IMG/VR virus record: IMGVR_UViG_3300049988_000375
Span: 17,354 to 81,353 of that record
From: a virus
Lineage: Duplodnaviria > Caudoviricetes
Length of the DNA stretch: 64,000 bases
Strand: one strand, 5' to 3'
Shown: in pieces, positions 1 to 64,000 of the stretch
Layout of the letters: each line of letters opens with the position of its first letter
How positions within the stretch are numbered: position 1 is the first letter of the stretch
Program-made: the position numbers and the translations under genes
The notes under the pieces: model-generated
The model's input: only the letters and a program-made list of their open reading frames with translations
Database searches by the model: none
Told to the model about the DNA's origin: nothing

Positions 1-429
1 CTGGCGCACCTCTTTGGTTGTAGTATCTTGCCAGAGAATAACAAGCCGGGCATCATTGCCCACTTTGAGGATAGGGGCTATGGTGATTTCGTGTCGGGTA
101 AAATCGACATTATCGCCAGCAAAGACCAGAAGAACAAAAAGAAAGGCAAGGAAACGCCCGGCCACGCCGCCTCGGTGGATGCGACCAACCAGTGGAGCGA
201 GCGCCTGGCCGAGTTCACCCACGGCCCGCTAGGCGACGACCCGCGCCGGATGCCCTTCGCCCACCAGATTAAAGATGTTGCCCAGCTTGACATTCTCGAC
301 ACCAAGAAATACGACGCAGCCGTGGCCTCGGGCTGGACGCTGCTACTAGCCCGCCGCTTCGTAAAGCCCAAGGCCAAATCCGTGCCCGCCAACCTCACCG
401 ACATTCGCAGCTTCTTTAACGTACTGTAA
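1..429 (+). CDS. terL: Terminase large subunit, C-terminal nuclease part (5' truncated by the window)
   Basis: Frame open from base 1; ENNKPG..HFEDRGY and KYDAAVASG segments; lies upstream of the portal. Confidence 0.7.
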   Translation: MAHLFGCSILPENNKPGIIAHFEDRGYGDFVSGKIDIIASKDQKNKKKGKETPGHAASVDATNQWSERLAEFTHGPLGDDPRRMPFAHQIKDVAQLDILDTKKYDAAVASGWTLLLARRFVKPKAKSVPANLTDIRSFFNVL

Positions 430-809
430 TGCTTTTGCTTATCGCGCTATTCGCCTGTCACTACCTAGGGGACTATACACAATTATCGCGCCCCTATATG
501 CTAACGGCAAAGCGTTTTGGCGCACCATTATACCCCATATTTGACCATGCAGGCGTTCACGCGCTGCTCATGTTTGGGGCAATGCTAGTCTACGGTGTTG
601 CTGTCAATGTCGCGTGCTGCTTGGCACTGGTGCAGTTATTCAGCCACTTCCTAATTGATTTCTTTAAGGGCCGCCTGAATGTGTGGTACCCTAGCCTGAC
701 GGACGCGGCCCCGCCCGCCCATTGGTACGTCTTTGGCGCCGACCAACTAGCGCATTGCCTTGTGATTTTACTGATGTGGTATGCCGTCATGCACGGCAAG
801 TCCATATAA
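429..809 (+). CDS. DUF3307-like membrane protein
   Basis: HYLGDY...H..VH...SHFLID...DQLAH pattern with hydrophobic helices. Confidence 0.7.
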   Translation: MLLLIALFACHYLGDYTQLSRPYMLTAKRFGAPLYPIFDHAGVHALLMFGAMLVYGVAVNVACCLALVQLFSHFLIDFFKGRLNVWYPSLTDAAPPAHWYVFGADQLAHCLVILLMWYAVMHGKSI

Positions 810-864
810 TTCTACCTACTCTACCTACCCCAACCAGTGCAGGACGTTCACCTGAACCCCTGCC

Positions 865-3306
865 ATGTTTCTCGACCTAACCGCCGTACTTCCCCCGGTC
901 GCCGCCTATCCCGACCTAACACTTCTCGACCCTCGGAAGAAGAATAAGAGCTTCATTCTTCAGTACGGCCGGGCCTTTATTTCCCAATACCGCAACAGCG
1001 GCAGCCGTGACTTCTGGAACGGCCGTGCCAGCGGGCGCTACCTCAAAGCCGAGCAGTACGCCAACGGCGAGCAGCGCGTGAAAGCCATTCTCAAAGAGGA
1101 GGAAGGCCACGCTGACCTCGCGGGCGACAAAATCGACCTGCGTAAGCCGCTTAAAATCCTCAAAAAGAGCCTGCGGGCGGTGGATGGCAAACTCAAAGAC
1201 CACGACTTTGTAGCGACCTGCACGCCCATCGACGCCACGGCCCAGGACGAGAAGGCCGACTACCGCGCCCGCCTGCGGGTGTGGATGGAGCACGGCGAAT
1301 TCCTCAAGAGCCTCGGCCTGCAACCCTCGGGTGGGGCCGGGGGCGACATTCAGGGCGCCGATATTCCCGTGGATGAGGACGAGCTAGACTTGCACATGGA
1401 CGTGAAGTATCGCCACCGCGACGCGATGCTACTGGAAATGAAGCTGGCCCTAGCCCTTTACCTGAGCGACTACAGCCAGATAAACCGCAACTGCCTGCGC
1501 GACGAAACCACCTACGGCAGTAGCGTTGTCCACCTGGCCTTGCGCGGAGTGCGCCGCCTGCCCATGCACCTGCACCCCGGCGACTGCTTCTTCCTGCCCT
1601 CGCGCTCGGAGAACTACCAGCACTTGCAAGCAGGCGCCCACATCGAGCGCCTGACGCTCGCCCAGGTGCTACAGGAAATCGACGCCGACCCCGATACCAC
1701 GCTTACGCCCGACCAGCGCGAGCAACTAGTGAGCATCGCCCGCCAGAACATGGCCGCTGGCTGGAACGGGCAGGCGCCTTACTACGACACGACGCTTGGC
1801 GGGCAGCCGGAAATGGCCGGGCAACTGGAAGTGATTCGCTTTAGCTTCAAATCCACTGACGAGGTGGTGCGCACGGAAGGGCTCAATAAGTTCGGCAACA
1901 AGCAGGTGCGCGAGAAGCCCGCCGGCTACACCACCGACCGCAAGGACGTGAAGGTGCATCGCCGCACGGTGACGAGCTGGTACGAGGGCACGCTGATTCT
2001 CAAAACGGAGATGGGCTACGGCTGCCGCAAAGCCTACGAGCAGCTACGCGACGAGGACAATCCCTTCGACTGCCACCCGCTCTACGTGGTGAACTCGCCC
2101 GACATGCTCGGGGGCTTCACCGAAAGCATCGTGGAGCAGTGCTACACGCTGGTAGATACCGCCTGCGAGGCGTTCAGCCGGTTGCGCTTCAAGCTCTCCA
2201 CCATGATGGGTAGCTGGATTGAGTTCGACCTGGATGCCCTTGAAAGCGGGTTGCTAAAAGGCTCCGATGGCAAGGATGGCAGCGTTCACGACACTATCAA
2301 GCAGTTCTTCCGCAATGGCTACGTGGTGGGCCGGAAAGGCGAGGGGGCCGATGGGCGCACGGGTAAGATTGTGGACTCAGGCGAACTGCCGTTCAGCAAG
2401 GAAATTGAAACCTACTGGAACACAATCGCTCAGGCCGTGCAGCAGATTGAGGGCATTACGGGCATCAACGGCAGTATTTCGGCCGACGACCCCGCCAGCC
2501 GCCAATCGGTGGGCACCACCCAGCTAGCCATTCAGGGTGCCGAAAACACGCTGCAATACCTCTACCACGCCAAGCAAAGCCGATTCGAGCGCGTGTGCCG
2601 CGCCGTGGCCGTGAGCATCAAGCAGGCCGAGGCTCGACAGCCGCTCGTTGGCCCCGTGCCGCCCGGCTATGCCAGCACGGGCCTCGACGTGGTGGGCGCC
2701 AGCGACACGCTCGCTAGCCGCGTGTTCACCGTCAAGGTGGAGCAGAAGCCCACCGATACGCAGTGGGCCGACTTCTACGAAACGGCCAAGGTCGCCCTCA
2801 CGCAGAAGGAAATCACCCTGGCCGACTACAATTTTCTTCGCCAAATAGACAACCTCAAGCAAGCAGGGGCTATGCTCGGCATTCGGGCCAAGCGCAACCA
2901 GATGCAGGCCGCGCAGTCAGCCCAGCAGCAGACGAGCATGGCTAGCCAGCAGCAGCAGGACAGCACACGGGTTAATGGCGAGGAAGCCCGCGAAACCCTG
3001 AAAGTGGAATACAGCCTACGCATGGAGTTGGAGCGCCTGAAAGGGGAGAACGCACTGGCCCAGGCCGAGGTGCAGAAGCAGGGACACATTGACGCCAACG
3101 AACTCACGCAGTTCATGGCCTTTATGAAGCAGCAGGCGCAATTGCAGAGCCAGGCCGCCCAGGCGAACACCAAGCATGACGTGCAGCTAGCCCAGCACAA
3201 TGCCACCCTCGACAGCCAGGAGGCGCAGGCCGCCGCTGCCCGTCAGCATGAGGCCGAGTTGCAGGCGCAGCAGCTAGCCGCCCAGCCCGCGCCGGCCGCT
3301 GCGTAG
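865..3306 (+). CDS. Portal protein (813 aa, Gln/Ala-rich coiled-coil C-terminus)
   Basis: Size, position after terL and before scaffold/MCP, long helical C-terminal tail. Confidence 0.75.
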   Translation: MFLDLTAVLPPVAAYPDLTLLDPRKKNKSFILQYGRAFISQYRNSGSRDFWNGRASGRYLKAEQYANGEQRVKAILKEEEGHADLAGDKIDLRKPLKILKKSLRAVDGKLKDHDFVATCTPIDATAQDEKADYRARLRVWMEHGEFLKSLGLQPSGGAGGDIQGADIPVDEDELDLHMDVKYRHRDAMLLEMKLALALYLSDYSQINRNCLRDETTYGSSVVHLALRGVRRLPMHLHPGDCFFLPSRSENYQHLQAGAHIERLTLAQVLQEIDADPDTTLTPDQREQLVSIARQNMAAGWNGQAPYYDTTLGGQPEMAGQLEVIRFSFKSTDEVVRTEGLNKFGNKQVREKPAGYTTDRKDVKVHRRTVTSWYEGTLILKTEMGYGCRKAYEQLRDEDNPFDCHPLYVVNSPDMLGGFTESIVEQCYTLVDTACEAFSRLRFKLSTMMGSWIEFDLDALESGLLKGSDGKDGSVHDTIKQFFRNGYVVGRKGEGADGRTGKIVDSGELPFSKEIETYWNTIAQAVQQIEGITGINGSISADDPASRQSVGTTQLAIQGAENTLQYLYHAKQSRFERVCRAVAVSIKQAEARQPLVGPVPPGYASTGLDVVGASDTLASRVFTVKVEQKPTDTQWADFYETAKVALTQKEITLADYNFLRQIDNLKQAGAMLGIRAKRNQMQAAQSAQQQTSMASQQQQDSTRVNGEEARETLKVEYSLRMELERLKGENALAQAEVQKQGHIDANELTQFMAFMKQQAQLQSQAAQANTKHDVQLAQHNATLDSQEAQAAAARQHEAELQAQQLAAQPAPAAA

Positions 3307-3311
3307 CGCCG

Positions 3312-3385
3312 CTGCGATTGTCTGAAATAAAGTTGGCGAAATACTGCAATTGTCTTGTTATAATCGGACAATTGCAGTAGTTTTG
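3312..3385 (+). promoter_or_regulatory. Three-site promoter cassette, copy 1
   Basis: CTGCGATT at 3312, CTGCAATT at 3344, inverted AATTGCAG at 3370, then TAGTTTTG (-7-like). Confidence 0.8.
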
Positions 3386-3389
3386 CTTT

Positions 3390-3728
3390 GTGACAAGAGC
3401 CGCCCTGCAAGCCCTAGCCGAAGCCCTGCCCGCCGATGTGCTGATAGCCGCGAGCAACATCCATCGCCACCTGCCCGGCGTTCAGGACGTGCCCGCTGCC
3501 GTAGCCTACTGCGTTGCGCAAGGCTGGCTATGCGAACGGCGACAGTGGAATATCCATGAGATTTGGCGCGACAGCCGCCCGCACCAGCAGGCCACCATCC
3601 ACAGCAAGCCCCGCACTCCTTCAGCGCTACCCATCCCGCAGATGCACACGGCCGACACGCCCAACAAGCCTACCCCGAAACCCAAAAAGCCGACCACCGC
3701 CCGGCCAACTGGCGGCTTATTTACCTAA
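3390..3728 (+). CDS. Hypothetical protein
   Basis: 112-aa ORF starting just after cassette 1. Confidence 0.5.
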   Translation: MTRAALQALAEALPADVLIAASNIHRHLPGVQDVPAAVAYCVAQGWLCERRQWNIHEIWRDSRPHQQATIHSKPRTPSALPIPQMHTADTPNKPTPKPKKPTTARPTGGLFT

Positions 3729-3743
3729 TCCCCAACCAAATAA

Positions 3744-4256
3744 ATGGGACTCGATATTACCGCATACAGCGAGCTGTCTTACGCTCAACCGCAACCCAAC
3801 GAGGACGATGCGGGCGACTTCGTTAATCTATACTCAACACATTACCAGCGACTGCTATCGCAGCAGGAGGGTTACTATACGCGTAATGGAGAGCGGGTTA
3901 ATATTGCCTGTGGTAGCTATGGTCGCTATAGCCATTGGAGAGAGAGCCTCGCCCGCCTCGCCGGCTGGCCACTTGGCGAATACGAGCAATATGGTGCTAT
4001 GCACCCATCTCATTGCGCCTCGGCATGGAAGGCTCAATCTGGCCCATTTTGGGAGTTGATAAACTTTAGCGACTGCGATGGTAGCATTGGATTTGAGGTT
4101 AGCTCAAAACTTGCACAAGATTTTCAGCAGTATCGGCCAAGCATGGCACAGCGGGCTACCCTTATGCAAGATGAGGGCTATTTTATGAAGAAATACGATG
4201 AGTGGGCAGCGGCCTTTGCCTTAGCCGCCCAAAATGGTGCCGTTAAGTTTCACTAA
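3744..4256 (+). CDS. Phage hypothetical protein (MGLDI...GSY...FSDCDG type)
   Basis: 170-aa ORF, lower GC than neighbours, followed by a terminator. Confidence 0.7.
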   Translation: MGLDITAYSELSYAQPQPNEDDAGDFVNLYSTHYQRLLSQQEGYYTRNGERVNIACGSYGRYSHWRESLARLAGWPLGEYEQYGAMHPSHCASAWKAQSGPFWELINFSDCDGSIGFEVSSKLAQDFQQYRPSMAQRATLMQDEGYFMKKYDEWAAAFALAAQNGAVKFH

Positions 4257-4275
4257 AAGACCAGCACGCACTCGC

Positions 4276-4304
4276 AAGCCCCTGCCTAACGGTGGGGGCT
4301 TTTT
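4276..4304. terminator. Intrinsic terminator between convergent genes
   Basis: AAGCCCC/GGGGCTT stem followed by a T run. Confidence 0.75.
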
Positions 4305-4308
4305 GCAT

Positions 4309-4482
4309 TTAGCCCAGCAGCCCGTCAGCCTCCAAGCGCCCGCGCAGCACGGCCTTAATAATGGAGGCGGGCTTGTCGAGGCCCAGCTTCTTGCCGAGCT
4401 TCATCATGGCGGCGTATTCGGCGCTGTTCAGGCTTACGTCGGAACGCAGGCGGGCGGCGCGGGCGGTAGTGGGTTGCAGCAT
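4309..4482 (-). CDS. Small ribbon-helix-helix-like DNA-binding protein (57 aa; not in the ORF track)
   Basis: Hand translation MLQPTTARAARLRSDVSLNSAEYAAMMKLGKKLGLDKPASIIKAVLRGRLEADGLLG: beta-strand then two helices. Confidence 0.55.
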   Translation of the reverse strand: MLQPTTARAARLRSDVSLNSAEYAAMMKLGKKLGLDKPASIIKAVLRGRLEADGLLG

Positions 4483-4580
4483 TAGAGGCTAGTGGCGGGT
4501 TGTTGGCGGGGTATCGCCGGTAAACAAGTTACGGTGGATTTGCTAAATGAAACCTTGCAATACCAACCTGCAAAGATTTC

Positions 4581-5732
4581 ATGTCGGATACCCCCGAAGT
4601 AATTCCCCAAGCGCCCGAGCCGGCCGCGTTCCCCACCGGGGAGGCGCTACTTGCCGCGTTTGACAGCGCCAAGCCTTACCAGCCTACCCCCGCGCCTGAG
4701 CCGTTCGCCGCGCCGGTAGCGGCTACCCCGGCCGCCCCCGCAGACCCCACCCCTGCGGCTACCCCGGCCGCCGCGCCGGTTGTAGCGCCCGAGCCCACTC
4801 CGGCGCCGGCTGCACCCGACTACGCGGCCTACCTGAAAGAAACCTTTGGGGTAGATGCCCCCGAGGCGCTAAAGGAGAAGCTGACCCTGGCCGAGCAGGC
4901 CGAAGCCCTCAAGGCCAACCAGCGCACGGCGCAGGACGTGGCCTTTGAGAAGCTACTGGCTGACCCCAACGCCGCCACGGCTTTCGTGCGGCTGCAAACT
5001 ACTGACTTCAAGACCCTGCCCGCCCGCGAGTTGCTGGCTGCTGAGTACGCCCACAAACACCCCGAACTGCCCGCCGAATTGGCGCGCTTGGAGGCCGATT
5101 TGGAGTACAACGCCAAGTATGCTGCTGCGGAGTTTGAGGATGCCGAAGACCCCGAGACCAAGACCGCAAAGCTGCGCCTGGACTACGCGACGAAATCGGC
5201 CCTCGCCACAATGGACAAGGCCAAAGAAGATGCCAGGCAAAGCGTGCTGGCTGCTGCCAAACCCGCCGAGGCCGAGGGGCCGACGCCGGAGCAAGTAGCA
5301 GCCGAAGAAGCCCGCGTAGCTGCCTGGCAAAGTGGAGTGGAGGCGATTACCGCCGCCCCCGCCGTGGATTTGGCCTACACGGTGGACGGGCAGCAAATCA
5401 AACTCAGCTTCGACAACAAAGCGCCTGGCTTTCAGGAAGCCCTCACCGACCCCTACGGGTGGCTCTATAAGCAAATCTGCCCCACTGGCGATAACTCTAA
5501 GCCCAATATCAGCCGATTGGCTGAAATCGTGGCTCTGGCTACCCAAACGGACACCGCGCTTAAAAACACGCTGGCCGTAGGCAAATCCTCGGTGGGTGCG
5601 GTGCTGCCGCTCACAGAGGCCGTGAACCCGGTTCCTGGCGCGCCGCAAGCCCCGCTCGCCGGGGGCAAAACTATCGAGCAAGCCATCCTGGAAGCGTCTC
5701 AAGCCAGCCGCTCGCGTGGCGCCCAATACTAA
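4581..5732 (+). CDS. Capsid scaffolding-like protein
   Basis: Pro/Ala-rich N-terminus, acidic and helical, immediately upstream of the MCP. Confidence 0.65.
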   Translation: MSDTPEVIPQAPEPAAFPTGEALLAAFDSAKPYQPTPAPEPFAAPVAATPAAPADPTPAATPAAAPVVAPEPTPAPAAPDYAAYLKETFGVDAPEALKEKLTLAEQAEALKANQRTAQDVAFEKLLADPNAATAFVRLQTTDFKTLPARELLAAEYAHKHPELPAELARLEADLEYNAKYAAAEFEDAEDPETKTAKLRLDYATKSALATMDKAKEDARQSVLAAAKPAEAEGPTPEQVAAEEARVAAWQSGVEAITAAPAVDLAYTVDGQQIKLSFDNKAPGFQEALTDPYGWLYKQICPTGDNSKPNISRLAEIVALATQTDTALKNTLAVGKSSVGAVLPLTEAVNPVPGAPQAPLAGGKTIEQAILEASQASRSRGAQY

Positions 5733-5760
5733 CCTCTCGCCCAAACACCTCTCTCCCTAA

Positions 5761-7224
5761 ATGGCTTTTACTACCAATGCGGCGCTAAACCAAAGCACCG
5801 CTATTTCTATCCCGCAGGCGGACACCGCCTACCTGGATATTGACTTCTTCATCAAGCGCCCCGACCTGCTGGGTAAGGTGTTTGACTCGTGGGACAATAA
5901 GGGCTTCGTGGATATGCTGGCACTGACCGGCCGCGAAGAACTGATTACCAGCGAGACGTTCTCGAACTACGAAAGTGGCTTGCTGCCGCGCTCGGTGTCG
6001 TTCGCTACCGTTACCTCGGCTACGGCTGGTGGGGCTGTAGTAACGCTCACGGGCGACAGCATGACGACCGTAAACAGCGCCACCGGCCCTGTGTCCCGCT
6101 CGCCGCTCAAGGAGAACGACATTATCAAGTTGCCCGGCCGCCAGGAAGCGTTCGTGCAAATCAAGTCGAGCGTGAACGGTGGGGCCTCAGGTGCTGCCAC
6201 GACCTACACGCTGGTTAAGAGCGATAACAGCTCGGACGCCGCCTTTGACCTCGGCGCCTACCTCACGTCGGTTGCCGGCTCGGGCCAGCGCTTCGCCATC
6301 ACCTCGGCTGCCTTCTCGGAGGGCTCGTACGAAGCCCTGGAAGGCGTAGAAACCCCGATGGTGCGCTACACCGGCCAGCTCCAAATCTGCAAGACTCACT
6401 CGGAGATTACGGGCTCGGCCGCTGGCGACCGCTTCGAGATTCCGCTGGCGAACAGCAACGGCTCGAACTACTGGTACAGCAAGCAGCGCATCGAGCAGGG
6501 CCTGAACCACCGCATGAACGAGGGCCTGCAAATGCTCACCGGCAAAGGCGGCAACTTCATCGACAAGAACGGCAAAAAGGTCAAGACTTCGATGGGTCTG
6601 GAAGGCTTCGTGCGCAGCTACGGCAACGTGTACGACTACGCCAGCACCGGCTTTACGGCCGCCGACCTCGACGCGCTGACCGCCCGCATCAAGACCATCA
6701 TGGGCGGGACGGAGTACCAGTGGATTATGGGCTCGGACCTCTACCGCCAGGTGGCTTCGGTTATCCGCACCCTGCCCGGCCTGCAAGGCGGTGCCATTCG
6801 CTACGACATGTTCGGCAAGTCGGACGCCTCGGCCAAAGCCCTCGACCTCGGCTTTAACTCCATCATCTGGAACGGCATCACCCTCCACTTGCAGGAGAGC
6901 CCCGTGTACAACCACCCCGAGCTGCTTGGCCTGGCTGGCTACAACTACACCAAGCAAGGCTTCCTGATTCCTGGCGCCAAAACCCGCATCACGGGTTCGG
7001 ACAACGGGGTGAGCACGCCGCTGATGGGCAACATGGGCGCCGACGCCGACTCGCTGCGGATTCGCTATAAGCAGGACATTAACGGCCGCTCGCGCCGCTA
7101 CTTCTCCTACGACCGCGACATTACCACGACCGGCTTCGACACGACCAAGCACGAAATCATCTCGCATTGCGGCCTGCAAATGGTTGGCCTACGCCGCTTC
7201 ATCCTGGTTCAAATGGGCGCCTAG
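5761..7224 (+). CDS. Major capsid protein (487 aa)
   Basis: Size, strong codon bias, follows the scaffold gene, followed by a terminator; KTSMGLEGFVRSYGN segment in a typical MCP position. Confidence 0.8.
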   Translation: MAFTTNAALNQSTAISIPQADTAYLDIDFFIKRPDLLGKVFDSWDNKGFVDMLALTGREELITSETFSNYESGLLPRSVSFATVTSATAGGAVVTLTGDSMTTVNSATGPVSRSPLKENDIIKLPGRQEAFVQIKSSVNGGASGAATTYTLVKSDNSSDAAFDLGAYLTSVAGSGQRFAITSAAFSEGSYEALEGVETPMVRYTGQLQICKTHSEITGSAAGDRFEIPLANSNGSNYWYSKQRIEQGLNHRMNEGLQMLTGKGGNFIDKNGKKVKTSMGLEGFVRSYGNVYDYASTGFTAADLDALTARIKTIMGGTEYQWIMGSDLYRQVASVIRTLPGLQGGAIRYDMFGKSDASAKALDLGFNSIIWNGITLHLQESPVYNHPELLGLAGYNYTKQGFLIPGAKTRITGSDNGVSTPLMGNMGADADSLRIRYKQDINGRSRRYFSYDRDITTTGFDTTKHEIISHCGLQMVGLRRFILVQMGA

Positions 7225-7287
7225 TGCGCTAACTATATAGTACCTGCACTTGGTTGGAACCCCGGCGGAGTAGTGCCCGCCTCAAGG

Positions 7288-7318
7288 AAAGCCCCGCTGA
7301 TTTTCGGCGGGGCTTTTT
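7288..7318 (+). terminator. Intrinsic terminator after the MCP gene
   Basis: AAAGCCCCGCTG/CGGCGGGGCTTT stem plus T run. Confidence 0.85.
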
Positions 7319-7323
7319 GCGTG

Positions 7324-7397
7324 CTGCGATTGTCTGAAATTTAGTTACCCATTCCCTGCGAAACGCAGGGAATTATCGGGAATTTGCAGTAACTTGC
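7324..7397 (+). promoter_or_regulatory. Three-site promoter cassette, copy 2
   Basis: CTGCGATT 7324, CTGCGAAA 7356, ATTTGCAG 7382, TAACTTGC 7390. Confidence 0.75.
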
Positions 7398-7424
7398 AAA
7401 AAGCAAACCTTTCCCCAACCGCCC

Positions 7425-8318
7425 ATGCAGCAACTTGCCACCGGCCTTACCCCCGCGCTGGAAACCATCTTTGATAAATTCCTGGATGAAAACCCCCAGC
7501 CCTACTTTAGCTTCCGAACGCTCGATGCCAACAAGGCGACGATGCCCGTCGTTGGGCCGGAAGGCAACGTAACGTCCCTACCCGTGAACGCCGCCCGCAT
7601 CCTGCCCGGCCGCACGAAGATTCGCACGGCGGGCGGCAAGCAAGTCTGGCTGCTCTACTCGGTGGAGGAGCAAACCGTGGAGCACCAAGGCGTGACTTCC
7701 GTTGTGGGCAAGCCCGAGCCCATTGCCTTCGAGCCCAAGGATTATTGCATCTTGGCCGTGCGCCGCGACGACCGCGAAAAGCTGGTGCGCCTGCTGTTCA
7801 GCGACGAGTGCCGCAACAGCCTCAACCCTGACAAGCGCCGCCCCGACCAGGGCGAAGTGTACGAATTGATTGAGCCCGCCAAAACCGCCGAGCAACTGGT
7901 GGTGAGCAAGGAGAAGGTGCTGGATGCCCAAATCGCCGTGCGCCAGGCCGCCGACAGCGAATTGAAGCTGGCCTGTGAGCGCCTGAGCCTCGCTGTGACC
8001 GACGACCGCAACCTGAACGCCGCCTCGCTCTACGACGCTGCCAGCGCCGACCCGGCCGCCGTGCTGCGGGTGCTGAGCGACGAGTGGGACAAGACCACGG
8101 CCCTGGTGCGCGACCTGACCACGTCCTGCGTGATTGAGTTCGACGCTGCCGAGCGCAAGTACCTCACCACCCTCGACCGCAAGGCAATCTTGAATGTGCC
8201 CACGGGCAACTTCGAGCAAGCCCTGATTAAGCACCTCTCCGACACGCAGGGCCAGAACCTCAAGCGCACCCTCGGCCGCCTGCTCGAAGAAGCCAACAAG
8301 AAGAAAGGCAAGAAGTAA
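7425..8318 (+). CDS. Putative auxiliary capsid/virion protein
   Basis: 297 aa directly after the MCP; basic C-terminus; synteny inference. Confidence 0.55.
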   Translation: MQQLATGLTPALETIFDKFLDENPQPYFSFRTLDANKATMPVVGPEGNVTSLPVNAARILPGRTKIRTAGGKQVWLLYSVEEQTVEHQGVTSVVGKPEPIAFEPKDYCILAVRRDDREKLVRLLFSDECRNSLNPDKRRPDQGEVYELIEPAKTAEQLVVSKEKVLDAQIAVRQAADSELKLACERLSLAVTDDRNLNAASLYDAASADPAAVLRVLSDEWDKTTALVRDLTTSCVIEFDAAERKYLTTLDRKAILNVPTGNFEQALIKHLSDTQGQNLKRTLGRLLEEANKKKGKK

Positions 8319-8335
8319 CCCCCAATCCAACCACC

Positions 8336-8653
8336 ATGCAATACACAGCCGAAGGCAAGTTTGCCACCGAAGAAGAAGCCAAAACCGACCTCGACACCTG
8401 CGGCTATGCTGGCAAGTGGGCAAGCGCAAAACGTGGACTTGCAAGCGAGAGGCCCCACCTAAGCGGGCCCGCCTATTGGGATGCCGTGCGCCTCTACTTT
8501 CTTGAACTCGGCGGGTGCTGGCTCTCGCAGCGCACCACGCCCGCGCCGGCTGCACCGCTCACCCCATTGCAGCAGCGTATGGCTGTACAGGCCGCTGCCA
8601 TAGCAGCATCGCGCCAATCCTATACGCCGCCACAAAAAGTACGCTTCGCTTAA
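8336..8653 (+). CDS. Hypothetical protein
   Basis: 105-aa ORF between structural genes. Confidence 0.5.
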   Translation: MQYTAEGKFATEEEAKTDLDTCGYAGKWASAKRGLASERPHLSGPAYWDAVRLYFLELGGCWLSQRTTPAPAAPLTPLQQRMAVQAAAIAASRQSYTPPQKVRFA

Positions 8654-8663
8654 TTAATAGCCC

Positions 8664-9347
8664 TTGCCTAAGTTCGTCTACGACCTCGTTGAAAAAGCCG
8701 CCCTGCAAGCCACGATGCAGGGCGGCTACGTGGCGAAGGAAGAAATCGCTACGATGCTGGGCACCGCCTCGCTAGAGCTATTCAACCACTTCCTCGGCCG
8801 TAGCGACGAGCGCAAGCCCGGCCCGCACCTCGGCCTGAACACGCGCAGTCAGCAAGCCCTCGCGCCCTTTGTGCGGCGCCAGCAGTACAGCGAGAACCCC
8901 ACGGGCGACCAGTTGCCCATGACCACGGGCCAATTCACCCTTCCCGCTGATTGCGCCTACGTGGAGTACTACGACCTGCCGGGGGCGGACACCGTGCGCC
9001 AGGTATCGGGCTTTGCCCTGCGCATCGCCCGCGCCGACGTGGTGAACGGCCCCACCAAGCTCAACCCGCTGGTGACGACCGTGGAGAACGGCGACATTCA
9101 GATTTACCCCGCCGAAACCGACCACGGCACGGTGCAATACATCGCCCTGCCCCCGGCGCCCGTGTATGCCGAAAAGCTGGACGCGGATAACAACCTCGTG
9201 TATGACGACACGGCCAGCGTGGACGTGGGATGGGGCCGGGAACACGAACCCGACCTGCTCGAACGCACCCTGCGCCTGCTGGCGCAAGCCACCCGCGACA
9301 GCCAGCTAGCCGGTACGGCGGGCGCCCTCACCCAAGAAAACTCTTAA
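8664..9347 (+). CDS. Putative tail ring / head-tail connector protein
   Basis: 227 aa; N- and C-terminal helices flank a beta-rich core; position. Confidence 0.6.
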   Translation: MPKFVYDLVEKAALQATMQGGYVAKEEIATMLGTASLELFNHFLGRSDERKPGPHLGLNTRSQQALAPFVRRQQYSENPTGDQLPMTTGQFTLPADCAYVEYYDLPGADTVRQVSGFALRIARADVVNGPTKLNPLVTTVENGDIQIYPAETDHGTVQYIALPPAPVYAEKLDADNNLVYDDTASVDVGWGREHEPDLLERTLRLLAQATRDSQLAGTAGALTQENS

Positions 9348-9359
9348 CCCCAACCAGGT

Positions 9360-9644
9360 ATGCAACTAATTTCAAATATTCCGACTGGAAGTAACATCTT
9401 CCTAGTTCACGAGAATCAGTCCAACCGCATTTTGCTGGCCTACAGCTTACAAGACATTGCGGCTGACATTATGCCCGAAGCAAAGGAGCGGCTCTTGACA
9501 GGCATCACAAACTTGCTCAAGGAGGAGATTCTAATAAAAGCCAACTCGATACGCTCAATAAGCTGCACCCATCAGCAGGTGAGAGAGTCAAATCACCTGC
9601 ACAACGCCGCTCTGGCTGAAACCGACAACACCCGAATCGGCTAG
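9360..9644 (+). CDS. Hypothetical protein
   Basis: 94-aa lower-GC ORF. Confidence 0.5.
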   Translation: MQLISNIPTGSNIFLVHENQSNRILLAYSLQDIAADIMPEAKERLLTGITNLLKEEILIKANSIRSISCTHQQVRESNHLHNAALAETDNTRIG

Positions 9645-9646
9645 CC

Positions 9647-9805
9647 ATGACTGACAACCTAGCTCACGCCATAGAAGTGGCAGTTGAAAATGACGACTTC
9701 GCGGGTGCTAGCGCCCTGCTAGAAGCGGCCAAAAACAAACCGCTGGTATTTGAGGCGAATGAAGTGCTGACCCAAGAAATACTCGACGCACTAAACCGCT
9801 ACTAA
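9647..9805 (+). CDS. Small hypothetical protein (52 aa; not in the track)
   Basis: MTDNLAHAIEVAVENDDFAGASALLEAAKNKPLVFEANEVLTQEILDALNRY; stop overlaps the next ATG (TAATG). Confidence 0.55.
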   Translation: MTDNLAHAIEVAVENDDFAGASALLEAAKNKPLVFEANEVLTQEILDALNRY

Positions 9806-10557
9806 TGCAACCCGACTACCCCCGCGACTTCCTAGCCCGCCCTGCTGCCGATAGGACAGACGTGGCCGCCCGTCAGATTCTCAATATCCTGACGGGCGGG
9901 CAACCCACGGCCGACGCGGCAATCAGCCTCGTGGAGTGCAAGCTGGCCTACGTGCAGGTGCGGCAGTCGATGCAGGGCGAGATTGACCGCCTGAACTCGG
10001 AACGGCTCTACAAGGACGCGGAGGAACGCCGGGCGTTTGACAAGGCCGAATACCTCACCGACCTCGAAGCCATCTACAAGCTGGGCGGCACCTCGGACGA
10101 CCATATCGTGACGCTCACCGACTGGCCGGTACTCTACGACGAGCGCCAAGAGTTGTATTACTCGGTGCTGCCCGACAACTACGTGAACGCGAAGAAGTAC
10201 CAGAACCTACCGGGCGAGGAACAGATTCGCAGCGTTGAGCCCATGCGCTACGCTGAGCGCCGCCTTCGCTCGTATCGGGTGCTGGCGGCCGGTGAGCGCC
10301 GCCTGTTGCGCGGCTTGCAGGGCCACATCGCCGCTGAGCGCGAGGGCGCCCGCATCCTCTACTACCCCGAGCTGGGGCAGAAGGTGGTAGACAAAACCCT
10401 GCTCATCAAATTCGTGCTGCGCCCCGTGCGCGACCAACTGCCTGCCCCCGGCCTGTTGCTCGACGCGCAGGACGACATGATTATTCCGAAGGCTGTGGCC
10501 CTGCTCACCCGCCGCGCCCCGGTTGATTCCAAGAACGACGCTAACCCCACTTTGTAA
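9805..10557 (+). CDS. Putative tail ring protein
   Basis: 250 aa; size and synteny. Confidence 0.55.
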   Translation: MQPDYPRDFLARPAADRTDVAARQILNILTGGQPTADAAISLVECKLAYVQVRQSMQGEIDRLNSERLYKDAEERRAFDKAEYLTDLEAIYKLGGTSDDHIVTLTDWPVLYDERQELYYSVLPDNYVNAKKYQNLPGEEQIRSVEPMRYAERRLRSYRVLAAGERRLLRGLQGHIAAEREGARILYYPELGQKVVDKTLLIKFVLRPVRDQLPAPGLLLDAQDDMIIPKAVALLTRRAPVDSKNDANPTL

Positions 10558-10615
10558 TGAAGCCTAACCAAGAACTAGAGGACGTTATCGCCATCATGGA
10601 CTTACTGTTTCACAA

Positions 10616-10777
10616 ATGAGCCGCACGACAAAAGCTAAGCTAACGGGGGCTAAAGCAGTAGCGCACTCTTGCCGCAATAACGGCACCTGCGCTTGGTGTA
10701 CCACGGCGCGGACTATTTCATCACTACGGCAGCTAGACGCTACGGCGGAGAAGCTAAGTGAAGCCAAAACGCAATAA
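10616..10777 (+). CDS. Small Cys-motif protein (53 aa, CRNNGTCAWC; not in the track)
   Basis: Hand translation MSRTTKAKLTGAKAVAHSCRNNGTCAWCTT...; stop abuts the next start. Confidence 0.55.
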   Translation: MSRTTKAKLTGAKAVAHSCRNNGTCAWCTTARTISSLRQLDATAEKLSEAKTQ

Positions 10778-11512
10778 ATGCCCCAATCCTACACCACCGT
10801 TGACGCCGTAATTACCCAAGCCTGCCACAAGCTGGGCGATACGGGGATGCGCAAGTACGGCCAACTGCTCGCCCACGCCCTGACGTGGTTTCAGGCCGAC
10901 TACAACGCTGAAAGCGGGCAGACCATTCGCACGGTGCGCCTCGACGTCGGGCCTGACCGCACGGCCAACCTACCCGACGACTACCTAGACTTCGTGGTGG
11001 TGGGCCGCCCCTACGGCGATAGAATCCGCACGCTGGCCCACAACCCTAAGCTAAGCCCGCTGCCCGCCACAGAGCCCTGGCTTGACCGCTGCGCCCTCGA
11101 TGCCGTGCCGCAGGACTGGTGGCCGTGCTACGAGTACGCGGGGTGGGAGGGGGGCACCCTCTGCGGCTACGGGTGGGGTGAATACCGCGAGGAATTTACC
11201 ATTGACCTGCACGAACGCACGCTGCGCCTCTCGTCGCTGCTGGGCACCGAGGAACCGCTGTTCTTTCAGTACATAAGCAACGACCTGAACCCCGGCAAGC
11301 CCACGCCGCTACACCCAGCCTACGCCCTGTCGCTGGAATACTGGCTACTCTGGCAAATGGCCCTGCGCCCACCCGCGCAGAACCTCTCCAACGCCCGCGA
11401 ATACGAACGGCTCTACTACAAGGCCAAAGCCCGTGCTAAAGCGCAGCTAGACCCCTTCTCCTACGCCGACCTGAACGCAATCATTCGCCAGTCTTACAAC
11501 CAAATCCGCTAG
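10778..11512 (+). CDS. Tail tubular/ring protein
   Basis: 244 aa; LPDDYLDFVVVG and LFFQYIS segments; precedes the large tail stabilisation gene. Confidence 0.65.
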   Translation: MPQSYTTVDAVITQACHKLGDTGMRKYGQLLAHALTWFQADYNAESGQTIRTVRLDVGPDRTANLPDDYLDFVVVGRPYGDRIRTLAHNPKLSPLPATEPWLDRCALDAVPQDWWPCYEYAGWEGGTLCGYGWGEYREEFTIDLHERTLRLSSLLGTEEPLFFQYISNDLNPGKPTPLHPAYALSLEYWLLWQMALRPPAQNLSNAREYERLYYKAKARAKAQLDPFSYADLNAIIRQSYNQIR

Positions 11513-11515
11513 CAA

Positions 11516-11920
11516 GTGAAGTCGCACGAGCTGTTTGAGTTGCTGCAATGGGTGAAAGGCCAGGCTGAACACGCGGTAGAGCGGGCAGACTTCTTTGCAG
11601 GCAAGAGCACCGCATCCTACGCCCGCACGGCCGCAAAGAATTGGCAGGGCTGGGCAGAAAAACAAGCTCTTGTCTGCGAGGCTCTACAGGAGCTAATGGG
11701 CATTCAGAATTTCGATGTGATTAAGGGCGAAGAAAGGCATGAAAATCCGCTTTATGTCGGAGAAACCAGCACGCGCCCAAGCATGATGTTTTGGTCCCTC
11801 GAATACAATTGGGATAAAATAGGGCTAGAAGAATTGGAGGGGCGTTTAACCTATGTGCGTGAGTGCAAAAAGCGCCAGATACTACACTTCGCTCAGCAAG
11901 AACTAATTGATGCCGACTAG
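11516..11920 (+). CDS. Hypothetical protein
   Basis: 134-aa lower-GC ORF overlapping the next gene. Confidence 0.5.
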   Translation: MKSHELFELLQWVKGQAEHAVERADFFAGKSTASYARTAAKNWQGWAEKQALVCEALQELMGIQNFDVIKGEERHENPLYVGETSTRPSMMFWSLEYNWDKIGLEELEGRLTYVRECKKRQILHFAQQELIDAD

Positions 11921-14900
11921 TCGCCACACCTTCGCCCGCCTCGACACCGACACTGCTGCCAGCGCCAAGCCGGCCAGCTCGTTCGACGCGGCCCTGAACA
12001 TCGCCCTCGAACCCGGCTACGTAACCGCTGTAGCTGGGAACGTAGCGGTGGGCTACGACCTGCCCCCCACGGGCACGAACAGGCGGCTGGGGGGCTTCGC
12101 AGATGGCAGCACGGGCGCGGTGGTATCGCTGCTCTACAACTCGTCGGGCCGGCACCGACTGGTGCGCTACGACCCGCTGGGCAACGGCGGGGCGGGCAGT
12201 GAAACCACGCTGCTCGAATGGGGCGGCCTGAACCTGTCACCTGACCTAGTGCCGCAGGGTGGGATTGTGGACGGACTGCTTACCTACCTCGGCGCCGATG
12301 GGCTGCTGCGGAGCGTGAACCTAGAGCGGGTAGCGGCGGGCTTCTACACCCCGGCGCTTCTCGCGGCGGAGCCCTTTTGCCTGCACGAAGTAAAGCCGCC
12401 GCCCACCGTGAACGCGCCTACGGCCGTGCGCCGGGTGGGCACGGGGGGCGACCCCCGCGAGAACCTGCGCATCATTCAGCCCAAAGCCTACCAGTTCGCG
12501 TGCCGCTGGCATTTCCTCGACGGGGAGGTGTCGGTGCTCTCGCCCTTCTCGCCGTGGCTGGACGTGCTGGAAGACCCCGCCACGACGACCTACAACTACA
12601 TCACCGTCACGCTGCCGCCCGCCCCGGCCGGGGTGTCGTCGGTGGAGGTGCTGACCCGCAACCCCGACACCGATGGCTGGCTAGGCTGCGAAGAACTGAC
12701 CCGCACGGCCAGCGGCTTGCCCGCCAGCTACAACTTCTACGGGGTGCTGAACGGCACGGCCCTCACGGCGGCCGAAGCCATCCGTCTACACGAAGCCGAG
12801 TGGCCCGGCCGCGTGGCTGGCATTGCCCACAGTCGGGCGTTTAAGGCTGACCTGCTCGAAGGCTACGTGACGCCCGAGCCGGCCTTTACGGCTACTGTCA
12901 CCACGGGCAACAGCGGCACGGTGGCGACTGACACGTACAAGCTGGTGGTAGAGTACTTTGAGCCCGGCCCGCCCTCGCAAAATGGCGAGCCGGTGCCCGA
13001 TATTATTTCCAGCCAAACCAACTACTTCCTGCTCGCTTCGGGCACTTACCCCGAGCCCACCTCACAGTACAACCCCATTGTTACCCGCAACGACGGGGGG
13101 CAGACGCGCTACACAGCCCGGCGCGATGTGACGCTGAGCTACGCCGACGCCTTCGCCGTTGGCCCACGGGAGACGTACCGCGAGGTGACGATTGAGCGCC
13201 TGGCGCTCTCCGATGGCACGAACGATTTGACGACCTTCCACGAGAACAGCAGCTACCGGGTCGCCGTGCAGTTCTACGATGCGCAGGGCAAGGCGGGCGG
13301 GGTCAGCAAGGCGGTGAGCGTGTTCGTGCCCAAGCGCGAGAAGGGCGACCAGAACTATCGCAGCATTTTAGCCAGTCTCACCACCACCGACTTGGCCGCC
13401 CTGAACGCGGAGATTCCGGCATGGGCATACTCCTACCAGTTCATGGTCGCCCGCAACGACCGCACGCTCTACTTCTTGCAGGGCCAGGCCGCCGACTGCT
13501 TCGGCTACCTCGGCCACACGATTGAGGTAAAAAGCGACGGGACACGGGTAGAGAGCGAGAAGCTGGTGGACATTATCCACAACGCCCACCAAAAGGTGTG
13601 GGTGGATATTGGCAACTTCCCAGCGGCCGGGCAGGGCTACGTGTGGCAGCCGGGCAGCGGCGACGTGCTGCGCTTTCTCAACGAGGACAAGGAGTTTATC
13701 ATCACCAACCAGGTGGGCGACTACCTCGAAGTGCAGTGGGATGGCTACCCCAACCTGAGCGTCGATGCCACCGGGCAGACCGTGGCCCGCATTGAAATCT
13801 ACTCGCCCAACACCACCCAAAGCGCCCTGTTCTACGAGCGCGGCCCGCGCCTGGCTATTCAGCGCACGGGCGCCGGGGAGAGCGAGCAGCGGTCTTATTC
13901 GCAACCGCAAGTGCTGCTAGAGGGCGATTGCTTTCTAGTGAGCCTGCGCTTCCCGCAACTCGACAAGGGGCGCGACAAGGACAACGACGAGAACTACCAG
14001 CCACCCAACAGGAAGTCGTGGCTTTCGGGCACGAGCGATTGGGTGGTGCTAGTGGAAAGCATGGTGCCGCCCTTCCGGCTGGCCCCGGCCACGACCACGA
14101 CCAGCACCATCTACGAGAAGCGCGAGAAAGGCGGCTTCTTTAGCAACCTGGTGAGCAACCCGCTGAACCTGATTGTGCCCGTTTTGGGCGTTATCAGCAG
14201 CATCGACTACCTCACCACCGACGAACCCAAGACGCCCGCTAATTCCGCGGCCACGACGGTAAACGCCGGGCGCACGGCCGCGAACTTCACCTGGCTGGAT
14301 ATGAGCTTCGGCGGGCGGGCCGGGGCGCAGGTGCCGGCTGCGTTGCAGCAGGTACGCCGCGAAAAGACCATTCGCTTCTCGGGCGTGAAGGTAGCGGGTA
14401 CGCTGCTCAACGGCCTGAGCCAGTGGGAAGCCCTGAGCCAGTACGACGAACTGCCGCAGGAGCAGGGGGCCGTAACGAGCCTCACCGTAGCCGACCAGAC
14501 GCAGACCGATGGCAGTATTTTGCTCGCCACCCAGCAGCGCGGCTCGGTGAGTTTGAGCCTTGGCCGCCAGCAGGTGCAAACCGCCGATGGGCAGGCGCTG
14601 CTTTCCATTAGCAAGCAGGTAATTGGCAGCAGCAACGCCCTGCGCGGGGGCTACGGCTGCACCGACCAGGGCAGCGTCGTTGCCTACGCGGGCAAGGTAT
14701 TCTACTACTGCCGCGAGCGCCACGAACTGGTGCGCTACGACCGCAACGGCAACTCGCCGCTGGGCCTCACCTACAAGGCCCGTACGCGCCTGGCGGAACT
14801 GGCCGCCCGGTACGCGGGCGCCGTGGTGCGCGGCTGCTTTCACCCCTACATCGACCGCAAGGAGTACTGGCTGACCTTCGAGCCGGTGGGCGAACTGCCG

Positions 14901-15422
14901 GGCACGACGCTCGTGTATTCCGACCTCTACGAAGCATTTGCCGACGAGCTGAGCTACGCCCCCGAGGCAGGCTTAGCGGCCGGCGCCGAACTGCTTACCT
15001 GGCAGGCGGGCACGCTCTACCGCCACACCCCCGATGCCCCAGCCGCCACCTTCTGCGGGGCTTACACGCCGCCCACCCTCACCTTCACCGTGGCCCAGCC
15101 AGCGGGCGTTGCCAAGCAGTTCAAGGACGTGGGCGTGGAGAGCCGCTCGCTGTGGCTGCCCACGGCCACAGCCACCGATACGCAGCTTAGCAGCCTCATG
15201 CGTAGCGGCTGGTTCACCTACCGCGAAGGCATCTGGCGCGGTGGGCAGCGCAGGGCGACCAACACGCCCGGCTTTGCGACGCCCTTCCACGCCCTCGACC
15301 GGGGCAACCCCCTGGTAGGCGCCGCCCAAACCATCACCCTCACCGCCCCCGAGGGTGCCGCTGGCCTGGTTGCCTGCCAGGTGTCGTGGCTGCCGCGCTC
15401 GGGGCAAGCAATGGGCGCCTAA
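11907..15422 (+). CDS. Tail stabilisation / muzzle-type protein (1171 aa)
   Basis: Beta-propeller-like composition, size and position typical of podovirus nozzle/muzzle genes. Confidence 0.7.
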   Translation: MMPTSRHTFARLDTDTAASAKPASSFDAALNIALEPGYVTAVAGNVAVGYDLPPTGTNRRLGGFADGSTGAVVSLLYNSSGRHRLVRYDPLGNGGAGSETTLLEWGGLNLSPDLVPQGGIVDGLLTYLGADGLLRSVNLERVAAGFYTPALLAAEPFCLHEVKPPPTVNAPTAVRRVGTGGDPRENLRIIQPKAYQFACRWHFLDGEVSVLSPFSPWLDVLEDPATTTYNYITVTLPPAPAGVSSVEVLTRNPDTDGWLGCEELTRTASGLPASYNFYGVLNGTALTAAEAIRLHEAEWPGRVAGIAHSRAFKADLLEGYVTPEPAFTATVTTGNSGTVATDTYKLVVEYFEPGPPSQNGEPVPDIISSQTNYFLLASGTYPEPTSQYNPIVTRNDGGQTRYTARRDVTLSYADAFAVGPRETYREVTIERLALSDGTNDLTTFHENSSYRVAVQFYDAQGKAGGVSKAVSVFVPKREKGDQNYRSILASLTTTDLAALNAEIPAWAYSYQFMVARNDRTLYFLQGQAADCFGYLGHTIEVKSDGTRVESEKLVDIIHNAHQKVWVDIGNFPAAGQGYVWQPGSGDVLRFLNEDKEFIITNQVGDYLEVQWDGYPNLSVDATGQTVARIEIYSPNTTQSALFYERGPRLAIQRTGAGESEQRSYSQPQVLLEGDCFLVSLRFPQLDKGRDKDNDENYQPPNRKSWLSGTSDWVVLVESMVPPFRLAPATTTTSTIYEKREKGGFFSNLVSNPLNLIVPVLGVISSIDYLTTDEPKTPANSAATTVNAGRTAANFTWLDMSFGGRAGAQVPAALQQVRREKTIRFSGVKVAGTLLNGLSQWEALSQYDELPQEQGAVTSLTVADQTQTDGSILLATQQRGSVSLSLGRQQVQTADGQALLSISKQVIGSSNALRGGYGCTDQGSVVAYAGKVFYYCRERHELVRYDRNGNSPLGLTYKARTRLAELAARYAGAVVRGCFHPYIDRKEYWLTFEPVGELPGTTLVYSDLYEAFADELSYAPEAGLAAGAELLTWQAGTLYRHTPDAPAATFCGAYTPPTLTFTVAQPAGVAKQFKDVGVESRSLWLPTATATDTQLSSLMRSGWFTYREGIWRGGQRRATNTPGFATPFHALDRGNPLVGAAQTITLTAPEGAAGLVACQVSWLPRSGQAMGA

Positions 15423-15928
15423 TGCACCTCACCGCCACCCCCTGCCCGCAAGCTGAATGGCCCGCCGCGATTGCCGCCGTATTTCGGGACGATACGCTGC
15501 TGCTCAACTACTACCACGTTGCCGCGCCCTGCGCGCTGGCGAGTGCCGTGGCTGATAGCTACTGCGCGCTGAAAGAGAATGCGGCGCCCGATTTTGTACT
15601 GTACGCTCTGCGCGAGCGCGGGCACCTGGTTGGCATGATAGGGGTGGAGCTGGAAAGCAACTGCCTCGTCACGTTCGGGCTGAACCGCTCGCACCGCACG
15701 GCCGAGGGCGTCACGGCACTGTCCCTAAAAATCCGTACCTTGCTAAATGTCAGGCAGCCTATTTACTGCCTGCTGTACAAGCGCAACCAACCCGCCCGCA
15801 AGTTTCTGCGCCGCATGGGCTTCACGCCCTCGCACGCCCCGCTGACGCACCCAACCACCAGGCAAACCGTCTTTCTCTACACCCTTTACCCCGCTACCCG
15901 ATGCCCGCAGGTGGATTCGCAACCATAG
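15422..15928 (+). CDS. GNAT-family acetyltransferase-like protein
   Basis: LVGMIGV strand and N.PARKFLRRMGF motif; ATG at 15422 overlaps the upstream stop; typical slot before podovirus ejection genes. Confidence 0.6.
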   Translation: MHLTATPCPQAEWPAAIAAVFRDDTLLLNYYHVAAPCALASAVADSYCALKENAAPDFVLYALRERGHLVGMIGVELESNCLVTFGLNRSHRTAEGVTALSLKIRTLLNVRQPIYCLLYKRNQPARKFLRRMGFTPSHAPLTHPTTRQTVFLYTLYPATRCPQVDSQP

Positions 15929-16587
15929 CCGCCCTCGGGGCCGTAAGCGCCGCCCCCAAACTACTCGCTTCCTGGAGCCAGAGCCGGGCGAGTCAGAAGC
16001 TCAAGCTGCAAGACACGCGCCCCGCCTCCTTTCTCGAAAAGCAGCAGCTCGCCCGCCAGGCGGCAGCAGCCGGTGCCCTGCCGGGCCAGGCGATGCAGCA
16101 AGCCCGCCTCGGCATGGTGCAGAACGGGGCGCTGCAAAGTGCCCGCCTCGGGGCGGCCAGCGGCAGTGACTTCCTGGCAAGCGCCGGGGCAGCCGATGCG
16201 CGCCGCATGAGTGGCGAGCAGCAGCTTGGCACGCAGTTCGGCCAGTACACCGACCAGGCACGCCAGCGCCTCGGGCAAGTGCTCGACCAGGACGCTGCCT
16301 ACCGCACCAAAGACCTCGACACCTTCAACCGCACGAAGGCAGCCCTCACGCAGAGCGCGGCCGAAAACCTCGACAACGGGCTGGGTACGCTTGCCTCCTA
16401 CGGGGCGCAGGGCGTGAACATGGGCCTTGCGAGCAAAGCCGCTGGGGCGATGGGTGGGGTGGGCGCCACTAGCCCCTATGCCTCGCCCTACGCGCCCGAC
16501 CTCTACCCGCAAACGGGCGGCGCCTACTTGCCCGGCCAAGTAATGGGCCTGAACCGCCCGCGCTACAACTCACGCCTCGGCTACTAG
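15901..16587 (+). CDS. Small ejection/internal virion protein
   Basis: 228 aa, Gly/Ala/Gln-rich with hydrophobic N-terminal segment. Confidence 0.6.
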   Translation: MPAGGFATIAALGAVSAAPKLLASWSQSRASQKLKLQDTRPASFLEKQQLARQAAAAGALPGQAMQQARLGMVQNGALQSARLGAASGSDFLASAGAADARRMSGEQQLGTQFGQYTDQARQRLGQVLDQDAAYRTKDLDTFNRTKAALTQSAAENLDNGLGTLASYGAQGVNMGLASKAAGAMGGVGATSPYASPYAPDLYPQTGGAYLPGQVMGLNRPRYNSRLGY

Positions 16588-16588
16588 C

Positions 16589-16861
16589 ATGGGACAGCTT
16601 TACCACGGCCACCGCATCTACATTGACGAGGACGACCGCGAGGTTATCCGGCCCGTTTCCTTTCTGTGGGATAACGTGCTGGACCTCGGCGGCAGCAAGG
16701 GCGTCGGGCTGAACTTCAAGAACAGGGAGCCCAAGACCTACGTAACCTTTCCCAACAGCCGGGGCATGTGGATTCTGGCCCCCATTAGCAAAATGCGCCA
16801 CCTGTGGAGCGCCTACCTCGGTGACGAGGTAGAACTAGATTTTTCCATCAACCTCAACTAA
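16589..16861 (+). CDS. Hypothetical protein
   Basis: 90-aa ORF tightly packed in the operon. Confidence 0.55.
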   Translation: MGQLYHGHRIYIDEDDREVIRPVSFLWDNVLDLGGSKGVGLNFKNREPKTYVTFPNSRGMWILAPISKMRHLWSAYLGDEVELDFSINLN

Positions 16862-16870
16862 CCCCGCTTT

Positions 16871-17233
16871 ATGCCCAAGCAAAACCGCCCCGCCGCCGAA
16901 CCCATTGTGACGCCCCACGACCCCGCCAATGATGGGCAAACCCCCAGCGACCCGGCCAACAGCGGCGACGCTATCAATACGCCCGAGGCCACCGAAACCC
17001 CCGAGCTGCAAAGCGACCTCGACAGCATCGTGGACGCCGTAGCGGGCAACGCCCCCGCCGATGGTACGGTGAGCGTGGACTTCGGCAAGGCGGGCAAGCT
17101 CACGGGCTGCCTCGTGCTGAATCACGCCCCTGGCGCCGACTACGCCGCCGACCAAGTGCTGAGCGTACTAGTACCCACCGAGGCCGGCTATGCCTCCATT
17201 CACGTCGAGGGCCGCTACCTGACCGCCGCCTAG
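16871..17233 (+). CDS. Hypothetical protein
   Basis: 120-aa ORF, acidic low-complexity N-terminus. Confidence 0.55.
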   Translation: MPKQNRPAAEPIVTPHDPANDGQTPSDPANSGDAINTPEATETPELQSDLDSIVDAVAGNAPADGTVSVDFGKAGKLTGCLVLNHAPGADYAADQVLSVLVPTEAGYASIHVEGRYLTAA

Positions 17234-17310
17234 CATGAGCGACATTGACGTTGGCTGAGTAAAGCTCGCCGCAAGATTCACCTCCAATTAGTTGCGCAAC
17301 TAGTTTACTA

Positions 17311-17341
17311 TAAGCCCCTGCTACACAGTAGGGGCTTATTT
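17311..17341 (+). terminator. Intrinsic terminator
   Basis: TAAGCCCCT/AGGGGCTTA stem followed by TTT. Confidence 0.65.
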
Positions 17342-17387
17342 GTGCGGGCTTTGTAACTTGCTATCACACCCTCCCCGCCCGCAAGCT

Positions 17388-19142
17388 ATGAATGGCCAGA
17401 TTGCCCCCAACGGCTTCAAAACCGTTGGCAACATCACCTACCTCTACGTGTACCTGCCCCTCGACGGGCGCAGCCTCGTAGCCCGCAAACAGCCTTATTC
17501 GGGCGGGATGCTAATTGACTACGCCACCATTAAAAACGAGGACTTTGACGCGGCACTGGCGGCGCCGGAAAAGCTCGAATACAAGCGCGGCACTGACCTC
17601 GACGCCAACCTAGGCGTACTGTTCAACCAACTCGGCACGGTGAACGCTGCCACGGGTGTTTCCAGTACCGTCACCGACCCGACCGACCGGCCGGGCCGAC
17701 TGCTCGGGCACGTCACGGTGGATAACTTCCCAACTAACTGGACGGGCGGCAGCGCCACGGCGGGCGCCACCGACGTATCAGCCCTCGCTAAAGATGCGAC
17801 GCTCACCGATGGCACGCAGAAGGCGCGGGTGACTAACTGGCCGGCTACCCAACAAGTGGGCGGGTCGGTAGCGGTCAGCAACTTCCCCGCGCCCGTAACG
17901 TCGGTGAGCGTGTCAAACTTGCCCACCACGCAGGCAGTTAGCGGCAGCCTGAGCATAAATAACTTCCCGGCGCCCGTAACCAGCGTGCAGGTGTCTAATT
18001 TGCCCGCTACGCAGCCCGTGAGTGGGCCGCTGACCGATGGACAGCTTCGCAGCGCGCCCGTGGCCGTAGCGGGCGATTTTTACCCCGACACGCAGCAGGT
18101 CAGCATCGCGGTAATGCCCACCACGCCGGTAACGGGCAACTTCTACCCGGCCGTGCAAGCGGTGTCTGGCCCGCTGACGGATAGCCAACTCCGCGCTGCA
18201 CCCGTGGCTGTCAATGGCACCGTGATTGTAGCGAACCCCACCAGCCCCACCGATGTATCGGCGCTGGCAAAGGACGCGACACTGACTAGCGGGGCGCAGA
18301 AAACACAGGTCACCAATACCGTGCCCGTCACTGGCCCCCTCACCGACACCCAGCTTCGGGCTACGGCCCTGCCAGTTGCCGGCGACTTCTACCCGGCTAC
18401 GCAGGCAGTGAGCATCGCCACGATGCCGACTACGCCCGTGGTGGGCACGTTCTGGCAGGCCACGCAGCCCGTTAGTGCCGCCAGCCTACCGTTGCCCGCT
18501 GGTGCAGCCACCGAAGCGACGCTGGCCGCCATAAAAGCCAAGACGGACAATATCGACGTGCTGCTTTCGACGCGCACCAAGCCAGCCGACACGCAGAAAG
18601 TGGATGGGAGCGGGGTAACGCAGCCAGTGAGCGCGGCGGCCTTGCCCTTGCCAGCCGGGGCATCTACGGCGGCCCTGCAAACAAGCATGGGGGCGCAACT
18701 GGCTGCGCTTGTCACAAACTCCCCGACTCTGGTGAGCGGGCGGCTGCCCGTGGACATTGGCGGGGCTACCGTCACGGCCAGCTTCGCGCCCAAGACCAGC
18801 GGCGGCGTGTCGGGCAAGCTCACCCTGGCTAATGGCGTGTCAGCTACCCCCACGGTGGTAAAGGCCACGGCCGGGCAAGTGTACCACCTGTTCGCGGGCA
18901 ACACGTCCAGCTCGGCCGTGTACGTGAACCTCTACGACAAAGCCACTGCCCCCGCAGCCGGCGACACGCCGAAGGAAATGTACCTAGTGCCCGCTGGCGG
19001 GACGCTCAGCCGTGACTTCGTGCTGGGCAGTCAGTTCACCAACGGCATTGGCCTCGCCATCACCTCGAACATCTCGCTGCTCGGCTCACTGACCGGCTTG
19101 CTAACGGCCAATGTGGTAATTGTGACCGTTCACTACGCCTAG
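17388..19142 (+). CDS. Repeat-rich putative fibre/decoration protein
   Basis: Likely start ATG 17388; many TQPVS, GPLTD.QLRA and TDVSALAKDATLT repeats; globular beta C-terminus. Confidence 0.6.
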   Translation: MNGQIAPNGFKTVGNITYLYVYLPLDGRSLVARKQPYSGGMLIDYATIKNEDFDAALAAPEKLEYKRGTDLDANLGVLFNQLGTVNAATGVSSTVTDPTDRPGRLLGHVTVDNFPTNWTGGSATAGATDVSALAKDATLTDGTQKARVTNWPATQQVGGSVAVSNFPAPVTSVSVSNLPTTQAVSGSLSINNFPAPVTSVQVSNLPATQPVSGPLTDGQLRSAPVAVAGDFYPDTQQVSIAVMPTTPVTGNFYPAVQAVSGPLTDSQLRAAPVAVNGTVIVANPTSPTDVSALAKDATLTSGAQKTQVTNTVPVTGPLTDTQLRATALPVAGDFYPATQAVSIATMPTTPVVGTFWQATQPVSAASLPLPAGAATEATLAAIKAKTDNIDVLLSTRTKPADTQKVDGSGVTQPVSAAALPLPAGASTAALQTSMGAQLAALVTNSPTLVSGRLPVDIGGATVTASFAPKTSGGVSGKLTLANGVSATPTVVKATAGQVYHLFAGNTSSSAVYVNLYDKATAPAAGDTPKEMYLVPAGGTLSRDFVLGSQFTNGIGLAITSNISLLGSLTGLLTANVVIVTVHYA

Positions 19143-19143
19143 A

Positions 19144-19184
19144 CCTTACCACTTCGGTAAGGTTAGTTTACCGAAGTGGTAAGG
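19144..19184. repeat. Inverted pair of replication-origin iterons
   Basis: CTTACCACTTCGGTAAG at 19145-19161 and a 16/17 inverted copy at 19167-19183; same unit as at 54970-55100. Confidence 0.9.
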
Positions 19185-19188
19185 TTTG

Positions 19189-19262
19189 CTGCGATTGTCC
19201 GAAAATAAAAGAGTGATTCGCTGCGATTGTCTTTATTATTTAAGAAATATGCAGTACATTTG
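19189..19262 (+). promoter_or_regulatory. Three-site promoter cassette, copy 3
   Basis: CTGCGATT 19189 and 19221, ATATGCAG 19247, TACATTTG 19255. Confidence 0.8.
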
Positions 19263-19268
19263 TAAAAG

Positions 19269-19394
19269 AACACGAGGGCATTCGTGTTGCAGAGACATAA
19301 CAAGTAGAACAAACCGGTCAGCCGGGATGGGCTCATCCCCCTGCTACTTGCCAGCCCCCGCAACGGAATGCCCTCCGTTCGGGGGCTTTTTGTT
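19269..19394 (+). ncRNA. Candidate small RNA / attenuator leader ending in an intrinsic terminator
   Basis: Hairpin AACACGA/TCGTGTT; stem CAAGTAG/CTACTTG with inner GGGATG/CATCCC; terminator AGCCCCC/GGGGGCT plus T run; complementary loops GGGCAT/ATGCCC. Confidence 0.55.
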
Positions 19395-19697
19395 GTACTG
19401 CGGTTCGCGCCATGAAACAACAACCGGCAATGAAAGCCCCATTTGGCCTGCTCATAGTCTTGTGAACCGTCTAGCGTGATGCCGAATCGGAGAGCATGGG
19501 GTAGGTGGAGGCAATGTGATGAGCTAGGGGACGCTTCACAAACTCCCTGTACACGGACAAGACGCACCGGCTCCGGAAGCATCTTCTTAGTGCAGCAGAA
19601 AAAACGCCTAACTCCGTAGCGGTAGCTAATGGGGGAAGGGGGCGCTTTTTCTGCTGTTCCGAACTTCAACAACACACTCTCCATAAGCAGTCTTGTT

Positions 19698-20024
19698 ATG
19701 ATAACGGTTTGCAACAAGCACTACCACACAAAAACAGCCGCAGACCAATACGTAGGACGAGGCAATGTGCTGGGCAACCCATTCACGCACAAAGCAGGCA
19801 CCCTAGCAAAGTTCATTTGCAAAGACCGCGACGAGGCTGTGAATAGCTACCGTACCTACCTGCTCGAAAAGCTGGCCGCCAAAGACCCCGAAATCTGCGC
19901 TGAAATGAATCGGCTCTACAAGCTGGCAAAAGCTGGCGATTTGAATTTAGTGTGCTACTGCGCGCCTCAGCGCTGCCACGCTGACATTCTAAAGGAAGTA
20001 CTCGAATCAAAAATTAATGGTTGA
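19698..20024 (+). CDS. DUF4326-like protein
   Basis: YVGRG..LGNPF and LVCYCAPQRCHADIL motifs; likely start ATG 19698. Confidence 0.8.
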   Translation: MITVCNKHYHTKTAADQYVGRGNVLGNPFTHKAGTLAKFICKDRDEAVNSYRTYLLEKLAAKDPEICAEMNRLYKLAKAGDLNLVCYCAPQRCHADILKEVLESKING

Positions 20025-20072
20025 AGCGGAGCAAAGCGAGCATTCAACAAAAACCTTTTAACCGATAGCAAA

Positions 20073-20294
20073 ATGATTGACCGATTGTTGAAAGAACTGC
20101 CCGAGGTTGATGTGGTGATTGTTCACATCGAAGGCGCGTATCAGCAACTTGTTTATGGACTAAATGAGTGGCGCGAGCAAGGCGGCTGGCTCGGATTCCT
20201 AAAAAAGAATCATGTCTCTATCCGTCAGGTAAAAACAGAGCGGGCTAGAATGTCGGCTTTTGACTTTGCGAAAATGGGTGATTTTGCCGGTTGA
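20073..20294 (+). CDS. Hypothetical protein
   Basis: 73-aa ORF in the accessory operon. Confidence 0.5.
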   Translation: MIDRLLKELPEVDVVIVHIEGAYQQLVYGLNEWREQGGWLGFLKKNHVSIRQVKTERARMSAFDFAKMGDFAG

Positions 20295-20575
20295 TTATGC
20301 CACACGAAACCTATTGGGCGCCCTACCCAGCCCTAATGTCGCGACTAGGATTTGAGCGGCAGTCGAGGTGCGGCCGGCAGTGGGTGAAGAAAAATCCTGA
20401 CAACCCCGCTTCCCCCGATTTATTTATTGGGGAACTACCACGGCAGACCCTGCCGAACTTTCCTGCAAAGAAGGCCCCTACATTGTTTTTAGGGGCGAAT
20501 TGCAATCTGAGGAAGAACTTATTACTCTCTTACGACAAATCAGGTGGACATGAGCAAGCCAATCGTATACATTGA
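20291..20575 (+). CDS. Hypothetical protein
   Basis: 94-aa ORF filling the gap in the operon. Confidence 0.35.
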   Translation: MIMPHETYWAPYPALMSRLGFERQSRCGRQWVKKNPDNPASPDLFIGELPRQTLPNFPAKKAPTLFLGANCNLRKNLLLSYDKSGGHEQANRIH

Positions 20576-21347
20576 GCGCCACCCCGACGAACCGATGGGG
20601 GAGTGGGCACTTGCCGCGTGGCAAGGCTTTAAGTGGGATGGGTATGAAGTGCGCTTTGCCTTTCCCTTGCAAGAGGACTTGGCAAAGGGGAAAGGGGGCT
20701 GGAGTGGATATTACGACTACCCCACCGCTGAAATAATCCGCCTTATGCCCGACCGCCCATTTGTTGGGTCAGTCACTACTACTATGCGGCTTTTCCAGTA
20801 CTGGAATCGGCAGGTGCCCAAGCCCCTGAACGTGCCCGATGAGCTGCTGGCCTTCGCGGGTCGGCCGATTGAGCGCCTGCGGCTGGAAGATGCGCTGCTG
20901 CGAATGGAGGCCGACCACCGCCCGCAGTTCATCAAGCCCGCCGACGAGGCCAAGCTGTTCACGGGTGGGGTCGTGGCAACGCCCGCGCACGTCGCCTTTC
21001 TCTTTGCCGACCTGCACCCCGACACGCCCGTACTGCTCTCTCCCGAGATTAACCTGGTGACAGAATACCGGGTGTTCGTGAACCGTGACCGCGAGATTGC
21101 CGCCATGCGCCACTACTTGGGCGACCCCTTCGTGCGGCCGAGTAAGCTGTTCATTCGCAAGATGATTGACAGCTACACCGCCGCCCCGCGCTGCTATGCG
21201 CTCGACGTGGGTGTGACTGCCTCGGGCAAAACCGTTGTGGTCGAGTGCAACGACATGTGGGCCTTGGGGACATATGGAATGGACCCGGCAGCCTACTCTC
21301 GAATGCTGGCCCAGCGCTGGCACGAAATGATAACCAACCTTAAATAA
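20544..21347 (+). CDS. ATP-grasp enzyme, DUF4343 / R2K-like clade
   Basis: FVGSV, FIKPAD..KLFTG, EYRVFV, YALDVGV and VVECND motifs. Confidence 0.8.
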   Translation: MDMSKPIVYIERHPDEPMGEWALAAWQGFKWDGYEVRFAFPLQEDLAKGKGGWSGYYDYPTAEIIRLMPDRPFVGSVTTTMRLFQYWNRQVPKPLNVPDELLAFAGRPIERLRLEDALLRMEADHRPQFIKPADEAKLFTGGVVATPAHVAFLFADLHPDTPVLLSPEINLVTEYRVFVNRDREIAAMRHYLGDPFVRPSKLFIRKMIDSYTAAPRCYALDVGVTASGKTVVVECNDMWALGTYGMDPAAYSRMLAQRWHEMITNLK

Positions 21348-21355
21348 CACCATCT

Positions 21356-21532
21356 ATGCCATACGAACAAACAGATGACGCGCAAGCCAAGGAATTGCTG
21401 GCAGAGTTGGAAAAGAAGGTTGACGAGACGCGAGTGCTAGTTCACCAACCTACTACCATCAATCTCTGCCCTGAGCATAATTACGAGCTAGCCATGCTCT
21501 TGGACGCAATGTATCAAACCTCGCAGAAGTAA
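21356..21532 (+). CDS. Small hypothetical protein (58 aa; not in the track)
   Basis: MPYEQTDDAQAKELLAELEKKVDE..., fills the gap between neighbours. Confidence 0.5.
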   Translation: MPYEQTDDAQAKELLAELEKKVDETRVLVHQPTTINLCPEHNYELAMLLDAMYQTSQK

Positions 21533-21535
21533 GCC

Positions 21536-21766
21536 ATGAAACACCTCTTTCGCTTTATCTGGTGGGGAGCCCTCGGCGGCGTCACTCTCGCCTGTATGGC
21601 CGTTTTCTACATAGCCATGCGCTTCCTGATTTACCCGCTGTGGAATTTCAGGGCGTGGCGAGACGCTGAACACCCCGACCACATTGTGCTGAGCGACTTC
21701 CGCTCGTTTCCCGCCGAAATCTGGCAGCGCATGATTGGCAAATACACAGAGCCCAAACTTAAATAA
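21536..21766 (+). CDS. Small membrane protein
   Basis: 76 aa with N-terminal TM helix. Confidence 0.55.
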   Translation: MKHLFRFIWWGALGGVTLACMAVFYIAMRFLIYPLWNFRAWRDAEHPDHIVLSDFRSFPAEIWQRMIGKYTEPKLK

Positions 21767-21774
21767 CTTGCTTC

Positions 21775-21990
21775 ATGAACGCTGACCAACTAACTGCACT
21801 TGCCATTGCCGCAGCACCGCCTTCAAGCAGTGGTGATAGCTACTGCTATACGGCGATTGATGCACAAGAAATTTACGAGCAAGCCTTTATGAAGGCTGTC
21901 AGAATGATAAGTAGCCAAGGCGACCGCCTCGTGATAAATGGAATGGTGCCAACCGAAGATGAGCTATTTAACCTTCTGACAGTCGAATAA
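21775..21990 (+). CDS. Hypothetical protein
   Basis: 71-aa ORF. Confidence 0.5.
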   Translation: MNADQLTALAIAAAPPSSSGDSYCYTAIDAQEIYEQAFMKAVRMISSQGDRLVINGMVPTEDELFNLLTVE

Positions 21991-21992
21991 CC

Positions 21993-22295
21993 ATGAACAG
22001 CATCTACCACTGCCTCGGCTTCTTCGTATTTTGGGGCTCAGTCATTATTGCCGCCTACTTCGGCGGCCTCGTTACGTGGGAGGCCGGCTGGTTCTTCCCC
22101 GTGCGGCGCAGAATAAAGCACCTGATAATCGCCTTCAAACTCATCTTCACCAACGAGCGGGTGTTGCTCGGGCGCAATTACTGCCGCACCATGATAGCGA
22201 TTGCTAACGGTCACAAGTGGGCAGGCTGGGAGCGCGACGTACTGGCTGCCCTGATTAAGCGCGCCCGCAAAAACAACTTCACACCCCTCAGCTAG
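21993..22295 (+). CDS. Small membrane protein
   Basis: 100 aa with N-terminal TM helix. Confidence 0.55.
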   Translation: MNSIYHCLGFFVFWGSVIIAAYFGGLVTWEAGWFFPVRRRIKHLIIAFKLIFTNERVLLGRNYCRTMIAIANGHKWAGWERDVLAALIKRARKNNFTPLS

Positions 22296-22297
22296 CC

Positions 22298-22747
22298 ATG
22301 AAAAAAGCGCAACCCCACGCCATGCCACCCGCCAGTCTGAGCGAGCTGGGTTACCTAGCCTCGCTGGCCCCGCGATTCTTTCGGGTGGTGAAAGATTTTG
22401 AGTCCTACGCGGAGCATAATAAAAGCGGCTACGGCCACGCTGACTACTTGCGGGCCGGCGATGTGATGCTAGCTGGCGGTAGCGTTCACCAAACAAAGGT
22501 TCGCATCGCTACGCCCACCAAGCGAACGCATTATTGCCTGCTGGGCCACGGCGTAACCGCAGACTACCGCGCCGATGGCGCTATTCGCCCACTCACCCGC
22601 AAAGAGTTCCTGGCGGTTATTCCGCACATGACGAGCCTTATCTGGTTCTCGGAGGGCCAGTACGAGTTGCGTAACATGATATGCCGCTTGCTGCTGACGG
22701 AGGGCGGCGAAGAAGAGGCACAGAAACTGATTGCTAAATACTACTAG
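22298..22747 (+). CDS. Hypothetical protein
   Basis: 149-aa ORF, tightly packed. Confidence 0.55.
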   Translation: MKKAQPHAMPPASLSELGYLASLAPRFFRVVKDFESYAEHNKSGYGHADYLRAGDVMLAGGSVHQTKVRIATPTKRTHYCLLGHGVTADYRADGAIRPLTRKEFLAVIPHMTSLIWFSEGQYELRNMICRLLLTEGGEEEAQKLIAKYY

Positions 22748-22749
22748 CC

Positions 22750-23058
22750 ATGCACCTCTCATCTGACGTTCTTCCCCGGCCAACGGCCAAGCTAGCAAAG
22801 CATAAGGGCTTTACTCATCGACCAGTTCGAGCAAATCAACTAGCGCAGTGGTTGCGCAAATTCCACGACCTGCACGTAAACGTTCAGCACAACATGCACT
22901 ATGCCTGGCAGGTGCAGGTGCAAGACATTAAGGGATATGATGGTACTGAGCGCACGATTGATGGCATGTGGCTAGCCAATGATTACCCCACCTATGAAGA
23001 AGCATTGGAGGCCGGCTTGCTACACGCGCTAACCCAACTGCCCGCTAGCCATGCGTGA
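22750..23058 (+). CDS. Phage hypothetical protein (YPTYEEALEAGL motif)
   Basis: 102-aa ORF, tightly packed. Confidence 0.6.
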   Translation: MHLSSDVLPRPTAKLAKHKGFTHRPVRANQLAQWLRKFHDLHVNVQHNMHYAWQVQVQDIKGYDGTERTIDGMWLANDYPTYEEALEAGLLHALTQLPASHA

Positions 23059-23287
23059 GCCACAGGAATACATCGAGGCCGCTTGGCAGGAATACCCCGA
23101 AGATTGGCCGCAGGGTGGAATCACCCACATTCCCATTGCCCAAGCTACGCGAGCTATTGAGGCGGCGCTAGCTGACGCGGAGCGCTACAAAGACCTGCTG
23201 CTGCGGGCTATCCGCAACAACTCAACTCCACCCTCGCTGCTTCTTCCACAGAGTGATAGCGATGAGCAGCAGGGCACAACACGCTAG
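23051..23287 (+). CDS. Hypothetical protein
   Basis: 78-aa ORF overlapping the upstream gene. Confidence 0.5.
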   Translation: MREPQEYIEAAWQEYPEDWPQGGITHIPIAQATRAIEAALADAERYKDLLLRAIRNNSTPPSLLLPQSDSDEQQGTTR

Positions 23288-23392
23288 CTGCCACGGCAGG
23301 GCGGTCAGGGCGTAGGGGTCGAAGAAGGCCAGCAGCAGGATGACTAGTAGCACTAGTTGCACCAGCGAGAGGAGGGTGGGCAGGATACGCAT
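23222..23392 (-). CDS. Possible two-TM small membrane protein
   Basis: MRILPTLLSLVQLVLLVILLLAFFDPYALTALPWQLACCALLLIAITLWKKQRGWS. Confidence 0.35.
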   Translation of the reverse strand: MRILPTLLSLVQLVLLVILLLAFFDPYALTALPWQLACCALLLIAITLWKKQRGWS

Positions 23393-23498
23393 ACGGAGCG
23401 GGTTGCTGCGCGTGAATATACTGCCCCCTTCTTCGTACCTTGCAAAAAGCAACACGCAGTAACTTATGGCAGAAGGAATACCCGGCTACAACCACTGC

Positions 23499-23529
23499 AA
23501 AAAGGCCCCGCACAGTGCGGGGCCTTTTT
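23499..23529. terminator. Bidirectional intrinsic terminator
   Basis: AAAAAGGCCCCGCAC/GTGCGGGGCCTTTTT. Confidence 0.85.
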
Positions 23530-23531
23530 GT

Positions 23532-24623
23532 TTAGGCAGCCTCTCTTGGGTGCATAGTCTTGTAGAAGTAAGACAGTGACCGCCCCCCTGGCACTAACGA
23601 GGCTATATCATTTTCGTGTAACAGGGTCAGCTTATTGCCTAGCGCTCTGAATAATTTGTGCTTTTCTAATTGGTCTTGCTTTTGGTGCCCCTTTACTTCA
23701 ATCCACTCATTAGTTAGCGGCAGATAAAAGTCAGGGCAATACCGACACTTTGGGGTGAAACAAAACCACTTGGGCTCGAATTGGAATGGAGTGCCATTTT
23801 CAATAAGGTGCTGAGCATAGATGAACTCAAAGCCTGACCTGAATTTAAGTAGCCGACCTTTGTGCGTAATGTGCCAGCGCGTGCGGTCGTCATTTTTTAG
23901 GCGGTTACGCATCATTTCGGGCGTTCTAGCACTAGTTGCCTCTCGTGCCCAGCACCCACAACTGCGCATACCCTTTTCTTTTACCTTTTTAGATAAACGT
24001 AAAAAATGGTTGCCACAATCACACTCGCAATTTAGCCAAACGCCCCTCTCATCCTTGTGGGAAAATGACTTAACTGCCACGCGATAGAATTTCTGGCCTA
24101 TTAATTTTTGCCAAGTTTCTTTCCCCGCGTTTGCGCAGGCTCTAGAGCAGAAATATTTTCTATCTACAAGGCATGGCTTTGTATTATACAGTACGCCACA
24201 TTCTTTGCAATTAACTGCAATTCTAATAGCCGCAGCTTCTGATTGACATGATTTAGAGCAATACTTCATGCCATTCCTAGTGCGGCGCATATCGTTGCCG
24301 CACTGATAGCATTGCGTAGTGCTTTCCCTGCGGTGAAACTCTGAGAAGCAAGTGCGCGAGCAGAAGGTAGCAGCCTTTTGGTGGTACTCGCGGGTAAAGG
24401 CTTGATTGCACTGCTTACAAGTGCCCGAAGCCTTTATGCCCACCGCTCTTTTGGGTCGAGGGGGACGCTTGCTTTCTGGTGGGCGAGCTGCCGCAATCTT
24501 GGATGCATTGTGCAGGGCTGCGCATTTGCGACTGCAATAAATATTTTTGATAGCCTTGCGCTTGCTTTTTGCAAACTCCGCATGGCAATGCTGGCAGATG
24601 GCTGTGTTTTCACCGGCTTTCAT
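23532..24623 (-). CDS. Free-standing PD-(D/E)XK endonuclease with Cys-rich Zn-finger repeats (homing endonuclease-like)
   Basis: Multiple CxxC...CSxxC repeats; RSGFE...FEP...YCPDFYLP...WIEVKG catalytic motif. Confidence 0.8.
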   Translation of the reverse strand: MKAGENTAICQHCHAEFAKSKRKAIKNIYCSRKCAALHNASKIAAARPPESKRPPRPKRAVGIKASGTCKQCNQAFTREYHQKAATFCSRTCFSEFHRRESTTQCYQCGNDMRRTRNGMKYCSKSCQSEAAAIRIAVNCKECGVLYNTKPCLVDRKYFCSRACANAGKETWQKLIGQKFYRVAVKSFSHKDERGVWLNCECDCGNHFLRLSKKVKEKGMRSCGCWAREATSARTPEMMRNRLKNDDRTRWHITHKGRLLKFRSGFEFIYAQHLIENGTPFQFEPKWFCFTPKCRYCPDFYLPLTNEWIEVKGHQKQDQLEKHKLFRALGNKLTLLHENDIASLVPGGRSLSYFYKTMHPREAA

Positions 24624-24706
24624 GTATCAAAGGTATATACAAAAGGTGTATAAGGCAAATACAATGAGTGCTTTTTTAAATCACCTCGTCTACATATCTT
24701 TGGCCC

Positions 24707-24874
24707 ATGAAAAATCCTAAGCAGAATCGCGACTTGCAACTAAACATCAAGGCCACCAAGGCAGAGAAGGATATGCTAGAGGCAGTGGCTAAGGCACGAG
24801 GCTTAAGCAGTTCTATGTTGGTAAGGATGCTGGTAGCAGACGAGGCGCGGCGGTTGGGTATTCAGCCGACTTAG
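24707..24874 (+). CDS. Ribbon-helix-helix (CopG/Arc-like) protein (55 aa; not in the track)
   Basis: MKNPKQNRDLQLNIKATKAEKDMLEAVAKARGLSSSMLVRMLVADEARRLGIQPT; TATCTTTG at 24695 just upstream. Confidence 0.75.
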   Translation: MKNPKQNRDLQLNIKATKAEKDMLEAVAKARGLSSSMLVRMLVADEARRLGIQPT

Positions 24875-24916
24875 CCCGCTATAATTGCGTATCTTGCAGG
24901 AAACAATTAGCCATTC

Positions 24917-26695
24917 ATGCCCACCATTCCAGGCGAGAATCTTGTTACCAACGGCCCCAGAACCGGAGCCGCTTACGTGCTCGGGCGCACCACGCCGGAT
25001 GCGCTCTCCATTCTCATGCAGGGCCAGCGGCAGCGTGATTACGCCGCCCGTCAGCAGGCTATTGCCAAGCAGAAGGCCGACGAGCTGGCCGCCAAAGACC
25101 TGAACGACAAGCTAAAGTACGAGGTGGACGGCAGCCACATATTCGGGGATACCCTGCAAAATCAGGTGTATAATCCATTGAACGATAAACTGGTGGGCGC
25201 CTTCAAGGCCAACCCAACCGACGCGTTCGCCCGCACCGCCGCCACCCGCCCACTGCTCGAAGGGGCGCAGAGCGAAACCCAGCAGAGCAAGCGGAAAACA
25301 GCCTTCATTGATGAGAATATCCGCAAGTTCCAATCGGATAGCAAGCTCTACAACCCCAAGTACGCCACCGAGAGCCTGGTAAAGAGCCTGCGCGACGAGG
25401 CTACCGGCCTAAACCGCCTGCCCTCGCAGTTCGATGAGGAAGCGTGGCTGGGTGCGTTGCAGGGCGATGCGGGCCTCTACAACGAGCCGGAGGTGATTCG
25501 CCGGGCCACGTCGGGGCTGCTGCCCACGGTGTCGCAGAAAATCAGCGAGGCGGGCACTATCGGCGGGCAGCACAGCTCGGACCTGGTGCGCGGCAAGCTC
25601 ATTGCCATGCAGAACGGCAAGCCTATTCTCAACGCCGATGGCAGCCCGAAGCTCAACCTCGGCGCCGACCTGCAAGGGCTGCTCGAAGCCGACCCGCTGT
25701 TTAAACTCAAGGTCGATGCCCGCGAGGCGGCTTACAACGCCAAGCGCGAAGCCGACCCTACCCTGCCGCAGGTGAGCCGGCGCGGCCACATCGCGCAGAT
25801 GGTCGGCCCCCTCGCGTTTTACGACACCGCTCACGACGAGGGCTTGAACCGCCTGCCCCCGCAACCTAAAAGTGCCGGCAAGGAGAAAGGCTTTGTGCCC
25901 GACGATGGCTCACTGGTGGAGGGCGACTACTCGGCTACGCTGCCCGCCACCGCCCCCGCCTACGCGGGCCTGCGCGACGACAAGGGTACCCCGGTTGGCT
26001 ACGACTTCTCGCAGGCTGCCGGCCCCCAAAAGACGTTTCAGCATCTAGGCCAGGGCAAGCAGCCTATCCTGAAAACGGCCAGTGGCGACTTGAAAGAGAA
26101 GCACACTGACGCTATCAAAATCAACAGCTACTACACGGAGGATGGCAAGGGCAATTTCTCGGAGGTGACCAACAACGTCACCCCGCAGGCGGGCGTGTTC
26201 GGTCCCTCGACGGTGGTAGCGGTGGATGTGAAAACGAATAAACCACTGTTCAGTAAGTCGCGGGAGGAACAGAAGCAGCTTATTGCCAGCGGAGCCGCCC
26301 GCCCGCAGCTATTCATCGACCTGGCCGCCGACAAGAACGAGAAGTTCGCCGCCGACAAGTCGCGGGTGCTGCGTGAACTGACCCAGGCCAATAACGACCC
26401 CGGCAACTTCAATAAGAAATCGCCGGCCGAATTGGAGGACCAGGCGACCAAGATTGTGAGCAAGGGTGTCACCCGCCACTTCATCCCCTACAACGCGCAG
26501 AACGCGCAGGCTATCGACCCCGTGACGGGCGGCCACTACCGCGCTGCCCTGAAAACGATGCTGCGCAGCTTCAAGCAGGGTGCCGCGCCCGCCCCCAAGG
26601 CGAAGGCCAACCCCCTCGGCTTCGGCGCGCCCGCCGCCAGCAAACCCTCGACCGCCCCCGCCGCTAAACCCAAAGCCAACCCACTTGGATTCTAA
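24917..26695 (+). CDS. Putative ejection/internal virion protein (592 aa)
   Basis: Helical N-half, position before the giant virion protein. Confidence 0.6.
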   Translation: MPTIPGENLVTNGPRTGAAYVLGRTTPDALSILMQGQRQRDYAARQQAIAKQKADELAAKDLNDKLKYEVDGSHIFGDTLQNQVYNPLNDKLVGAFKANPTDAFARTAATRPLLEGAQSETQQSKRKTAFIDENIRKFQSDSKLYNPKYATESLVKSLRDEATGLNRLPSQFDEEAWLGALQGDAGLYNEPEVIRRATSGLLPTVSQKISEAGTIGGQHSSDLVRGKLIAMQNGKPILNADGSPKLNLGADLQGLLEADPLFKLKVDAREAAYNAKREADPTLPQVSRRGHIAQMVGPLAFYDTAHDEGLNRLPPQPKSAGKEKGFVPDDGSLVEGDYSATLPATAPAYAGLRDDKGTPVGYDFSQAAGPQKTFQHLGQGKQPILKTASGDLKEKHTDAIKINSYYTEDGKGNFSEVTNNVTPQAGVFGPSTVVAVDVKTNKPLFSKSREEQKQLIASGAARPQLFIDLAADKNEKFAADKSRVLRELTQANNDPGNFNKKSPAELEDQATKIVSKGVTRHFIPYNAQNAQAIDPVTGGHYRAALKTMLRSFKQGAAPAPKAKANPLGFGAPAASKPSTAPAAKPKANPLGF

Positions 26696-29600
26696 CGCCC
26701 AGCCCACAGAAGAACTCGCCCCCGAGCAAACGGCGCCCACCCCGCCCACTTCACGCCTGCAAACGGCCTACGGGCTGCTGAAAAAGCAGGACGTGAAGGT
26801 GCCCGATTCCTACGAGGAATTTGAGCGCGGCATGGTGGATAAGCCCGAGCGGCTAAAGGCGCTCTACGACCACTTCAAAAAAAGCGACATTCAGGTGCCC
26901 GACGACTACGGCCAGTTCGAGGCCGGTATGCTGGAAGGGGTCAAAAAAAAAGCCCATTCCGCGCCTGGTGGGCTGCCTTCTGCGGCTACTGCGCCGACTT
27001 CTTCACCGGCCGTAAGTGGGCAGGGGACTAACCCTGCCCAAATGCAGGCGGCCCTGGGTATTGACCCGGCCGACGTAGCGCAGCCTGCACCCGAGCCCAC
27101 CCCCGACGTAGCAATGGCGGCCGAGGCGGCCGGGCTCGAATCCGCGCAGCCCTTTGCCCCCGGCTCCGCTGCCGCCCCGCTGGCGCAGAACCTGCCGAAC
27201 CTTGCCACGGGCGAGGCCGCCGTGCAGGGCGGGCGCTTGCCGGCCACCGAAGAAATGGACTACCTCAACGGCCTGCCGGCCGCGGAGGATAAGGGCGTGC
27301 GCCCCGATGGCAGCGAGTACACTCCCACGCCCTACGGCAAGGAGCTGGTGGCGATTCCCAACGACTACACCGGGGCCGTGCCAGCGGGCGCGTTCCCGCT
27401 GAACCTCTCGGGCGAAGGCGACCGCACGCAGTACTTCTACCGCGACAAGGCAAAGACCGTCGATGGCAAAGAGCAATCCTACGGCGACGCGCTGAAAGGC
27501 AAACTCAAGAACGCGCTCTACAGCATGGGGCAGGGTGTGGTGGAAGGCACGCAGGCTGCCGTCAACACGGTTGGTATGGCGAGCACCGCCGCGAGCGGGC
27601 TGCCTTTGGCTGCTGCCCCGCGCACCGAACTCGGCACCGAGGCCAGCGCCGCCATTGAGCGCAACAAAACCAAGATTGCGCCCTACTACAACCAGTCGTT
27701 TCGCCAACACAAGAATTGGGAGACGCTGGGCATGACCGCCGCCGACTACGCCCCGATGGTGATTGCCCAAGTAGCGCAGACGCTCGCCCCCGAACTGCGC
27801 GCCCCGGCCGCACTGCAAAAGGCGCTGGCCTTCGCCTCGACCACGGCCTTCGACGCCGACATGTACCACGCGGCCCGTGAGCACGCCAAGCAGGTGTTCC
27901 CCAACGACCCGGCCAAGGCCGACCTCTACACGCTCTTTGAGGGCACGCTGACCGTGGCGGGCTTCAAGGTGGGCAGCAAACTTATGACGGAGGTAGGCGA
28001 CAAGCTGGCCTACAAACTCTCGCCGTTTTCGCTCAAGCGCGCCGTGGCAACCGGGGCCGCCGAACGCCTGAGCCAGCTAGAAGCGCAGCTAGGCCGCCGT
28101 GCTACCGATGCCGAGTACCAGCAGGTGCTGCACGAGAGCTTGCGCGCCGCCCTGCCCAAGCTCGCGCAGCTTCCCAAGGAGTCTTTCCAGCAAGCGGGCA
28201 CCTTCGGCGGGGTGGCAGCGGCCCAAACTATCGGCAACCAGATAGTCGCCCCCGCGCTCGGCGGGCAAGCCGACGACCTCGGTCCCGATGGCATGGGCTT
28301 CTTCTCGAAAGTAGGCGAGGGGATGCTGGCGGGCGCCGGCATGGGTGCGCTGACGGGCGCCGTAGGGGCGGTGCTGCCCGCGGGCACCCGTCCCGCGCCA
28401 GCTCAGGAGCCGATAGCAGGCGAGCCCGAGTTGGCGCCGACGCCAGAAGCCCCGGCTGAGCTGACACCCAGCCAAGAGGTGCCGACTGCTGAGGTGGCGC
28501 CGCCCACGGCGCCTGACCCTTCGGTGGTGGATGTGACCGACCAGGTACCCGAGCCCATTCAGGCCGTAGCGCCCGAAGAAGCCTTGCCAATCACGGAGCC
28601 CGTGGCGAGTGAACAAGTGCCCGAGTCGGCTTTGGCTGAACCCGAGGGTGGGCAGGGCAATACCGTGGAAGCTGGTCCCGAGTTGGGGCAGAAGGAACGA
28701 CAGCACCCGTTGCGCTACGATGAGCAAACCCAGGCTGGCTTGCGGCCCGAGGAACGTTACTATACCCCGCGAGCCCGCATTCAAAACGCGGAAGAAGCCA
28801 ACGCCTTCATTGACGAGCACGGGCTAGAAAATGCCTATAAATTCGTGATGGCGGGCGAACGTGACACCGCCGCTGGCGAGCCAATTCACGCGGCCGTGCT
28901 AGACGAGGTGCGCGGGCAAACCCGTCAGCGCCTGCTTGACGCATCCTTGGCCGCTGATAAAGTAGGCGATACGGCCGAGTCCACCCGGCTACTTCAACAG
29001 TCGCTTGACGTGTTGGGCAAGCGCGCTATTGCCCGCACCGAAACTGCGCAAGCACTGGCCCAGGTCGAGGGCGACATTACAAAGAACCCTGACAAGGCGC
29101 TAGACGACTATGCGGCTAGCATCCCTGCCACCAAGGAGAAGGTGCGGAAGCAAAACAGACAGAAAGCCCAAGCAGCAGATAAGGAGGCCACCACTAAGCG
29201 CAAGGCTAAGGTGGATGCCGCGCTTGCCGACGCCGACGTGCAGGACGCCGCCGAGCGGGTGACCGAATGGGCAGTAACAGGCCAGAAACCTGCCAAGAAG
29301 GGCGGCGCGAAGCCCGCCGAATCCACCCCTGCTGACCCGCCGACGTGGGGCAGCAAAAACAAGCTCTTTACCAAGGAGTCGGCGGCCAAAGCCAAGGCCG
29401 CCCTCAAGAATCTGGGCCTTTCCACTATTATCCCCCCCGAGCTAATCCACTTCATGGGCTACCACATGGAGGCGGGGGCCCGCTCGTTTGCCGATGTAAG
29501 CAAGCGCGTAGTGCGCGATTTGGGCGCGAAGGTGAAGCCCCTGCTAAAGGAGGCCTACGAGGCGGCAAAAAAGGAGTTGGTTGCTAAGGGTGACTCGGGC

Positions 29601-32600
29601 AAAGGCTTTGACGGGCCGGACGCGGTGGAGGCCGCACTTCGGGCGAGCCTAGCCGACGACTTGGCTGGCCGCATTGTGTCAGAGGTGAAGCCTAAAGTGC
29701 CAGGTGTATTCGACCCAGCACAGGAGCTATTGGAGACGCTGACCAAGAAAGTACGGGAAACCCTGCCACCCAATAAGCCAAAGCCTAAAGATGCGCGGGA
29801 GGCTATTGTTCATGCTTTGCAAAACAAGGCTGAGTATGCCGACGTGTTCGAGCAGAGCAAGGCCGAAGTAGAGGCGCGCATTGAAAAGATGAGCGCGACG
29901 GACGCGGAAAAGGCTAAGATGCGCGAGCAGCTACGCGCCTATCAGGCTGACACAATTGGTGACCCCTTCGCAGCGCGCCAAGTGGATGCCACCATGCGCC
30001 AGGCCATGAAAGAATTGGGTCTTAAGCTGGAAAAGCTCGTGCGTCAACACGCTGATGTGCGCGAGGCAGGCCGCCGCTCGTTAGTGGATGCGCTGGTAGA
30101 GGGTGCCGGGCTAACCCCAGCGCAGGCGGCTGAGTATGCCGAGGCCGTGAGCAATCGCTACGCTGTCCAAACCCAAGCCAAGGCACAGTCGCTAGCCGGC
30201 CGGATTCTCGCTCCCGCCAAAGCCAAGCTGCCGGGCGGCAAGATTCGCTCGGTAGTTGATAAGCTCACCGAGGCGCTGGATATTTCCGACGCCACCCATA
30301 CTGGCCCCGACTCCGACACGGTTAGCCCAGCCGGCGCGCTGCTGGAAAAGATGGCCGGCATTCCCGAGGTGACGGTGGAGGATGTGAAGGCTTTCCGCAA
30401 ACTAGCCGAGCGGGTGCGCAAGGCTAGTCAGCCCAAAGGGGTTACCATCAAAGGCAAGCAGGTGCAGGTAATCGACACCAAAGCCCAACAGGCGGCCGTA
30501 GCCGACCTGCTGCGCTATGGGGCGGCCAAGATGGGTAAGGTGAACTGGTGGGCTAAAACTCGCGCCATGCAGTATGCTTTCCGCCTGTCGGGCCTCGACA
30601 CCCAAGGGCGCAACCTCAAGGCGAACGTACTGCACACCGTTGCCGAGCAAGGGCTGATTACACCCCTCTACAACGCCATCAAAAATCGCAGTGTTTATGG
30701 TGCGTCGGGTGGCGCTACTGGCTATGCAAAAGGGCAGGGCCAAGGTGTGGCTGAGGCTGCCTATACTATAAAAACCGGCTACACGGGCGAAAAGCAGGAC
30801 AAGTTTGGCGACAACTCGCCGCTAGAAACGATGGGCGGCTTTTGGGGCAAGTGGAAGTACGTGAGCCGGGCTATGATTGCCGGCGACCAACTCACCAGTA
30901 TCCCCACTGAAAACTCGCGCACGTTTGAGGTGGCAGTGCAGAAGGGTTTTGAGCTAGCCCGAGAGAAAGCCGCCGCTAGTGGACAAAAGCTCAAGGGACG
31001 TGCGCTACGCGACGCCGCATGGGCCGAGGCTAACGAAATCCTTTATAATACCAAGGAGGCACTGGCTGACATTGACTACATCTTGGAGCAGGAGGGCTTG
31101 CCCGAAATTACCGCCGCCCAAGTTCGAGCCGGGCAACATACAGTAGGCGAGTACAACCAGCGTGCGGTGCAGCGCAACGTGCGCAAGGCTGACCTGCTGC
31201 GCCAAGCACGGGCAGCCGAAAACCCCGACCTAGTAAAAGACGCTCAAGATTATGCTCGCATTCAGACGCTGAACGGCGACGTGCCCGGCCAGATAGGGCG
31301 GGTGCTGGATGCGGCAGCTTCAATTGGCAGAGATAATCCAGTAGCTGATGCGGTGTTGACCAACGTGATGCCGTTTCTAAAAATACCGGCCAACTCGTTG
31401 CTGCGCAAGCTGGAATGGGGTGGCGGGCCGGTGACGTTGCTAAAGGCTGCCTTGGGCCGCACCTCCCTTACGATGGCAGTAAAAGAGGGCAGCAAGTATT
31501 CGCGGGAGCTTACGCCCGACGAGCGCGGCAAACTGGCCCTGCGCGGAGCGCTTAGCACGGTGGCGTGGGCGGGGCTATATGGCTTGATTCACAACGGCAC
31601 CATTTCTATTTCTGGCCCAGCCTCTGGCAAGAATGACGAGGACTTGTTGCAGCCGCCTATGACCATAAAGATTGGCGACAGCGTGTACGGCTATAAGGAT
31701 ACCAACATCGAATATCCACTGGTGATTGCCGCCGCCCTGCAAGCGCATCTGCGTAAAAAAACCAAGCAGGGCGGCGACCCCAGCCTAGCCCAGCTTGCTA
31801 GTGTGGCTGCCCTGCACTCGGCCGCCTATATGGTTACTACAGGCCCCATTAACGGCCCAGCCGACATGGGCAACGTACTGATTCAGGCCAACCAAGGCAA
31901 CTACGCCTCGGCAGGGAATTATTTTAAACGCTTCTTGGTGACGAGTGCAAAAACTGGCACGCTGCCTGCTGTATTGATTCAGGGGATGCAGGCGGCCCGC
32001 GATTATACAGCCACCTATAAGGAGTGGGCCAGTGCTGGGCAGCAAAGCACTGATTGGCAGGGTGCGGCTGTGCGGGAGCGCAAGTCTAACTCGCTGGCCG
32101 ACGAGCTAAAGGTGTCGTTTTTCGGTAGTATCCCATACTTCGACATTGGCGAAGATAAAATCAACTTCGCCGGACAACCCATCGTGATAAATCGCAGTGG
32201 TGAAACTATTTGGCAGGATGAGCAAACAAAGCGGCTCGCACAAACACTGGTTGCCCTCGGCCTTATGCCGCCCCGCCAAGCCCCCACTGACGATAAGCTG
32301 GTCTTGTTTGACCCGGTGAGCGGTGACCGCGTAACGCCTCTATCTGATGCCGAGTTTAAGCAGTACGCGGTGTTGCGTGGGCAGGCGTTCGTTGAGTATC
32401 TGACGCGCCAGCCAGAGGGCGAGGGGGGCAAGACGCTCCTGTCGCAAATCAAGGAAGCCCCAACCCGCGCCATCGCAGAGCGGCTCCGCGATAAGGCTCT
32501 CGATGCGGCCACTACCAATGCCTTGCGCACAATTGAGCAGCAGCGCGGGGGCGGGGTGACCTTCAAGTTGTCTAAGCAATTGAAGCAGGCGAGCGATGCG

Positions 32601-32654
32601 GCAGGCTTTCAGCAAGCGAAGCAGCAATTGGATGAAAAGCTCGCCACGGAATAG
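26685..32654 (+). CDS. Giant putative ejection/internal virion protein (~1990 aa; frame open from 26580)
   Basis: Very large, helical, low-complexity linkers; plausible TTG start at 26685 overlapping the upstream stop. Confidence 0.65.
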   Translation: MDSNAQPTEELAPEQTAPTPPTSRLQTAYGLLKKQDVKVPDSYEEFERGMVDKPERLKALYDHFKKSDIQVPDDYGQFEAGMLEGVKKKAHSAPGGLPSAATAPTSSPAVSGQGTNPAQMQAALGIDPADVAQPAPEPTPDVAMAAEAAGLESAQPFAPGSAAAPLAQNLPNLATGEAAVQGGRLPATEEMDYLNGLPAAEDKGVRPDGSEYTPTPYGKELVAIPNDYTGAVPAGAFPLNLSGEGDRTQYFYRDKAKTVDGKEQSYGDALKGKLKNALYSMGQGVVEGTQAAVNTVGMASTAASGLPLAAAPRTELGTEASAAIERNKTKIAPYYNQSFRQHKNWETLGMTAADYAPMVIAQVAQTLAPELRAPAALQKALAFASTTAFDADMYHAAREHAKQVFPNDPAKADLYTLFEGTLTVAGFKVGSKLMTEVGDKLAYKLSPFSLKRAVATGAAERLSQLEAQLGRRATDAEYQQVLHESLRAALPKLAQLPKESFQQAGTFGGVAAAQTIGNQIVAPALGGQADDLGPDGMGFFSKVGEGMLAGAGMGALTGAVGAVLPAGTRPAPAQEPIAGEPELAPTPEAPAELTPSQEVPTAEVAPPTAPDPSVVDVTDQVPEPIQAVAPEEALPITEPVASEQVPESALAEPEGGQGNTVEAGPELGQKERQHPLRYDEQTQAGLRPEERYYTPRARIQNAEEANAFIDEHGLENAYKFVMAGERDTAAGEPIHAAVLDEVRGQTRQRLLDASLAADKVGDTAESTRLLQQSLDVLGKRAIARTETAQALAQVEGDITKNPDKALDDYAASIPATKEKVRKQNRQKAQAADKEATTKRKAKVDAALADADVQDAAERVTEWAVTGQKPAKKGGAKPAESTPADPPTWGSKNKLFTKESAAKAKAALKNLGLSTIIPPELIHFMGYHMEAGARSFADVSKRVVRDLGAKVKPLLKEAYEAAKKELVAKGDSGKGFDGPDAVEAALRASLADDLAGRIVSEVKPKVPGVFDPAQELLETLTKKVRETLPPNKPKPKDAREAIVHALQNKAEYADVFEQSKAEVEARIEKMSATDAEKAKMREQLRAYQADTIGDPFAARQVDATMRQAMKELGLKLEKLVRQHADVREAGRRSLVDALVEGAGLTPAQAAEYAEAVSNRYAVQTQAKAQSLAGRILAPAKAKLPGGKIRSVVDKLTEALDISDATHTGPDSDTVSPAGALLEKMAGIPEVTVEDVKAFRKLAERVRKASQPKGVTIKGKQVQVIDTKAQQAAVADLLRYGAAKMGKVNWWAKTRAMQYAFRLSGLDTQGRNLKANVLHTVAEQGLITPLYNAIKNRSVYGASGGATGYAKGQGQGVAEAAYTIKTGYTGEKQDKFGDNSPLETMGGFWGKWKYVSRAMIAGDQLTSIPTENSRTFEVAVQKGFELAREKAAASGQKLKGRALRDAAWAEANEILYNTKEALADIDYILEQEGLPEITAAQVRAGQHTVGEYNQRAVQRNVRKADLLRQARAAENPDLVKDAQDYARIQTLNGDVPGQIGRVLDAAASIGRDNPVADAVLTNVMPFLKIPANSLLRKLEWGGGPVTLLKAALGRTSLTMAVKEGSKYSRELTPDERGKLALRGALSTVAWAGLYGLIHNGTISISGPASGKNDEDLLQPPMTIKIGDSVYGYKDTNIEYPLVIAAALQAHLRKKTKQGGDPSLAQLASVAALHSAAYMVTTGPINGPADMGNVLIQANQGNYASAGNYFKRFLVTSAKTGTLPAVLIQGMQAARDYTATYKEWASAGQQSTDWQGAAVRERKSNSLADELKVSFFGSIPYFDIGEDKINFAGQPIVINRSGETIWQDEQTKRLAQTLVALGLMPPRQAPTDDKLVLFDPVSGDRVTPLSDAEFKQYAVLRGQAFVEYLTRQPEGEGGKTLLSQIKEAPTRAIAERLRDKALDAATTNALRTIEQQRGGGVTFKLSKQLKQASDAAGFQQAKQQLDEKLATE

Positions 32655-32665
32655 AGCAGGGCAAA

Positions 32666-33454
32666 TTAAACCTTGCGAGCGCGAGGTGGCACAAACGCCA
32701 CCTCGCCCTTCACTCGTTGATGTGCGCTATAAAATTTGGCGAGTGTCGTGCCCTTGGGCAAAAGCAACATTATCTGCGGTTGTGAAAGGACGGTTAGTTT
32801 GTGGCCCAACTCACGGAATAACTTGATTTTCTCAGCCGACCTATCCGATAAATGCCCCTTTACCTCAACCCACTCGTCGGTTTCGGGCAAATAAAAGTCG
32901 GGCGTATATCGCAGGGATGGGGTGAGGCAAAACAACTTAGGCTCATACATGAACGCTATGCCTGATGCCTGCAAATGCTCAAGATAGATTAACTCAAAGC
33001 CAGAGCGAAGCTGCACGGGCTGGTCGCCAATGGTCACGCGCCAACGCGACTGGCTAGCCCCTTTTGAGTTACGCCCACAGGTTAATGCCCCCGTACGGCT
33101 TGATGTTTCATTTTTCCAGCACCCGCACGATTTGGTATTGCCACTGCGAACGTCTCTAGGCAACGCCATTATCTCGCCGCCACATTCACAGCGAAACTTG
33201 CGCATGGTCCCGCTCGCCATATTGTCGATGCACACTAGTCGATTGGCAGCTAAGCCGGTAAAATCTTCGCGCTTCAAGGCCCTAATCGCATTGCCATGCT
33301 CACAGCCGCAACTCTTTTGGCGGCCATTGGGCAGCTTATTCCTCGCTATCAGCTTCTCGTTGCCGCAGGTGCAGCGGCAAAGACACTTGGGCCGAGTGTC
33401 GCCAATAACAGTAAGTCGCCCAAAGGTCATGCCTAGCAGATTGATTCGTTCCAT
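32666..33454 (-). CDS. Second free-standing PD-(D/E)XK endonuclease (homing endonuclease-like)
   Basis: GMTFGRLTV..CRCTCG repeats; RSGFE...YEP...YTPDFYLP...WVEVKG; clear paralogue of 23532-24623. Confidence 0.8.
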   Translation of the reverse strand: MERINLLGMTFGRLTVIGDTRPKCLCRCTCGNEKLIARNKLPNGRQKSCGCEHGNAIRALKREDFTGLAANRLVCIDNMASGTMRKFRCECGGEIMALPRDVRSGNTKSCGCWKNETSSRTGALTCGRNSKGASQSRWRVTIGDQPVQLRSGFELIYLEHLQASGIAFMYEPKLFCLTPSLRYTPDFYLPETDEWVEVKGHLSDRSAEKIKLFRELGHKLTVLSQPQIMLLLPKGTTLAKFYSAHQRVKGEVAFVPPRARKV

Positions 33455-33554
33455 GCCCTTCTAGCGAGTGATTAGTTCCTAGCGTAAATATACGCAATAA
33501 ATACTACAGTTCAGAAGTGGTTGCAGGTTGATTAGGCACAATCCCGTGTCCGCC

Positions 33555-33628
33555 CTGCAATTTCCCGAGTGTCGCGCCTGCTATTGCTGCGAATGTCTGT
33601 GATTGTTCGGGAATTTGCAGTAACTTGC
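33555..33628 (+). promoter_or_regulatory. Three-site promoter cassette, copy 4
   Basis: CTGCAATT 33555, CTGCGAAT 33587, ATTTGCAG 33613, TAACTTGC 33621; 33607-33640 identical to 7376-7409. Confidence 0.75.
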
Positions 33629-33661
33629 AAAAAGCAAACCCCCTTCCGACCCCCGTTCTGC

Positions 33662-33967
33662 ATGACTGCTTCCTACGCCCCCGATACCGCCATTCGAGAA
33701 TACCAGGCCAGCCTCGCAAAGCCCGATGAGACCCCGGCTGCCCTGCTCGATACCTACGTGCTGCAAGATGAGCCGGCGAACTGGAACCGGGTGCTGAACA
33801 TGGGGGCCGGCAAGGGTGGTTTGCGCGTGTACGCGACGCCTCACCTGCAAACGGCCAAGTCCTGGCTACTGAACCCGGTGGGCCACAAGCCGCACGGCGA
33901 CACCATCTACACGGTCAGCGAGCAGCTCGACCGCGTGAGCGACGAACTCCAAAAACGCCCCGCCTAG
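33662..33967 (+). CDS. Hypothetical protein
   Basis: Likely ATG 33662 after cassette 4. Confidence 0.55.
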   Translation: MTASYAPDTAIREYQASLAKPDETPAALLDTYVLQDEPANWNRVLNMGAGKGGLRVYATPHLQTAKSWLLNPVGHKPHGDTIYTVSEQLDRVSDELQKRPA

Positions 33968-33968
33968 C

Positions 33969-34682
33969 TTGCCCGCCACACCCCTCTACGCCGATTTGCC
34001 TGCCCGCCTCGCCGCGCTCGATGCCCAAGAGGGCAGCGCCTACCTGCGTCATGCGCGGGGCTATGCGGGCGCTGACACGGCCTTCCTCAAGCTATTCACG
34101 CTGCGCTACGAGCTGCGGGCGGCGCTAGCTGAGCAGAACCCCGCCTTCGCGGCTACGCTCCTGCCAGTCAGCGGGGCTAGCGCCCCAGCGGGGGTGGGCC
34201 TCCCGCTTTTGCCGGCGGGCATTCTGTTGCGCGTGGATGCCGAGCGGGCTGGCTATGTGACCATCACCCTTGACGTAGCAGGGCCAGCGGCCCTTATCGT
34301 CACGCCCCCGGTGGGGCCAGCGTTTGCCGTTGCGCTCGCCGCCGCCCCCACGCGCCAAACTGCCGCCTTCAAGGCGCCGCTCGACGGGGTGTACGCCCTG
34401 CATCTTGCCGCGCAGGGTGCCTCGCTAGGCACCGTCTACGTAGTAGTGTCGCGCCGCGAGTACGCCTTGTTTCGCGAGCTAAGCCGTGCCCTGGCCTTTG
34501 GCTTTCGACCCTCCCCGCCCCGGCCGAGCGACGATTATTTGGAAATGCTGGCCTGCCTCGTGTTTGCCGAGGCCTCGGCTCAAGTCGGCAACCCCACCCG
34601 CGCCACGCAGATGCTCGCCGCCGCCCGCGCTGTGACTCAGGCCGAAACGCCCGTGGGCATTTACCCTTATCCAAATGAGTAA
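33969..34682 (+). CDS. Hypothetical (probable virion) protein
   Basis: 237 aa, operonic with the fibre genes. Confidence 0.55.
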   Translation: MPATPLYADLPARLAALDAQEGSAYLRHARGYAGADTAFLKLFTLRYELRAALAEQNPAFAATLLPVSGASAPAGVGLPLLPAGILLRVDAERAGYVTITLDVAGPAALIVTPPVGPAFAVALAAAPTRQTAAFKAPLDGVYALHLAAQGASLGTVYVVVSRREYALFRELSRALAFGFRPSPPRPSDDYLEMLACLVFAEASAQVGNPTRATQMLAAARAVTQAETPVGIYPYPNE

Positions 34683-35058
34683 CTACGCCTCGGTTTACGA
34701 TGCCGCTCAGGTGCGACTTGACCAGTTCGCCGCTGAGTACCAGCGCTTAAAATCTGAGGTACTGCCCTATATGCGCCCCGTGCGCCAAGCCATAGACCTG
34801 CGCTTGGGCTTGGAGCGCGCCGCCAAGCTGCCCGCTGGCGCCGACCAGGATACCGTGCTGGGCTACCTCATTGAAACCTACGGCCTGCTGGCTGTGGGTG
34901 CCGACCCCTTCCTGCGCGCCCAGCTCCCCTTGGTGCCTACGCAGGGCGCCACCATACGCCGCCGGGTGCTGGCTGGCAACGGCAAGGCAATGCTTCTCTC
35001 GCGCAAACTCGTGCCAACCGGGGCGCGCCTAGTACCTAATCCGCCCCCAACTATCTAA
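34675..35058 (+). CDS. Hypothetical (probable virion) protein
   Basis: 127 aa, overlaps both neighbours. Confidence 0.55.
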   Translation: MSNYASVYDAAQVRLDQFAAEYQRLKSEVLPYMRPVRQAIDLRLGLERAAKLPAGADQDTVLGYLIETYGLLAVGADPFLRAQLPLVPTQGATIRRRVLAGNGKAMLLSRKLVPTGARLVPNPPPTI

Positions 35059-36653
35059 TGGCTGACCAGCTAGACCTAACCTCCGAGGACTTGCAATCGC
35101 TCTGCGATTATCCCGTCCTTGCCCCAGAATACGCACTCCCCGAGGGGAGCGGTATTCCCATTTCCGAGCCCCGAGAAAGCCCCGACATAGAGCCGGCCGT
35201 GTGGTTTATGCCACTTGAGCAGCTTAAAATTCGACTTACCCCACCTGTTGCCTCGGGTAGCGCCCCGCAGGTAGCGCTTGCGCCCGTAACCAGCGCGACC
35301 GTAGGCACGCAACTAAACTTGTCCGCTACGGCCACTTCGGCTACGAGTACCATTGTTAGGGTGGAGTTCTTCGTGGGCAGTCAGTTGGTGGGCACCTCCA
35401 CCACCGCGCCCTATGCCGCCTCGTACACGCCCCCGGCGCCCGGTACGATTTACGTGGGCGTTAAGGCTACTGACGCTACCGGCCAATCGACCTCGGCCAC
35501 GCAGCCCGCAGTAGTGAACGTGAGCGGCACGGCGACCAATCTGCCCCCGCTGGTATCGCTGAGCGCTACGCCCTCGCCCGCCACGGCCGGCCAGCCAGTT
35601 ACGCTCAATGCCACGGCCTCCGACCCCGATGGTACTGTGCAGACGGTGCAGCTTTACAACAGCGGCATCTTGCTCGCTACCCTCTCGGCCGCGCCCTACG
35701 TGTACTCGTTCATTCCCTCCACCGCCGCGACGCTGGTGCTCTCCGCTAAGGCTACGGACAACGGGGGTACTTCTACGGTAGCATCCGTGCAGTTGGTCGT
35801 TAGCCCCGCCCCCGTTGCCACTGTCACGCCAGACCCGCCCACGCAAACCTCTAACGACGACACCAACACCCAAGACTTTGACTCGCCCTACGGCAAGTCG
35901 GCGCTGCTGGTGAAGATTGGTACGGGTGGGTTCGGTGCTTACGCTGGACCCTACGCCGTGGGCAATGTGAACCGGCCAGAAGGCTATTTTCAAGCCAAGG
36001 TGCGGGCTGATACAGGCCGGGCAGAAAGCACGATAACCAACTCCCCCGCCTATACTGCCATCGTCGCGCCGGGTGCGCCCACCGGCCTCGCCGCCACGGC
36101 CGGCGACGGGCAGGTAACGCTTAGCTGGACGCCGCCCAGCTCCAACGGTGGGGCCGCGATTACCAGCTACAATGTGTACCTGGCTGGGGGTACTACGGCC
36201 CTCAAAGCCAGCTCGGGCACGCAGGCGGTGGTAACGGCTGCCAATGGTACGGCCGTGTCGTACCAGGTGAGCGCCGTGAACAGCGCGGGCGAAGGCGCCA
36301 AGTCGGTTGCCAGCGACCCGGTAACGCCTATGGCGGCAGTCGTAGCCCCGCCCACCTTCGCCAAGGTGCTGAACCCTGGCGACAACACAGCGACCCTGAC
36401 GTGGGGCGGCAACGCGGGCGTTCAACTCAACTACAACGACCCGGTGCAGGCCACGGCCTCGGCGCCAGGCTCGGGCGCCATGATTGTGTGCTTCCCTGAC
36501 CTGAATACGCAAATCGGGCAGCTAGACTTCGACCCCGCCGACGCGGGTAAGCCCTGTGGCGTGACTATCAGCGGCACGCTGTACTACAAAAATTCCGCCT
36601 CGGGCACCGAGCAGACCCTGGCCTTCACGGACGGTAAAGTTCTCCTTAGCTAG
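35058..36653 (+). CDS. Ig-like (two Big-type repeats) plus fibronectin type III virion protein
   Basis: V.F...LVGTSTTAPY repeats; PGAPTGLAATAGDGQVTLSWTPP..GG..ITSY FN3 signature. Confidence 0.8.
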   Translation: MADQLDLTSEDLQSLCDYPVLAPEYALPEGSGIPISEPRESPDIEPAVWFMPLEQLKIRLTPPVASGSAPQVALAPVTSATVGTQLNLSATATSATSTIVRVEFFVGSQLVGTSTTAPYAASYTPPAPGTIYVGVKATDATGQSTSATQPAVVNVSGTATNLPPLVSLSATPSPATAGQPVTLNATASDPDGTVQTVQLYNSGILLATLSAAPYVYSFIPSTAATLVLSAKATDNGGTSTVASVQLVVSPAPVATVTPDPPTQTSNDDTNTQDFDSPYGKSALLVKIGTGGFGAYAGPYAVGNVNRPEGYFQAKVRADTGRAESTITNSPAYTAIVAPGAPTGLAATAGDGQVTLSWTPPSSNGGAAITSYNVYLAGGTTALKASSGTQAVVTAANGTAVSYQVSAVNSAGEGAKSVASDPVTPMAAVVAPPTFAKVLNPGDNTATLTWGGNAGVQLNYNDPVQATASAPGSGAMIVCFPDLNTQIGQLDFDPADAGKPCGVTISGTLYYKNSASGTEQTLAFTDGKVLLS

Positions 36654-36654
36654 T

Positions 36655-37188
36655 ATGCCTCTAATCACCATCACGACGGGCCAGAACCCGCTTATTTACA
36701 CGGGGGTAAATCCGCTAACCCTCTCCACCGCCCCGTGGTACACCTCTGCCAACATCAGTAAGGTGTTCGCGGTCAGCCCGAACGGGCTAGGCTACGCGAG
36801 CGGGCAGCCGGGCAGCCAGTTTGGGGTAACCACCCTCACGGCGGCGGCAGCCAACACGAAACCCACGGGTTTTATCCTCGTGGCGAAGCAGCCCTTCACC
36901 GTGGATGGCACGCAGTTCGGCATTGAAATAGTCGCGCTGCAAGCCAACTTCCCGGTCGGTCAGACTTCGCAGGCCACCATGCGCATCACGGCTGCCACGG
37001 CCGGGGTGTATAACCTGGGCACCTCCACGGGCGCGGGCATTACGCTCGCCGGCCTCAGTGGCCTCGCCTACACGCGGGCGGGGCAGGCGCTCACGGGTGC
37101 CACGACGCTGGCCGCAAACGATGTGGTCGTAGTAACCGCCACCGCTGGCAGCACCACCGACGGCCTGCTCACCTTAACCAAGCAATAG
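36655..37188 (+). CDS. Thr/Gly-rich virion accessory protein
   Basis: 177 aa, beta-rich, within the fibre cluster. Confidence 0.55.
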   Translation: MPLITITTGQNPLIYTGVNPLTLSTAPWYTSANISKVFAVSPNGLGYASGQPGSQFGVTTLTAAAANTKPTGFILVAKQPFTVDGTQFGIEIVALQANFPVGQTSQATMRITAATAGVYNLGTSTGAGITLAGLSGLAYTRAGQALTGATTLAANDVVVVTATAGSTTDGLLTLTKQ

Positions 37189-37194
37189 AACAGG

Positions 37195-40032
37195 ATGAGC
37201 CTTACGAGTTTCTTTCAGGCGGTCCCTGTCACCACGGCGCCCACGGTTTCGGGCTACCGCTACAAGAAGATGGGCCAGTCGCCCTCGGTAGGAGCGGCCC
37301 CCATCGACCCCAACCCCAGCAACGCGAACAGCGTGGCCTACAACCCGCTGGAAACGCTCTCGCAAGGGGCGCTCTCCCGCGTCACGCCTTCGCTGCTGCG
37401 CAAGTTTACCTACGTTCACATCTTCAACAAGGCGGTGCAAGCCTGGCAGCCCTACGAGGTGCGGGTGAACGCCCAAGGCTTTGACGGAAGTGAGTTGGGC
37501 GGGGGCTACGTACCCGGCTTCTGCTCGTTTCTGCCCTTTGCGCAGTGGTGGGAGCAGTTCATGCCCGGCAAGCACCTGTTCTTAGAAAAGGCGGGCGCCG
37601 TGGGCCAGAGCATCGACGTGTTCATGGCGAATTACGGCAATGGGCAGGACAACGTATTTCACCAGGTAGCTAACACGCTCTGGATTCCGGCCGAAAACCA
37701 ACTGCCCGCCTACGCCGCCTCGCTCGGGGTGACGGATATGCAGGTGCTGGGCTACGAGTGGACGCACGGCGAGGCGGAGAACACCAACACCGTTAGTCAG
37801 TACAACGCCAAGCTCCAACAGCTTCTGCTTACGGACCTGGCGCCCTACTGGCCGCGTACGGGCACCGATATACTGGTGATAACGCCCACCATCTACTCGC
37901 TGGCCGTAACGATTGCCAACGCGGTAAACGCGCAGAAAGCCATCTTCATTGCCAATACGCCTCGGGCCGTGACGCACCCCACCGACCAGGTGACCTTGCT
38001 GCGCGACAACGTGCATTGGGGCAGCAATGGCATGTGGATGATTGGCTACTACTACTTGCCCGAGGCGCTGGGCCTGTCGGCCGTGCGCGACAAGTATTTC
38101 TTCAAGAACTACGCGAAGGCTACAGGCACCACCGTAAACAAGTGGCTCGACACGGGCGGCGCCTACAACGACATTGTGGCCGTGCCCGGTCTAGTGCCCG
38201 CCCTCGTGACGGATAGCGCGAGCAATAACTTGGTTTTCACGGTTAGCAGCGGCTCGCGGGCTAAGCTCGTGGCTGCCACCTTCGGGGGCTTCCAGCAGGT
38301 GGACAACACCGAGAAAACCATCACCATTGCCGTGCAGCAGCCCGCCACCACGGCGCCGCAGTTCTTGCTAGAGAACAACCGCTACTCGGTTTCCCCCGGC
38401 TTTAGCTCGGGCGCCGTGGGCAGCCTCAACGCCTATATCGGCGGGCAGCAGGACACCTCCAAGCTCACGGTGCTTACGCTAGAGCTGACGCGCACCAGCA
38501 CCACCGACTCGGACGGGAAGGGCGTGCTGACGCTCTACCGCAACAACCTGCTGGTGGCAAGCGGCCCGTGCTCGATGAGTCGCATCGACGGGGACGGGCT
38601 GGCCTTCCTGAGCCCCTTTAATGAAACCTATGCTAACCAGGCTTCGCAGGCTGGCACGTTCTTCGCGGCCTTCATTGCCTACCCTGGCGTGTCGGCAGCG
38701 CGGCGCAACGCCGAGTACAGCGACCTAACTACGCAGCTTCTTATCGGCAGCACCATGTCGCTGGCAACGCCCGCGCCAACGCCCACCGATGGCGAGCCGA
38801 CCGGCCCTTACGCCGACGCCGTGCTGGCCCCGACCGAGACGGGCCTGACGCTTAGCAATGGCGTGGTGCGGGCGCCCACCACTATTCAGACGACCTACGC
38901 CACGGGCCTGTTCACGGCATTTCTCGCTCCGAATATGTCGGGCGCCGTGTCCACGCAGTTTGTGGATGAAAGCTGCCTGGGCTCTACGCTGAGCCTAAAC
39001 ACCGACCCCAAGCGTGTGCTTACCGGCTACTCGTGGCAGGTTTCGCGTGACAGCGGCTCGGGCTACCAGGTGAACCCGGCTTACAACGGTGTTCCGGTCG
39101 GCACGCCCTTCCCTATTGAAATGGGCCTGCACACGCGGGGCGTTCGCATTGGCGCTACTGGCGTGGTGCGCATTCAGAAAAGCACCGACAGCACGGGCAC
39201 TAGTTGGGTGCCGGTATCGACCGCTGGCTTCCAATTCCAGCAGGAAACCAAGGCGGCCCTCTACCCTGTGGTGGCGCTGGCAACGCCGGGGAATGTGCTC
39301 TACGGGCCGCGCTCGCAAAGCATGTCGCCCTCGACCATTCCGCTACCCAACAGCGGGTTGCTCACCCTCAACTCCCCGCTGTCGCCTTCGACCACGCGGG
39401 GCGGCTTCGCCAACTTCGGCACGGCGGGCATTTCCACGAGCGGCGGGTTTGCCATTAGCGGCTTTTTCAACCTGAGCCAACTACTGGAAAGCGACACTAT
39501 CATTGGCTGTCAGGGTTTTGATGGCAGCCCCAACGAGGCGTTCCTGTTCGATGTGGTGAAAAGCAGCGGCAAGCTCTATACGCGGGTACGCACCACCAAC
39601 GCCCAATATGCCGGCCCTGACGAGCCATCCCGCCCCGTGTTCCCGCTAGGCCAAGAGAATTTCGTGTTTATGGAAACCCTGCCCAGCGGCGGGCGGCTGT
39701 TTCTCAACGACATGAGCGAGGCGGCGGCTATCCCCTTCGCGGTACCGGGTACACTGCCGCAGGTAAGCACCGACTTTCTGATTGGCGCCGGCCGCAAGGA
39801 CGATGGCACCCCCGCCTTTAGCATGATTGGCTCTGCTCGCGATGTATCCTTTGCCATGCGTACGGCCTTTACCACCGAGCAGGAGCGCCTAGCCCTCAAG
39901 GCGGGCACGGCCTTGCTGAGCGGCACGACGCGCTTTAGCACCCTGCGCCGCCAGTACACCAACGACACGCTTTCACCCGACACCGTTTCTACAAGCAACC
40001 CGGTTATCATTCTCGACGGCGGCGGGCTCTAA
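37195..40032 (+). CDS. Tail fibre/spike with SGNH (sialate O-acetylesterase-like) domain and LamG/ConA-like domains
   Basis: GQSI, W.HGE.E and D.VH esterase motifs; C-terminal lectin-like strands (GFFNL..., F.IGAG, IGSARDV). Confidence 0.7.
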   Translation: MSLTSFFQAVPVTTAPTVSGYRYKKMGQSPSVGAAPIDPNPSNANSVAYNPLETLSQGALSRVTPSLLRKFTYVHIFNKAVQAWQPYEVRVNAQGFDGSELGGGYVPGFCSFLPFAQWWEQFMPGKHLFLEKAGAVGQSIDVFMANYGNGQDNVFHQVANTLWIPAENQLPAYAASLGVTDMQVLGYEWTHGEAENTNTVSQYNAKLQQLLLTDLAPYWPRTGTDILVITPTIYSLAVTIANAVNAQKAIFIANTPRAVTHPTDQVTLLRDNVHWGSNGMWMIGYYYLPEALGLSAVRDKYFFKNYAKATGTTVNKWLDTGGAYNDIVAVPGLVPALVTDSASNNLVFTVSSGSRAKLVAATFGGFQQVDNTEKTITIAVQQPATTAPQFLLENNRYSVSPGFSSGAVGSLNAYIGGQQDTSKLTVLTLELTRTSTTDSDGKGVLTLYRNNLLVASGPCSMSRIDGDGLAFLSPFNETYANQASQAGTFFAAFIAYPGVSAARRNAEYSDLTTQLLIGSTMSLATPAPTPTDGEPTGPYADAVLAPTETGLTLSNGVVRAPTTIQTTYATGLFTAFLAPNMSGAVSTQFVDESCLGSTLSLNTDPKRVLTGYSWQVSRDSGSGYQVNPAYNGVPVGTPFPIEMGLHTRGVRIGATGVVRIQKSTDSTGTSWVPVSTAGFQFQQETKAALYPVVALATPGNVLYGPRSQSMSPSTIPLPNSGLLTLNSPLSPSTTRGGFANFGTAGISTSGGFAISGFFNLSQLLESDTIIGCQGFDGSPNEAFLFDVVKSSGKLYTRVRTTNAQYAGPDEPSRPVFPLGQENFVFMETLPSGGRLFLNDMSEAAAIPFAVPGTLPQVSTDFLIGAGRKDDGTPAFSMIGSARDVSFAMRTAFTTEQERLALKAGTALLSGTTRFSTLRRQYTNDTLSPDTVSTSNPVIILDGGGL

Positions 40033-40042
40033 TTAGCTAAGC

Positions 40043-41179
40043 ATGGGCTTCATTACGCGCCAGACGCAAATTATTTACTACCAAGGCAGCCCCGTTAGTA
40101 TCGCCGGGGCTGCCTGGGCGGAGAACGTGGAGCGTGTGTACCACGTCAACGCCACGGGCGCGGGCTGGGTAAGCTACGTGCCGGGTAGTCAATATTCGCT
40201 GGTAAGTACCCTGCTACCCGGTGAGTTCTACGTTATCACCTCCCGCCTTGCCAATCCCAACTACGAGATTGTGGGCATTGACATTGGCCCCTCGGGTCCG
40301 GTGGTACTGCAAGTCGGGCTGGCGAACCTGAACTCCGACGTGACCACGCTGCTAGCCTCTAAGGCTTCGGTTGCCGAGGTACAGCAGCTCGTAGTACAGC
40401 AGGTATTGCAAGCGGGCGGGCAGGTGGCGCTTACGCCATTCACCCCGGCCGCCGTGGCGGGTCAGGCCGTACTCTGGCTCGACGCGGGCGATGCCGCCTC
40501 CCTTACGCTCACCAACAACAACGTAACCGCCTGGCGCAATAAGGCGGGGGCGGGCAGCAACTTCACCCCGGTCGGCGGCCCGCCCACCTACGCCAGCGGA
40601 CGGGTGCATTTTAACCGCTCCATTCTCAGCGGAGCGGGCAGCGCAGCGATAACCGGCGACTTCCTGGTGGCCGTGTTTGCGGCCGGCCTGGATTACAGCG
40701 CCGACAACGTGCTGTGTTGCAGCACCGACGAGGCGTTGGAGCTAGGCACTACGGCGGGCGGCACCTACGGCTTCATCCGGCCGCAGTTCGACAAACAGGC
40801 TCGCAAGCCCGTGCCCGCCAGCAGCAGCGTGCGGTTGCACCTGTTTAGCTTCGAGAACCGCCGCAAGCGCCTGCGCGTGAGCATCGACGGTCAGTTGCCA
40901 GGGTACGAAACTTACAACTCCACCCTGCCGCAAACCCTGCCGCAAAACAGCTACTCGGTGGGTGGGGTGGTGCAGGTGGGTACCGACAACAAGAATTGCG
41001 TGGGCAGCATCTGCGAGGTGGTGGTACTACCTGGCTTAGACATTGACCTGCTGCGCAAGCTAGAAGGCTACGGCCGCGTGCGCTACGGCATCACCCTGCC
41101 CCCAACCCATGTGTACGCCACCCTCGACCCGGTGGCCGAGGATACGACCCTGCCCGATTACAGCCCCCAGCTCGCCTAA
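40043..41179 (+). CDS. Virion protein with LamG/ConA-like domain
   Basis: LWLDAGDA...VTAWRNKAG and GSICEVVV motifs. Confidence 0.65.
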   Translation: MGFITRQTQIIYYQGSPVSIAGAAWAENVERVYHVNATGAGWVSYVPGSQYSLVSTLLPGEFYVITSRLANPNYEIVGIDIGPSGPVVLQVGLANLNSDVTTLLASKASVAEVQQLVVQQVLQAGGQVALTPFTPAAVAGQAVLWLDAGDAASLTLTNNNVTAWRNKAGAGSNFTPVGGPPTYASGRVHFNRSILSGAGSAAITGDFLVAVFAAGLDYSADNVLCCSTDEALELGTTAGGTYGFIRPQFDKQARKPVPASSSVRLHLFSFENRRKRLRVSIDGQLPGYETYNSTLPQTLPQNSYSVGGVVQVGTDNKNCVGSICEVVVLPGLDIDLLRKLEGYGRVRYGITLPPTHVYATLDPVAEDTTLPDYSPQLA

Positions 41180-43125
41180 TGGACCTACTCAAAAAACTGT
41201 TCGTCAATATGGGCGTGCTGCTCGGGCAAACGTCCATGACCTCGTTTCGGCCGAAGGTGGGCAAGCGAACGGACGTGTGGAAGGATGGCACGCCGCTCAT
41301 CACGCAGTACAACGCTGATGGCACCGTGGCACCCGACCCGCGCACGCAGGGGCCGATTGGCGAAGTGCTCTACACCACGGCCTACGGCGACGAGGACGTG
41401 CAGTACTTTGAGAATGTCTTTCCTAACGACGTGCTGGAACTGCGCGACTTCGGCATTACGCCCGATACGCCCGACTGCTCGCCGCTGTGGGAAGCGCTGA
41501 GCAACTACTTCCCCCTCTCGCTGCCGCAGGACTTCCTCTTGCAGCCGGGCCGCTTGTATAAGTTCGCCACTGGCTTGCGCGTGGACTCGCGGGCGCACCG
41601 CATATTCAGCCCCAACCCGCGCAAGCCCGCGAGCGTGCTGGTGCCAGGTGGCGTGATTGCCTTTCAGAGCTACGGCACCAACGGCACGCTGGGCGCCATG
41701 CTCGAAAACATGAAGTTGGGTGTGTACGGGCCGCTGGCAGTAGATGGGGCGAAGGATGGCAACGGGGTGCTCTACCCGCTTAACGATGTGCGCAGCGACG
41801 ACCCCTACGCCTCCAAATACCACGGCGCGTTGATAAGTAACGTTGTAAAGATGCGCAACGTGGAAATCAACGGGTTCAGCGGCTGCGGGCTCTGCGTGAT
41901 TGCCTACATCAACCCCAACGATACTTACACGGCCAACGCCAGCCTGAGCACGTTTCACAGCATTAAGGTCACGGGCTGCCGGGGCGATGGCATCCTGCTC
42001 AATGGGGCCGATGCCAACCACATGCTGTTCTTCGACGTGGATTGCCGCGATAACGAGGGCTTCGGCTACACCGACGACTCGCTGCTGGGCAACCACGCCC
42101 ACTTCATGCACTTCAACAACAACAAGCGCGGCACCTTCCGCGTCCGTGGGCCGGGCAACTCGGCGCTGCTGACCGCCATCTACACCGAAGAGCAGTACAT
42201 CCCCATCACGCACCCCAGCTCCGAGGGCGTAGCCACCGGCAAAGGCTACGGCGGCTACCTCTACGGCAACGCCAAAATGGTCGGCGGCACTACGAACCTA
42301 CCCAGCGGCTCGGGCACGCCTGGCAGCCCTGTATTCTGCTTTGACCGGGCCGAGGCCACGGTGGGGCGGTATTCGAGCGGCATGACCTTCGGCGGTACGG
42401 TGGACGTGGGCAGCAACGGACTCTACTTCGACGGGGGCTTTACCCTCTCGCGGGCGAACGAAGCGGCGGGCTTCCGCTACAAGCTCGGCGGCAGCTACAC
42501 GGCTAACATGGGCGAGTTCACGGGCGCCAACCTGCGCCTGAGTCAGACGGGGCGCCTGATGGTGGACGACAGCGCCAACTTCACCCAGCCCCACATCAAC
42601 GGCTGCCGGCTTATCCAGGTGGACACCTACGAGCGGCTGCGCCTCTACCAGCCCGGCCCTGAGCCCTACGTGTTTTACCCCGGCGACACGGTAACGCGCA
42701 CCTACCCGCTGCCCTGGCTGCCCACCCGCCTGGTGTGCGTGGCGGGTGGCAAGTTCCTCTCAGACTACACTACCCAGCTCACGCTCACGGCCGAGGCGCT
42801 GGGCAGCGGCGAGTACGTGCAGCGGGTCAGCGGCACGGGCACGCTGCCCAAGGCGGGCGACTTCATTACGGGCAACGGCAACGGACCGGTGCAGGTGGCT
42901 TCGGTCGATGAGACGAACCGCATCCTGCGCTTTGCGACTAACGGCTACGAAATGCCGGGTACTACCAATGCGCTGGGCTACGCCAAGCCGGTGTTCCGCC
43001 CCGAGGGTGCGGGGTCGGGCACTAGTGCGCAGCGCCCCGATTTGACGGGCTATGCGGGGCCGTGGCAATACTTTAATACTACCAGTGGTAACTTGCAAAC
43101 GTGGACGGGGGCGGCCTGGCAATAG
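41179..43125 (+). CDS. Tailspike with pectate-lyase-like beta-helix
   Basis: NVEINGFSGCGL and KVTGCRGDGILL beta-helix rungs; C-terminal GTSAQRP...YFNTT...W.G..W motif. Confidence 0.75.
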   Translation: MDLLKKLFVNMGVLLGQTSMTSFRPKVGKRTDVWKDGTPLITQYNADGTVAPDPRTQGPIGEVLYTTAYGDEDVQYFENVFPNDVLELRDFGITPDTPDCSPLWEALSNYFPLSLPQDFLLQPGRLYKFATGLRVDSRAHRIFSPNPRKPASVLVPGGVIAFQSYGTNGTLGAMLENMKLGVYGPLAVDGAKDGNGVLYPLNDVRSDDPYASKYHGALISNVVKMRNVEINGFSGCGLCVIAYINPNDTYTANASLSTFHSIKVTGCRGDGILLNGADANHMLFFDVDCRDNEGFGYTDDSLLGNHAHFMHFNNNKRGTFRVRGPGNSALLTAIYTEEQYIPITHPSSEGVATGKGYGGYLYGNAKMVGGTTNLPSGSGTPGSPVFCFDRAEATVGRYSSGMTFGGTVDVGSNGLYFDGGFTLSRANEAAGFRYKLGGSYTANMGEFTGANLRLSQTGRLMVDDSANFTQPHINGCRLIQVDTYERLRLYQPGPEPYVFYPGDTVTRTYPLPWLPTRLVCVAGGKFLSDYTTQLTLTAEALGSGEYVQRVSGTGTLPKAGDFITGNGNGPVQVASVDETNRILRFATNGYEMPGTTNALGYAKPVFRPEGAGSGTSAQRPDLTGYAGPWQYFNTTSGNLQTWTGAAWQ

Positions 43126-43330
43126 CCCATGCTACCCCTACGCGAAACGTGGCCCCGCCTGCTCTTGTTCTGCTTAGCGGCGGCCCTGGCCTATTGGGGC
43201 ACTCGTTTGCTGCCCGCCTCTTTTCTGCCCTAGCTGCCCGCCGCTCCCATGCGCCCCCCGAAAAAGACCCCGCCCACCGTGGCCCGGCTCACGCCGGATG
43301 AACAGATAGCTAACCCCCTTTTTCTGCACT

Positions 43331-43810
43331 ATGCCGCCGCGTAAAGCCACTGCCTCCGCCCCAGAGGATATGTCGCAACTAGCCGGCCAGGTAAATGTCC
43401 TGTCCGGCCGGGTTGACCGTGTGGAGAAGCGCATGGACACCTACGAGAAGAAGGTTGATGATGTGCAGAAAACGGTGCAACATGGCGCGCAGACAACCGC
43501 CGAGAACAACCTGCTACTACACAAGCTACTATTGGCAGTGCAGGGTCAGCGTGAACCTGGACTAGAAACCCCTGGTCTGCTAGCCCGCTTTACCGAGATG
43601 GAGGAAAGGCTGGGCAATCAGATTAAATGCCACAGTGATGATTTGGCCGATTTGCAAGAGGCCCGGCAGGAGCAAGAGCGAGCCCAAGCCCGCCGCAATG
43701 GCTATATGGCGGGGGCAGCGGCTGTATTTGCCGTGGTATCAGCCTTACTTGGTTGGTATTTCTCAGCTCAGTTACATCATCTATTCGAGTTACTAAACGC
43801 CAAGCCATGA
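43331..43810 (+). CDS. Coiled-coil protein with C-terminal TM (lysis cassette, XhlA/holin-like)
   Basis: Heptad-rich body, single C-terminal TM. Confidence 0.55.
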   Translation: MPPRKATASAPEDMSQLAGQVNVLSGRVDRVEKRMDTYEKKVDDVQKTVQHGAQTTAENNLLLHKLLLAVQGQREPGLETPGLLARFTEMEERLGNQIKCHSDDLADLQEARQEQERAQARRNGYMAGAAAVFAVVSALLGWYFSAQLHHLFELLNAKP

Positions 43811-44202
43811 CCCTAGCCAACGCTATCGCCTTCCTATCGCGAAACTTGCCCCGAATCCTTTCTGGTTGCGCCATCGTGGTGGTAATCGCCCTAGTCGCCA
43901 CCTGCCACTACGCGAGCAAGGTGAACGAGGCCCTAGACACCAACCCGCCGCTGCCCAAGAAGGAGGTAGCCCGCATTGTAGCCAAGCAGCAGGCGGCTGA
44001 GAAGGCGGCGGCCGTGTACCAGCAGGTGGCTAAGGTGAAGGTGCGCGAGGCGGATAGCCTCCACCGGGTTGTTCTCTCCAACGTCAAACAGGCTGACAGC
44101 CTACGCCATGAATCTCAAGCCCTACCCGCTAGCACTGCTGGCCCTCTTAGCCGCATCCAGCGCACACTCGCAAACTACCAAAGCCCCGACACGGCCCGAT
44201 AG
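43807..44202 (+). CDS. Putative inner-membrane spanin (Rz-like)
   Basis: N-terminal TM then coiled coil; overlaps the next gene; ATG 43807. Confidence 0.55.
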   Translation: MTLANAIAFLSRNLPRILSGCAIVVVIALVATCHYASKVNEALDTNPPLPKKEVARIVAKQQAAEKAAAVYQQVAKVKVREADSLHRVVLSNVKQADSLRHESQALPASTAGPLSRIQRTLANYQSPDTAR

Positions 44203-44524
44203 CACGGTCTGCATCCCCGGTGCCGCCGCCCGCCGCATCGACGCCGACCTGCAACGTTACCGGCTGGGCATCGCGGAGAACCACCGCCTGCGTGATGCCG
44301 TGCAGGCCAGCACAAGCGAGACGCGGGCCGTGCGCCACGCCCTCGCGGCCAAGGATAGCGTGGTAGCCTCGGTGGGCGACCAGCTCGTGGGCGAGCGGAT
44401 GCTGCGCTCGCACGCGGAAGGGGAGGGGGCAGTGTGGAAGGCCAAAGCTAAAAAACGCTGGTGGATTATTGTAGGCGAAACCGCCCTAGTTATCGCCGGT
44501 GTCGTACTGGCCGGCAGCCGCTAA
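44108..44524 (+). CDS. Putative second spanin-like component
   Basis: Signal peptide (AHS|Q), coiled coil, C-terminal TM; overlaps the Rz-like gene; ATG 44108. Confidence 0.5.
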   Translation: MNLKPYPLALLALLAASSAHSQTTKAPTRPDSTVCIPGAAARRIDADLQRYRLGIAENHRLRDAVQASTSETRAVRHALAAKDSVVASVGDQLVGERMLRSHAEGEGAVWKAKAKKRWWIIVGETALVIAGVVLAGSR

Positions 44525-44892
44525 TGAGTTTGAAGAAAATACCCGAATCCGAAAAGCCCATCCTGCGGCAGTTCTTCCAGAACGCCAGGGGTAGGGCTGA
44601 CCTAAAGCAGCCAGCCGGCTTTCTAACCCTGCTCACGCTGCTCTACTGCGCCGCTATCAGCGCCACCATCTCAGACGCCCTTGTGTTCACGCTCGGCGCC
44701 GTGATTGTGCTCTGGTGGGTAGGCGACACGACCGAGGCCGTGGCGGTGCTAAAGGCGCTCTATGGTGGCTACCAGCAGAAGGCGACCACCGAGATTAACA
44801 ACACCAGCCAAGGCACCCAATCAGTCACCACGCCCACGGGTGACAGCACCACAATTAATCAGCAAGTCCCCACCGAACCCTCGACCGAATAA
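44524..44892 (+). CDS. Putative holin
   Basis: Two TM helices, directly upstream of the endolysin; ATG 44524. Confidence 0.55.
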   Translation: MSLKKIPESEKPILRQFFQNARGRADLKQPAGFLTLLTLLYCAAISATISDALVFTLGAVIVLWWVGDTTEAVAVLKALYGGYQQKATTEINNTSQGTQSVTTPTGDSTTINQQVPTEPSTE

Positions 44893-45428
44893 TGCTCCCT
44901 ACTCAATTCGCCTTCCTCGCCAACGAGCCCGGCCCCGTCGTGCTGCGCGAAGCCCTCAAAGACCTTGGCCTGCACGAAGTGCCCGGCCCCGGCAACAGCC
45001 CCCGCATCTTGGAAATGGCGCGGCAGGTGGGCGCCGACTCCTACTATAAGCAGGACGCCACGCCTTGGTGCGCGCTGGCAATGAGCGCGTGGGTAAAGGC
45101 GGCGGGCTTTAAGCTGCCCTACGACCCGCTGGCGGCCCTCAATTGGGCCAAATTCGGCAATCCTGTAGCTCCCGGCGAGGCTAGCCTGGGCGACATACTG
45201 GTGAAGGCCCGCGTGGGCGGCGGCCACGTCACGCTTTACGTAGGCGAGACAGCCACCCATTACGCGTGCTTAGGCGGCAATCAGGCGAACTCGGTGTGCA
45301 TCGCGTGGTTTCCCAAGGCGTCATTCAGCGCTATTCGCCGCTGCCCTTGGAAGGTTGCTCAGCCGGCCAACGTGCGGCCCATCAAGTTTAACAAGGCGGG
45401 CGTGTACGTGCCAGTAAGCGAGGCATAG
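44892..45428 (+). CDS. Endolysin, TIGR02594-type Cys/His peptidoglycan hydrolase
   Basis: TPWCAL...GGGHVTLYVG...LGGNQANSV motifs. Confidence 0.85.
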   Translation: MLPTQFAFLANEPGPVVLREALKDLGLHEVPGPGNSPRILEMARQVGADSYYKQDATPWCALAMSAWVKAAGFKLPYDPLAALNWAKFGNPVAPGEASLGDILVKARVGGGHVTLYVGETATHYACLGGNQANSVCIAWFPKASFSAIRRCPWKVAQPANVRPIKFNKAGVYVPVSEA

Positions 45429-45432
45429 CCCG

Positions 45433-45506
45433 CTGCGATTGTCTGAAATTTAGTCGATAAAGTACTGCGATTTACTTTTTTTAGTAAGTAAATCGCAGTA
45501 TCTTTG
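45433..45506 (+). promoter_or_regulatory. Three-site promoter cassette, copy 5
   Basis: CTGCGATT 45433 and 45465, AATCGCAG 45491, TATCTTTG 45499; perfect 15-bp arms TACTGCGATTTACTT around an 8-bp spacer. Confidence 0.85.
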
Positions 45507-45536
45507 CTTCATACCCAATCCTTTATCCGCAACCTC

Positions 45537-46898
45537 GTGGCCGGAAAACTATCAGAGAAATCCATCGCCGGGGCTGCCCGCGCAACTGCTCTCGCCCACC
45601 CTCACTTAACTACGACCGTTGCACTTCGCCAGCAACTAACTGCTGACTACCCGCATCTGGCAAACGAAGATGGGCGGGCGGTGCTCACTGCCTGCCGTAG
45701 AGCCATGAGCAACAGATGCGAGGCCAGTAATTCCGGCGAAGTGCCGCTCGAGCCCGCTGCCCTAAAGGTCACAACGGAAGGGCAAGGTCGCACCATCGAA
45801 TCACTGGCTTCTACTACCGTTCGTACCCTCGACGGGCTGTTGCAGGCTAGTCAAACCGACCCGCTGCTGTGGGAGGTGACGCGCCACGAAATCAACAAGT
45901 GGGACGTGTCGATGAATACGGCTGACGGGCCGGCTGTCGCAACCAACTGGCAGGTAAAGGCGTGGCTCTCGCCAATTGAGCGAGTAAACGAATACACTGT
46001 AGCTGAGATGGCGAAGGTGCTGGCGCCCTTGGTGCGCCGCACTGGTCACGCATTCCGGCCCAAGCAGACCGAGGCGCACGCCGACTATCTATTGGAGCTG
46101 GATATTTTCGACCTGCACTTGGGCAAGCGCGCTGACGTGCTGGAAACGGGCGAGCACTACGACCTGCAAGCAGCCTGTGAACTCTACGATACGGCGGTCG
46201 ATAAGCTACTAGCCCGCGCCGCTGGTTACCCCATCGGCACGGTGTTGCTGCCCGTAGGCAACGACTTCTTTAACTCTGATAGCCTGCTAGGGGCTACCAC
46301 GAAGGGCACCCCGCAGCACGAGGACGCCAGATGGCAGCGCACGTTCGTTACGGGCTCGTCACTGATAATTGGGGCAGTTAATCGGCTACGCGAGAAAGGT
46401 TTGAAGGTGAAGATTGTGACGGTGCCCGGGAATCACGACTATCAAAATACGTTCTTCTTGGGGCAGGTCTTGCAGGCTACGTTCAGCGAGTGCCCCGACG
46501 TGGAAATTGATTGCACTTTCCCGCCCCGCAAGTACGTGCAGTTCCACGACTGCGCTATCATGTTCACCCACGGCAGCGACGAGAAGGAAAGCAACCTGGC
46601 AATGCTTTTCGCGCAGGAACAGCCGCTTATCTGGGCTGCCACCAAGTTCCGCGAAGCACACCTAGCCCACGTTCACCACAAGAAGGAGTTCAAGTACCGC
46701 ACAATGGCCGAGAACATCGGCCTCACGGTGCGCTACATGCGCTCGCTGTCGGCTACCGACGCCTGGCACTTCGCCAAGGGCTACGTAGGCTCTCACCGCT
46801 CGGCAGAAGCCTTCGTGTGGGCGCGTGGCGAGGGCGTGGTGGCCCACCTCACCTACACCTACTCACCCGTTAATCACCTCACGCGGCAAGCCGCATAA
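45537..46898 (+). CDS. Calcineurin-like metallophosphoesterase
   Basis: DLHLG, GNDFF, GNHD, THG and HVHH motifs; the track's TTG 45504 lies inside the -7 box, so GTG 45537 is preferred. Confidence 0.85.
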   Translation: MAGKLSEKSIAGAARATALAHPHLTTTVALRQQLTADYPHLANEDGRAVLTACRRAMSNRCEASNSGEVPLEPAALKVTTEGQGRTIESLASTTVRTLDGLLQASQTDPLLWEVTRHEINKWDVSMNTADGPAVATNWQVKAWLSPIERVNEYTVAEMAKVLAPLVRRTGHAFRPKQTEAHADYLLELDIFDLHLGKRADVLETGEHYDLQAACELYDTAVDKLLARAAGYPIGTVLLPVGNDFFNSDSLLGATTKGTPQHEDARWQRTFVTGSSLIIGAVNRLREKGLKVKIVTVPGNHDYQNTFFLGQVLQATFSECPDVEIDCTFPPRKYVQFHDCAIMFTHGSDEKESNLAMLFAQEQPLIWAATKFREAHLAHVHHKKEFKYRTMAENIGLTVRYMRSLSATDAWHFAKGYVGSHRSAEAFVWARGEGVVAHLTYTYSPVNHLTRQAA

Positions 46899-46909
46899 CC
46901 CCCAACCAA

Positions 46910-47104
46910 ATGAACTACTACCCAGAACAACTTCAATACATTGCCAATGCGTGCTTTGCCTTGAATAAATTGGAGGAGGGCTCCCCAAAAAACCAAGAAG
47001 TGTACATTGGCGAAGTTACTATCTTGGACAGCGACAACAACGTTATTGGGCACCTAAAGGACGAAATCGGTGGAAGTTACTCGTTTTTCCCTGCTGAGAA
47101 ATAA
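46910..47104 (+). CDS. Hypothetical protein
   Basis: 64-aa ORF. Confidence 0.55.
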   Translation: MNYYPEQLQYIANACFALNKLEEGSPKNQEVYIGEVTILDSDNNVIGHLKDEIGGSYSFFPAEK

Positions 47105-47133
47105 CCCTTATCACTTACTAACTACCCCACTTT

Positions 47134-47331
47134 ATGCCACGCACTCCCATTCAAAACTATCTGCTGCCCTCGGGCCTCATCGCCCTGGTCTGCGTCTTTA
47201 TCGGCTGCGGCCTCGGCGCGTTGCTGGGTGACCCCTCGAAAGGCTCTGGCTACGGCCTGCTGGTCGGCGGCCTAGCTGGCATCGGCTACTACTTCGCCAC
47301 CCGCGACGATAACCCCACCCCGACCGCGTAA
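47134..47331 (+). CDS. Small two-TM glycine-rich membrane protein
   Basis: 65 aa with GxxxG helices. Confidence 0.6.
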   Translation: MPRTPIQNYLLPSGLIALVCVFIGCGLGALLGDPSKGSGYGLLVGGLAGIGYYFATRDDNPTPTA

Positions 47332-47864
47332 TGGCACTGTTTGAAATCAAGGAAGGCGGTCACTATCACCAGTGGCCGCCGTTCTCGACCCTGCCGTGGG
47401 TGGGCGAGCAGCGCATGGAGCGCTACGTGACATTTGACGCCTCGTGCGCCTACGACAGCGCCCCGTACAATAGCGAGGATGTGAACAAGCTTTTTGGCTT
47501 GTCCTTCGGCCTGCGGGGCGTGCATTGGAACTCGGCCCGTTTCGGCTGGCGGTGGTCCAATAGCGACCAGTGCATCGAGCTTCTGGCATACTGTTATAAG
47601 CATGGCAAGCGCAACCAGGACGAGCAACTACGCTTTCCCGTGGTGGCGCAGGTGAAGCCGGGTGAAAAAGTTGCCCTTGAAATCGTGTATGAGTCGGATG
47701 GCTACACCTTCTGCGTTCACACTGAACACGGCGGATACATCGGCTGCACAAGCGTAACGGCAGGGGTGCCCGCTGACCTGCCCCACTATGGCCTCACCCA
47801 CGGCTTGTACTTCGGCGGCTCCCAGCCGGCGCCGCACGATATGCGGTTGCAAATAGACCGCTAG
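47331..47864 (+). CDS. Hypothetical beta-rich protein
   Basis: 177 aa, overlaps the upstream stop. Confidence 0.6.
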   Translation: MALFEIKEGGHYHQWPPFSTLPWVGEQRMERYVTFDASCAYDSAPYNSEDVNKLFGLSFGLRGVHWNSARFGWRWSNSDQCIELLAYCYKHGKRNQDEQLRFPVVAQVKPGEKVALEIVYESDGYTFCVHTEHGGYIGCTSVTAGVPADLPHYGLTHGLYFGGSQPAPHDMRLQIDR

Positions 47865-47895
47865 CGTTTGCCTTTTTTGCTTTTTAATTTGGTAT

Positions 47896-47925
47896 TTTGT
47901 CAAAGCGTGATGTATCTTTGACAAA
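47896..47925 (+). promoter_or_regulatory. Promoter of the tRNA cluster with overlapping inverted repeat
   Basis: TATCTTTG at 47913; TTTGTCAAAG-N10-CTTTGACAAA perfect inverted repeat. Confidence 0.6.
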
Positions 47926-47973
47926 GTGATTCGCCAGGCGAGCGCCACATTCGGGTGTAAGGCCCGAAGGAAC

Positions 47974-48054
47974 TGAAAGGTTGGTACATGGGCAAGTCCC
48001 GGTGACTGTAACTCACCCGCTTCGGCTTTGCAGGTTCGACTCCTGCCCTTTCAA
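47974..48054 (+). tRNA. tRNA-Tyr (GTA), long variable arm, CCA not encoded
   Basis: Acceptor TGAAAGG/CCTTTCA; anticodon arm GGTGA-CTGTAAC-TCACC; T arm GCAGG-TTCGACT-CCTGC. Confidence 0.9.
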
Positions 48055-48083
48055 CAATCTCACTCAATCGGAGTGATACGATT

Positions 48084-48156
48084 GTGTTAGTAGCTCAACT
48101 GGTGGAGCGCCCGACTGTGTATCGGATGGCTGTGGGTTCGAGCCCCATCTAACACC
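48084..48156 (+). tRNA. tRNA-His (GTG), CCA not encoded
   Basis: Acceptor GTGTTAG/CTAACAC, C73; anticodon loop CTGTGTA; T arm GTGGG-TTCGAGC-CCCAT. Confidence 0.88.
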
Positions 48157-48166
48157 CTTTTATTAT

Positions 48167-48238
48167 GGATTGGTAACATAGAGGTCTATGTGTCGCTCTG
48201 AAAAAGCGGAAATGTTGGTTCGATACCAGCCCATTCCA
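48167..48238 (+). tRNA. tRNA-Phe (GAA), CCA not encoded
   Basis: Acceptor GGATTGG/CCATTCC (one T:T mismatch); anticodon arm TCGCT-CTGAAAA-AGCGG; T arm GTTGG-TTCGATA-CCAGC. Confidence 0.85.
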
Positions 48239-48241
48239 CTT

Positions 48242-48450
48242 GTGGGTTCTCGCCTATAAACCTCCCGTCCGGCTGAGCGGGAGAGAAGTTCAAGCTGGCC
48301 GGCTGCCGTAGCCCTAATTTCATAGCGGCAGAACTACCGGAAGGGATGGCGAGCTAAGTAGTTTGTCCCAAGCCTGAAAATGCAGCAAGAAGAAGTCCTA
48401 GCTTTCGGCTGGGCCGGCGCGGGCGGTGGATGCCATTCGCGCATGACAAA
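48242..48450 (+). ncRNA. Candidate structured ncRNA at the end of the tRNA operon
   Basis: No ORF; stems CTCCCG/CGGGAG, CTGCCG/CGGCAG, AACTAC/GTAGTT, CCTAGC/GCTGGG, GCCGGC/GCCGGC, TTTGTC/GACAAA. Confidence 0.45.
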
Positions 48451-48488
48451 GACGCCTCGCTTTCATCAGCGGGGCGTTTCTTTTTTTT
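48448..48488 (+). terminator. Intrinsic terminator of the tRNA operon
   Basis: GACGCCTCGC/GCGGGGCGTT stem plus long T run. Confidence 0.8.
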
Positions 48489-48529
48489 ATACAGCATCTA
48501 ATTGATAGTTAGCCCACTATCTTCGCCTT

Positions 48530-49189
48530 ATGATTTCTCAGATAATTAAGCGCGGCTATAACTTTGTTGCGTCCATCACGCCGTTAAAGCCTTACGCCCC
48601 AAAGCCGCTTGATTATCAGCGCGTCCTTGTGCTAGGCAACAGCATTACGCGCCACCCACCGCTGCCCGAAATAGGCTGGCCGAACGATTGGGGCATGGCG
48701 GCCACGGCGCGGGAGAAGGACTTTGTGCATCTGCTGCGCCGCCGCTTCATGCGGGCCAGGGCGCAAATGCAGCTCGTATTCGAGAACATCGCCGTGTGGG
48801 AGAACACCTATTGGGAGTACGACCTAAACCAACTAGCCTTTGCCCGCGAGTTCGCCCCCGAGCTGCTTATCCTGCGCATCGGGGAGAACGTGGCGGGCGA
48901 TACCGTGGACACGCACCACTTTGCCACCCACTTCTCGCGCCTGCTCGACTACCTGCACCAGCCCGGCACGCGCATCCTGGTGGTGGGCTCCTTTTGGGCC
49001 GGCAACCCCGCCACGGGCATCATGCGCTGGGTTAGCAAGGCGCACGGGGTCAGCTTTATCTCGCTCGAAAAGATTGGCAGCGACATGAGCAACCGCGCCA
49101 TCGGCCAGCACGAGAACGGCGGGGTAGCCAACCACCCGAACGACAAGGGCATGGCGAACATTGCGAAAATCATTTGGGATAACCGCTAA
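48530..49189 (+). CDS. SGNH/GDSL-family hydrolase (esterase)
   Basis: VLGNSIT, IGEN and HPND.GM blocks. Confidence 0.85.
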   Translation: MISQIIKRGYNFVASITPLKPYAPKPLDYQRVLVLGNSITRHPPLPEIGWPNDWGMAATAREKDFVHLLRRRFMRARAQMQLVFENIAVWENTYWEYDLNQLAFAREFAPELLILRIGENVAGDTVDTHHFATHFSRLLDYLHQPGTRILVVGSFWAGNPATGIMRWVSKAHGVSFISLEKIGSDMSNRAIGQHENGGVANHPNDKGMANIAKIIWDNR

Positions 49190-49193
49190 CAGC

Positions 49194-49226
49194 AAAAAGC
49201 CCCGCTTCATCGGCGGGGCTTTTTTT
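49194..49226. terminator. Bidirectional terminator at the junction of the two phage arms
   Basis: AAAAAGCCCCGC/GCGGGGCTTTTTTT. Confidence 0.85.
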
Positions 49227-49815
49227 ATCGGGCGCCTGCCCGTATCGCTTTGGCTATCTCCCTGCGCCGCAGCTTTCCCTTCATGCGCTTTAGTAGGCAG
49301 CTAGCCACGAAGGATTCCAGTACGGCGAGCGTGACAGCCTCACAGGCAGCAAGCGCCTCTTGGCTCTCCCATACGCGCCATTTGGCTTTTGCCGGGATGT
49401 TATAGCGCTTACACAGTTCACGCAGTTCCTCGCCCCATAGCAGTCCCGAGAGCCAGTATTTATCCTGCTCGGGGTTGTGGCCCGCTGGCCGCAGACACTC
49501 CACGCCCGCTGCGCTCGCCTCGTACACACCCACCCACTCGGGCAGCATGGGCAGCAACTTTGCCAGGTGCTTGCTGGTCACGACGAACGACACGCGGGAG
49601 AATACCTTGCTGTAGCACAGCAGTTGCAGCGGCACCCGCTTGAGTGTGTCCCCATCGCCCTTTAGCTCGTAGCCGTGCAGCGCGTTCGCATCGAGGCCCA
49701 CCACGTCGGCCCGCGTCATTTGCCCGGTGGCGTTACCAATACACAGTTCATCGACCGTGCATTGGTAACGGGTCATCAGGGGCTTTAGGGCTTCTCTTAT
49801 TTCGGGGTCTCCCAT
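49225..49815 (-). CDS. sce7726-family (MmcB/PD-(D/E)XK-like) protein
   Basis: D.EIR...EL.IG..RADV...LHGYELK...D.L.R..Q...YSKVF motif. Confidence 0.75.
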   Translation of the reverse strand: MGDPEIREALKPLMTRYQCTVDELCIGNATGQMTRADVVGLDANALHGYELKGDGDTLKRVPLQLLCYSKVFSRVSFVVTSKHLAKLLPMLPEWVGVYEASAAGVECLRPAGHNPEQDKYWLSGLLWGEELRELCKRYNIPAKAKWRVWESQEALAACEAVTLAVLESFVASCLLKRMKGKLRRREIAKAIRAGAR

Positions 49816-49818
49816 CGG

Positions 49819-50310
49819 TTATACCGGTCGCTCGGCCTTGGCCTGTGCTAAGAGTTGATTATATGCTGCCACAGTAATCTCTTCTAGGTCAGGCGCGTTA
49901 TAATCAAATTTCTCGCTGACATGCAATAGATAGCAGCCATCAGGGCCTTCGGCAAGGCCATAATTGCTCCAGGGCGTGTCGCCGCCAATAGCTTGATTAA
50001 ATTCCCCCTTGCCCATCCAAGGCAGGGCATCTAATTTTTCAAGAATAGCACGGGTGGACTTTCTGCCCTTGATAGGCCAATAGAATTTAAGCCCATTGTC
50101 ACTGCCGATAAATCTCCAATCTTTGGGCGGCGTATCGAAAGCAATGCCAGCCAGTCCACCCGCCATTGAGCCGGGCTTTATGTAAACAACAGGCCCCCAG
50201 CCCTGCTCTTTCCGCAGGGCGTTTGTGGTGGCGTCTAGCTCCTTCATTCGCTCTCGAAGGGCTACTAGTTTTGCGTGAGTGGGTGTGCTCGGTTTGCTGA
50301 TAAATCGCAT
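49819..50310 (-). CDS. Hypothetical protein
   Basis: 163-aa ORF in the leftward operon. Confidence 0.6.
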   Translation of the reverse strand: MRFISKPSTPTHAKLVALRERMKELDATTNALRKEQGWGPVVYIKPGSMAGGLAGIAFDTPPKDWRFIGSDNGLKFYWPIKGRKSTRAILEKLDALPWMGKGEFNQAIGGDTPWSNYGLAEGPDGCYLLHVSEKFDYNAPDLEEITVAAYNQLLAQAKAERPV

Positions 50311-50322
50311 TGGTTGGTTGAT

Positions 50323-50529
50323 TTAATTCCAGTGGGCGTATGATTCTTGCAGGCGGGTGAACGGGTAGCCGTAGTTGCGAACGTGGGTGACGCTGGCGGT
50401 CTGGCCGCACGCATCGCAAGGTGCCTGCGTGTAGGTGTAGACACCAGCGGGGAGTGCGCCCATATTGGCCCGTTCGCGGGCTTTGTAGCCGCAGGGCTGG
50501 CAGCAGTAGGCGATTTCTTCGGGCTTCAT
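50323..50529 (-). CDS. Small Zn-finger protein
   Basis: CQPC...CDAC. Confidence 0.6.
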   Translation of the reverse strand: MKPEEIAYCCQPCGYKARERANMGALPAGVYTYTQAPCDACGQTASVTHVRNYGYPFTRLQESYAHWN

Positions 50530-50891
50530 GGCTGTGTTGATGGGGTGTTAGGAATATCGTATAACCACGAGGTGGTAGCCTCGGGCATGGTGTCACCCGC
50601 AACGTGGCGAAGGAAGTGCATGATGCACGCCATTGTTTCAACGCGGAATAGCTGCCGCGTGTAGACTATACCGCGCTCAATTCGCTGGTTGCTGTGAAGC
50701 AACTTGGACTCAGTCGCTATCTCATCGCGTTCTTGCTTTGATAGCAGCCGCCAGGATTCCATCTCCGCCCCGGTGGCAGTTAGGGTGAGCCTTACGCGCT
50801 GATTATTGAGCCGATAAAATATGGAGTCGAATACGGCCCCATCGGGCGACTCCGCCACTAGCACGGGCGGGGGTATTAGCCAAAAGCTCAT
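50526..50891 (-). CDS. Hypothetical protein
   Basis: 121 aa, 4-bp overlaps on both sides. Confidence 0.55.
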   Translation of the reverse strand: MSFWLIPPPVLVAESPDGAVFDSIFYRLNNQRVRLTLTATGAEMESWRLLSKQERDEIATESKLLHSNQRIERGIVYTRQLFRVETMACIMHFLRHVAGDTMPEATTSWLYDIPNTPSTQP

Positions 50892-51370
50892 AGCAATTCG
50901 GTAAAGGTGAAGATGAACGTGTTGTGGGGCAGGGTCTCGTCGTATTCAACTGCAAAACCCCGAAAGTATTTGGGCGTGTCGTCGGGGATAAACCAGCCCT
51001 TTATCTGGTCGATGAGCAGCTTAATCATCGCCGTGCAATTGTCGGCGTCAAATTTTGAGCGGTAGCGTAGGCTAAGGCGCAGGGCGGGCATGGGCAGGAT
51101 GCCACTCGCGCAAATCAGCGGGTAAAACTTAGCCTTCCATTCCTCCTTGAGCTTCTGGCGCTTAGTCCAGTGCATCCCCGAGTACCATTTGTTCGAGCTA
51201 AGACCTTGACCCGAGTAGGTGAAGCTGTAGTTTGCCACTTTGCCAGCGGGGGCCGCCTCAAATACCGGCTCAGCCAGCGGCGCGGGCACTGTCTTAGCCG
51301 ACTTGCGGCCCCGCCCGGCAGTGGGCAGGGCCGCGAAGTCTTTGGCGCTCATTCTTTCGGTCTTGTCCAT
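50888..51370 (-). CDS. RusA-like Holliday junction resolvase
   Basis: S.N..Y..HW..R...K; DADN...K...D...IPDD motif; ATG 51370 overlaps the upstream TAA. Confidence 0.7.
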   Translation of the reverse strand: MDKTERMSAKDFAALPTAGRGRKSAKTVPAPLAEPVFEAAPAGKVANYSFTYSGQGLSSNKWYSGMHWTKRQKLKEEWKAKFYPLICASGILPMPALRLSLRYRSKFDADNCTAMIKLLIDQIKGWFIPDDTPKYFRGFAVEYDETLPHNTFIFTFTELL

Positions 51371-51600
51371 TACGCCTTCTTGTTTCTGCCCACCACCACG
51401 GGGCGCCCGGTGGTGGGGTCGGTTTCTTCGGTGAATGTCAGCTTCTCGTCGCACTCCGCGTTCAGGGCCGCTTGTTCTTCGCGGCTCATGCGCAGGTACT
51501 TCGAGACGAGCGTGGTAGTGCCCCTGTAGAACTTGGGCACCTTGGGGGGCTTGCTGGTGGGTGGCGGCTTCGGGAAGGCCGGCTCGGGGGCGTGGGGCAT
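51370..51600 (-). CDS. Hypothetical protein
   Basis: 76-aa ORF. Confidence 0.55.
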   Translation of the reverse strand: MPHAPEPAFPKPPPTSKPPKVPKFYRGTTTLVSKYLRMSREEQAALNAECDEKLTFTEETDPTTGRPVVVGRNKKA

Positions 51601-51603
51601 AAC

Positions 51604-51849
51604 CTACGCCTGCATTGCAGCCACGAAGAAGCGGCGGTCGTCAATACGCTTCTGCTTTCTGGCGTTGTCGGCCGTGAGTTCGGCAGCCTGGCGGGCGTTA
51701 GGCACGAAGCCGTGCAGCACGCCTTTCTTGCCGAGGTACACGAGGTTGCGCGTGGCTTTCACGCTGGCCGAGCTGGTGCCGAAGGGCAGAACTGATTTGT
51801 CGCGGCGAGCCAGCAACTTGGCGCGGCGGGTATTTAGGTCTTTACTCAT
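51604..51849 (-). CDS. Small basic hypothetical protein
   Basis: 81 aa directly after cassette 6. Confidence 0.6.
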   Translation of the reverse strand: MSKDLNTRRAKLLARRDKSVLPFGTSSASVKATRNLVYLGKKGVLHGFVPNARQAAELTADNARKQKRIDDRRFFVAAMQA

Positions 51850-51872
51850 GGTGTTGGGGGTTGATTACGGGG

Positions 51873-51946
51873 TAAAACTACTGCGATTGTCTGATACTTG
51901 CAAGTGATTCACAGCGAATCGCCAACTTTATTTCAGACAATCGCAG
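51873..51946 (-). promoter_or_regulatory. Three-site promoter cassette, copy 6
   Basis: Minus strand: CTGCGATT, +32 CTGTGAAT, +58 AATCGCAG, then TAGTTTTA; 29 bp identical to copy 1. Confidence 0.75.
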
Positions 51947-51952
51947 CAGATG

Positions 51953-53113
51953 TTAAAACGGGGCCTTCGGGAAGCCCGTGGCGGCAGTGGGAAAGCCCAC
52001 TGGCCGGGGTGCCTCATCCTCGAACGTGCTGGCCGGCAGCGGGCGTGGGGTGGCTGGTTGCACAGGTGACCCGCTGGCATCTACTAGCTCAGGGGCATAG
52101 ATTTTGGTAATGGTGGGGTGGGCGAGGGGCGCTACGCCGTTGAAGAGGTAGCGGCCGGTTTTCCAGTCGAACTCCACCAGCACGTCGGGGTTCTCGCTGC
52201 CCTCGCCAATGCTGCCGGGCTTGGCGTTAGCGCGGCGGTGGTTCTTGATTTTGCGGGTGTAGATGGCAAAGGCCGGGTCGCCTCCCTTCGCGTGGCGGTT
52301 GGGCCGGTCGTATGCCGTGATAGTGCCCGCGAAGTCGTTCCACGCCTCGCCGCCGCTCAGATGGTCGCTGTCCGGCACCGGCCACGCTTCATTTGGGGCG
52401 CGGTTAATGCGCTTGGGGTTGCGGGTGACGGTTAGGTACACCTGCGCTTCCTGCGTCCAGGTAGTCACGCGGTCCAGCTCCCGGTTGAGGTAAGCCACCT
52501 CACCGCCCGCCCGCTGCTCGCTGTGGTCGAGCTTGTGCCAAGGGTCAATCGCGAAGTGGCTGATATTGAGCTTTACTCTAGCCGCCTCGAAAATGTCGAG
52601 CAGGTGCGCGGGCGTCTTGCCTTGTCCCTTCACCGGCTGCACCACGTAGAAATGCTCGCGCACCCACTCCATCGCCTTCACGTACCGGGCACGGCTCAGC
52701 GGGTTGAGGCTTTCGGGGTTCGGGTCTTGGCCGGTGAGCGAGTGGATGAGCGCGTCGTAGTACGCCTCGCGGGGCATGTCCTCCGGCACCCAGCCGAGCG
52801 ACTTCTTGCCAGCCAGCGCAGCGCGTAGGAGCAATTCTTGGCGGGTGAACTCGCCCTTGCCCACGCCTGCGAAGGCGGTCTTCACGTTCACCCAGCCGGG
52901 CACCCACTTAAATATCGGGTCGAGGGCTTCGATGTGGGTAGTCTCGCCCTTGGGCCGGCTGGCGGGGTCGTCGTAGAAGGCGAGCATCTGCGCCTCGGTT
53001 GGCGCGTCGAGGCCCAGCACCGATTCGAGCGGGTCAATCTTGGGCTCCGCCTTGACAGCGGGCTTTTTCTCCCACTGCTTGTCGGGGTCGAGGTCGTCTA
53101 GCAAGCCGTTCAT
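51953..53113 (-). CDS. DnaB/T7 gp4-like (SF4) helicase domain protein
   Basis: AGVGKGE Walker A-like, FAIDPW Walker B, DHLSGG..W, DRP, KIKN motifs. Confidence 0.75.
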   Translation of the reverse strand: MNGLLDDLDPDKQWEKKPAVKAEPKIDPLESVLGLDAPTEAQMLAFYDDPASRPKGETTHIEALDPIFKWVPGWVNVKTAFAGVGKGEFTRQELLLRAALAGKKSLGWVPEDMPREAYYDALIHSLTGQDPNPESLNPLSRARYVKAMEWVREHFYVVQPVKGQGKTPAHLLDIFEAARVKLNISHFAIDPWHKLDHSEQRAGGEVAYLNRELDRVTTWTQEAQVYLTVTRNPKRINRAPNEAWPVPDSDHLSGGEAWNDFAGTITAYDRPNRHAKGGDPAFAIYTRKIKNHRRANAKPGSIGEGSENPDVLVEFDWKTGRYLFNGVAPLAHPTITKIYAPELVDASGSPVQPATPRPLPASTFEDEAPRPVGFPTAATGFPKAPF

Positions 53114-53419
53114 TTACTCGCCAGATATGTCGCAGGCACAGTAAACAACTCGGGCTTCCCATTCGATGTTGAATTTCTGCGGCTCCTCTTCACTGCACAG
53201 CTCACAGACAAAAACAACCCTATTAGTTGGCCCATCGCCCATCTTGTCGTCCCATTTCTCGCAGGCTTTTTTAGCAGCCTCCTCGCTGTCAATATCATAG
53301 ACAGTTATGGCATCCTCGCGGTCCTCGTGGTCCTCCCACACCTCAAACGCGGTGCCGCAGTAGTGCTGCGAGCCATAATATCTCTCATCGCAAATCGGGC
53401 ATTCATTAAAAAAGCTCAT
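53114..53419 (-). CDS. Acidic Cys-containing hypothetical protein
   Basis: CPIC...HYC; 101 aa. Confidence 0.55.
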   Translation of the reverse strand: MSFFNECPICDERYYGSQHYCGTAFEVWEDHEDREDAITVYDIDSEEAAKKACEKWDDKMGDGPTNRVVFVCELCSEEEPQKFNIEWEARVVYCACDISGE

Positions 53420-53760
53420 GGTTGTTGGTTGGTGGTATTTGGCTTATGGAGGTTGTGAGAGGTAATGGAGGCCAGTGCGGCGCGGTCGGCGGCCGACAAG
53501 TCTAGCCGGGGTTGCAGGTTGGCTATCACCTGCTGCACGTAGGCCAGCGGCCAGTCGGTGAGGGGGTTAATAACCGCGTCGGCGGCTTTGAAGTAGTTGA
53601 TGGTGGCCTTGGTGGCGGCTTCGAGTTGCTGGACGTGGCGAAACCGAAACTGATGCTTGGGCTCTGCCGGGTCGATACGGCCGCGCTCGTCGGCGCAGTA
53701 GCGGCTAAGCGGCGTGAGGGTGGCGCGGAGCTGGCCCGCGAGGTCGTCGTAGGTCAGCAT
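53416..53760 (-). CDS. Hypothetical protein
   Basis: 114 aa. Confidence 0.55.
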   Translation of the reverse strand: MLTYDDLAGQLRATLTPLSRYCADERGRIDPAEPKHQFRFRHVQQLEAATKATINYFKAADAVINPLTDWPLAYVQQVIANLQPRLDLSAADRAALASITSHNLHKPNTTNQQP

Positions 53761-53762
53761 GG

Positions 53763-54416
53763 CTAGTAGAGGTTCGCGGCGTGCTTGGCTACGTAAGCGG
53801 GGTAGACTTGCTGGAATTGGCCGAGTAGGTCGTGGATGCTGCCACGCTGGTAGCCATTCGTCCAGCCACGTTCTCCGTTCTCGTGCTTGTAACCAATCAA
53901 CTCGCGCAGTTCAGTTTTCACCAGCGACTCGTTGAAGGGGGAGTCAGCCGGGTATTTTGTTAGCTCATCAACAAGTTTGATTCCGAGGCCCAAAAGGTCA
54001 GCCCATGCGAACAACTCGGGGAACTTGTCGCGGAAGGCCGAGGGCTGCCTGGGCGCCTGACCAACCACCCACTGGTAGATGCGGGTGTAGTTCAGGGGCA
54101 GCGACTTATACTTGTCGAGCAGCCCCTTGTAGCCCTGCTTGATAATGCTGTTGAGTTCGGCTAGGGTGAGGTTGGGGAAGTCCTCGGCAATGTCTTTGGC
54201 GAGTTGCTGCCAACCTTCTTCTGCGATAAGGTCGAAGCCATTGGTGCGGCACAGGCTGGCTTTTTGCAGGACAACAAGCACGGTGGCTGTCCCTTCGCTA
54301 GTCGAGGCCCAAAGCGCGACAGGCTGCAAAGGCGTTGGCAACTTGGTCGGCAGGGATGAGTCCGAGGGCTGTGGCGCGGTTGGCTGGGCTTGGAGTGAGT
54401 TGCTGGCTGGTTCCAT
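53763..54416 (-). CDS. Putative helicase loader / replication accessory protein
   Basis: Directly downstream of the initiator gene (position-based inference). Confidence 0.45.
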   Translation of the reverse strand: MEPASNSLQAQPTAPQPSDSSLPTKLPTPLQPVALWASTSEGTATVLVVLQKASLCRTNGFDLIAEEGWQQLAKDIAEDFPNLTLAELNSIIKQGYKGLLDKYKSLPLNYTRIYQWVVGQAPRQPSAFRDKFPELFAWADLLGLGIKLVDELTKYPADSPFNESLVKTELRELIGYKHENGERGWTNGYQRGSIHDLLGQFQQVYPAYVAKHAANLY

Positions 54417-55443
54417 GATGGATTAGTTGGGGGAGGATGTTGGTGAGGTTGCTGGCGATTTGGATAAGTTTCTGCTGGCGTTGCAGGAAGGCTTCGAGGC
54501 GGTTCCAGTTTTGCAGCAGGGCCGTGAACAGGGCCACGGTGGTTTCGTCGGTGCCGGCGCCGGGCTGGGCGAACAGCGTTTGGTAGATGGCGCGGGCCGC
54601 CTTGTTGTCGGCGGCCCCGCCCGCTGGTGGCTCGGCCTGGTTGTGCTGGCGATACCAAGTGCGGTAGACTTCCAGCATCAGCGCCCCTTTGCCAGCCAGC
54701 GGGTCGGCCTCGGTTCTGGCGGCCCGTCTTTTCGGCGCGGGCGGCGCGGCGGGCAGCAACGATGTTTGGGCTCGTAGGCTTTCAAGTTGTTGTTCCTGCG
54801 CTTTGAAAACCTCTACCGACTTCTCAATTCTTTTTTTGAGCCGCAAATTCTCAGCTTCCAGCTCGGCTATTTTTTTTTGAGAAGCGGCGTCAGCCGCCAA
54901 GGCTTTTTGTTCGAGTTCGGCAATTTTACTAAGTAGGGTTTCTTCCTTCTTTACTTCTATTAACTTATGCTTACCACTTCGGTAAGGTATCCTTACCACT
55001 TCGGTAAGGCTATCCTTACCACTTTCAGGCACAACCTTACCACTTTTAGCGCCTAACCTTACCACTTCGGTAAGGTCTGCAACCTTACCACTTCGGTAAG
55101 AACTCCGCAACTCAGGGGTCGGCGTGAGGGTGCGTCGCTGCCCGGCCACGCGGGGGGTGAGCAGCAAATAGCCGCGCTCTACCAGGGCGCTGATATGGCG
55201 GCTCACCATCGGCTCGGTCATGCCCAAGCGCTTCGCCAGGTGCCCGTTGTTGGCATCGAAGCACCCGCGCCCGCCGCACTCATAGAGTTGGCAAATGTCA
55301 GCCAGCACGCTTCGCATGGCGGGGTGCATCCCCTTAGCAGCCATAATCAGGTGCCCTACGCTTGTGGGCGCTTTATCAGCCACCATGTAGGATGCGGCGG
55401 GGTCTTCGGTCACAGAGGGCAGGAAGTGGTGAACGGCGGTCAT
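54298..55443 (-). CDS. Phage replication initiator (N-terminal winged HTH)
   Basis: ANNGHLAKRLGMTEPMVSRHISALVERGYL HTH; internal iteron array. Confidence 0.8.
   Translation of the reverse strand: MTAVHHFLPSVTEDPAASYMVADKAPTSVGHLIMAAKGMHPAMRSVLADICQLYECGGRGCFDANNGHLAKRLGMTEPMVSRHISALVERGYLLLTPRVAGQRRTLTPTPELRSSYRSGKVADLTEVVRLGAKSGKVVPESGKDSLTEVVRIPYRSGKHKLIEVKKEETLLSKIAELEQKALAADAASQKKIAELEAENLRLKKRIEKSVEVFKAQEQQLESLRAQTSLLPAAPPAPKRRAARTEADPLAGKGALMLEVYRTWYRQHNQAEPPAGGAADNKAARAIYQTLFAQPGAGTDETTVALFTALLQNWNRLEAFLQRQQKLIQIASNLTNILPQLIHHGTSQQLTPSPANRATALGLIPADQVANAFAACRALGLD
54970..55100. repeat. Replication origin iterons inside the initiator gene
   Basis: CTTACCACTTCGGTAAG at 54970, 54992, 55058 and 55084; degenerate copies at 55015 and 55036; 21-26 bp period; AT-rich flank near 54920-54969. 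Confidence 0.9.
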
Positions 55444-55485
55444 GGGGAAGGCGAAAAGCGCCCGGTGGTGAGCCGGGCGCGGTGA

Positions 55486-56661
55486 TTAGGCAGCAACAAC
55501 CTCGTGCAGCGGCACGAGCAGGCAGGTAAGGGGTGCGTAGTCGAGCCCGTTTAGCTCGTCGGTGATAACGACTGCGCGGCTGGCAGTTCCCAGCCCTACC
55601 TCAATCTTGCCCGAGTAAAGGGCCAGCAGGTTGGCTAGCTGTTCGCCGTTGAAGCTAATCTGCATGTCCTCGCCCTGGTATTCGCCCGCCACTTCCTCGT
55701 TGCCCGCCTGCGATAGCTCGTAGTTGGCCGTAACGAGGCGCACGGGAGCGTCCTGCGCGAGCGATATGGAAAGCTGGCGGTCTATGCCCGGCGCGTACTT
55801 GTTGAGGCGCCGTACGGCCTCGGCCAGCTCGCCGGCATCCACCCACAGCGTATTCGGGCTGGTAGGTGGGAATACGCGCTGGTAGGCAGGATACGTGCCT
55901 TCTGCCAGGCGCGAGGCCCACCGTCCATCGGCCAGGCGCACGTTCACCCCATCGGTGAGCAGGGTAACGGGTGCCTCGTCCTTGTCACTGAGCAGGCGCG
56001 CCAACTGTTCGGCCGGCGAGCGGCTGAGCATGAACGAGAGGCCCGACAAGCCAGTGGCTTCTTCCAGCCTGTAGCTGAACATCGACACGTTGGGGTTGTC
56101 AGCCCCCACGATGTTCACCGTGTAGCCCTCGATGGCGTTCTCGTCAGCGTCTATCTGCACGTTCTCGAACTCTGCGCCCAAGTTGTCACGGCGGGCAGTC
56201 ACCAGGGCCGAGAGCAGCCCGGCGCGCAGCACCTTGGCCGGCAGGGTGAGGGCGCGGTGCTTGGGGTTGAGGCCCAGCACCTTCGGAAAGTCGCTCGGCT
56301 TCATGCCGCTGAGCATGTAGCGGCTGCGGTCGGCGCGCACCTCGACGGTGTGGGTTTCCTCGTTGAGCAGAAACGTTACTGGCTGGTCAGGCAGCCCGCG
56401 TAGCGTCTCCAAAAGTCTTTTGGCGGGCACGAGGGCCGCAAAGTTGCTTTCGCACTCCACATCGGCTTTAACAGCCAGCGTGGTTTCGAGGTTGGAGCAG
56501 ATGATACGAACGCTCGCTGCTTGGCCTACTACGGAGCCGGTGCCCACCAGTAGGGCGCATTCCACGGCAGGCACGAGCGGCCGGGTGGCAATGATGGGCG
56601 TTACTTGCGCGAGGGCCTTGGCGAAGGCGCTGCTCGACGCGATGAATTTGACTTGGGGCAT
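55486..56661 (-). CDS. dnaN: DNA polymerase III beta sliding clamp
   Basis: 391 aa; SNLETT, ALLVPAKRL, DFP, LAEGTYPAY.RV and ISFNG..L motifs. Confidence 0.9.
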   Translation of the reverse strand: MPQVKFIASSSAFAKALAQVTPIIATRPLVPAVECALLVGTGSVVGQAASVRIICSNLETTLAVKADVECESNFAALVPAKRLLETLRGLPDQPVTFLLNEETHTVEVRADRSRYMLSGMKPSDFPKVLGLNPKHRALTLPAKVLRAGLLSALVTARRDNLGAEFENVQIDADENAIEGYTVNIVGADNPNVSMFSYRLEEATGLSGLSFMLSRSPAEQLARLLSDKDEAPVTLLTDGVNVRLADGRWASRLAEGTYPAYQRVFPPTSPNTLWVDAGELAEAVRRLNKYAPGIDRQLSISLAQDAPVRLVTANYELSQAGNEEVAGEYQGEDMQISFNGEQLANLLALYSGKIEVGLGTASRAVVITDELNGLDYAPLTCLLVPLHEVVAA

Positions 56662-56686
56662 GGGATTGGTTGGATGAGAGGGTAGA

Positions 56687-56760
56687 CAAACTTACTGCAA
56701 TTTCCTGAGCATAAAAAGGAAATCGCAGCAAAAGGCAAACTAAATTTCAGACAATCGCAG
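56687..56760 (-). promoter_or_regulatory. Three-site promoter cassette, copy 7 (drives dnaN-rep-helicase)
   Basis: Minus strand: CTGCGATT, +32 CTGCGATT, +58 AATTGCAG, then TAAGTTTG. Confidence 0.85.
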
Positions 56761-57345
56761 CAACTCAGCGTTGCGGTGGTATTGCTCGGGTTTCAGGCCC
56801 ACGGCGAATAGGTTTTGGCGCAGGTAGTCAGTCACCCGCAGCGCGACGTTGAAATAGGTTTCTTCAAAGCCATAATCACCATCGTACATGGTGAGAATAG
56901 AGGTATGTGGGGAGCCCACTTCGATAAATGGCACACGACCAACTCGGTGCAAGGTCGCCGTTACTTCCTCCCAATTGAATTTGTGGGCATAAGGCAGCAG
57001 CTTTGCTATTTCTACCGCTGGCACCGTCCCGTTGGGCAGCGGCTCAGGCAAGTCCTCGAAGCCCCGCAGAACGGGCAGCAGGCTGGTGATGGGCTCGGCA
57101 AAGTCGAACAGGACTTCCTCCCTGCGCTCGGCTTCGGTCTGGAACAGCAGCACGTCGGCGCGGGGCGCATCGCCTGGCTGAACGTGCGGCAGGCCCAGCA
57201 GGCGGCCGTAGCGGTTGCGGCCGGGGCAGTACACCAGCGGGCGGTAGGCCAAGTAGGGGCCGAATAGGGCTAGCATGTCGCGCACTTCTTTCGGCTGGTA
57301 GCCGGGGTGCGGAATGTGCAGCCTGGTAAGTGTGGCGCTACTCAT
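56740..57345 (-). CDS. Phage hypothetical protein
   Basis: 201 aa; last codons are supplied by the cassette. Confidence 0.6.
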   Translation of the reverse strand: MSSATLTRLHIPHPGYQPKEVRDMLALFGPYLAYRPLVYCPGRNRYGRLLGLPHVQPGDAPRADVLLFQTEAERREEVLFDFAEPITSLLPVLRGFEDLPEPLPNGTVPAVEIAKLLPYAHKFNWEEVTATLHRVGRVPFIEVGSPHTSILTMYDGDYGFEETYFNVALRVTDYLRQNLFAVGLKPEQYHRNAELLRLSEI

Positions 57346-58150
57346 CGCTGCCTCCTTTCTTGGTAGTGGGGGAGGCGGGCACCGTGATTCGCGCAGCCGG
57401 GGGAATTTCTTCGGGGTGGCGCGGGTCGGGATATGCCCAAGCGGTCAGTGTCCTTACCTCCGGGGCAAGCGCCACATCGTGGCAGTCCCACCCATCTTTG
57501 TAATTGAGGTTGCGCCGGCCATTTGTAACCCAGCTAAACCCCGGCGTCTGAACGGTCAGTAGCAAGTCGCGGCTCATAAAATTGCCGTTAGGCCCCCAAT
57601 TGCCTCGGTCCAGGGGCGGCAGCTCGCCACTTGACAGGTACACCCATTCTGGCTCGAATGGTTTATACTTATCATACAAGCCCTTGAGGCGTTCTACCTC
57701 GGCTTCTAGCTCCGCAATCTTGCCCGCCCCGCCTTCTTCTACTAGTAAGGGGGCCGGGGCAGCAGGGGCAGATAGCGCTAGCCCAATCAGGTCAGCCAGG
57801 GCGCTTGAGGCAGCATCAAAGTCTTTGCTGTCGGCCTTTGCGCAAGCCCTGGCAATAGGCCATTTCAGCAGCTCTACCAATTCTTTGCGGCCCAGCGGCA
57901 CCCCATCGGCGGCCGGTGTCGCTCCTACTGTAGATGGGAGGGAGGGGGTGGCAGGGCGTTGGTCGAGTATTTCGGCTTTGTAGTCCAGCCAAAGCTTGTG
58001 CTGGGTGCGGCCAGCTAACACTTGATTATTAAGCCAGGACTGATAAGATTTAGCCTCCTGAGCAGCATACTCATTAAGGGCCTCATCGACAGCGGGCCAC
58101 ACGGCAGCTAGCCCATACTTATTGGCGATTTCTTCAGTTGTCAAGTCCAT
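57338..58150 (-). CDS. Hypothetical protein
   Basis: 270 aa. Confidence 0.6.
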   Translation of the reverse strand: MDLTTEEIANKYGLAAVWPAVDEALNEYAAQEAKSYQSWLNNQVLAGRTQHKLWLDYKAEILDQRPATPSLPSTVGATPAADGVPLGRKELVELLKWPIARACAKADSKDFDAASSALADLIGLALSAPAAPAPLLVEEGGAGKIAELEAEVERLKGLYDKYKPFEPEWVYLSSGELPPLDRGNWGPNGNFMSRDLLLTVQTPGFSWVTNGRRNLNYKDGWDCHDVALAPEVRTLTAWAYPDPRHPEEIPPAARITVPASPTTKKGGSDE

Positions 58151-58230
58151 AGTCGATTTTTGGTTGAGTTAAAAATTTGGGTGTCGGCTCTCCCCTCTGT
58201 GTTCCTAGGTAGAGGGGAGAAGCCAGAATT

Positions 58231-58476
58231 TTACCACGGCCGTACGGGCCAGTTGTTGGGTGGGGTGGCGTGAGTAGCGGGTAGTGGTGCTTTGGCCGTT
58301 GCCTTGGCGTCGGGGCGGTTCGCCAGCCCCTTGCGAATGGCTCTAATCTCGGCAGTTCTGCCAGCGCTCGGCTTGCGGTCGCGCAGGTCGGCATCTTCGA
58401 GCATAGCCAGGCGGTTTTCGAGGATGGCGGTGGACCACGCACCACACTTGATTTCTGGACGATATTCGGGCTTCAT
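58231..58476 (-). CDS. Hypothetical protein
   Basis: 81 aa. Confidence 0.5.
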   Translation of the reverse strand: MKPEYRPEIKCGAWSTAILENRLAMLEDADLRDRKPSAGRTAEIRAIRKGLANRPDAKATAKAPLPATHATPPNNWPVRPW

Positions 58477-58478
58477 GG

Positions 58479-59096
58479 CTAAGCGTTGCTTTTGAGCTTT
58501 TTACCGGCTGTGGCTACGGCCACCTTGAAATCTGCGTTTTTTTGCAAGCCCTTGTTGGCGCCCCAAATAGCCGTTACCTCGTCTACCGTGGCGGCAGCGT
58601 TTACGAGTTGTATCTGCGCTGCCACAGCCTTATCGGTCGCCTCCTGCTGCTGACGCTCTAAATCTTCGTTATGCACTGAGTCGGGGTCGTTGCCCGTTGG
58701 GATGAGGAACGTTCTCATCAGCACGTACTTCATGGCGTAGGTCATTGCCTTGCCCACGCCCTTGTCCTGCGGGTCTACCCCGGTGCCGCTGCTGGCAAGG
58801 TACTCGAACTCAGTAGGATTGTCGATGTTGACGATTTTGTACTGCACATCGACCGTGGAGAGGCTGATAACCTTGTCGCCTCGTTGGTAATCCACCATGC
58901 TGTGCTGCTGGCTGACAGGAAATATTACGAGCCCGTGCGTAATGAGCGCGTTACGCAACACGGTGGCTACCTTTTCTTCGCTCATGGCTTGGTAGGCGTA
59001 ATTGCCGCTGCCCACCTGCTTGTCTTTTTTGAGGCGCTGCACATCCTCCATTACGGCGCTCATGCGCTGGTGCAGGTTTTTCGTTTGGTCGCTCAT
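58479..59096 (-). CDS. erf: ERF-family single-strand annealing protein
   Basis: KD..V..G.Y.Y..MSEE..., G.G.D..DKGVGKAMTYAMKY.L...F.IPTG.DPD motif. Confidence 0.9.
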   Translation of the reverse strand: MSDQTKNLHQRMSAVMEDVQRLKKDKQVGSGNYAYQAMSEEKVATVLRNALITHGLVIFPVSQQHSMVDYQRGDKVISLSTVDVQYKIVNIDNPTEFEYLASSGTGVDPQDKGVGKAMTYAMKYVLMRTFLIPTGNDPDSVHNEDLERQQQEATDKAVAAQIQLVNAAATVDEVTAIWGANKGLQKNADFKVAVATAGKKLKSNA

Positions 59097-59099
59097 GGT

Positions 59100-59240
59100 T
59101 TACTTCTGAGAGGCTTGAAAGGTGATAGCGGGGGATTGGGTCGGCTTCGGGCCGAACGTGCCATAGGCGGCAAAAACAAGGGCGCCAAGGGCCACGAGGG
59201 CGACGTACTGACGGCGGGCTTTACGCAGTTGCTTTTTCAT
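59100..59240 (-). CDS. Small single-TM protein (46 aa)
   Basis: MKKQLRKARRQYVALVALGALVFAAYGTFG... Confidence 0.5.
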   Translation of the reverse strand: MKKQLRKARRQYVALVALGALVFAAYGTFGPKPTQSPAITFQASQK

Positions 59241-59694
59241 CTTGTGATTGGGTTGAATTGTCAGTGTTGCGAGTCTTGGCTTGCTTTGGCTCATCGAAGG
59301 CGATGTAGTACAGGTCATAGCCCCCGCCATCCTGCATCATAATGACCTGCGTAACCTTCACTGGCTTCCCCAGATAGGCCCGTAGCATCGCGTTGTACTG
59401 CGCCGCATCCCCGCGCCGCCAACCGTTTTTGAGGTGCTTCACAGCAGCCTCAGCCTTTGCTTCATCCCACTGCCACATGCGGTCGGAGTACATGCCCGCG
59501 CTGCCCTGTCGGCGGCTGTCATAGAGATAGGTGTTCTCGCGCTTGGTGCAGCCCCGCGCCCGCGTTTCTTCCGACCAATTATCCACCACGAATTCGGGGA
59601 ACGAGTCGTAGATGGGTAGGCCGGTGCGGCTAGGGATTGCGTAGAAGTCCATCCCGCTTCCATCGCGGCCGTACTTGAAGTGCTCCTTTTTCAT
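59221..59694 (-). CDS. Hypothetical protein
   Basis: 157 aa. Confidence 0.6.
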   Translation of the reverse strand: MKKEHFKYGRDGSGMDFYAIPSRTGLPIYDSFPEFVVDNWSEETRARGCTKRENTYLYDSRRQGSAGMYSDRMWQWDEAKAEAAVKHLKNGWRRGDAAQYNAMLRAYLGKPVKVTQVIMMQDGGGYDLYYIAFDEPKQAKTRNTDNSTQSQDEKATA

Positions 59695-59803
59695 TTCACT
59701 TTGGGTTGGAGGTGGTTGAGTAGGGCTGGCAGCAGCTCGCTAATCCGGCAGGGGCGAAAGGTTCGCGGGTTGGCGGGGTCGTTCTTGGGGTAACCTTTCA
59801 TCG

Positions 59804-59953
59804 CTATTTCTTTTTGCTCAGGTCAGCGAACATGGAGAAGAAGTCAATCACGCTGCTGGCCTTAGCCGTGCAGGTCGGGCAGACAATGGCGATGGGGTTT
59901 GCGCTGGGGAAGGGCTTGCCGCATTTGTGGCAAAAGCAGGAATAGGCTTTCAT
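59804..59953 (-). CDS. Small Zn-finger protein (49 aa)
   Basis: CHKC...CPTC. Confidence 0.5.
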   Translation of the reverse strand: MKAYSCFCHKCGKPFPSANPIAIVCPTCTAKASSVIDFFSMFADLSKKK

Positions 59954-60056
59954 TTGCAAATGGTTAGTAACAGGTGGAGCGTGTGGCAGGTGGTATAGCA
60001 GGCCGAGAAGCCAGCAGCGGCTAGCAGGCTGTAAAAGCGCAGGTTCAGCAGCATGG

Positions 60057-60581
60057 CTAGGCGGCGGCAGGTGCGCGCCATCGCACCCAATACGCCTCAC
60101 CCAGCACTTTGTACTCGGGCAGCGGCTGGTCACGGGAGCGAATTAAGGCGCCGCTGTCTTTGATGAGCGTGGTAGCAGCCCCTTTGGTCAGCCGGCCTAG
60201 GTTGAGCAGGATTCTGATGCGCTCAGGGCGGGTGAGGAAAGCGCTCTGCGCCATCCCGCGCAGCACCTCGCGCTGGTCGCTCGTGGCCCACTCTACCGGC
60301 CCGCAGGCATAGGGCACGCCCAATTGCTTTGCTAGGTCAGCCAATGCTTCCGATATGGTGCGGCAGGTGCTGGCTGTGCTGAACAGCGGCACGCCATTGG
60401 GCCGGCCGGAGTGGGCAAAGGCAGTATCGCTCACGGTGGCACGGTAGCAGGTAAAGGCGGCGACGCTGGGCGTCGCTGGGTAGTGTGTGGCGCTAACGGT
60501 AGCGGCGGCCGTGGGCAGGGAGCCGAGCGCGCAGAGTCTCGCGGCCTCGGCGGCGAACTCGTCTAGTGGTGTCTGATTCAT
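60057..60581 (-). CDS. Hypothetical protein
   Basis: 174 aa. Confidence 0.55.
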   Translation of the reverse strand: MNQTPLDEFAAEAARLCALGSLPTAAATVSATHYPATPSVAAFTCYRATVSDTAFAHSGRPNGVPLFSTASTCRTISEALADLAKQLGVPYACGPVEWATSDQREVLRGMAQSAFLTRPERIRILLNLGRLTKGAATTLIKDSGALIRSRDQPLPEYKVLGEAYWVRWRAPAAA

Positions 60582-60587
60582 AGCTGG

Positions 60588-60788
60588 CTAGCGGCTTAAG
60601 AAGGTGAGGGATTTTTTGAGGCCGCGCAGGGCGGCGGCGGGGGTTTTGCGGGACTCCACACGCAGCCAGAGGGCGTTCGGGCAGGGCTGATAGCTAATGC
60701 TGTAGCCGTGGCTGTCGTGGGTGGTGAGCAGCGGCAGGCCGGGAGCGAGGGTGGCCGCTCGCTGGGCGAAGGTTCTTCTTGCAGGCAT
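60588..60788 (-). CDS. Hypothetical protein
   Basis: 66 aa. Confidence 0.45.
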   Translation of the reverse strand: MPARRTFAQRAATLAPGLPLLTTHDSHGYSISYQPCPNALWLRVESRKTPAAALRGLKKSLTFLSR

Positions 60789-60815
60789 GGGTGGGGGTTG
60801 CAGAAAGGTGGGAGT

Positions 60816-61091
60816 CTATTTTGTTAGCGAGAGCACGCAGGCAGGTCCAGAGACCGTAGTGTTTGGGTCAGCCTGGGTGGTTGGCCCCCAAATCCAGCCC
60901 AACTGAGAATCGTAGTAGTGGGATAGCGTCCGCCTCGAAGCGGCCTCTGTGTGCATGGCTGGGTCAATGAAGGCAGCATTATTTAGCTCATCCGCTAGCT
61001 GTTCATCGGTAAGTGCGCGAGCCTTATCAAAGCCGGGCATTGTGACTCGTCCAATCGGTGTATTGACGTAACCCCAATCAGTATTCGGCAT
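60816..61091 (-). CDS. Hypothetical protein
   Basis: Likely ATG 61091, 91 aa. Confidence 0.45.
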   Translation of the reverse strand: MPNTDWGYVNTPIGRVTMPGFDKARALTDEQLADELNNAAFIDPAMHTEAASRRTLSHYYDSQLGWIWGPTTQADPNTTVSGPACVLSLTK

Positions 61092-61138
61092 GTGTTTAGT
61101 GCCAGTGACGCCGGCCGCGATGAGATGAGATGGTGAGA

Positions 61139-61489
61139 TTAAGCGGCGGTAGGAAGTGGGATGCGTTTGGAGCGGTAGCGGCGGGGCGGGTTGGCTTCGA
61201 GGTAGGCCACTAGCGACGAGCGCAGGTAGTAGTGGCGGTTGCCTTCCTGCTTGGACTCGATGAGCGTGTCTTGCATCACGGCCCGCTTTTGCAGAGTTTC
61301 GCGGCGCTCGATGCCCGTAATACGCAGGGCTTCTTTCGTCGTCACCCACTCATCGAGTCCTTTCTTGACCAGCTCCAGCTCGCGTCTTACGCTGGCTAGC
61401 TCGTCGCGCAGAGGGGTGGTGATTTCATCGACGCATCTTCGCAGCATTTCATCGAAGCTGGGTGGTGGGGCGGGGGCTTGTTTGCTCAT
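61139..61489 (-). CDS. Excisionase-like HTH protein
   Basis: EWVTTKEALRITGI...G.R.YYLRSSLVAYL; downstream of cro. Confidence 0.7.
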   Translation of the reverse strand: MSKQAPAPPPSFDEMLRRCVDEITTPLRDELASVRRELELVKKGLDEWVTTKEALRITGIERRETLQKRAVMQDTLIESKQEGNRHYYLRSSLVAYLEANPPRRYRSKRIPLPTAA

Positions 61490-61701
61490 TTTGGTAAAAG
61501 GGTTTGGATGGTTTTTTCTTTTTTATCCGCTTGGCCCCGCGCTTTTTTCAAAGCCAGCAGCACCTTCAAGCGGGTATCGGCGGAAACATTTGGCCGCTCA
61601 TTCAGCACGTTAGAGACGGTAACGCTCGAAACGCCGGCCAGTGCAGCTACAGATTTTTTCATTCCGCGAGGCAATTTGCCCGAATTTTTTGGGGGACTCA
61701 T
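61486..61701 (-). CDS. Cro-like HTH repressor
   Basis: KSVAALAGVSSVTVSNVLN HTH; divergent from cI. Confidence 0.8.
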   Translation of the reverse strand: MSPPKNSGKLPRGMKKSVAALAGVSSVTVSNVLNERPNVSADTRLKVLLALKKARGQADKKEKTIQTLLPK

Positions 61702-61820
61702 AAGATTTAGGGGTTAGCTTGCGCCCTTATACGGGAGTGAGAACAAAGATAAACAAGAAAAGCAAAATAAAAAGCAAAAAAGCAAAAAACTTTTGCAAAA
61801 CTTCCCGTACGCTTCTTCCC
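61702..61820. promoter_or_regulatory. Divergent immunity (lysis/lysogeny) switch region
   Basis: TATCTTTG on the minus strand at 61744-61751; AAAGCAAAA repeats; TTTTGCAAAA palindrome; TACGGGA/TCCCGTA inverted pair. Confidence 0.65.
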
Positions 61821-62672
61821 ATGAAACCAACCCACAAGCTAACTGTCGAAGGGCCAGCCATTACAGCAGCCCGCGAGGCCAAGAGCCTGACGCAGCAAAC
61901 CCTTGCTATTGCCCTTGATAAGCACCGGGCGGCGAATCCTGGAAAATACCCCAAGAGCCAAGTGGTTAAGCTCGATAATTCCAAGATTTCTAAACTAGAA
62001 AGCGGGGCTGAGCCGTTGTTGTCGTGGCCCTCTGTAAAGTTGCTTGCTGAAGTGTTAGAGATTGGCCCTCGACTACTTGTTAAGCCCGGCCAAGAAGAGA
62101 AGATACTTGCATACAGCGAAGGTAAAGTTGGATTTAAAAAAGAATCTTCACCGAGCACATCTTTACCTGTTGAAAAGCCTGGTGATGCCACATACATTGG
62201 CCGGAAAATTGACCGATTATTTGTCGATTTGCCTTTTATCTCTGTTCCCGCCCGTGCAGGCTTTTGCGAAATGTGCGGCGACATGTCCTCCTATCCTTCC
62301 ACTGAAACCCGACGAATCTACCTACGTGAAACAAACCCACCCATGCCTAACCCTAAAAACGCTGTTGTATTTGAAGTTGATGGTGATAGCATGGAACCTT
62401 ACCTCGAATCAGGGGATGAGGTCACTGCTTACTTAGTGCCCGAAAGCCGCTGGGACACAGTACAGAACTGTATCGTCGTGGTGAGTTATACCAGGGGCGG
62501 AGAGGGCTTCCTGACTATTAAGAAGGTAATTCAGAACGACCTTCACAACGGCCACCAACTCGTATTGCGTCCCTATCGCGACGAGTTGGCCCCGCTCACC
62601 ATTCGCCGCATAGAGATTCGCTGCGTGTATCTGGTAGACTCGGCTGAGCGCCGCTTTAAGGTGCGCCTCTAG
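61821..62672 (+). CDS. CI-like repressor, HTH plus S24 autopeptidase
   Basis: N-terminal HTH; VPARAG cleavage site; FEVDGDSMEP Ser and TIKKV Lys motifs; ATG 61821 preferred. Confidence 0.9.
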   Translation: MKPTHKLTVEGPAITAAREAKSLTQQTLAIALDKHRAANPGKYPKSQVVKLDNSKISKLESGAEPLLSWPSVKLLAEVLEIGPRLLVKPGQEEKILAYSEGKVGFKKESSPSTSLPVEKPGDATYIGRKIDRLFVDLPFISVPARAGFCEMCGDMSSYPSTETRRIYLRETNPPMPNPKNAVVFEVDGDSMEPYLESGDEVTAYLVPESRWDTVQNCIVVVSYTRGGEGFLTIKKVIQNDLHNGHQLVLRPYRDELAPLTIRRIEIRCVYLVDSAERRFKVRL

Positions 62673-62674
62673 CC

Positions 62675-64000
62675 GTGGGGGCGCTTACGCTTAAAGCCGT
62701 GCTGCACCCGAGGCAGCGCGAGGACGGAACGCAGCAGGTGCGTATTCGTTTGACAAAAGACCGCGTAGTTGCTTTTTTGGATGCCGGGTTTGCTATTTTT
62801 GCAAAACACTGGAATGCAAATGGCAAACTCGACGGGGCCGCGTGGGTGCGGGCGGGCAACAAAAGCGCGCTCTCGCTCAACAGCAAAATAGAAAACCTAC
62901 TGCGCGAGGCCCGCGACCTTGGCTTGGCTAGCCCGCTGCTCACAGCCGCCGAGGTGCGCGAGCGCTTGGTGGCGGGCGAGGGGCAGCCCCAAAAGCCCAC
63001 GCCGAAGCCCAAGGCCAGCGGCCCGCCCGCTGAGTTGCTGGCATGGGCGGCGCATTATGTGCGCGAGCGCAGCCGGACTGACAAGGCGAATACTGTAAAG
63101 TTCTATGCCTCCGCAGCCGCCGCGCTAAATAAGTGGCGCAACAAAGAGCCGCTGCCCTTGGCCGAGGTTTCGCGTGAAGACTTGGCCGAATACCAGCAGT
63201 GGCTTTTGACGCGAGCCGAGCGCCCTCTGTTCCCCGGCTCAGCGCGTGACCAAATGAAGAAGCTCTCCACGATACTGCGGGCGGCAGTCAAGGCGGGCGT
63301 TATGCCTGCCGCACCGTGGCCGTTTGAGGGGCTGGCCTTGCCGCCAGAGGGCAACAAGAACCCACCGCGCCGCCTGACTTACGCCCAACGGCAGCAGCTA
63401 ATGGAGTTTGACTTGTCGCAGATAAAGGTACTTCGGCGCGGCGCGAATTTTCACGCGAGCCTGCAAATTCGCCGTGACATATGGAGCTTACAGTATCACG
63501 TACGTGGCACCCGGTGTGGAGACATCATCCGGCTTCGTGAGCGCGATGTGACAGCTAGTCGCATTAGCTTCACCGAAACCAAGACGGGCAAGTACAAGAC
63601 CGTAGCACGCACCCCGCCTATCGACGCTATTCTTAGCCGCTACCCGGCAACTGGTGTTGGGGAAGCCTTCGTATTCCCCGTCCTAGATGCTGCGCAGCCC
63701 TACGCATCGCTACACCCAACCGTGGCGCAAGAGGCGGTGCTGGCGGACGAGTTGCGCGATGCCGTTATTTGGGTAAACTCGGGGCTGCGCGTAATTGCGC
63801 GGGCGGCTGGCCTGCCAAGTGTTACGTCTCACTCGGCCCGACATATGTACGCAGAGCGGGTGTATGACATAACCAAAGATATTCGCATTGTTCAGGCATC
63901 TTTTAACCACGCAAGCCTGTCTACGACAGAGAAATACATGCGCCCGCTAGGCTACGACGCACTCGACGCCGCTACACAGGATATTTTAGGTGAGCATTGA
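62675..64000 (+). CDS. int: Tyrosine integrase (arm-binding, SAM-like and catalytic domains)
   Basis: VRIRLTKDR arm domain; GTRCGD (R), SHSARH (HxxR), NHASLSTTEKY (H, Y). Confidence 0.95.
   Translation: MGALTLKAVLHPRQREDGTQQVRIRLTKDRVVAFLDAGFAIFAKHWNANGKLDGAAWVRAGNKSALSLNSKIENLLREARDLGLASPLLTAAEVRERLVAGEGQPQKPTPKPKASGPPAELLAWAAHYVRERSRTDKANTVKFYASAAAALNKWRNKEPLPLAEVSREDLAEYQQWLLTRAERPLFPGSARDQMKKLSTILRAAVKAGVMPAAPWPFEGLALPPEGNKNPPRRLTYAQRQQLMEFDLSQIKVLRRGANFHASLQIRRDIWSLQYHVRGTRCGDIIRLRERDVTASRISFTETKTGKYKTVARTPPIDAILSRYPATGVGEAFVFPVLDAAQPYASLHPTVAQEAVLADELRDAVIWVNSGLRVIARAAGLPSVTSHSARHMYAERVYDITKDIRIVQASFNHASLSTTEKYMRPLGYDALDAATQDILGEH

Follow-up and report, generated by a model that had tools for sequence, protein, structure and literature searches.

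Short sequence cassettes recur at the heads of operons scattered across this prophage, whose host is a soil bacterium of Hymenobacter type. Do they form a regulon and, if so, what reads them? The window, by which we mean the whole 64,000-nt stretch of the phage record that was analysed, was originally predicted to hold seven copies of a three-site, 74-bp layout with identical spacing, at 3312, 7324, 19189, 33555 and 45433 on the plus strand and at 51946 and 56760 on the minus strand. We verified all of these coordinates and strands. We also found an eighth copy of identical geometry 3.7 kb before the window (contig L001:13673-13746, window -3680), ahead of the terminase operon. With this extra copy included, the eight cassettes align over 74 columns with no gaps and 26 invariant columns. 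The copies within the window are as follows.

3312..3385, plus strand: cassette after the portal gene (word 1 3312-3324, word 2 3344-3356, word 3 3365-3377, -7 box TAGTTTTG 3378-3385)
7324..7397, plus strand: cassette after the major capsid gene (-7 box TAACTTGC; ATG 27 nt on, gene 7425-8318)
19189..19262, plus strand: cassette before the accessory operon (-7 box TACATTTG; followed by a structured non-coding stretch, not an ORF)
33555..33628, plus strand: cassette heading the 33.6-45.4 kb operon (-7 box TAACTTGC; ATG 33 nt on)
45433..45506, plus strand: cassette before the exonuclease gene, 45504-46898 (-7 box TATCTTTG)
51873..51946, minus strand: cassette before the small-gene operon, 51849 down to 49225 (-7 box TAGTTTTA; ATG 23 nt on)
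56687..56760, minus strand: cassette before the sliding-clamp/replication operon, DnaN-like gene 55486-56661 (-7 box TAAGTTTG; ATG 25 nt on)

Anatomy of the Cassettes

Each cassette contains three words of consensus CTGCRAWTnnC. Word 1 lies at offset 0 and word 2 follows as a direct repeat at +32; after an 8-nt AT-rich spacer comes word 3, which is inverted, and then the -7 box. The array of sites in the original prediction is real, and its count of about 21 rises to 24 words with the eighth copy. Together these 24 words (8 cassettes with 3 each) yield CTGCRAWTKNCYK. Positions C1, T2, G3 and C11 are kept in 24/24 words, and C4, A6 and T8 in 23/24. Searching with the 13-mer at up to 3 mismatches gave 30 matches, compared with 17.2 ± 3.7 in shuffled sequences. 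The relaxed word shows no excess elsewhere (11 orphans, 11.9 expected), so the whole word signal comes from the cassettes.

In the eight-copy alignment, identity is concentrated in the three words and the -7 box, and the intervening segments vary. A MITE-like mobile repeat was rejected, since identity is not uniform over the full length and the inverted repeat is internal rather than terminal. Individual copies differ in their surroundings. The portal stop codon lies 6 nt upstream of cassette 3312, and word 1 of cassette 56760 overlaps the end of the last gene in the cro/ERF early operon. Word 2 of cassette 7324 is rearranged into a palindrome of its own, CTGCG-AAA-CGCAG. The most diverged word 1 (CTGCAATTTCCCG) belongs to cassette 33555, where the upstream gene (32666-33454) is divergent; this copy keeps all three words even though no co-directional transcript can enter it.

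A Promoter Class Separate from the cI/cro Switch

All eight cassettes are intergenic or at a gene end and are co-oriented with the next gene, and a start codon follows 23-50 nt past the -7 box in seven of them. This placement agrees with the earlier proposal that they are promoter modules of late, accessory and replication operons. A Bacteroidota -7 element had also been claimed directly after the third word, and its TA and TT are indeed invariant in 8/8. The box reads TAnnTTTG in four copies, TAnnTTGC in three and TAGTTTTA in one. Bacteroidota promoters carry this box at -12 to -5, and the TAnnTTGY variant is documented (PMC9723704). The cassettes thus show the box of a Bacteroidota sigma-A promoter (TAnnTTTG or TAnnTTGY) together with a short leader. 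The -33 element is another matter: across the eight copies inspected, TTTG is missing at 19-21 bp upstream of the -7 box, with a mere TTG there in 2/8. Since the -7 box is also imperfect in half of the cassettes (4/8), these promoters look intrinsically weak.

The same phage has a contrasting class of seven host-type promoters (cro, tRNAs, the wHTH-145 gene and others) with TTTGC -33 repeats and TAnnTTTG.

61744..61800, minus strand: host-type early promoter of the cro-like gene, not a cassette (tandem TTTGC -33 repeats, -7 box TATCTTTG)
window 24635 (minus) and 47913 (plus, tRNAs); contig 5442 (minus), 6486 (minus) and 7318 (plus): promoters built like that of the cro-like gene

The cI/cro intergenic region has no word, as had been stated before. 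These observations support the cassettes being a promoter class separate from the cI/cro switch.

Counted from the putative transcription start, the two direct words have their centres near -72 and -40, and the inverted word near -19. Their separations of 32 and 21 bp place all three on one helix face. The inverted repeat formed by words 2 and 3 spans -46 to -13, which covers the -33 position and the spacer.

Hairpins and Terminators

Intrinsic terminators lie directly upstream of 3/8 cassettes.

7286..7318, plus strand: intrinsic terminator with GC-rich stem and T5, between the capsid gene and cassette 7324 (upstream 60 nt -34.5 kcal/mol, z -4.8)
19140..19188, plus strand: terminator-like long perfect hairpin ending in TTTG, directly before cassette 19189 (-33.6 kcal/mol, z -8.5)
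51955..51979, minus strand: terminator-like hairpin with T4, just before cassette 51946 (upstream 60 nt -24.0 kcal/mol, z -2.5)

Another terminator-like site lies downstream of cassette 19189, at 19370-19386.

Words 2 and 3 pair at 12, 11, 13 and 11 of 13 positions in the cassettes with no upstream terminator, with hairpin z from -5 to -8. Behind a terminator or divergent gene they pair at 8, 9, 8 and 9 of 13. Cassette 45433 has a perfect inverted repeat (13/13; hairpin -22.3 kcal/mol, z -7.6) and no upstream terminator. Cassette 3312 pairs at 11/13 and would form an RNA hairpin of -19.3 kcal/mol (z -6.2), its upstream region likewise having no terminator (z +0.9), and cassette 56760 also pairs at 11/13 (-19.7 kcal/mol, z -5.1). 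By predicted folding, hairpins are strong in 4-5 of the eight cassettes. They are weak in 19189 (9/13; -9.7 kcal/mol, z -1.6) and 51946 (8/13; -6.9 kcal/mol, z -0.6), and in 7324, at just 8/13, words 2 and 3 do not pair. The arms co-vary modestly (permutation p about 0.005-0.008, 3-4 of 500 shuffles). The relation between hairpins and terminators was spotted post hoc in n = 8 copies and would arise about 1 time in 70 by rank. Because strong hairpins are confined to cassettes that no separate terminator precedes, the inverted repeat probably also stops read-through at those cassettes. This terminator-like role is a new point that the original prediction did not contain.

Hosts and Related Prophages

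The full cassette had no matches in IMG/VR and occurred in 0/274 Hymenobacteraceae genomes. Its palindrome was present in 17/121 Hymenobacteraceae genomes with at most 2 sites per genome, which speaks against a host regulon; the genomes searched were species representatives, and the actual host of the phage may not be among them. In these genomes the motif is not an abundant interspersed repeat, an outcome that had been named as fatal to the regulatory reading. That a host transcription factor such as a stress regulator reads the words, wiring the lytic genes into a host regulon, was also raised earlier. Given these counts we regard it as very improbable, and two further observations point the same way: the published SOS box of the host family, CTAA-N5-TTAG, is unlike the cassette word (PMC8565304), and related prophages in that host family use a different, prophage-confined word.

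Three related prophages share the cassette design with another word (GTACCTTG). In the H. koreensis prophage the word TTTCGTACCTTG occurs 7 times, every one within the prophage. H. glacieicola has AATAGTAC-N42-GTACCTTG 5 times, and the G011 prophage region has 7 copies of GTACCTTG. Two of the G011 cassettes contain canonical terminators within the promoter. These equivalent cassettes and the eighth copy go beyond what had been noted previously. Closer relatives of the phage have 62-67% portal identity.

A Candidate Reader

It had been remarked that no Q, sigma factor or RNA polymerase was apparent. Consistent with this, the phage record has no Pfam match to Sigma70_r2, Sigma70_r4_2, a T7-type RNA polymerase, Q or Mor. 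The best candidate reader, which the evidence favors weakly, is a RepL-like 145-aa winged-helix protein (wHTH-145; contig L001 7330-7767), and its nomination is the other new point of this study. Its gene is the first behind a host-type promoter. Its candidacy rests on one phylogenetic contrast. The G011 wHTH-145 is 48.5% identical to the protein of this phage, compared with 36.4% to the koreensis protein. It shares S-Q-H..N in the recognition helix with the koreensis protein, and the GTAC word is likewise common to those two. At this recognition-helix position, 11/11 proteins of the clade that includes the wHTH-145 of our phage have S-[AP]-Q.

Some results count against the assignment. The H. 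glacieicola phage has cassettes, but a search of its contig yielded no homologue, and RepL-like proteins are usually annotated as replication initiators. Foldseek returned a generic MarR/CRP-like winged helix and nothing more specific. We offer only tentatively the fuller scheme in which the RepL-like protein would be a middle/late activator that replaces -33 recognition by the unusual Bacteroidota sigma-A. A hairpin terminator built into the promoter would then gate temporal classes in a lineage of Hymenobacter prophages, and word and recognition helix would co-evolve (CTGCGATT vs GTACGAAA).

Comparison with Phage-Encoded Activator Systems

The small activators Mor/C of Mu and Ogr/Delta of P2/P4 work at promoters with a poor or absent -35, binding a dyad upstream of or overlapping the -35. 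Those phages have at most 4 such promoters with a single dyad each, unlike the three words and eight copies found here, and no Mor-family match is present in this phage record.

The closest analogue is the set of Lpa-dependent late promoters of phage P1. Late genes are positively controlled in well-studied phages, and in each of the 11 late promoters of P1 a conserved inverted repeat serves as the Lpa site (PMC10695390). In this system of Lpa and host SspA, about a dozen dispersed promoters head late operons. They have a host-type -10 box and no -35, whose place is taken by the inverted repeat, the site of a small activator of 150 aa (PMC10695390). The eight cassettes show a similar layout: many dispersed promoters with a host-type box, and an inverted repeat where the upstream element would be. 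Lpa itself is expressed from a host-type promoter that is under repressor control and lies immediately before the packaging genes (PMC10695390; P1 record annotation). The systems differ in detail: P1 has a single 9-bp inverted repeat at about -22, whereas the cassettes have three 11-13-bp words between -78 and -13, followed by a Bacteroidota -7 box, and their regulon additionally takes in replication genes. We detected no Lpa homologue by tblastn of P1 Lpa against the whole phage record (E >= 5.5 throughout), and hhalign of P1 Lpa against the wHTH-145 family gave a probability of 0.15%.

Alternative Explanations

A repressor could also use such an array. A phage protein that is available during lysogeny, or produced late, would cover -78 to -13 and shut down eight promoters that are otherwise active. 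Proteins bound where word 3 lies, near -19, usually block RNA polymerase, and an inverted repeat that covers the -33 position and extends through the spacer to -13 is typically placed for occlusion, so this feature fits a repressor equally. A cooperative three-site array on one helix face would suit an oligomer. The arrangement would resemble the stoperators of Cluster A mycobacteriophages or the repeated element of SPbeta. SPbeta is large and temperate, and about 10 of its intergenic promoter regions carry this short element, SPBRE. In silico prediction of SPBRE came well ahead of the discovery of its reader, a single master repressor, MrpR (PMC10516654). However, SPBRE is a single 15-bp motif repressed by a recombinase-fold protein, whereas the cassettes have three words in register with the -7 box and look activator-dependent. 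Against repression, promoters without a -33 element, half of them with imperfect -7 boxes, look intrinsically weak. The region of the cI-like S24 repressor has no word, no second lysogeny repressor was found in the phage, and occlusion does not need the base-exact -7 register seen in 8/8. The missing -33 element and this register lead us to prefer an activator, and we consider repression unlikely. The register, with word 3 always abutting the -7 box, favors activation without proving it.

Two further readings dispense with a DNA-bound switch. Word 1 as a linear box and words 2 and 3 as a hairpin could act in read-through transcripts, as a nut-like antitermination, terminator or processing site with TAnnTT as a U-rich tract; the layout is reminiscent of boxA/boxB. 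Strong hairpins in 4-5 copies with arm co-variation, exactly where upstream transcription can enter, would agree with this. But the words are kept in the non-pairing copies 7324, 19189 and 51946 and in copy 33555, which lies out of reach of any co-directional transcript from upstream. The hairpin loops are unconserved, no Rfam family matched, and the tail keeps an invariant, -7-like TA and TT in place of the plain T-runs of the phage's real terminators. An RNA-level element is thus quite improbable. Its lambda-type nut form was rejected: copy 33555 follows a divergent gene and three copies follow strong terminators. We give hardly more credence to a portable terminator/promoter unit with no dedicated regulator, spread by recombination and acting as a crossover point for module shuffling. 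Copy 19189 does head an accessory operon, and the composition and siting recall the PeSLs of T4-type phages, which are short repeated stem-loop terminator and promoter units at gene boundaries (PMC4122927, PMC2839356). PeSLs, though, are unaided early sigma-70 promoters that mediate indels, while the cassette promoter lacks the -33 element needed for unaided initiation, its stem arms double as conserved recognition words, and upstream of them there is a third. Conservation limited to the three words and the -7 box, with variable segments between, is a protein-recognition pattern rather than one of recent copying.

Proposed Mechanism

Taking these points together, we think it reasonably likely that the cassette is a phage-specific, factor-dependent middle/late promoter module whose reader is a DNA-binding protein encoded by the phage, most likely an activator. 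It would head at least eight units: terminase, post-portal, post-capsid, accessory, two further virion/DNA-metabolism units, small-gene and clamp/replication. Recognition of the -7 box (TAnnTT at -12 to -5) would fall to the host sigma-A holoenzyme, and the three asymmetric words would stand in for the missing -33 TTTG. We infer that an early, host-type promoter drives expression of a phage DNA-binding protein that binds the words and switches the cassette promoters, most likely activating them by taking over the role of the -33 contact. The distal word, which is well conserved, may serve as a high-affinity anchor. Where no separate terminator precedes the cassette and the inverted repeat is near-perfect, its RNA hairpin probably also stops read-through from the upstream operon, which is in part an early one, so that the cassette would work as a terminator-plus-conditional-promoter gate. 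The cassettes belong to a group of phages in which gene regulation has not been studied, and would represent there a regulon of a familiar kind.

Phage genome and host

The provirus record comprises 81,353 bp at about 59% G+C, of which bases 17354-81353 form the window. Its portal homologs carry the Hymenobacter name and related prophages were found in H. koreensis and H. glacieicola, so we place the host among Hymenobacter-like Bacteroidota. Genome G011 harbors a syntenic prophage (about 78 kb) with the same end genes, which suggests that most of the phage is contained in the record. The main genes are as follows.

contig 15725-17782, large terminase
window 865-3306, portal
window 5761-7224, major capsid
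window 45504-46898, exonuclease
window 54298-55443, winged-helix replication-initiator-like protein
window 55486-56661, DnaN-like clamp
window 58479-59096, ERF recombinase
window 61139-61489, HTH_17 protein
window 61486-61701, cro-like protein (71 aa, LacI-type HTH)
window, to 62672, cI-like protein (HTH and S24 peptidase)
end of record, tyrosine integrase

The 2024-aa protein at window 26580-32654 (+) has homologs in 3/3 related prophages, and its sole PHROG segment is DarB-like antirestriction (residues 767-1075). We considered it as a crAss-type virion polymerase, for which no PDB sequence match was found; it may be a virion-packaged enzyme. Two minus-strand genes, 23532-24623 (-) and 32666-33454 (-), break up the plus-strand virion region, and the product of each weakly matches phage endonuclease I at its C terminus (Pfam E 1e-4 to 8e-4). 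The former has its own promoter of the host type described below. The cI-cro intergenic region is flanked by a perfect 9-bp inverted repeat, GTTAGCTTG / CAAGCTAAC (window 61713-61721 and 61835-61843), possibly the operator pair of the switch and bearing no relation to the cassette word.

Eight copies of one cassette

All seven copies of the 74-bp cassette reported in the original prediction were recovered at window 3312, 7324, 19189, 33555 and 45433 (+) and 51946 and 56760 (-). Scanning the entire record with a regular expression revealed an eighth at contig 13673 (copy -3680), directly before the terminase operon. Each consists of word 1, a directly repeated word 2, an inverted word 3 and a -7 box, and the spacing is indeed identical, as the eight copies align gap-free across 74 columns. 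The 24 words give the consensus CTGCRAWTKNCYK, with C1, T2, G3 and C11 present in 24/24 words and C4, A6 and T8 in 23/24. Word 1 is the best conserved and extends into GAAATWWAGT in five copies. The cassettes are AT-rich islands (32-50% G+C), and outside them stray relaxed words show no excess (11 observed, 11.9 expected). Copy 7324 is a rearranged variant: its word 2 (7356-7368, within 7351-7373) is a perfect palindrome, CTGCG-AAA-CGCAG inside ATTCCCTGCGAAACGCAGGGAAT, that folds on itself rather than pairing with word 3.

Two classes of promoter

Several features support the proposal that the cassettes are promoters. Every cassette lies between genes or reaches into a gene end, and its orientation is that of the gene that follows. 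The final octamer has invariant TA and TT in all copies, matching the conserved bases of the Bacteroidota -7 box, located at -12 to -5 (PMC9723704). A start codon lies 23-50 nt 3' of the box in seven copies. Copies 7324, 19189 and 51946 sit directly behind strong hairpins with T-runs, an arrangement indicating that they open new transcription units. Behind copy 19189 there is no ORF; instead, about 125 nt of structured sequence (window 19263-19392) ends in a terminator-like hairpin (19370-19386) and T-run; this could be a small RNA or the leader/attenuator of the accessory operon. Rfam matched two tRNAs in the record and nothing else.

Seven other promoters in the record are of host build: they combine a perfect TAnnTTTG with tandem TTTGC repeats in the role of -33 element. 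Their targets are cro, the tRNA cluster, an RHH operon, a divergent nuclease-like gene, the gene for a 145-aa winged-helix protein (wHTH-145) and two leftward operons near the contig start, and they lie at these positions (L001 is the whole record).

window 61744-61800 (-)
window 47873-47920 (+)
window 24612-24702 (both strands)
L001 ~5442, 6486 and 7318

The tandem TTTGC / TTTTGCTTTTT repeats 5' of the perfect box, common to these early promoters, look like a multi-copy -33/UP-like element.

At the -33 position the cassettes have TTG at most, in 2/8 copies, and half have an imperfect -7 box; as promoters they seem inherently weak. Taking the box at -12 puts the word centers at about -72, -40 and -19. 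Spacings of 32 and 21 bp place all three words on one face of the helix.

A hairpin within the promoter

Words 2 and 3 form an inverted repeat whose complementarity is higher within than between copies (permutation p ~0.005-0.008; 3-4/500 shuffles). Copies -3680, 3312, 45433 and 56760 have a co-directional upstream gene with no terminator; they pair at 12, 11, 13 and 11 of 13 positions, respectively, with folding energies of -19 to -25 kcal/mol (z -5 to -8). The four copies behind a terminator or a divergent gene pair at 8, 9, 8 and 9 of 13. Folding was used for terminators because a simple scan proved too crude and missed the one behind the capsid gene. Two of the strong hairpins sit at the ends of early operons, those of wHTH-145/nucleotide kinase and of cro/ERF. 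From this pattern, noticed post hoc among eight copies, we infer that the hairpin halts read-through; the downstream genes would therefore depend on the cassette promoter. Two cassettes of the G011 prophage (L036:3762-3832 and L038:998-1068) carry a canonical GC-rich terminator (T6-7) after the upstream GTACG word and before the -7-proximal GTACCTTG, and its T-run thus leads straight into the promoter box. The main constraint on the words appears to be DNA recognition rather than RNA structure, because they are conserved where unpaired and also in copy 33555, which upstream transcripts do not reach.

Related prophages share the design but not the word

A portal search of IMG/VR and megablast against GenBank phages gave no match, and the only tblastn matches among GenBank phages were portals of Maribacter, Flavobacterium and Cellulophaga phages, at 20-25% identity. 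Relatives at 62-67% portal identity are present in Logan/ENA. A metagenome relative (L004) showed no obvious repeated cassette within the 22 kb examined. In H. koreensis JCM 17924, seven TTTCGTACCTTG-type promoters all lie inside 45 kb of prophage, with none elsewhere in 5.3 Mb, and six have GTAC(G/A)AAA 46-47 bp upstream. Two back-to-back divergent pairs occur in this prophage (L024:19042-19100 and L025:11556-11614). In each pair the outward-facing GTACCTTG boxes have their GTAC starts 47 bp apart, so that one box is the upstream word of the other. H. glacieicola has five occurrences of AATAGTAC-N42-GTACCTTG, and the G011 prophage region has seven copies of GTACCTTG. The present CTGCGATT-type cassette thus contrasts with the GTAC type of G011 and H. 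koreensis. Each phage joins a private word to the -7 box at a constant distance.

The reader of the words

The original prediction left the reader as either an activator or repressor or a host stress regulator, and named an abundant host interspersed repeat with no link to transcription as one outcome that would count against it. The full cassette was absent from IMG/VR, where a 17-mer of word 1 gave five matches (chance level), and it was recovered from 0/274 Hymenobacteraceae genomes with up to one mismatch allowed. Among 121 genomes, none had more than two occurrences of its palindrome. These searches argue against a host repeat and make a host regulon unlikely, and the family SOS box, CTAA-N5-TTAG (PMC8565304), differs from the word. 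The reader is therefore most probably encoded by the phage. No matches in the record were obtained for Sigma70_r2 or Sigma70_r4_2, for Q antiterminator, Mor, WYL or RepL HMMs, or for a P1 Lpa homolog. This agrees with the earlier impression that no Q, sigma factor or RNA polymerase is apparent; the lack of a T7-type polymerase match is a weak negative, as control genomes were likewise without one.

We favor an activator. The -33 element is missing from the cassettes, word 3 keeps a base-exact register with the -7 box throughout, across all copies and all related phages, and late genes in well-studied phages are generally under positive control (PMC10695390). A word centered at -19 would suit occlusion equally well, so a repressor is retained as a less likely alternative.

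Candidate readers with DNA-binding folds are wHTH-145, the HTH_17 protein, the cro-like protein, two small RHH-like proteins, one of them encoded at window 24707-24874, and cI; none of their genes has an autoregulatory orphan word. Among them, wHTH-145 (L001:7330-7767) is a weak candidate, to be taken as no more than a lead. Its gene comes first behind a host-type promoter, its predicted structure is a winged helix (pLDDT 81), and it clusters with small phage RepL-like proteins. Homologs occur in the H. koreensis and G011 prophages, 5' of their first structural cassette. The G011 protein is 48.5% identical overall to that of this phage and 36.4% to that of H. koreensis; nevertheless, in this single contrast, it has the H. 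koreensis recognition-helix residues S-Q-H..N in place of the S-T-A-Q of this phage, parallel to their common GTAC word. No homolog was found in the H. glacieicola contig, where small ORFs 5' of the structural operon had no Pfam match.

Significance

Of known systems, the P1 Lpa regulon is the closest working analog, although its sites are built differently and homology is absent. The probable pairing of terminator and promoter recalls the PeSL cassettes of T4-type phages (PMC4122927). The history resembles that of SPBRE in SPbeta, a repeated element that preceded its reader, MrpR, which was found only after two decades (PMC10516654). The cassette set is a genuine regulon signal, not a chance pattern. 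Its kind is familiar and the phage lineage is unstudied; two added features, the probable embedded terminator and the RepL-like candidate, deserve experiment.

Bacteroidota hosts have an atypical sigma factor and promoter grammar. To our knowledge, there are almost no studies of transcriptional programs in temperate Bacteroidota phages generally, and a literature search found no papers on those of Hymenobacter phages. The cassette offers a complete parts list for one such program: eight promoters, 24 words in exact geometry, contrasting early promoters, a short list of candidate readers and sister phages with a different word. A terminator within a promoter would be a compact insulation of temporal classes. 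If the activator reading is true, it would reveal a phage factor that replaces the -33 contact of Bacteroidota RNA polymerase, and it could yield an orthogonal inducible promoter/regulator pair for a phylum poor in genetic tools.

What the first reader, a model, noticed from the sequence alone, without database searches (positions are those of the whole stretch)
19144..19184. Remote inverted pair of replication-origin iterons 35 kb from the origin, abutting a lytic promoter
The 17-bp unit CTTACCACTTCGGTAAG that forms the array inside the initiator gene (54970-55100) reappears here twice, inverted, at the same 22-bp period and 4 bp from cassette 3. Known: lambdoid iterons normally lie only in the initiator gene; separate iteron clusters (P1 incA, F incC) titrate or handcuff Rep in plasmid-like replicons. 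Inference: the initiator doubles as a transcription regulator of the accessory operon, or this is a copy-control/looping site or second origin. The 17-bp stem could additionally terminate the upstream fibre transcript.
Basis: partly seen in the sequence, partly recalled or inferred. Interest (0 to 1): 0.8.

Follow-up and report, generated by a model that had tools for sequence, protein, structure and literature searches.

The report
Second initiator docking site in phage
Two exact copies of this temperate phage's replication-origin repeat lie back to back 35.8 kb from the origin; a distant relative has the same layout with its own repeat word, so this is most likely a second docking site for the replication initiator, a layout already known from Bacillus phage SPP1.

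Summary
The 17-mer CTTACCACTTCGGTAAG occurs at 19145-19161 (+, exact) and 19167-19183 (-, 1 mismatch). Its only other occurrences in the 81-kb provirus record are in the six-unit array inside the 381-aa initiator gene (chance expectation 0.09). The pair fills the gap between the stop of a 600-aa fibre-like gene and promoter cassette 3, and folds into a 22-bp hairpin (-38 kcal/mol) with no U-tract.

The one reachable relative is a 118-kb provirus with a syntenic virion module and an initiator 33% identical. It has a different iteron word (TTACCGAAAC). That word occurs only in its initiator gene (7 copies) and in one intergenic cluster 58.7 kb away (4 direct units and 1 inverted unit, then an AT-rich stretch).

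The layout matches SPP1 oriL/oriR, where initiator bound at oriR is proposed to stall forks. The initiator here is an unrelated winged-helix protein. The phage integrates (CI-like repressor, integrase), so plasmid-style copy control is unlikely.

My best reading is an accessory initiator-binding site that acts in replication and doubles as an mRNA-end hairpin. Earlier notes of this scan list at least six other phages with SPP1-like second iteron sites. I class it as a new variant of a known kind, of moderate interest.

The parts
19145..19161 (+). Remote iteron unit 1, exact copy of the origin 17-mer. With flanks, 19143-19163 equals origin unit 55056-55076 over 21 bp.
   Evidence: (family D4)
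19167..19183 (-). Remote iteron unit 2, inverted, 1 mismatch at the outermost base; 15-nt core exact
19140..19188 (+). Hairpin formed by the two units (22 pairs including G-U, 5-nt loop, -37.9 kcal/mol, z -8.1). It is followed by UUUGCUGCG, so there is no canonical U-tract.
17340..19142 (+). Upstream 600-aa repeat-containing virion (fibre-like) gene; its TAG stop lies 2 nt before the pair
   Evidence: 418 relatives of the repeat domain in viral contigs; no Pfam or PHROG hit
19186..19265 (+). Promoter/operator cassette 3 (boxes CTGCGATTGTC at 19189 and 19221, then an inverted TGCAGTA box); AT-rich (GC 0.30-0.38)
   Evidence: (family D1)
19269..19395 (+). Leader with an intrinsic terminator (stem 19370-19386 plus T-run) ahead of the accessory genes (DUF4326 at 19629-20024, R2K ATP-grasp at 20544-21347)
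54970..55100 (+). Primary origin array: 6 iterons at a ~22-bp period inside the initiator gene. Read in two frames they encode YRSGK / LTEVVR repeats.
54900..54969 (.). AT-rich stretch next to the primary array (GC 0.30-0.40), a candidate unwinding element
54298..55443 (-). 381-aa initiator: winged helix (about residues 29-117), iteron-encoded low-confidence linker (137-161), long coiled coil (163-229), helical C-terminal domain

Best explanation
The 40-bp element is a second, non-coding docking site for the phage's own winged-helix replication initiator. It holds two full dyad-symmetric iterons at the origin's 22-bp spacing, in the gap between a virion gene and the next promoter. It belongs to the same kind of layout as SPP1 oriL (inside gene 38) and oriR (in the late region beside moron genes). 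Initiator dimers made early in lytic growth would occupy it along with the six-unit origin. With only two units and no unwinding element of its own, it most likely acts as an accessory cis element of replication: a tightly bound barrier to forks, or a partner that pairs or loops with the origin. It is less likely to fire as an independent origin. Because the units are inverted, the same DNA also gives the upstream late mRNA a very stable 3' hairpin, which may be why it occupies the slot where other operon junctions carry a terminator. Shown here: the sequence identity, its uniqueness in the genome, and recurrence with a different iteron word in a relative. Inferred: binding by the initiator, and any effect on forks, looping or transcription.
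For: 1. The motif occurs only at the origin and at this site.
2. The units are dyad-symmetric (CTTACC-N5-GGTAAG) and the initiator model has one winged helix followed by a long coiled coil, which fits dimer binding.
3. G001 is a true relative: a syntenic virion module at 27-35% aa identity and an initiator at 33%. Its iteron core TTACCGAAAC occurs 11 times in 118 kb: 7 in the initiator gene and 4 in one intergenic cluster, plus one inverted 1-mismatch unit. There are none elsewhere, and the reversed control pattern gives 0.
4. In G001 the remote units keep the 10-nt core exactly, while the base before it is mostly C instead of the G of the gene array. Nothing beyond the units is shared with the initiator gene. 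This argues for selection on the binding core rather than a recent copy or a gene fragment.
5. Both remote clusters start 2-9 nt after a stop codon at an operon junction, but at non-syntenic places. That fits a position-tolerant replication element better than a regulator of one operon.
6. The SPP1 precedent: gp38 binds repeats in oriL and oriR; oriR lies in the late region with three morons; bound gp38 is proposed to stall forks and trigger the theta-to-sigma switch.
7. The phage encodes an Erf recombinase.
Against: Co-variation rests on a single relative, because closer relatives could not be fetched. No binding data exist. Two units are fewer than in any origin array here, and the neighbouring AT-rich DNA is already explained as a promoter cassette. 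The orientation of the inverted units differs between the two phages (divergent here, convergent in G001), so 'inverted pair' may not be a shared functional feature. Because each unit is itself nearly palindromic, inversion matters little for dimer binding and mainly creates the long hairpin. That leaves room for a purely RNA-level role. The initiator shows no detectable homology to SPP1 gp38.
Confidence: 0.5

Rival explanations
1. Initiator-dependent transcription control. Initiator bound 4 bp upstream of box 1 of cassette 3 blocks read-through from the late virion operon, or it modulates the cassette's regulator. Either way, expression of the downstream leader and accessory operon would be coupled to the replication phase.
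For: The pair abuts box 1. Both phages place the cluster just upstream of an operator-bearing promoter region. In iteron plasmids, Rep dimers bound to inverted iteron-like repeats repress transcription (general knowledge).
Against: In G001 about 90-130 bp, containing an AT-rich stretch and a separate intrinsic terminator, separate the cluster from the next promoter boxes. The downstream operons are not homologous and the positions are not syntenic. None of the other six cassettes, including the one driving the initiator operon, has an iteron nearby.
Confidence: 0.2
2. An RNA-level element only. The inverted pair is kept because it forms a very stable 3' hairpin that ends or stabilises the late virion transcript. 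Its identity to the iteron reflects its origin by copying from the origin array, not a need for initiator binding.
For: The hairpin is -37.9 kcal/mol with z -8.1. It ends 3-4 nt before the cassette, the same slot as the canonical terminator ahead of cassette 2, and a terminator also precedes cassette 6. No other terminator lies between the 600-aa gene and cassette 3.
Against: There is no U-tract: only UUU, which pairs into the stem. The terminator scan did not call it. This reading does not explain why the arms are exact iterons with consensus flanks at the origin spacing. In G001 the remote cluster is mainly four direct units that form no comparable hairpin (z -2.4), and a separate real terminator follows it.
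Confidence: 0.15
3. A neutral relic or by-product: a short palindromic duplication of origin DNA left by illegitimate recombination, with no selected function.
For: The element is only 40 bp. Palindromic duplications can arise by template switching. Mosaic junctions next to moron or accessory blocks are common in phages.
Against: A distant relative independently has a remote cluster that matches its own different iteron word, with the core conserved and the flanks diverged. Both remote units here keep the 15-nt core intact.
Confidence: 0.1

Closest known systems
Bacillus phage SPP1 oriL / oriR with origin-binding protein gp38 (G38P)
   Same: One set of initiator-binding repeats lies inside the initiator gene. 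A second set lies in non-coding DNA far away in the late virion region, between transcription signals and beside moron genes. The initiator binds both, and bound initiator at the second site is proposed to stall forks and trigger the switch to concatemer synthesis (PMC6316719, PMC3485210). I confirmed in the SPP1 record that boxes shared with gene 38 lie between a terminator and gene 8.
   Different: SPP1 oriR repeats the full box set in direct orientation together with its own AT-rich unwinding element. Here there are only two units, inverted, forming a perfect hairpin, and the AT-rich neighbour is a promoter cassette. The initiator is a winged-helix plus coiled-coil protein with no detectable similarity to DnaD-like gp38. 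The host is a Bacteroidota member (probably Hymenobacter), and the phage is temperate and integrating.
Phage lambda O protein and ori-lambda
   Same: An N-terminal DNA-binding domain; dyad-symmetric 17-19-bp iterons at a ~20-24-bp period inside the initiator's own reading frame; an adjacent AT-rich stretch. There is a weak PHROG match to 'replication initiation O-like' (E 7.8e-6).
   Different: The lambda record annotates iterons only inside O, and no remote set is known to me. Profile comparison with lambda O found no similarity.
Satellite phage P4 ori / crr, and R6K gamma enhancer with alpha and beta origins
   Same: Initiator-binding repeats lie at two separated loci that cooperate in cis, by looping through the initiator. 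In R6K a single remote iteron or half-iteron is enough. This is from my own knowledge and was not checked in a paper here.
   Different: The distances are a few kb rather than 36 kb, the initiator families differ, and a requirement in cis is untested here.
Plasmid copy-control iteron clusters and Rep operators (P1 incA, F incC; inverted iteron-like repeats at rep promoters; handcuffing)
   Same: Extra initiator sites outside the origin, and inverted repeats that share the iteron sequence and are bound by Rep dimers. Handcuffing is reviewed in PMC5397158 (abstract).
   Different: Those elements lie beside the rep gene or origin of stably maintained plasmids and limit copy number. This element is an integrating prophage with a CI-like repressor and an integrase. 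The pair is 35.8 kb from rep, and no iteron lies near the rep-operon promoter.

Membership tests
Lambda O-type initiator/origin (iterons inside the initiator gene) | N-terminal (winged) helix-turn-helix DNA-binding domain | tested here: met
   Pfam HTH_24/HTH_36/MarR-type hits below the curated cut-offs at residues 50-96. The AlphaFold model has pLDDT >90 over about residues 30-130, and Foldseek's top hits are MarR/ArsR winged helices (E 5e-3 and weaker).
Lambda O-type initiator/origin (iterons inside the initiator gene) | Four or more dyad-symmetric iterons at a ~20-24-bp period within the initiator ORF, next to an AT-rich stretch | tested here: met
   Six units at 54970-55100, lying in residues about 114-158. 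The AT-rich stretch 54900-54969 has GC 0.30-0.40.
Lambda O-type initiator/origin (iterons inside the initiator gene) | Sequence homology to lambda O | tested here: inconclusive
   phrog_678 'O-like' E 7.8e-6 and phrog_2880 E 3.6e-6, but hhalign against lambda O gave probability 0.05 (single-sequence template).
SPP1 oriL/oriR two-site layout | One repeat set inside the initiator gene and a second set in non-coding DNA elsewhere in the genome | tested here: met
   for this phage; for relative G001.
SPP1 oriL/oriR two-site layout | The second site repeats the whole origin module (all boxes plus its own AT-rich unwinding element) | tested here: inconclusive
   Only 2 of 6 units are present, and nothing else is shared with the origin. 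The adjacent AT-rich DNA is a promoter cassette. In G001 the remote cluster does have 5 units and an AT-rich flank.
SPP1 oriL/oriR two-site layout | The initiator binds both sites | not testable with these tools
   Needs EMSA, footprinting or ChIP. Co-variation in G001 is indirect support only.
SPP1 oriL/oriR two-site layout | Initiator homologous to gp38 (DnaD-like) | tested here: not met
   hhalign of the Rep family alignment A3 against SPP1 gp38 gave probability 0.04. The resemblance is in layout, not in protein family.
Plasmid copy-control iteron cluster (P1 incA / F incC type) | Belongs to a stably maintained plasmid-type replicon, with the cluster adjacent to rep/ori | tested here: not met
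   Integrase and CI-like repressor at 61719-64000; IMG/VR classes the record as a provirus; the pair is 35.8 kb from rep; no match to the initiator in PLSDB plasmids.
Rep autorepression operator (inverted iteron-like repeats at the rep promoter) | The inverted repeats overlap the promoter of the rep gene | tested here: not met
   No iteron or half-site lies near cassette 7 (56761, -), which heads the clamp-rep operon.
Intrinsic (Rho-independent) terminator | A stable hairpin directly followed by a U-tract (at least 5 U in 8) | tested here: not met
   The hairpin is -37.9 kcal/mol, but the tail is UUUGCUGCG and the scan did not call it. The scan did call the leader terminator at 19370-19386.

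The most novel reading that the evidence does not exclude
In this lineage of Bacteroidota temperate phages, a minimal palindromic pair of iterons is a programmed checkpoint bound by the initiator. It stalls forks coming from the origin, and perhaps extrudes as a cruciform, to switch replication into the recombination-driven concatemer mode. At the same time it insulates or gates the neighbouring promoter, so replication and late or accessory transcription are coupled through one 40-bp element.
Probability: 0.12. Interest if true: 0.65.

Novelty: new variant of a known kind. Interest (0 to 1): 0.42.

Why it matters
SPP1's second origin has long looked like a peculiarity of one Bacillus phage. 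Here the same two-site logic appears with an unrelated winged-helix initiator in temperate crAss-like-module phages of Bacteroidota, and it recurs in a relative with a different iteron word. Together with earlier notes of this scan, this suggests that remote initiator sites are a general and under-appreciated feature of phage replication. The two-unit, hairpin-forming version is small enough to mutate cleanly. That makes it a convenient system to test whether such sites act as fork barriers, as looping partners or as transcription insulators.

Tried and rejected
Searches for close relatives found nothing:
- megablast of both loci against INPHARED phages
- the exact cassette word and the exact 17-mer in IMG/VR. 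The four single 17-mer hits are chance-level, and their contexts are unrelated.
- the initiator, the 1171-aa protein and an MCP alignment against viral contigs and genome contigs
- tblastn of the initiator against phages and plasmids
- the metagenome scan, which gave only two short MCP contigs that do not reach the site

Other dead ends:
- The genome search cannot draw relatives for a virus record.
- The 600-aa protein's repeat domain is too widespread to define relatives.
- Rfam and tRNA scans found nothing at the site.

Readings I rejected:
- an assembly artefact
- a fragment of a rep gene: no homology beyond the units
- a plasmid-type incA/incC element: the phage integrates
- a canonical terminator: there is no U-tract

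Full report
OBSERVATION. ACCTTACCACTTCGGTAAGGT-TAG-TTTACCGAAGTGGTAAGGT occupies 19143-19185. The 17-mer CTTACCACTTCGGTAAG matches at 19145-19161 (+, exact) and 19167-19183 (-, one mismatch at the outermost base). It also matches four times exactly in the array at 54970-55100. That is six matches at up to 3 mismatches against 0.09 expected, and 0 of 100 shuffles reach six. Two further half-conserved units (55015, 55036) bring the array to six units spaced 22/23/21/22/26 bp. The window is bases 17354-81353 of an 81,353-bp IMG/VR provirus record, and the whole record holds no other copy. Both remote units also fit the flank consensus of the origin units..acCTTACC.

CONTEXT.
- The array lies in the 381-aa ORF 54298-55443 (-). 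This ORF has weak PHROG matches to replication initiators, including 'O-like' (E about 1e-5 to 1e-6), and sub-threshold winged-helix Pfam hits at residues 50-96.
- An AlphaFold model built on 30 family members (mean pLDDT 79) shows a confident winged helix, a low-confidence linker exactly where the iterons are encoded, a 65-residue coiled coil and a helical C-terminal domain. Foldseek finds only generic MarR/ArsR winged helices.
- The iterons are read in two frames, as YRSGK and LTEVVR repeats, and these peptides recur in family members.
- An AT-rich stretch (GC 0.30-0.40) flanks the array. The primary origin therefore has the lambda-ori style of architecture (compare).
- The operon also encodes a sliding clamp, a primase/helicase-like protein and, further on, Erf.
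- A CI-like repressor and an integrase sit at the right end, so this is an integrating temperate phage. MCP relatives point to Hymenobacter as the host.

THE REMOTE SITE. The site starts 2 nt after the TAG of a 600-aa repeat-containing virion gene and ends 4 bp before box 1 of promoter cassette 3. That cassette is one of seven similar three-box cassettes. As RNA, the pair folds into a 22-pair hairpin of -37.9 kcal/mol, z -8.1. Cassette 2 is preceded, in the same slot, by a canonical terminator, and cassette 6 is also preceded by one. The iteron hairpin, however, is followed by UUUGCUGCG and was not called by the terminator scan, which did call the leader terminator at 19370-19386. Each unit is itself a near-palindrome (CTTACC-N5-GGTAAG). 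A dimeric binder should therefore be almost indifferent to unit orientation, and what inversion adds is mainly the long hairpin.

COMPARATIVE TEST. Close relatives exist: MCP homologues at 64-81% identity on contigs up to 60 kb. All other routes found none.

One distant relative was reachable: IMG/VR provirus G001, 117,958 bp.
- It shares a syntenic virion module (terL, portal, MCP, ring proteins, the 1171-aa and 2024-aa proteins) at 27-35% identity, Erf at 55%, and an initiator at 33% over the N-terminal domain.
- Its initiator gene carries about 8 units of AAAAGTTACCGAAACTC at a 21-bp period.
- The 10-mer core TTACCGAAAC occurs 11 times in the 118 kb: 7 in that gene and 4 in one intergenic cluster 58.7 kb away (period 21/22/33). 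The cluster also has one inverted 1-mismatch unit. The core occurs nowhere else, and the reversed control pattern gives 0.
- The remote units keep the core exactly, but most have C rather than G before it. Nothing else is shared with the initiator gene. They are therefore neither recent copies nor a gene fragment.
- The cluster begins 9 nt after a stop codon. An AT-rich stretch (GC 0.20-0.30), a separate intrinsic terminator, operator-like boxes and the next operon follow it. That operon leads to terL 5 kb further on.
- This position is not syntenic with the site in our phage.

So two phages with different iteron words each keep a remote cluster of their own word at an operon junction.

WHAT IS KNOWN. 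Bacillus phage SPP1 has oriL inside gene 38 and oriR in a long intergenic region of the late module, 'bracketed between transcriptional signals' together with three moron genes. gp38 binds the repeats of both. gp38 bound firmly to oriR is proposed to stall the fork and trigger the theta-to-sigma switch, which is processed by a Holliday-junction resolvase, an exonuclease, a recombinase and SSB (PMC6316719, PMC3485210). In the SPP1 record I confirmed that boxes shared with gene 38 lie between the terminator after gene 7 and gene 8. The layout here is the same, but the initiator is unrelated. Only two units are present, and they are inverted. Earlier notes of this scan list at least six other phages with SPP1-like second iteron sites. 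I did not check those notes, but they mean the scan has found this layout before on other DNA.

INTERPRETATION. I put about 0.8 on the pair being a selected binding site for the initiator. Among possible functions I favour a replication-accessory role: a barrier, or a pairing or looping partner (0.5 as stated). My reasons are these.
- The site is position-tolerant between relatives.
- The relative's cluster looks origin-like.
- The SPP1 precedent exists.
- No link to a particular operon is conserved.

The rivals are direct transcription control of cassette 3 (0.2), a purely RNA-level hairpin (0.15) and a neutral relic (0.1). Plasmid-style copy control is unlikely for an integrating phage. An independent second origin is doubtful with only two units and no unwinding element of its own.

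VERDICT. The finding is a new variant of a known kind (SPP1 oriL/oriR-type dual initiator sites) and is of moderate interest.

Noticed in passing
window 23532-24623 (-) and 32666-33454 (-): Two paralogous minus-strand genes lie inside the plus-strand virion module. They carry HNH and endonuclease-I/Holliday-junction-resolvase-like domains and share a 92-nt repeat (23686-23777 / 32853-32944). They look like free-standing homing endonucleases.
   Followed up: partly
window 54970-55100 (Rep residues about 114-158): The iteron is translated in two frames, giving YRSGK and LTEVVR peptide repeats. Family members keep these or show YRNGK/LTETV, so each relative's iteron word can be read from its protein sequence.
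   Followed up: partly
G001 53045-53214 versus 111720-111995 (L095 7720-7995): In the relative, the array inside the initiator gene has no AT-rich flank, while the remote 5-unit cluster does (GC 0.20-0.30). There the remote cluster may be the working origin.
   Followed up: partly
L095 7730-7790 and 11412-11469: G001 has its own repeated operator-like boxes (TCGAGACAAAAT / TCAAGACAGAAT) at operon heads. They are analogous to this phage's CTGCGATTGTC cassettes but have a different word.
   Followed up: no
window 24624-32654: The 592-aa and 2024-aa virion genes have no promoter cassette of their own. They would have to be transcribed from cassette 3 through the accessory genes, or by read-through of the iteron hairpin.
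   Followed up: no
window 17340-19142: The 600-aa gene upstream of the pair contains internal repeats (DFYPxTQ-type, D7/D9). Relatives of its repeat domain are very widespread in IMG/VR (418 loci), yet it has no Pfam or PHROG match.
   Followed up: no
window 61719-64000: A CI-like repressor (HTH plus S24 peptidase) and a tyrosine integrase lie at the right end of the record. A tRNA-Tyr/His/Phe cluster lies at 47974-48239.
   Followed up: no

Follow-up and report, generated by a model that had tools for sequence, protein, structure and literature searches.

A structured RNA with complementary first-hairpin and terminator loops at the head of a phage accessory-gene cluster

Introduction

What does a short structured RNA do between the virion genes of a tailed phage, at the head of a cluster of accessory genes? 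The locus lies in a stretch of 64,000 nucleotides (hereafter, the window) of an 81-kb Caudoviricetes record from IMG/VR. Terminator-containing leaders and leader-derived small RNAs are already known; among the latter, P4 CI (seqB, with seqA/seqC) and c4 of P1/P7 are leader-derived immunity RNAs, which form the C4 family of Rfam. An earlier note on the window had likened the locus to these RNAs and had proposed a switchable terminator and a role in immunity.

A folded RNA directly behind a phage promoter

A repeat search reproduced every sequence feature and pairing named in the earlier note, and the presence of a folded RNA of ~125 bases directly behind a phage promoter is real (Table 1). Folding of a 135-nt stretch was better than that of its shuffled versions in 200/200 cases (z = −4.2), and the three segments, 5′ hairpin (H1), middle domain (P2) and terminator (H3), were found in 6/6 members of the set, i.e., in the window and in five relatives. 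The earlier reading of the locus as a promoter-driven, structured RNA of ~125 nt with an intrinsic terminator at its end is borne out as a prediction; we infer the production of the RNA, its 3′ end and the efficiency of the terminator from sequence. A coding reading of the region was rejected, as the 184-aa minus-strand and 97-aa plus-strand open reading frames over it are Cys/Arg-rich nonsense.

Table 1 Features of the RNA unit and of its surroundings, in positions of the window
Feature	Position	Strand	Remarks
Inverted pair, 17-nt unit TTACCGAAGTGGTAAGG	19144..19184	(.)	Context only, outside the RNA
Upstream promoter element, two direct copies of GCTGCGATTGTC	19188..19231	+	Repeated promoter cassette of the phage
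−7 box TAcaTTTG	19255..19262	+	Bacteroidota-type
H1, 5′ hairpin	19269..19288	+	7-bp stem AACACGA (19269-19275)/TCGTGTT (19282-19288)
L1, loop of H1, GGGCAU	19276-19281	+	6 nt
Linker GCAGAGACAUAA	19289..19300	+	Purine-rich, single-stranded
P2, middle domain	19301..19350	+	Size and sequence differ between alleles
P2 closing stem CAAGUAG/CUACUUG	19301-19307/19344-19350	+	7 bp; encloses two small hairpins
P2 inner hairpins CCGG-UCAG-CCGG and GAUG-GGCU-CAUC		+	
H3, two-tier intrinsic terminator	19353..19391	+	Lower and upper stem
H3 lower stem AGCCCCCG/CGGGGGCU	19353-19360/19380-19387	+	DNA letters of the arms AGCCCCCG and CGGGGGCT
H3 upper stem ACGGA/UCCGU with loop L3, AUGCCC	19368-19373 (loop)	+	Loop of 6 nt
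U-run after H3	19387-19391	+	T5
Remaining leader	19392..19697	+	306 nt
'Domain 2', long hairpin	19593-19608/19641-19656 (arms)	+	G-rich loop side GGGGGAAGGGGGCG
First accessory gene, DUF4326 family	19698..20024	+	PF14216, E 9e-16
R2K ATP-grasp gene	20544-21347	+	PF18299, E 4e-36

The promoter cassette occurs in seven copies in the window, elsewhere directly ahead of genes, and is the one that the structural operons use. Exact copies of GCTGCGATTGTC were also found at 3311, 7323, 45432, 51936 (minus strand) and 56750 (minus strand), each followed by GCAGTAnnTTTG-type boxes and by a gene start within 20–40 nt. A (G)C(C)GTAnnTTTG box precedes the RNA at equal distance in 5/5 relatives. Transcription is predicted to start at ~19267–19269. 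In the window, L186 and L173, the leader has no second box of the TAnnTTTG type from the terminator to the first gene; the contig of L171 stops before any called gene. The upstream 600-aa gene is separated from the promoter cassette by the inverted pair of TTACCGAAGTGGTAAGG, which follows the stop codon directly and lies 4 bp short of the cassette. Four more copies of this 17-mer are present on the minus strand at 54969–55099, with a chance expectation of 0.07.

Complementary loops in the window

The segments GAGGGCATTC (19274–19283) and GAATGCCCTC (19366–19375) are 100% complementary over 10 nt. The complementarity of GGGCAT to ATGCCC, which had been described as extendable to 10 bp, is therefore real, and in the window it can be prolonged to 10 + 5 bp (GUUGC/GCAAC). 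In one sequence alone, a 10-nt match would not be significant, because such inverted repeats are not rare in the window: 21 perfect ones, 40–140 nt apart, were counted in its 64 kb, against 6–17 in shuffles. The pairing exceeds chance because both arms sit exactly in two apical loops and because the relatives keep the complementarity with different letters. No other perfect partner for either loop exists anywhere in the 81-kb record, complements of the conserved linker are no more frequent in the rest of the window than by chance, and the RNA itself is present as a single copy in the genome.

Homologous RNAs in related phages

Homologous RNAs were identified at the equivalent site in five related uncultured phages (L186, L194, L171, L173 and L178), which together with the window make six members with five alleles. 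Each of the five has an H1-equivalent hairpin with a loop of 6–7 nt, and a GC-rich two-tier terminator hairpin of 13–15 bp followed by T5–6 is found in 6/6 members. The linker GCAGAGACAUAA is identical in L186 and L194, and akin to it are the linkers of L171 (GCGAGAUAUAA), L173 (GCAAGAGUUAA) and L178 (GACAGACGAACCUAA). Since the H1 stems of L171 and L178 contain G–U pairs and the U-run is on the plus strand, this is an RNA-level, plus-strand feature. With a covariance model of the window type, L194 (E 7e-9) and L171 (E 0.003) were recovered, and L173 (E 0.06) and L178 (E 0.33) were borderline. One more match, L178:5750–5827 (E 0.067), was discarded as an ordinary gene-end terminator. Further downstream, long hairpins equivalent to 'domain 2', with other stem letters, occur in L173, L171, L186 and L178 (z −2.9 to −6.0).

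The alleles carry five distinct complementary loop pairs, always centred on both apical loops and 68–82 nt apart: GAGGGCAUUC/GAAUGCCCUC in the window and L186, GGGCGGAAUCC/GGAUUCCGCCC in L194, GGUUGCAGC/GCUGCAACC in L171, GUGACGGC/GCCGUCAC in L173 and GGGAGC/GCUCCC in L178. In L194 both loops are swapped, and the H1 stem and linker are as in the window. Homologous leaders thus retain the loop complementarity with five sets of letters, in agreement with the covariation to be expected from the earlier reading. The longest complement, compared with shuffles, gave 0/3000, 2/3000, 15/3000, 51/3000 and 845/3000 for the five alleles, the last value being that of L178, in which only 6 bases are complementary and which by length alone is not unusual. 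The pairs were read straight from the sequences by a script, with no column-wise count of covariation; MAFFT alignments put the loops of divergent alleles out of register, and in a model-fitted alignment (26 rows, including false hits) the loops were likewise out of register and H1 of L173 was misassigned. At the level of sequence comparison, the five alleles demonstrate selection on loop–loop pairing.

A discrete unit exchanged between phages

From start site to U-run, the RNAs of the window and L186 are identical at 122/125 positions, whereas the flanks and the structural proteins of the two phages are only ~50% identical. All three differences are located in the tetraloop of the CCGG hairpin of P2. 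The spacer downstream of the RNA in L186 is that of L171, which carries another allele. The comparison of these genomes shows the RNA as a modular, self-contained and discrete unit that has apparently been exchanged between phages from start site to U-run.

The RNA is located between virion genes, in a phage with ordinary portal and head genes, and heads an accessory cluster in the window, L186, L173 and L178. In the window, this cluster extends to ~23.3 kb. Pfam gave no family for the six other small cluster genes scanned, and no family of lytic regulators, antirepressors or replication proteins was represented among the downstream genes scanned. L172, L174 and L175 are without the RNA, and all three lack an accessory cluster at the site; L176, however, has an accessory cluster at the site and no RNA, which counts against the link.

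Database and literature searches

The RNA element is uncatalogued. At the gathering threshold of Rfam, only tRNAs were detected in the window and four relatives. A cmscan of positions 18800–20200 at E ≤ 10 returned 17 weak chance matches, none of them to C4, IsrK or related families. A loop of a first hairpin complementary to the loop of the terminator itself is described neither in Rfam 15 nor in the full-text literature searched.

Searches of IMG/VR for close relatives with a 40-mer of the RNA, the promoter 18-mer, the DUF4326 protein and the head protein were empty, as was that with a 17-mer common to the window and L194, and alignment of the 1171-aa protein brought up only relatives with 35% identity. 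Among genome contigs, the 600-aa protein had only distant matches in other phyla; among phage isolates, neither the DNA nor the head protein was matched. No RNA run is listed among public sequencing runs with this DNA, the only run that contains it being a DNA run of a leaf metagenome, probably its source. The uncultured host is probably a Bacteroidota of high GC content from the phyllosphere. Two sets of candidates were rejected: a search with the terminator-tail pattern led to two unrelated phages with plain tandem terminators, and the 22 single matches of the promoter 18-mer in metagenomes, all in unrelated records, are by our own estimate due to chance in a collection so large.

A proposed terminator gate with kissing loops

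The explanation that we favour, and consider moderately probable, is a promoter-proximal 'kissing-loop terminator' RNA unit that would gate the accessory-gene cluster. RNA polymerase starting from the promoter at 19255–19262 would produce first H1, then the linker and P2, and subsequently the strong two-tier intrinsic terminator H3. Most transcripts would end at H3 and give a compact RNA of ~125 nt, in which H1 and H3 pair through their 6-nt loops, so that the 5′ and 3′ hairpins are tied together. Only polymerases that read through H3 would reach the ~300-nt remainder of the leader and the accessory cluster (DUF4326, R2K ATP-grasp and others). In this unit, an accessory cassette that can be swapped would thereby carry its own gate, or attenuator, and a stable small RNA would arise as a by-product. 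That the kiss takes place within one molecule is inferred, as is the direction of its effect on termination or stability. Against a gate counts the fact that pairing at the terminator loop is possible only after or beside formation of the hairpin. According to our own estimate, 9–17 linker nucleotides must span ~26–28 stacked base pairs in a cis kiss, which is tight in L173 and L194; therefore, pairing between molecules is possible.

A parallel for such a gate is offered by the lambdoid late units PR′–6S RNA/StxS–tR′, where a promoter lies close to a strong terminator and the short RNA is the default product; the downstream genes need read-through, and the short RNA can be a stable regulatory sRNA (PMC7547250). 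Our unit resembles them in having promoter and terminator, with the remaining 306 nt of the leader free of promoter-like boxes. No Q-type or NusG-type antiterminator was found, PF02357 being the family searched for in the 81-kb record and most phage genes being without a known family. The lambdoid terminator precedes the late operon, whereas here accessory genes follow. Moreover, the lambdoid 6S and StxS RNAs are not known to have the pairing between 5′ hairpin and terminator loop that is proposed for this RNA.

Alternative explanations

A possible, albeit rather unlikely, alternative is that the RNA recognises itself and regulates in trans, like P4 CI and P1 c4. The terminated ~125-nt RNA would accumulate, and its L1 or L3 would pair with the matching loop in nascent leaders of the same allele and cause a dose-dependent, allele-specific change in termination or stability, the loop pairs representing 'heteroimmunity-like' types. 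Complementary sites that change together on one transcript are a signature of c4/CI systems, and antisense kissing complexes classically have fully complementary loops of 6–7 nt; both points speak for this reading. So does the exchange of the whole unit, which keeps L1 and L3 matched, and perhaps the steric tightness that we estimate for the cis kiss in some alleles.

The likeness to c4 and CI drawn in the earlier note holds in one respect, the complementarity of a leader RNA to a further site on its own transcript, with both sites changing in concert between related phages; the origin of a small structured RNA at the 5′ end of an operon transcript and a link to premature termination are common to them as well. 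Membership in the C4 family, for which a comparison with Rfam by Infernal had been suggested, is not supported, as there is no match in sequence or structure even at E ≤ 10. In P4-like prophages, CI is a C4-type and seqA an IsrK-type RNA (PMC3632133); this RNA matches neither of these nor any other antisense family of Rfam. c4 and CI use separate target boxes, whereas the partners here are the RNA's own first-hairpin loop and its own terminator loop. There is no sign of RNase P processing, and the 'acceptor-like CCA' behind the CAAGTAG/CTACTTG stem is present in the window and not conserved, the equivalent position reading CCAU in L171, CCAA in L178, AA in L173 and CU in L194. Furthermore, c4 and CI precede antirepressor (icd-ant) or replication/kil genes, while the RNA described here precedes accessory genes within the virion module. 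The immunity role is unsupported, as the promoter is the cassette of the structural operons and what follows are DUF4326, R2K ATP-grasp and unknown small genes, with no antirepressor or replication family among those scanned. A single genomic copy whose loops have no further target also argues against action in trans, as does the local concentration of the partner loop, which in cis far exceeds that of any free RNA.

In a related reading, which we regard as unlikely, the loop pair is an 'address' by which each allele recognises only itself, and the abundant terminated RNA pairs with nascent leaders of the same allele or with further copies, as dimers or in trans.

Distinctly unlikely is a two-state zipper, or antiterminator attenuator, in which the loop and 3′ arm of H1 pair with the 5′ arm and loop of H3, a long-range helix around P2 blocks the terminator and a factor that stabilises H1 restores termination. 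Its model is cATT, the attenuator of the pLS20 family of conjugative plasmids. There the terminator base-pairs, by its 5′ arm and loop, with the 3′ arm of the first hairpin; the central stem is thereby lengthened into an antiterminator, which is formed by default (PMC13401043). The likeness comprises the long leader with weak upstream hairpin, central stem-loop and intrinsic terminator, the complementarity of the first part to the third, and the position at the head of a horizontally mobile operon. The extent of pairing in the window (10 + 5 bp) and in L171 (16/19 positions) is in line with a zipper, as is the minimum-energy structure of L171, which is the long-range fold (−49.1 vs −46.4 kcal/mol).

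The other alleles point the other way. The complementarity is confined to the loops ± 1–2 bp on each side in L173, L178 and L194, and extended only in the window (+5 bp) and L171; in L173 (8 nt) and L178 (6 nt) it is loop-to-loop only, cannot sequester a terminator arm and, unlike that of cATT, is non-contiguous with P2. It is symmetric about the loops, with no skew towards the 3′ arm of H1 and the 5′ arm of H3, and an internal loop of 10 x 9 separates the long-range helix from P2. In constrained folding, the terminator fold and the long-range fold had −50.7 and −45.7 kcal/mol in the window, −50.7 and −46.0 in L186 and −50.2 and −41.8 in L173; the corresponding values for L178 were −40.4 unconstrained (−33.2 with the loops held unpaired) and −28.5 kcal/mol. 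The terminator fold is thus favoured by 5 to 12 kcal/mol, the energy of the kiss excluded, in four of the five alleles folded, whereas in cATT the antiterminator is the default. The same values weigh against an alternative fold as a switch. The 'switchable terminator' of the earlier note relied on two further pairings in the window, one of AGTAGAACAAA (19303–19313) with TTTGTTGTACT (19389–19399) at 10/11 positions and another of GGGGCTTT (19382–19389) with the downstream AAAGCCCC (19433–19440). Both are missing in the relatives, and L186 has the same RNA with a different tail.

That the RNA self-assembles, and serves as a scaffold or particle component and not as a regulator, is very improbable. 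L1 and L3 are complementary and not palindromic, which could yield closed dimers or rings like those of phi29 pRNA, two loops of which are likewise mutually complementary and covary among relatives. On phi29-like proheads, pRNA molecules are joined to one another through these loops, and matched covariation of two non-self-complementary loops is how this intermolecular pairing was recognised. The location of the RNA gene within the virion module agrees with such a role, and by our own estimate the short linker of 2–4 nt in front of H3 makes dimers lying side by side more favourable than a strained kiss in cis. Nevertheless, there is no pRNA match in Rfam, one of the two loops is that of a terminator, the portal and head genes are ordinary and of another type than in phi29-like packaging, and the RNA travels with accessory genes. 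Close relatives that share the virion genes (L172, L174 and L175) lack it, so it is dispensable there and not an essential virion or packaging part.

Finally, it is extremely improbable that the 10-mers form no RNA feature and are either an inverted repeat acting at the level of DNA, as a site of protein binding or recombination, or a match by chance beside an ordinary terminator. In favour of this, about ten perfect 10-nt inverted repeats of such spacing are expected by chance per window, and a putative protein-binding, iteron-like pair lies just upstream. Against it, the complementarity persists in the five alleles despite their different letters and in each case falls into two apical hairpin loops; the stems have G–U pairs, which would not match in DNA or in the opposite strand; the unit begins at the promoter and ends at the U-run; and the island of identity that the window shares with L186 has the same extent as the transcript.

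Implications

The pairing of the two loops has been maintained across five complete changes of letters. The RNA offers a new family for annotation and a compact natural kissing-loop module, and it poses the question of how a loop–loop contact at a terminator affects termination or the stability of the RNA. Should the loop pair prove to be an address, the unit would be a portable, allele-specific RNA gate for accessory cassettes, and a sense-strand counterpart of the antisense RNAs of copy control and of the c4 heteroimmunity of P1/P7.

Source record and relatives

The source record is an 81-kb provirus of ~60% GC, and the only public sequencing run containing its DNA is a leaf-metagenome DNA run. 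No close relative was found in IMG/VR, phage isolates or species genomes. Homologues of its 1171-aa virion protein (47-71% identity) were identified in Logan, ENA, JGI and NCBI assemblies, on contigs that share the window's gene order (portal, head, 1150-aa protein, three small genes, ~600-aa and ~2000-aa proteins); in some relatives, a variable accessory cluster separates the small genes from the 600/2000-aa pair. Five contigs of uncultured relatives (L171, L173, L178, L186 and L194) carry the same RNA design, a ~125-nt kissing-loop terminator unit, at the head of the accessory cluster or at a contig end in that position. The RNA is absent from L172, L174 and L175, where this site holds no accessory cluster, and from L176, which has one. 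A covariance model of the window type matched L194 (E 7e-9) and L171 (E 0.003) and scored weakly with L173 (E 0.06) and L178 (E 0.33), the latter two being assigned to the family mainly because position and architecture agree.

The 600-aa protein is conserved only in its central part (residues ~120-470), with 35-55% identity to proteins of phages and prophages from many phyla; its best full-length relative, in L194, is 36% identical. The protein probably evolves fast and serves in the virion or in host contact. Three consecutive phage tRNA genes (Tyr-GTA, His-GTG and Phe-GAA) are located at 47974-48239 of the window.

Anatomy of the RNA and its promoter

The RNA lies inside a 557-nt gene-free gap; two long ORFs overlapping the gap were rejected as genes, as their translations are implausible proteins. 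It comprises a 5' hairpin (H1, apical loop L1), a large middle domain (P2) and a two-tier terminator (H3, apical loop L3), with a long second leader 3' of H3. In folding, the region beats 200/200 shuffles (z -4.2). The window contains the 10-nt complement GAGGGCATTC/GAATGCCCTC, and a repeat search located every pairing named in the earlier note. The acceptor-like CCA that it had pointed out after P2 is not conserved (AA in L173, CU in L194), and no Rfam 15 family, C4 included, matches the RNA. A 17-codon ORF in the leader (MKQQPAMKAPFGLLIVL, 19412-19465) is probably not a gene; no counterpart was seen on reading the leaders of L186, L171, L173 and L178.

The -7 box belongs to a promoter cassette that occurs seven times in the window: GCTGCGATTGTC (TGAAAT[TA][TA]AGT), ~10 nt, and a CTGCGATT-type inverted repeat with a 3' half that continues into GCAGTAnnTTTG. 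The other six copies all have a gene start within 20-40 nt; a structured RNA with terminator follows only the promoter at 19255-19262. The cassette, found at the head of most operons, resembles a set of operators for a single phage regulator. The equivalent position in relatives holds inverted repeats of their own (e.g., CTGCCGTAATTTACC in L171, also at L171:2360), and a (G)C(C)GTAnnTTTG box lies a few bases 5' of the RNA in each of the five. Just 5' of the RNA's cassette, the perfect 17-mer TTACCGAAGTGGTAAGG forms an inverted pair; it has four more copies in direct orientation (54969-55099) within a 381-aa gene (54298-55443, minus strand), against a chance expectation of 0.07, and the pair is an iteron-like site adjoining the promoter. 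This upstream hairpin is without a U-run, and the virion transcript arriving from upstream probably terminates at H3 as well.

Coordinates of the RNA, its loop-loop pairing and surrounding features
Feature	Window	L186	L194	L171	L173	L178
1171-aa virion protein gene	11907-15422
600-aa gene, virion module, upstream of gap	17340-19142
Inverted 17-mer pair	19144-19184
Promoter cassette copies	3311, 7323, 19188/19220, 33586, 45432, 51936(-), 56750(-)
-7 box TAcaTTTG	19255-19262
RNA		7213-7342	2234-2358	15096-15227	14930-15055	17024-17141
H1, AACACGA[GGGCAT]TCGTGTT	19269-19288
P2 closing stem CAAGTAG/CTACTTG	19301-19307 / 19344-19350
H3 two-tier terminator, T5 run	19353-19387
H3 loop ATGCCC	19368-19373
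Pairing, 5' arm	GAGGGCAUUC	GAGGGCAUUC	GGGCGGAAUCC	GGUUGCAGC	GUGACGGC	GGGAGC
Pairing, 3' arm	GAAUGCCCUC	GAAUGCCCUC	GGAUUCCGCCC	GCUGCAACC	GCCGUCAC	GCUCCC
Pairing length (nt)	10	10	11	9	8	6
Shared spacer directly 3' of terminator		7343-7390	2360-2439	15228-15275	15056-15140
Second leader hairpin (domain 2)	19593-19656	~7489-7548		~15376-15431	~15255-15311	~17215-17325
DUF4326 gene, downstream of gap	19698-20024

Covariation of the loop-loop pairing

Covariation in homologous leaders, a check proposed in the earlier note, was read directly from the sequences: L1/L3 complementarity is kept with different letters in five alleles. In all of them the whole H1 apical loop (6 or 7 nt) and the whole apical loop of the terminator form the centre of the pairing, the complementary arms being spaced by 68-82 nt. 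The most telling case is L194, which keeps the window's H1 stem and linker, with both loops replaced together. Upon shuffling of the 5' 50 nt of the five alleles (3000 trials each), with loop placement not demanded, a longest complement of at least the observed length turned up 0, 2, 15, 51 and 845 times. A descriptor scan for terminator loops complementary to an upstream hairpin loop (1.49 Mb, both strands) gave strong matches only from this RNA family. Comparison of the alleles thus shows selection on the L1-L3 kiss. Full-text literature searches turned up no account of phage leaders in which a 5' hairpin kisses the terminator loop.

By our own length estimate (9-17 linker nucleotides versus 26-28 stacked base pairs), a kiss in cis is possible, though sterically tight for L173 and L194, and molecules may therefore pair with one another instead. 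This speaks for allele-specific action in trans, akin to the immunity RNAs P4 CI (PMC3632133) and P1 c4; we regard such action as rather unlikely. A search of the 81-kb record gave no further partner for L1 or L3, and complements of the conserved linker are at chance level in the window.

The terminator had also been read as switchable. Of the corresponding pairings, one joins AGTAGAACAAA to the terminator tail and the other joins the 3' arm to AAAGCCCC; both occur in the window and are missing from L186, whose tail differs although the RNA is the same. AAAGCCC was not found downstream in L171 and L178. In the window (10 + 5 bp) and in L171 (16/19 positions), H1 could alternatively pair with the 5' half of H3; in L171 this is the minimum-energy structure, as would suit a two-state antiterminator. 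However, the complementarity in L173 and L178 is too short to reach the terminator arm, and computed energies favour the terminator fold by 5-12 kcal/mol in four of the five alleles. The switch was therefore not borne out, and a two-state antiterminator appears decidedly unlikely. The conserved feature is accordingly a kiss between two intact hairpins, in contrast to the zipper-type switch of pLS20 cATT (PMC13401043).

Self-assembly of the pRNA kind is very improbable, and a DNA-level repeat is barely credible: single perfect 10-nt inverted repeats at such spacing are common in the window, for which reason our claim rests on comparative evidence, but the H1 stems of L171 and L178 contain G-U pairs, which together with plus-strand U-runs place the selection on the plus-strand RNA.

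Modularity and the accessory cluster

From start site to U-run, the window and L186 are identical at 122/125 positions, the three differences all falling within one P2 tetraloop; the two phages diverge in promoter, downstream leader and structural proteins (50% aa identity in the 1171-aa protein). The L186 spacer is that of L171, though L171 has another RNA allele, and the L194 spacer resembles that of L173. Spacers common to phages with different alleles imply that RNA, spacer and second hairpin recombine as separate modules; together with the window/L186 island, they show that the RNA assorts as its own module, L1 and L3 together.

The second leader hairpin (domain 2), a further conserved element, is long, with 11-19 or more paired bases and stem letters that differ per relative (z -2.9 to -6.0); GGGG-N2-4-GGGGC(G) stands on its 3' loop side, opposite a C/U-rich 5' side. 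The window's copy contains an ATG that is not kept (UUCGGGG in L186). Domain 2 may be a processing site of the RNase III type, for which its length would be suitable.

The window's cluster contains DUF4326, an R2K ATP-grasp gene and small genes without known function; the clusters of relatives carry other genes, hence the slot behind the RNA is swappable. Cargo seen in relatives includes KilA-N, ERF recombinase, Mom-like, HNH and methyltransferase genes (L173:18803-19561(-), L186:8343-9029, L178:5196-5777). No promoter-like box was found between terminator and first gene in the window, L186 and L173, so expression of the cluster should depend on read-through of H3. No NusG-type antiterminator is encoded in the 81-kb record.

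The sequences show the anatomy of the unit, selection on the kiss and the modularity; transcription, terminator strength, pairing in cis or in trans and the direction of any effect we infer from them. The reading towards which we lean is a promoter-proximal kissing-loop terminator unit. In function it comes closest to the lambdoid PR'-6S/StxS-tR' unit (PMC7547250), in RNA logic to P4 CI (PMC3632133) and P1 c4. It would yield a compact ~125-nt RNA with its end hairpins tied together, and H3 would limit transcription into the swappable accessory cassette.
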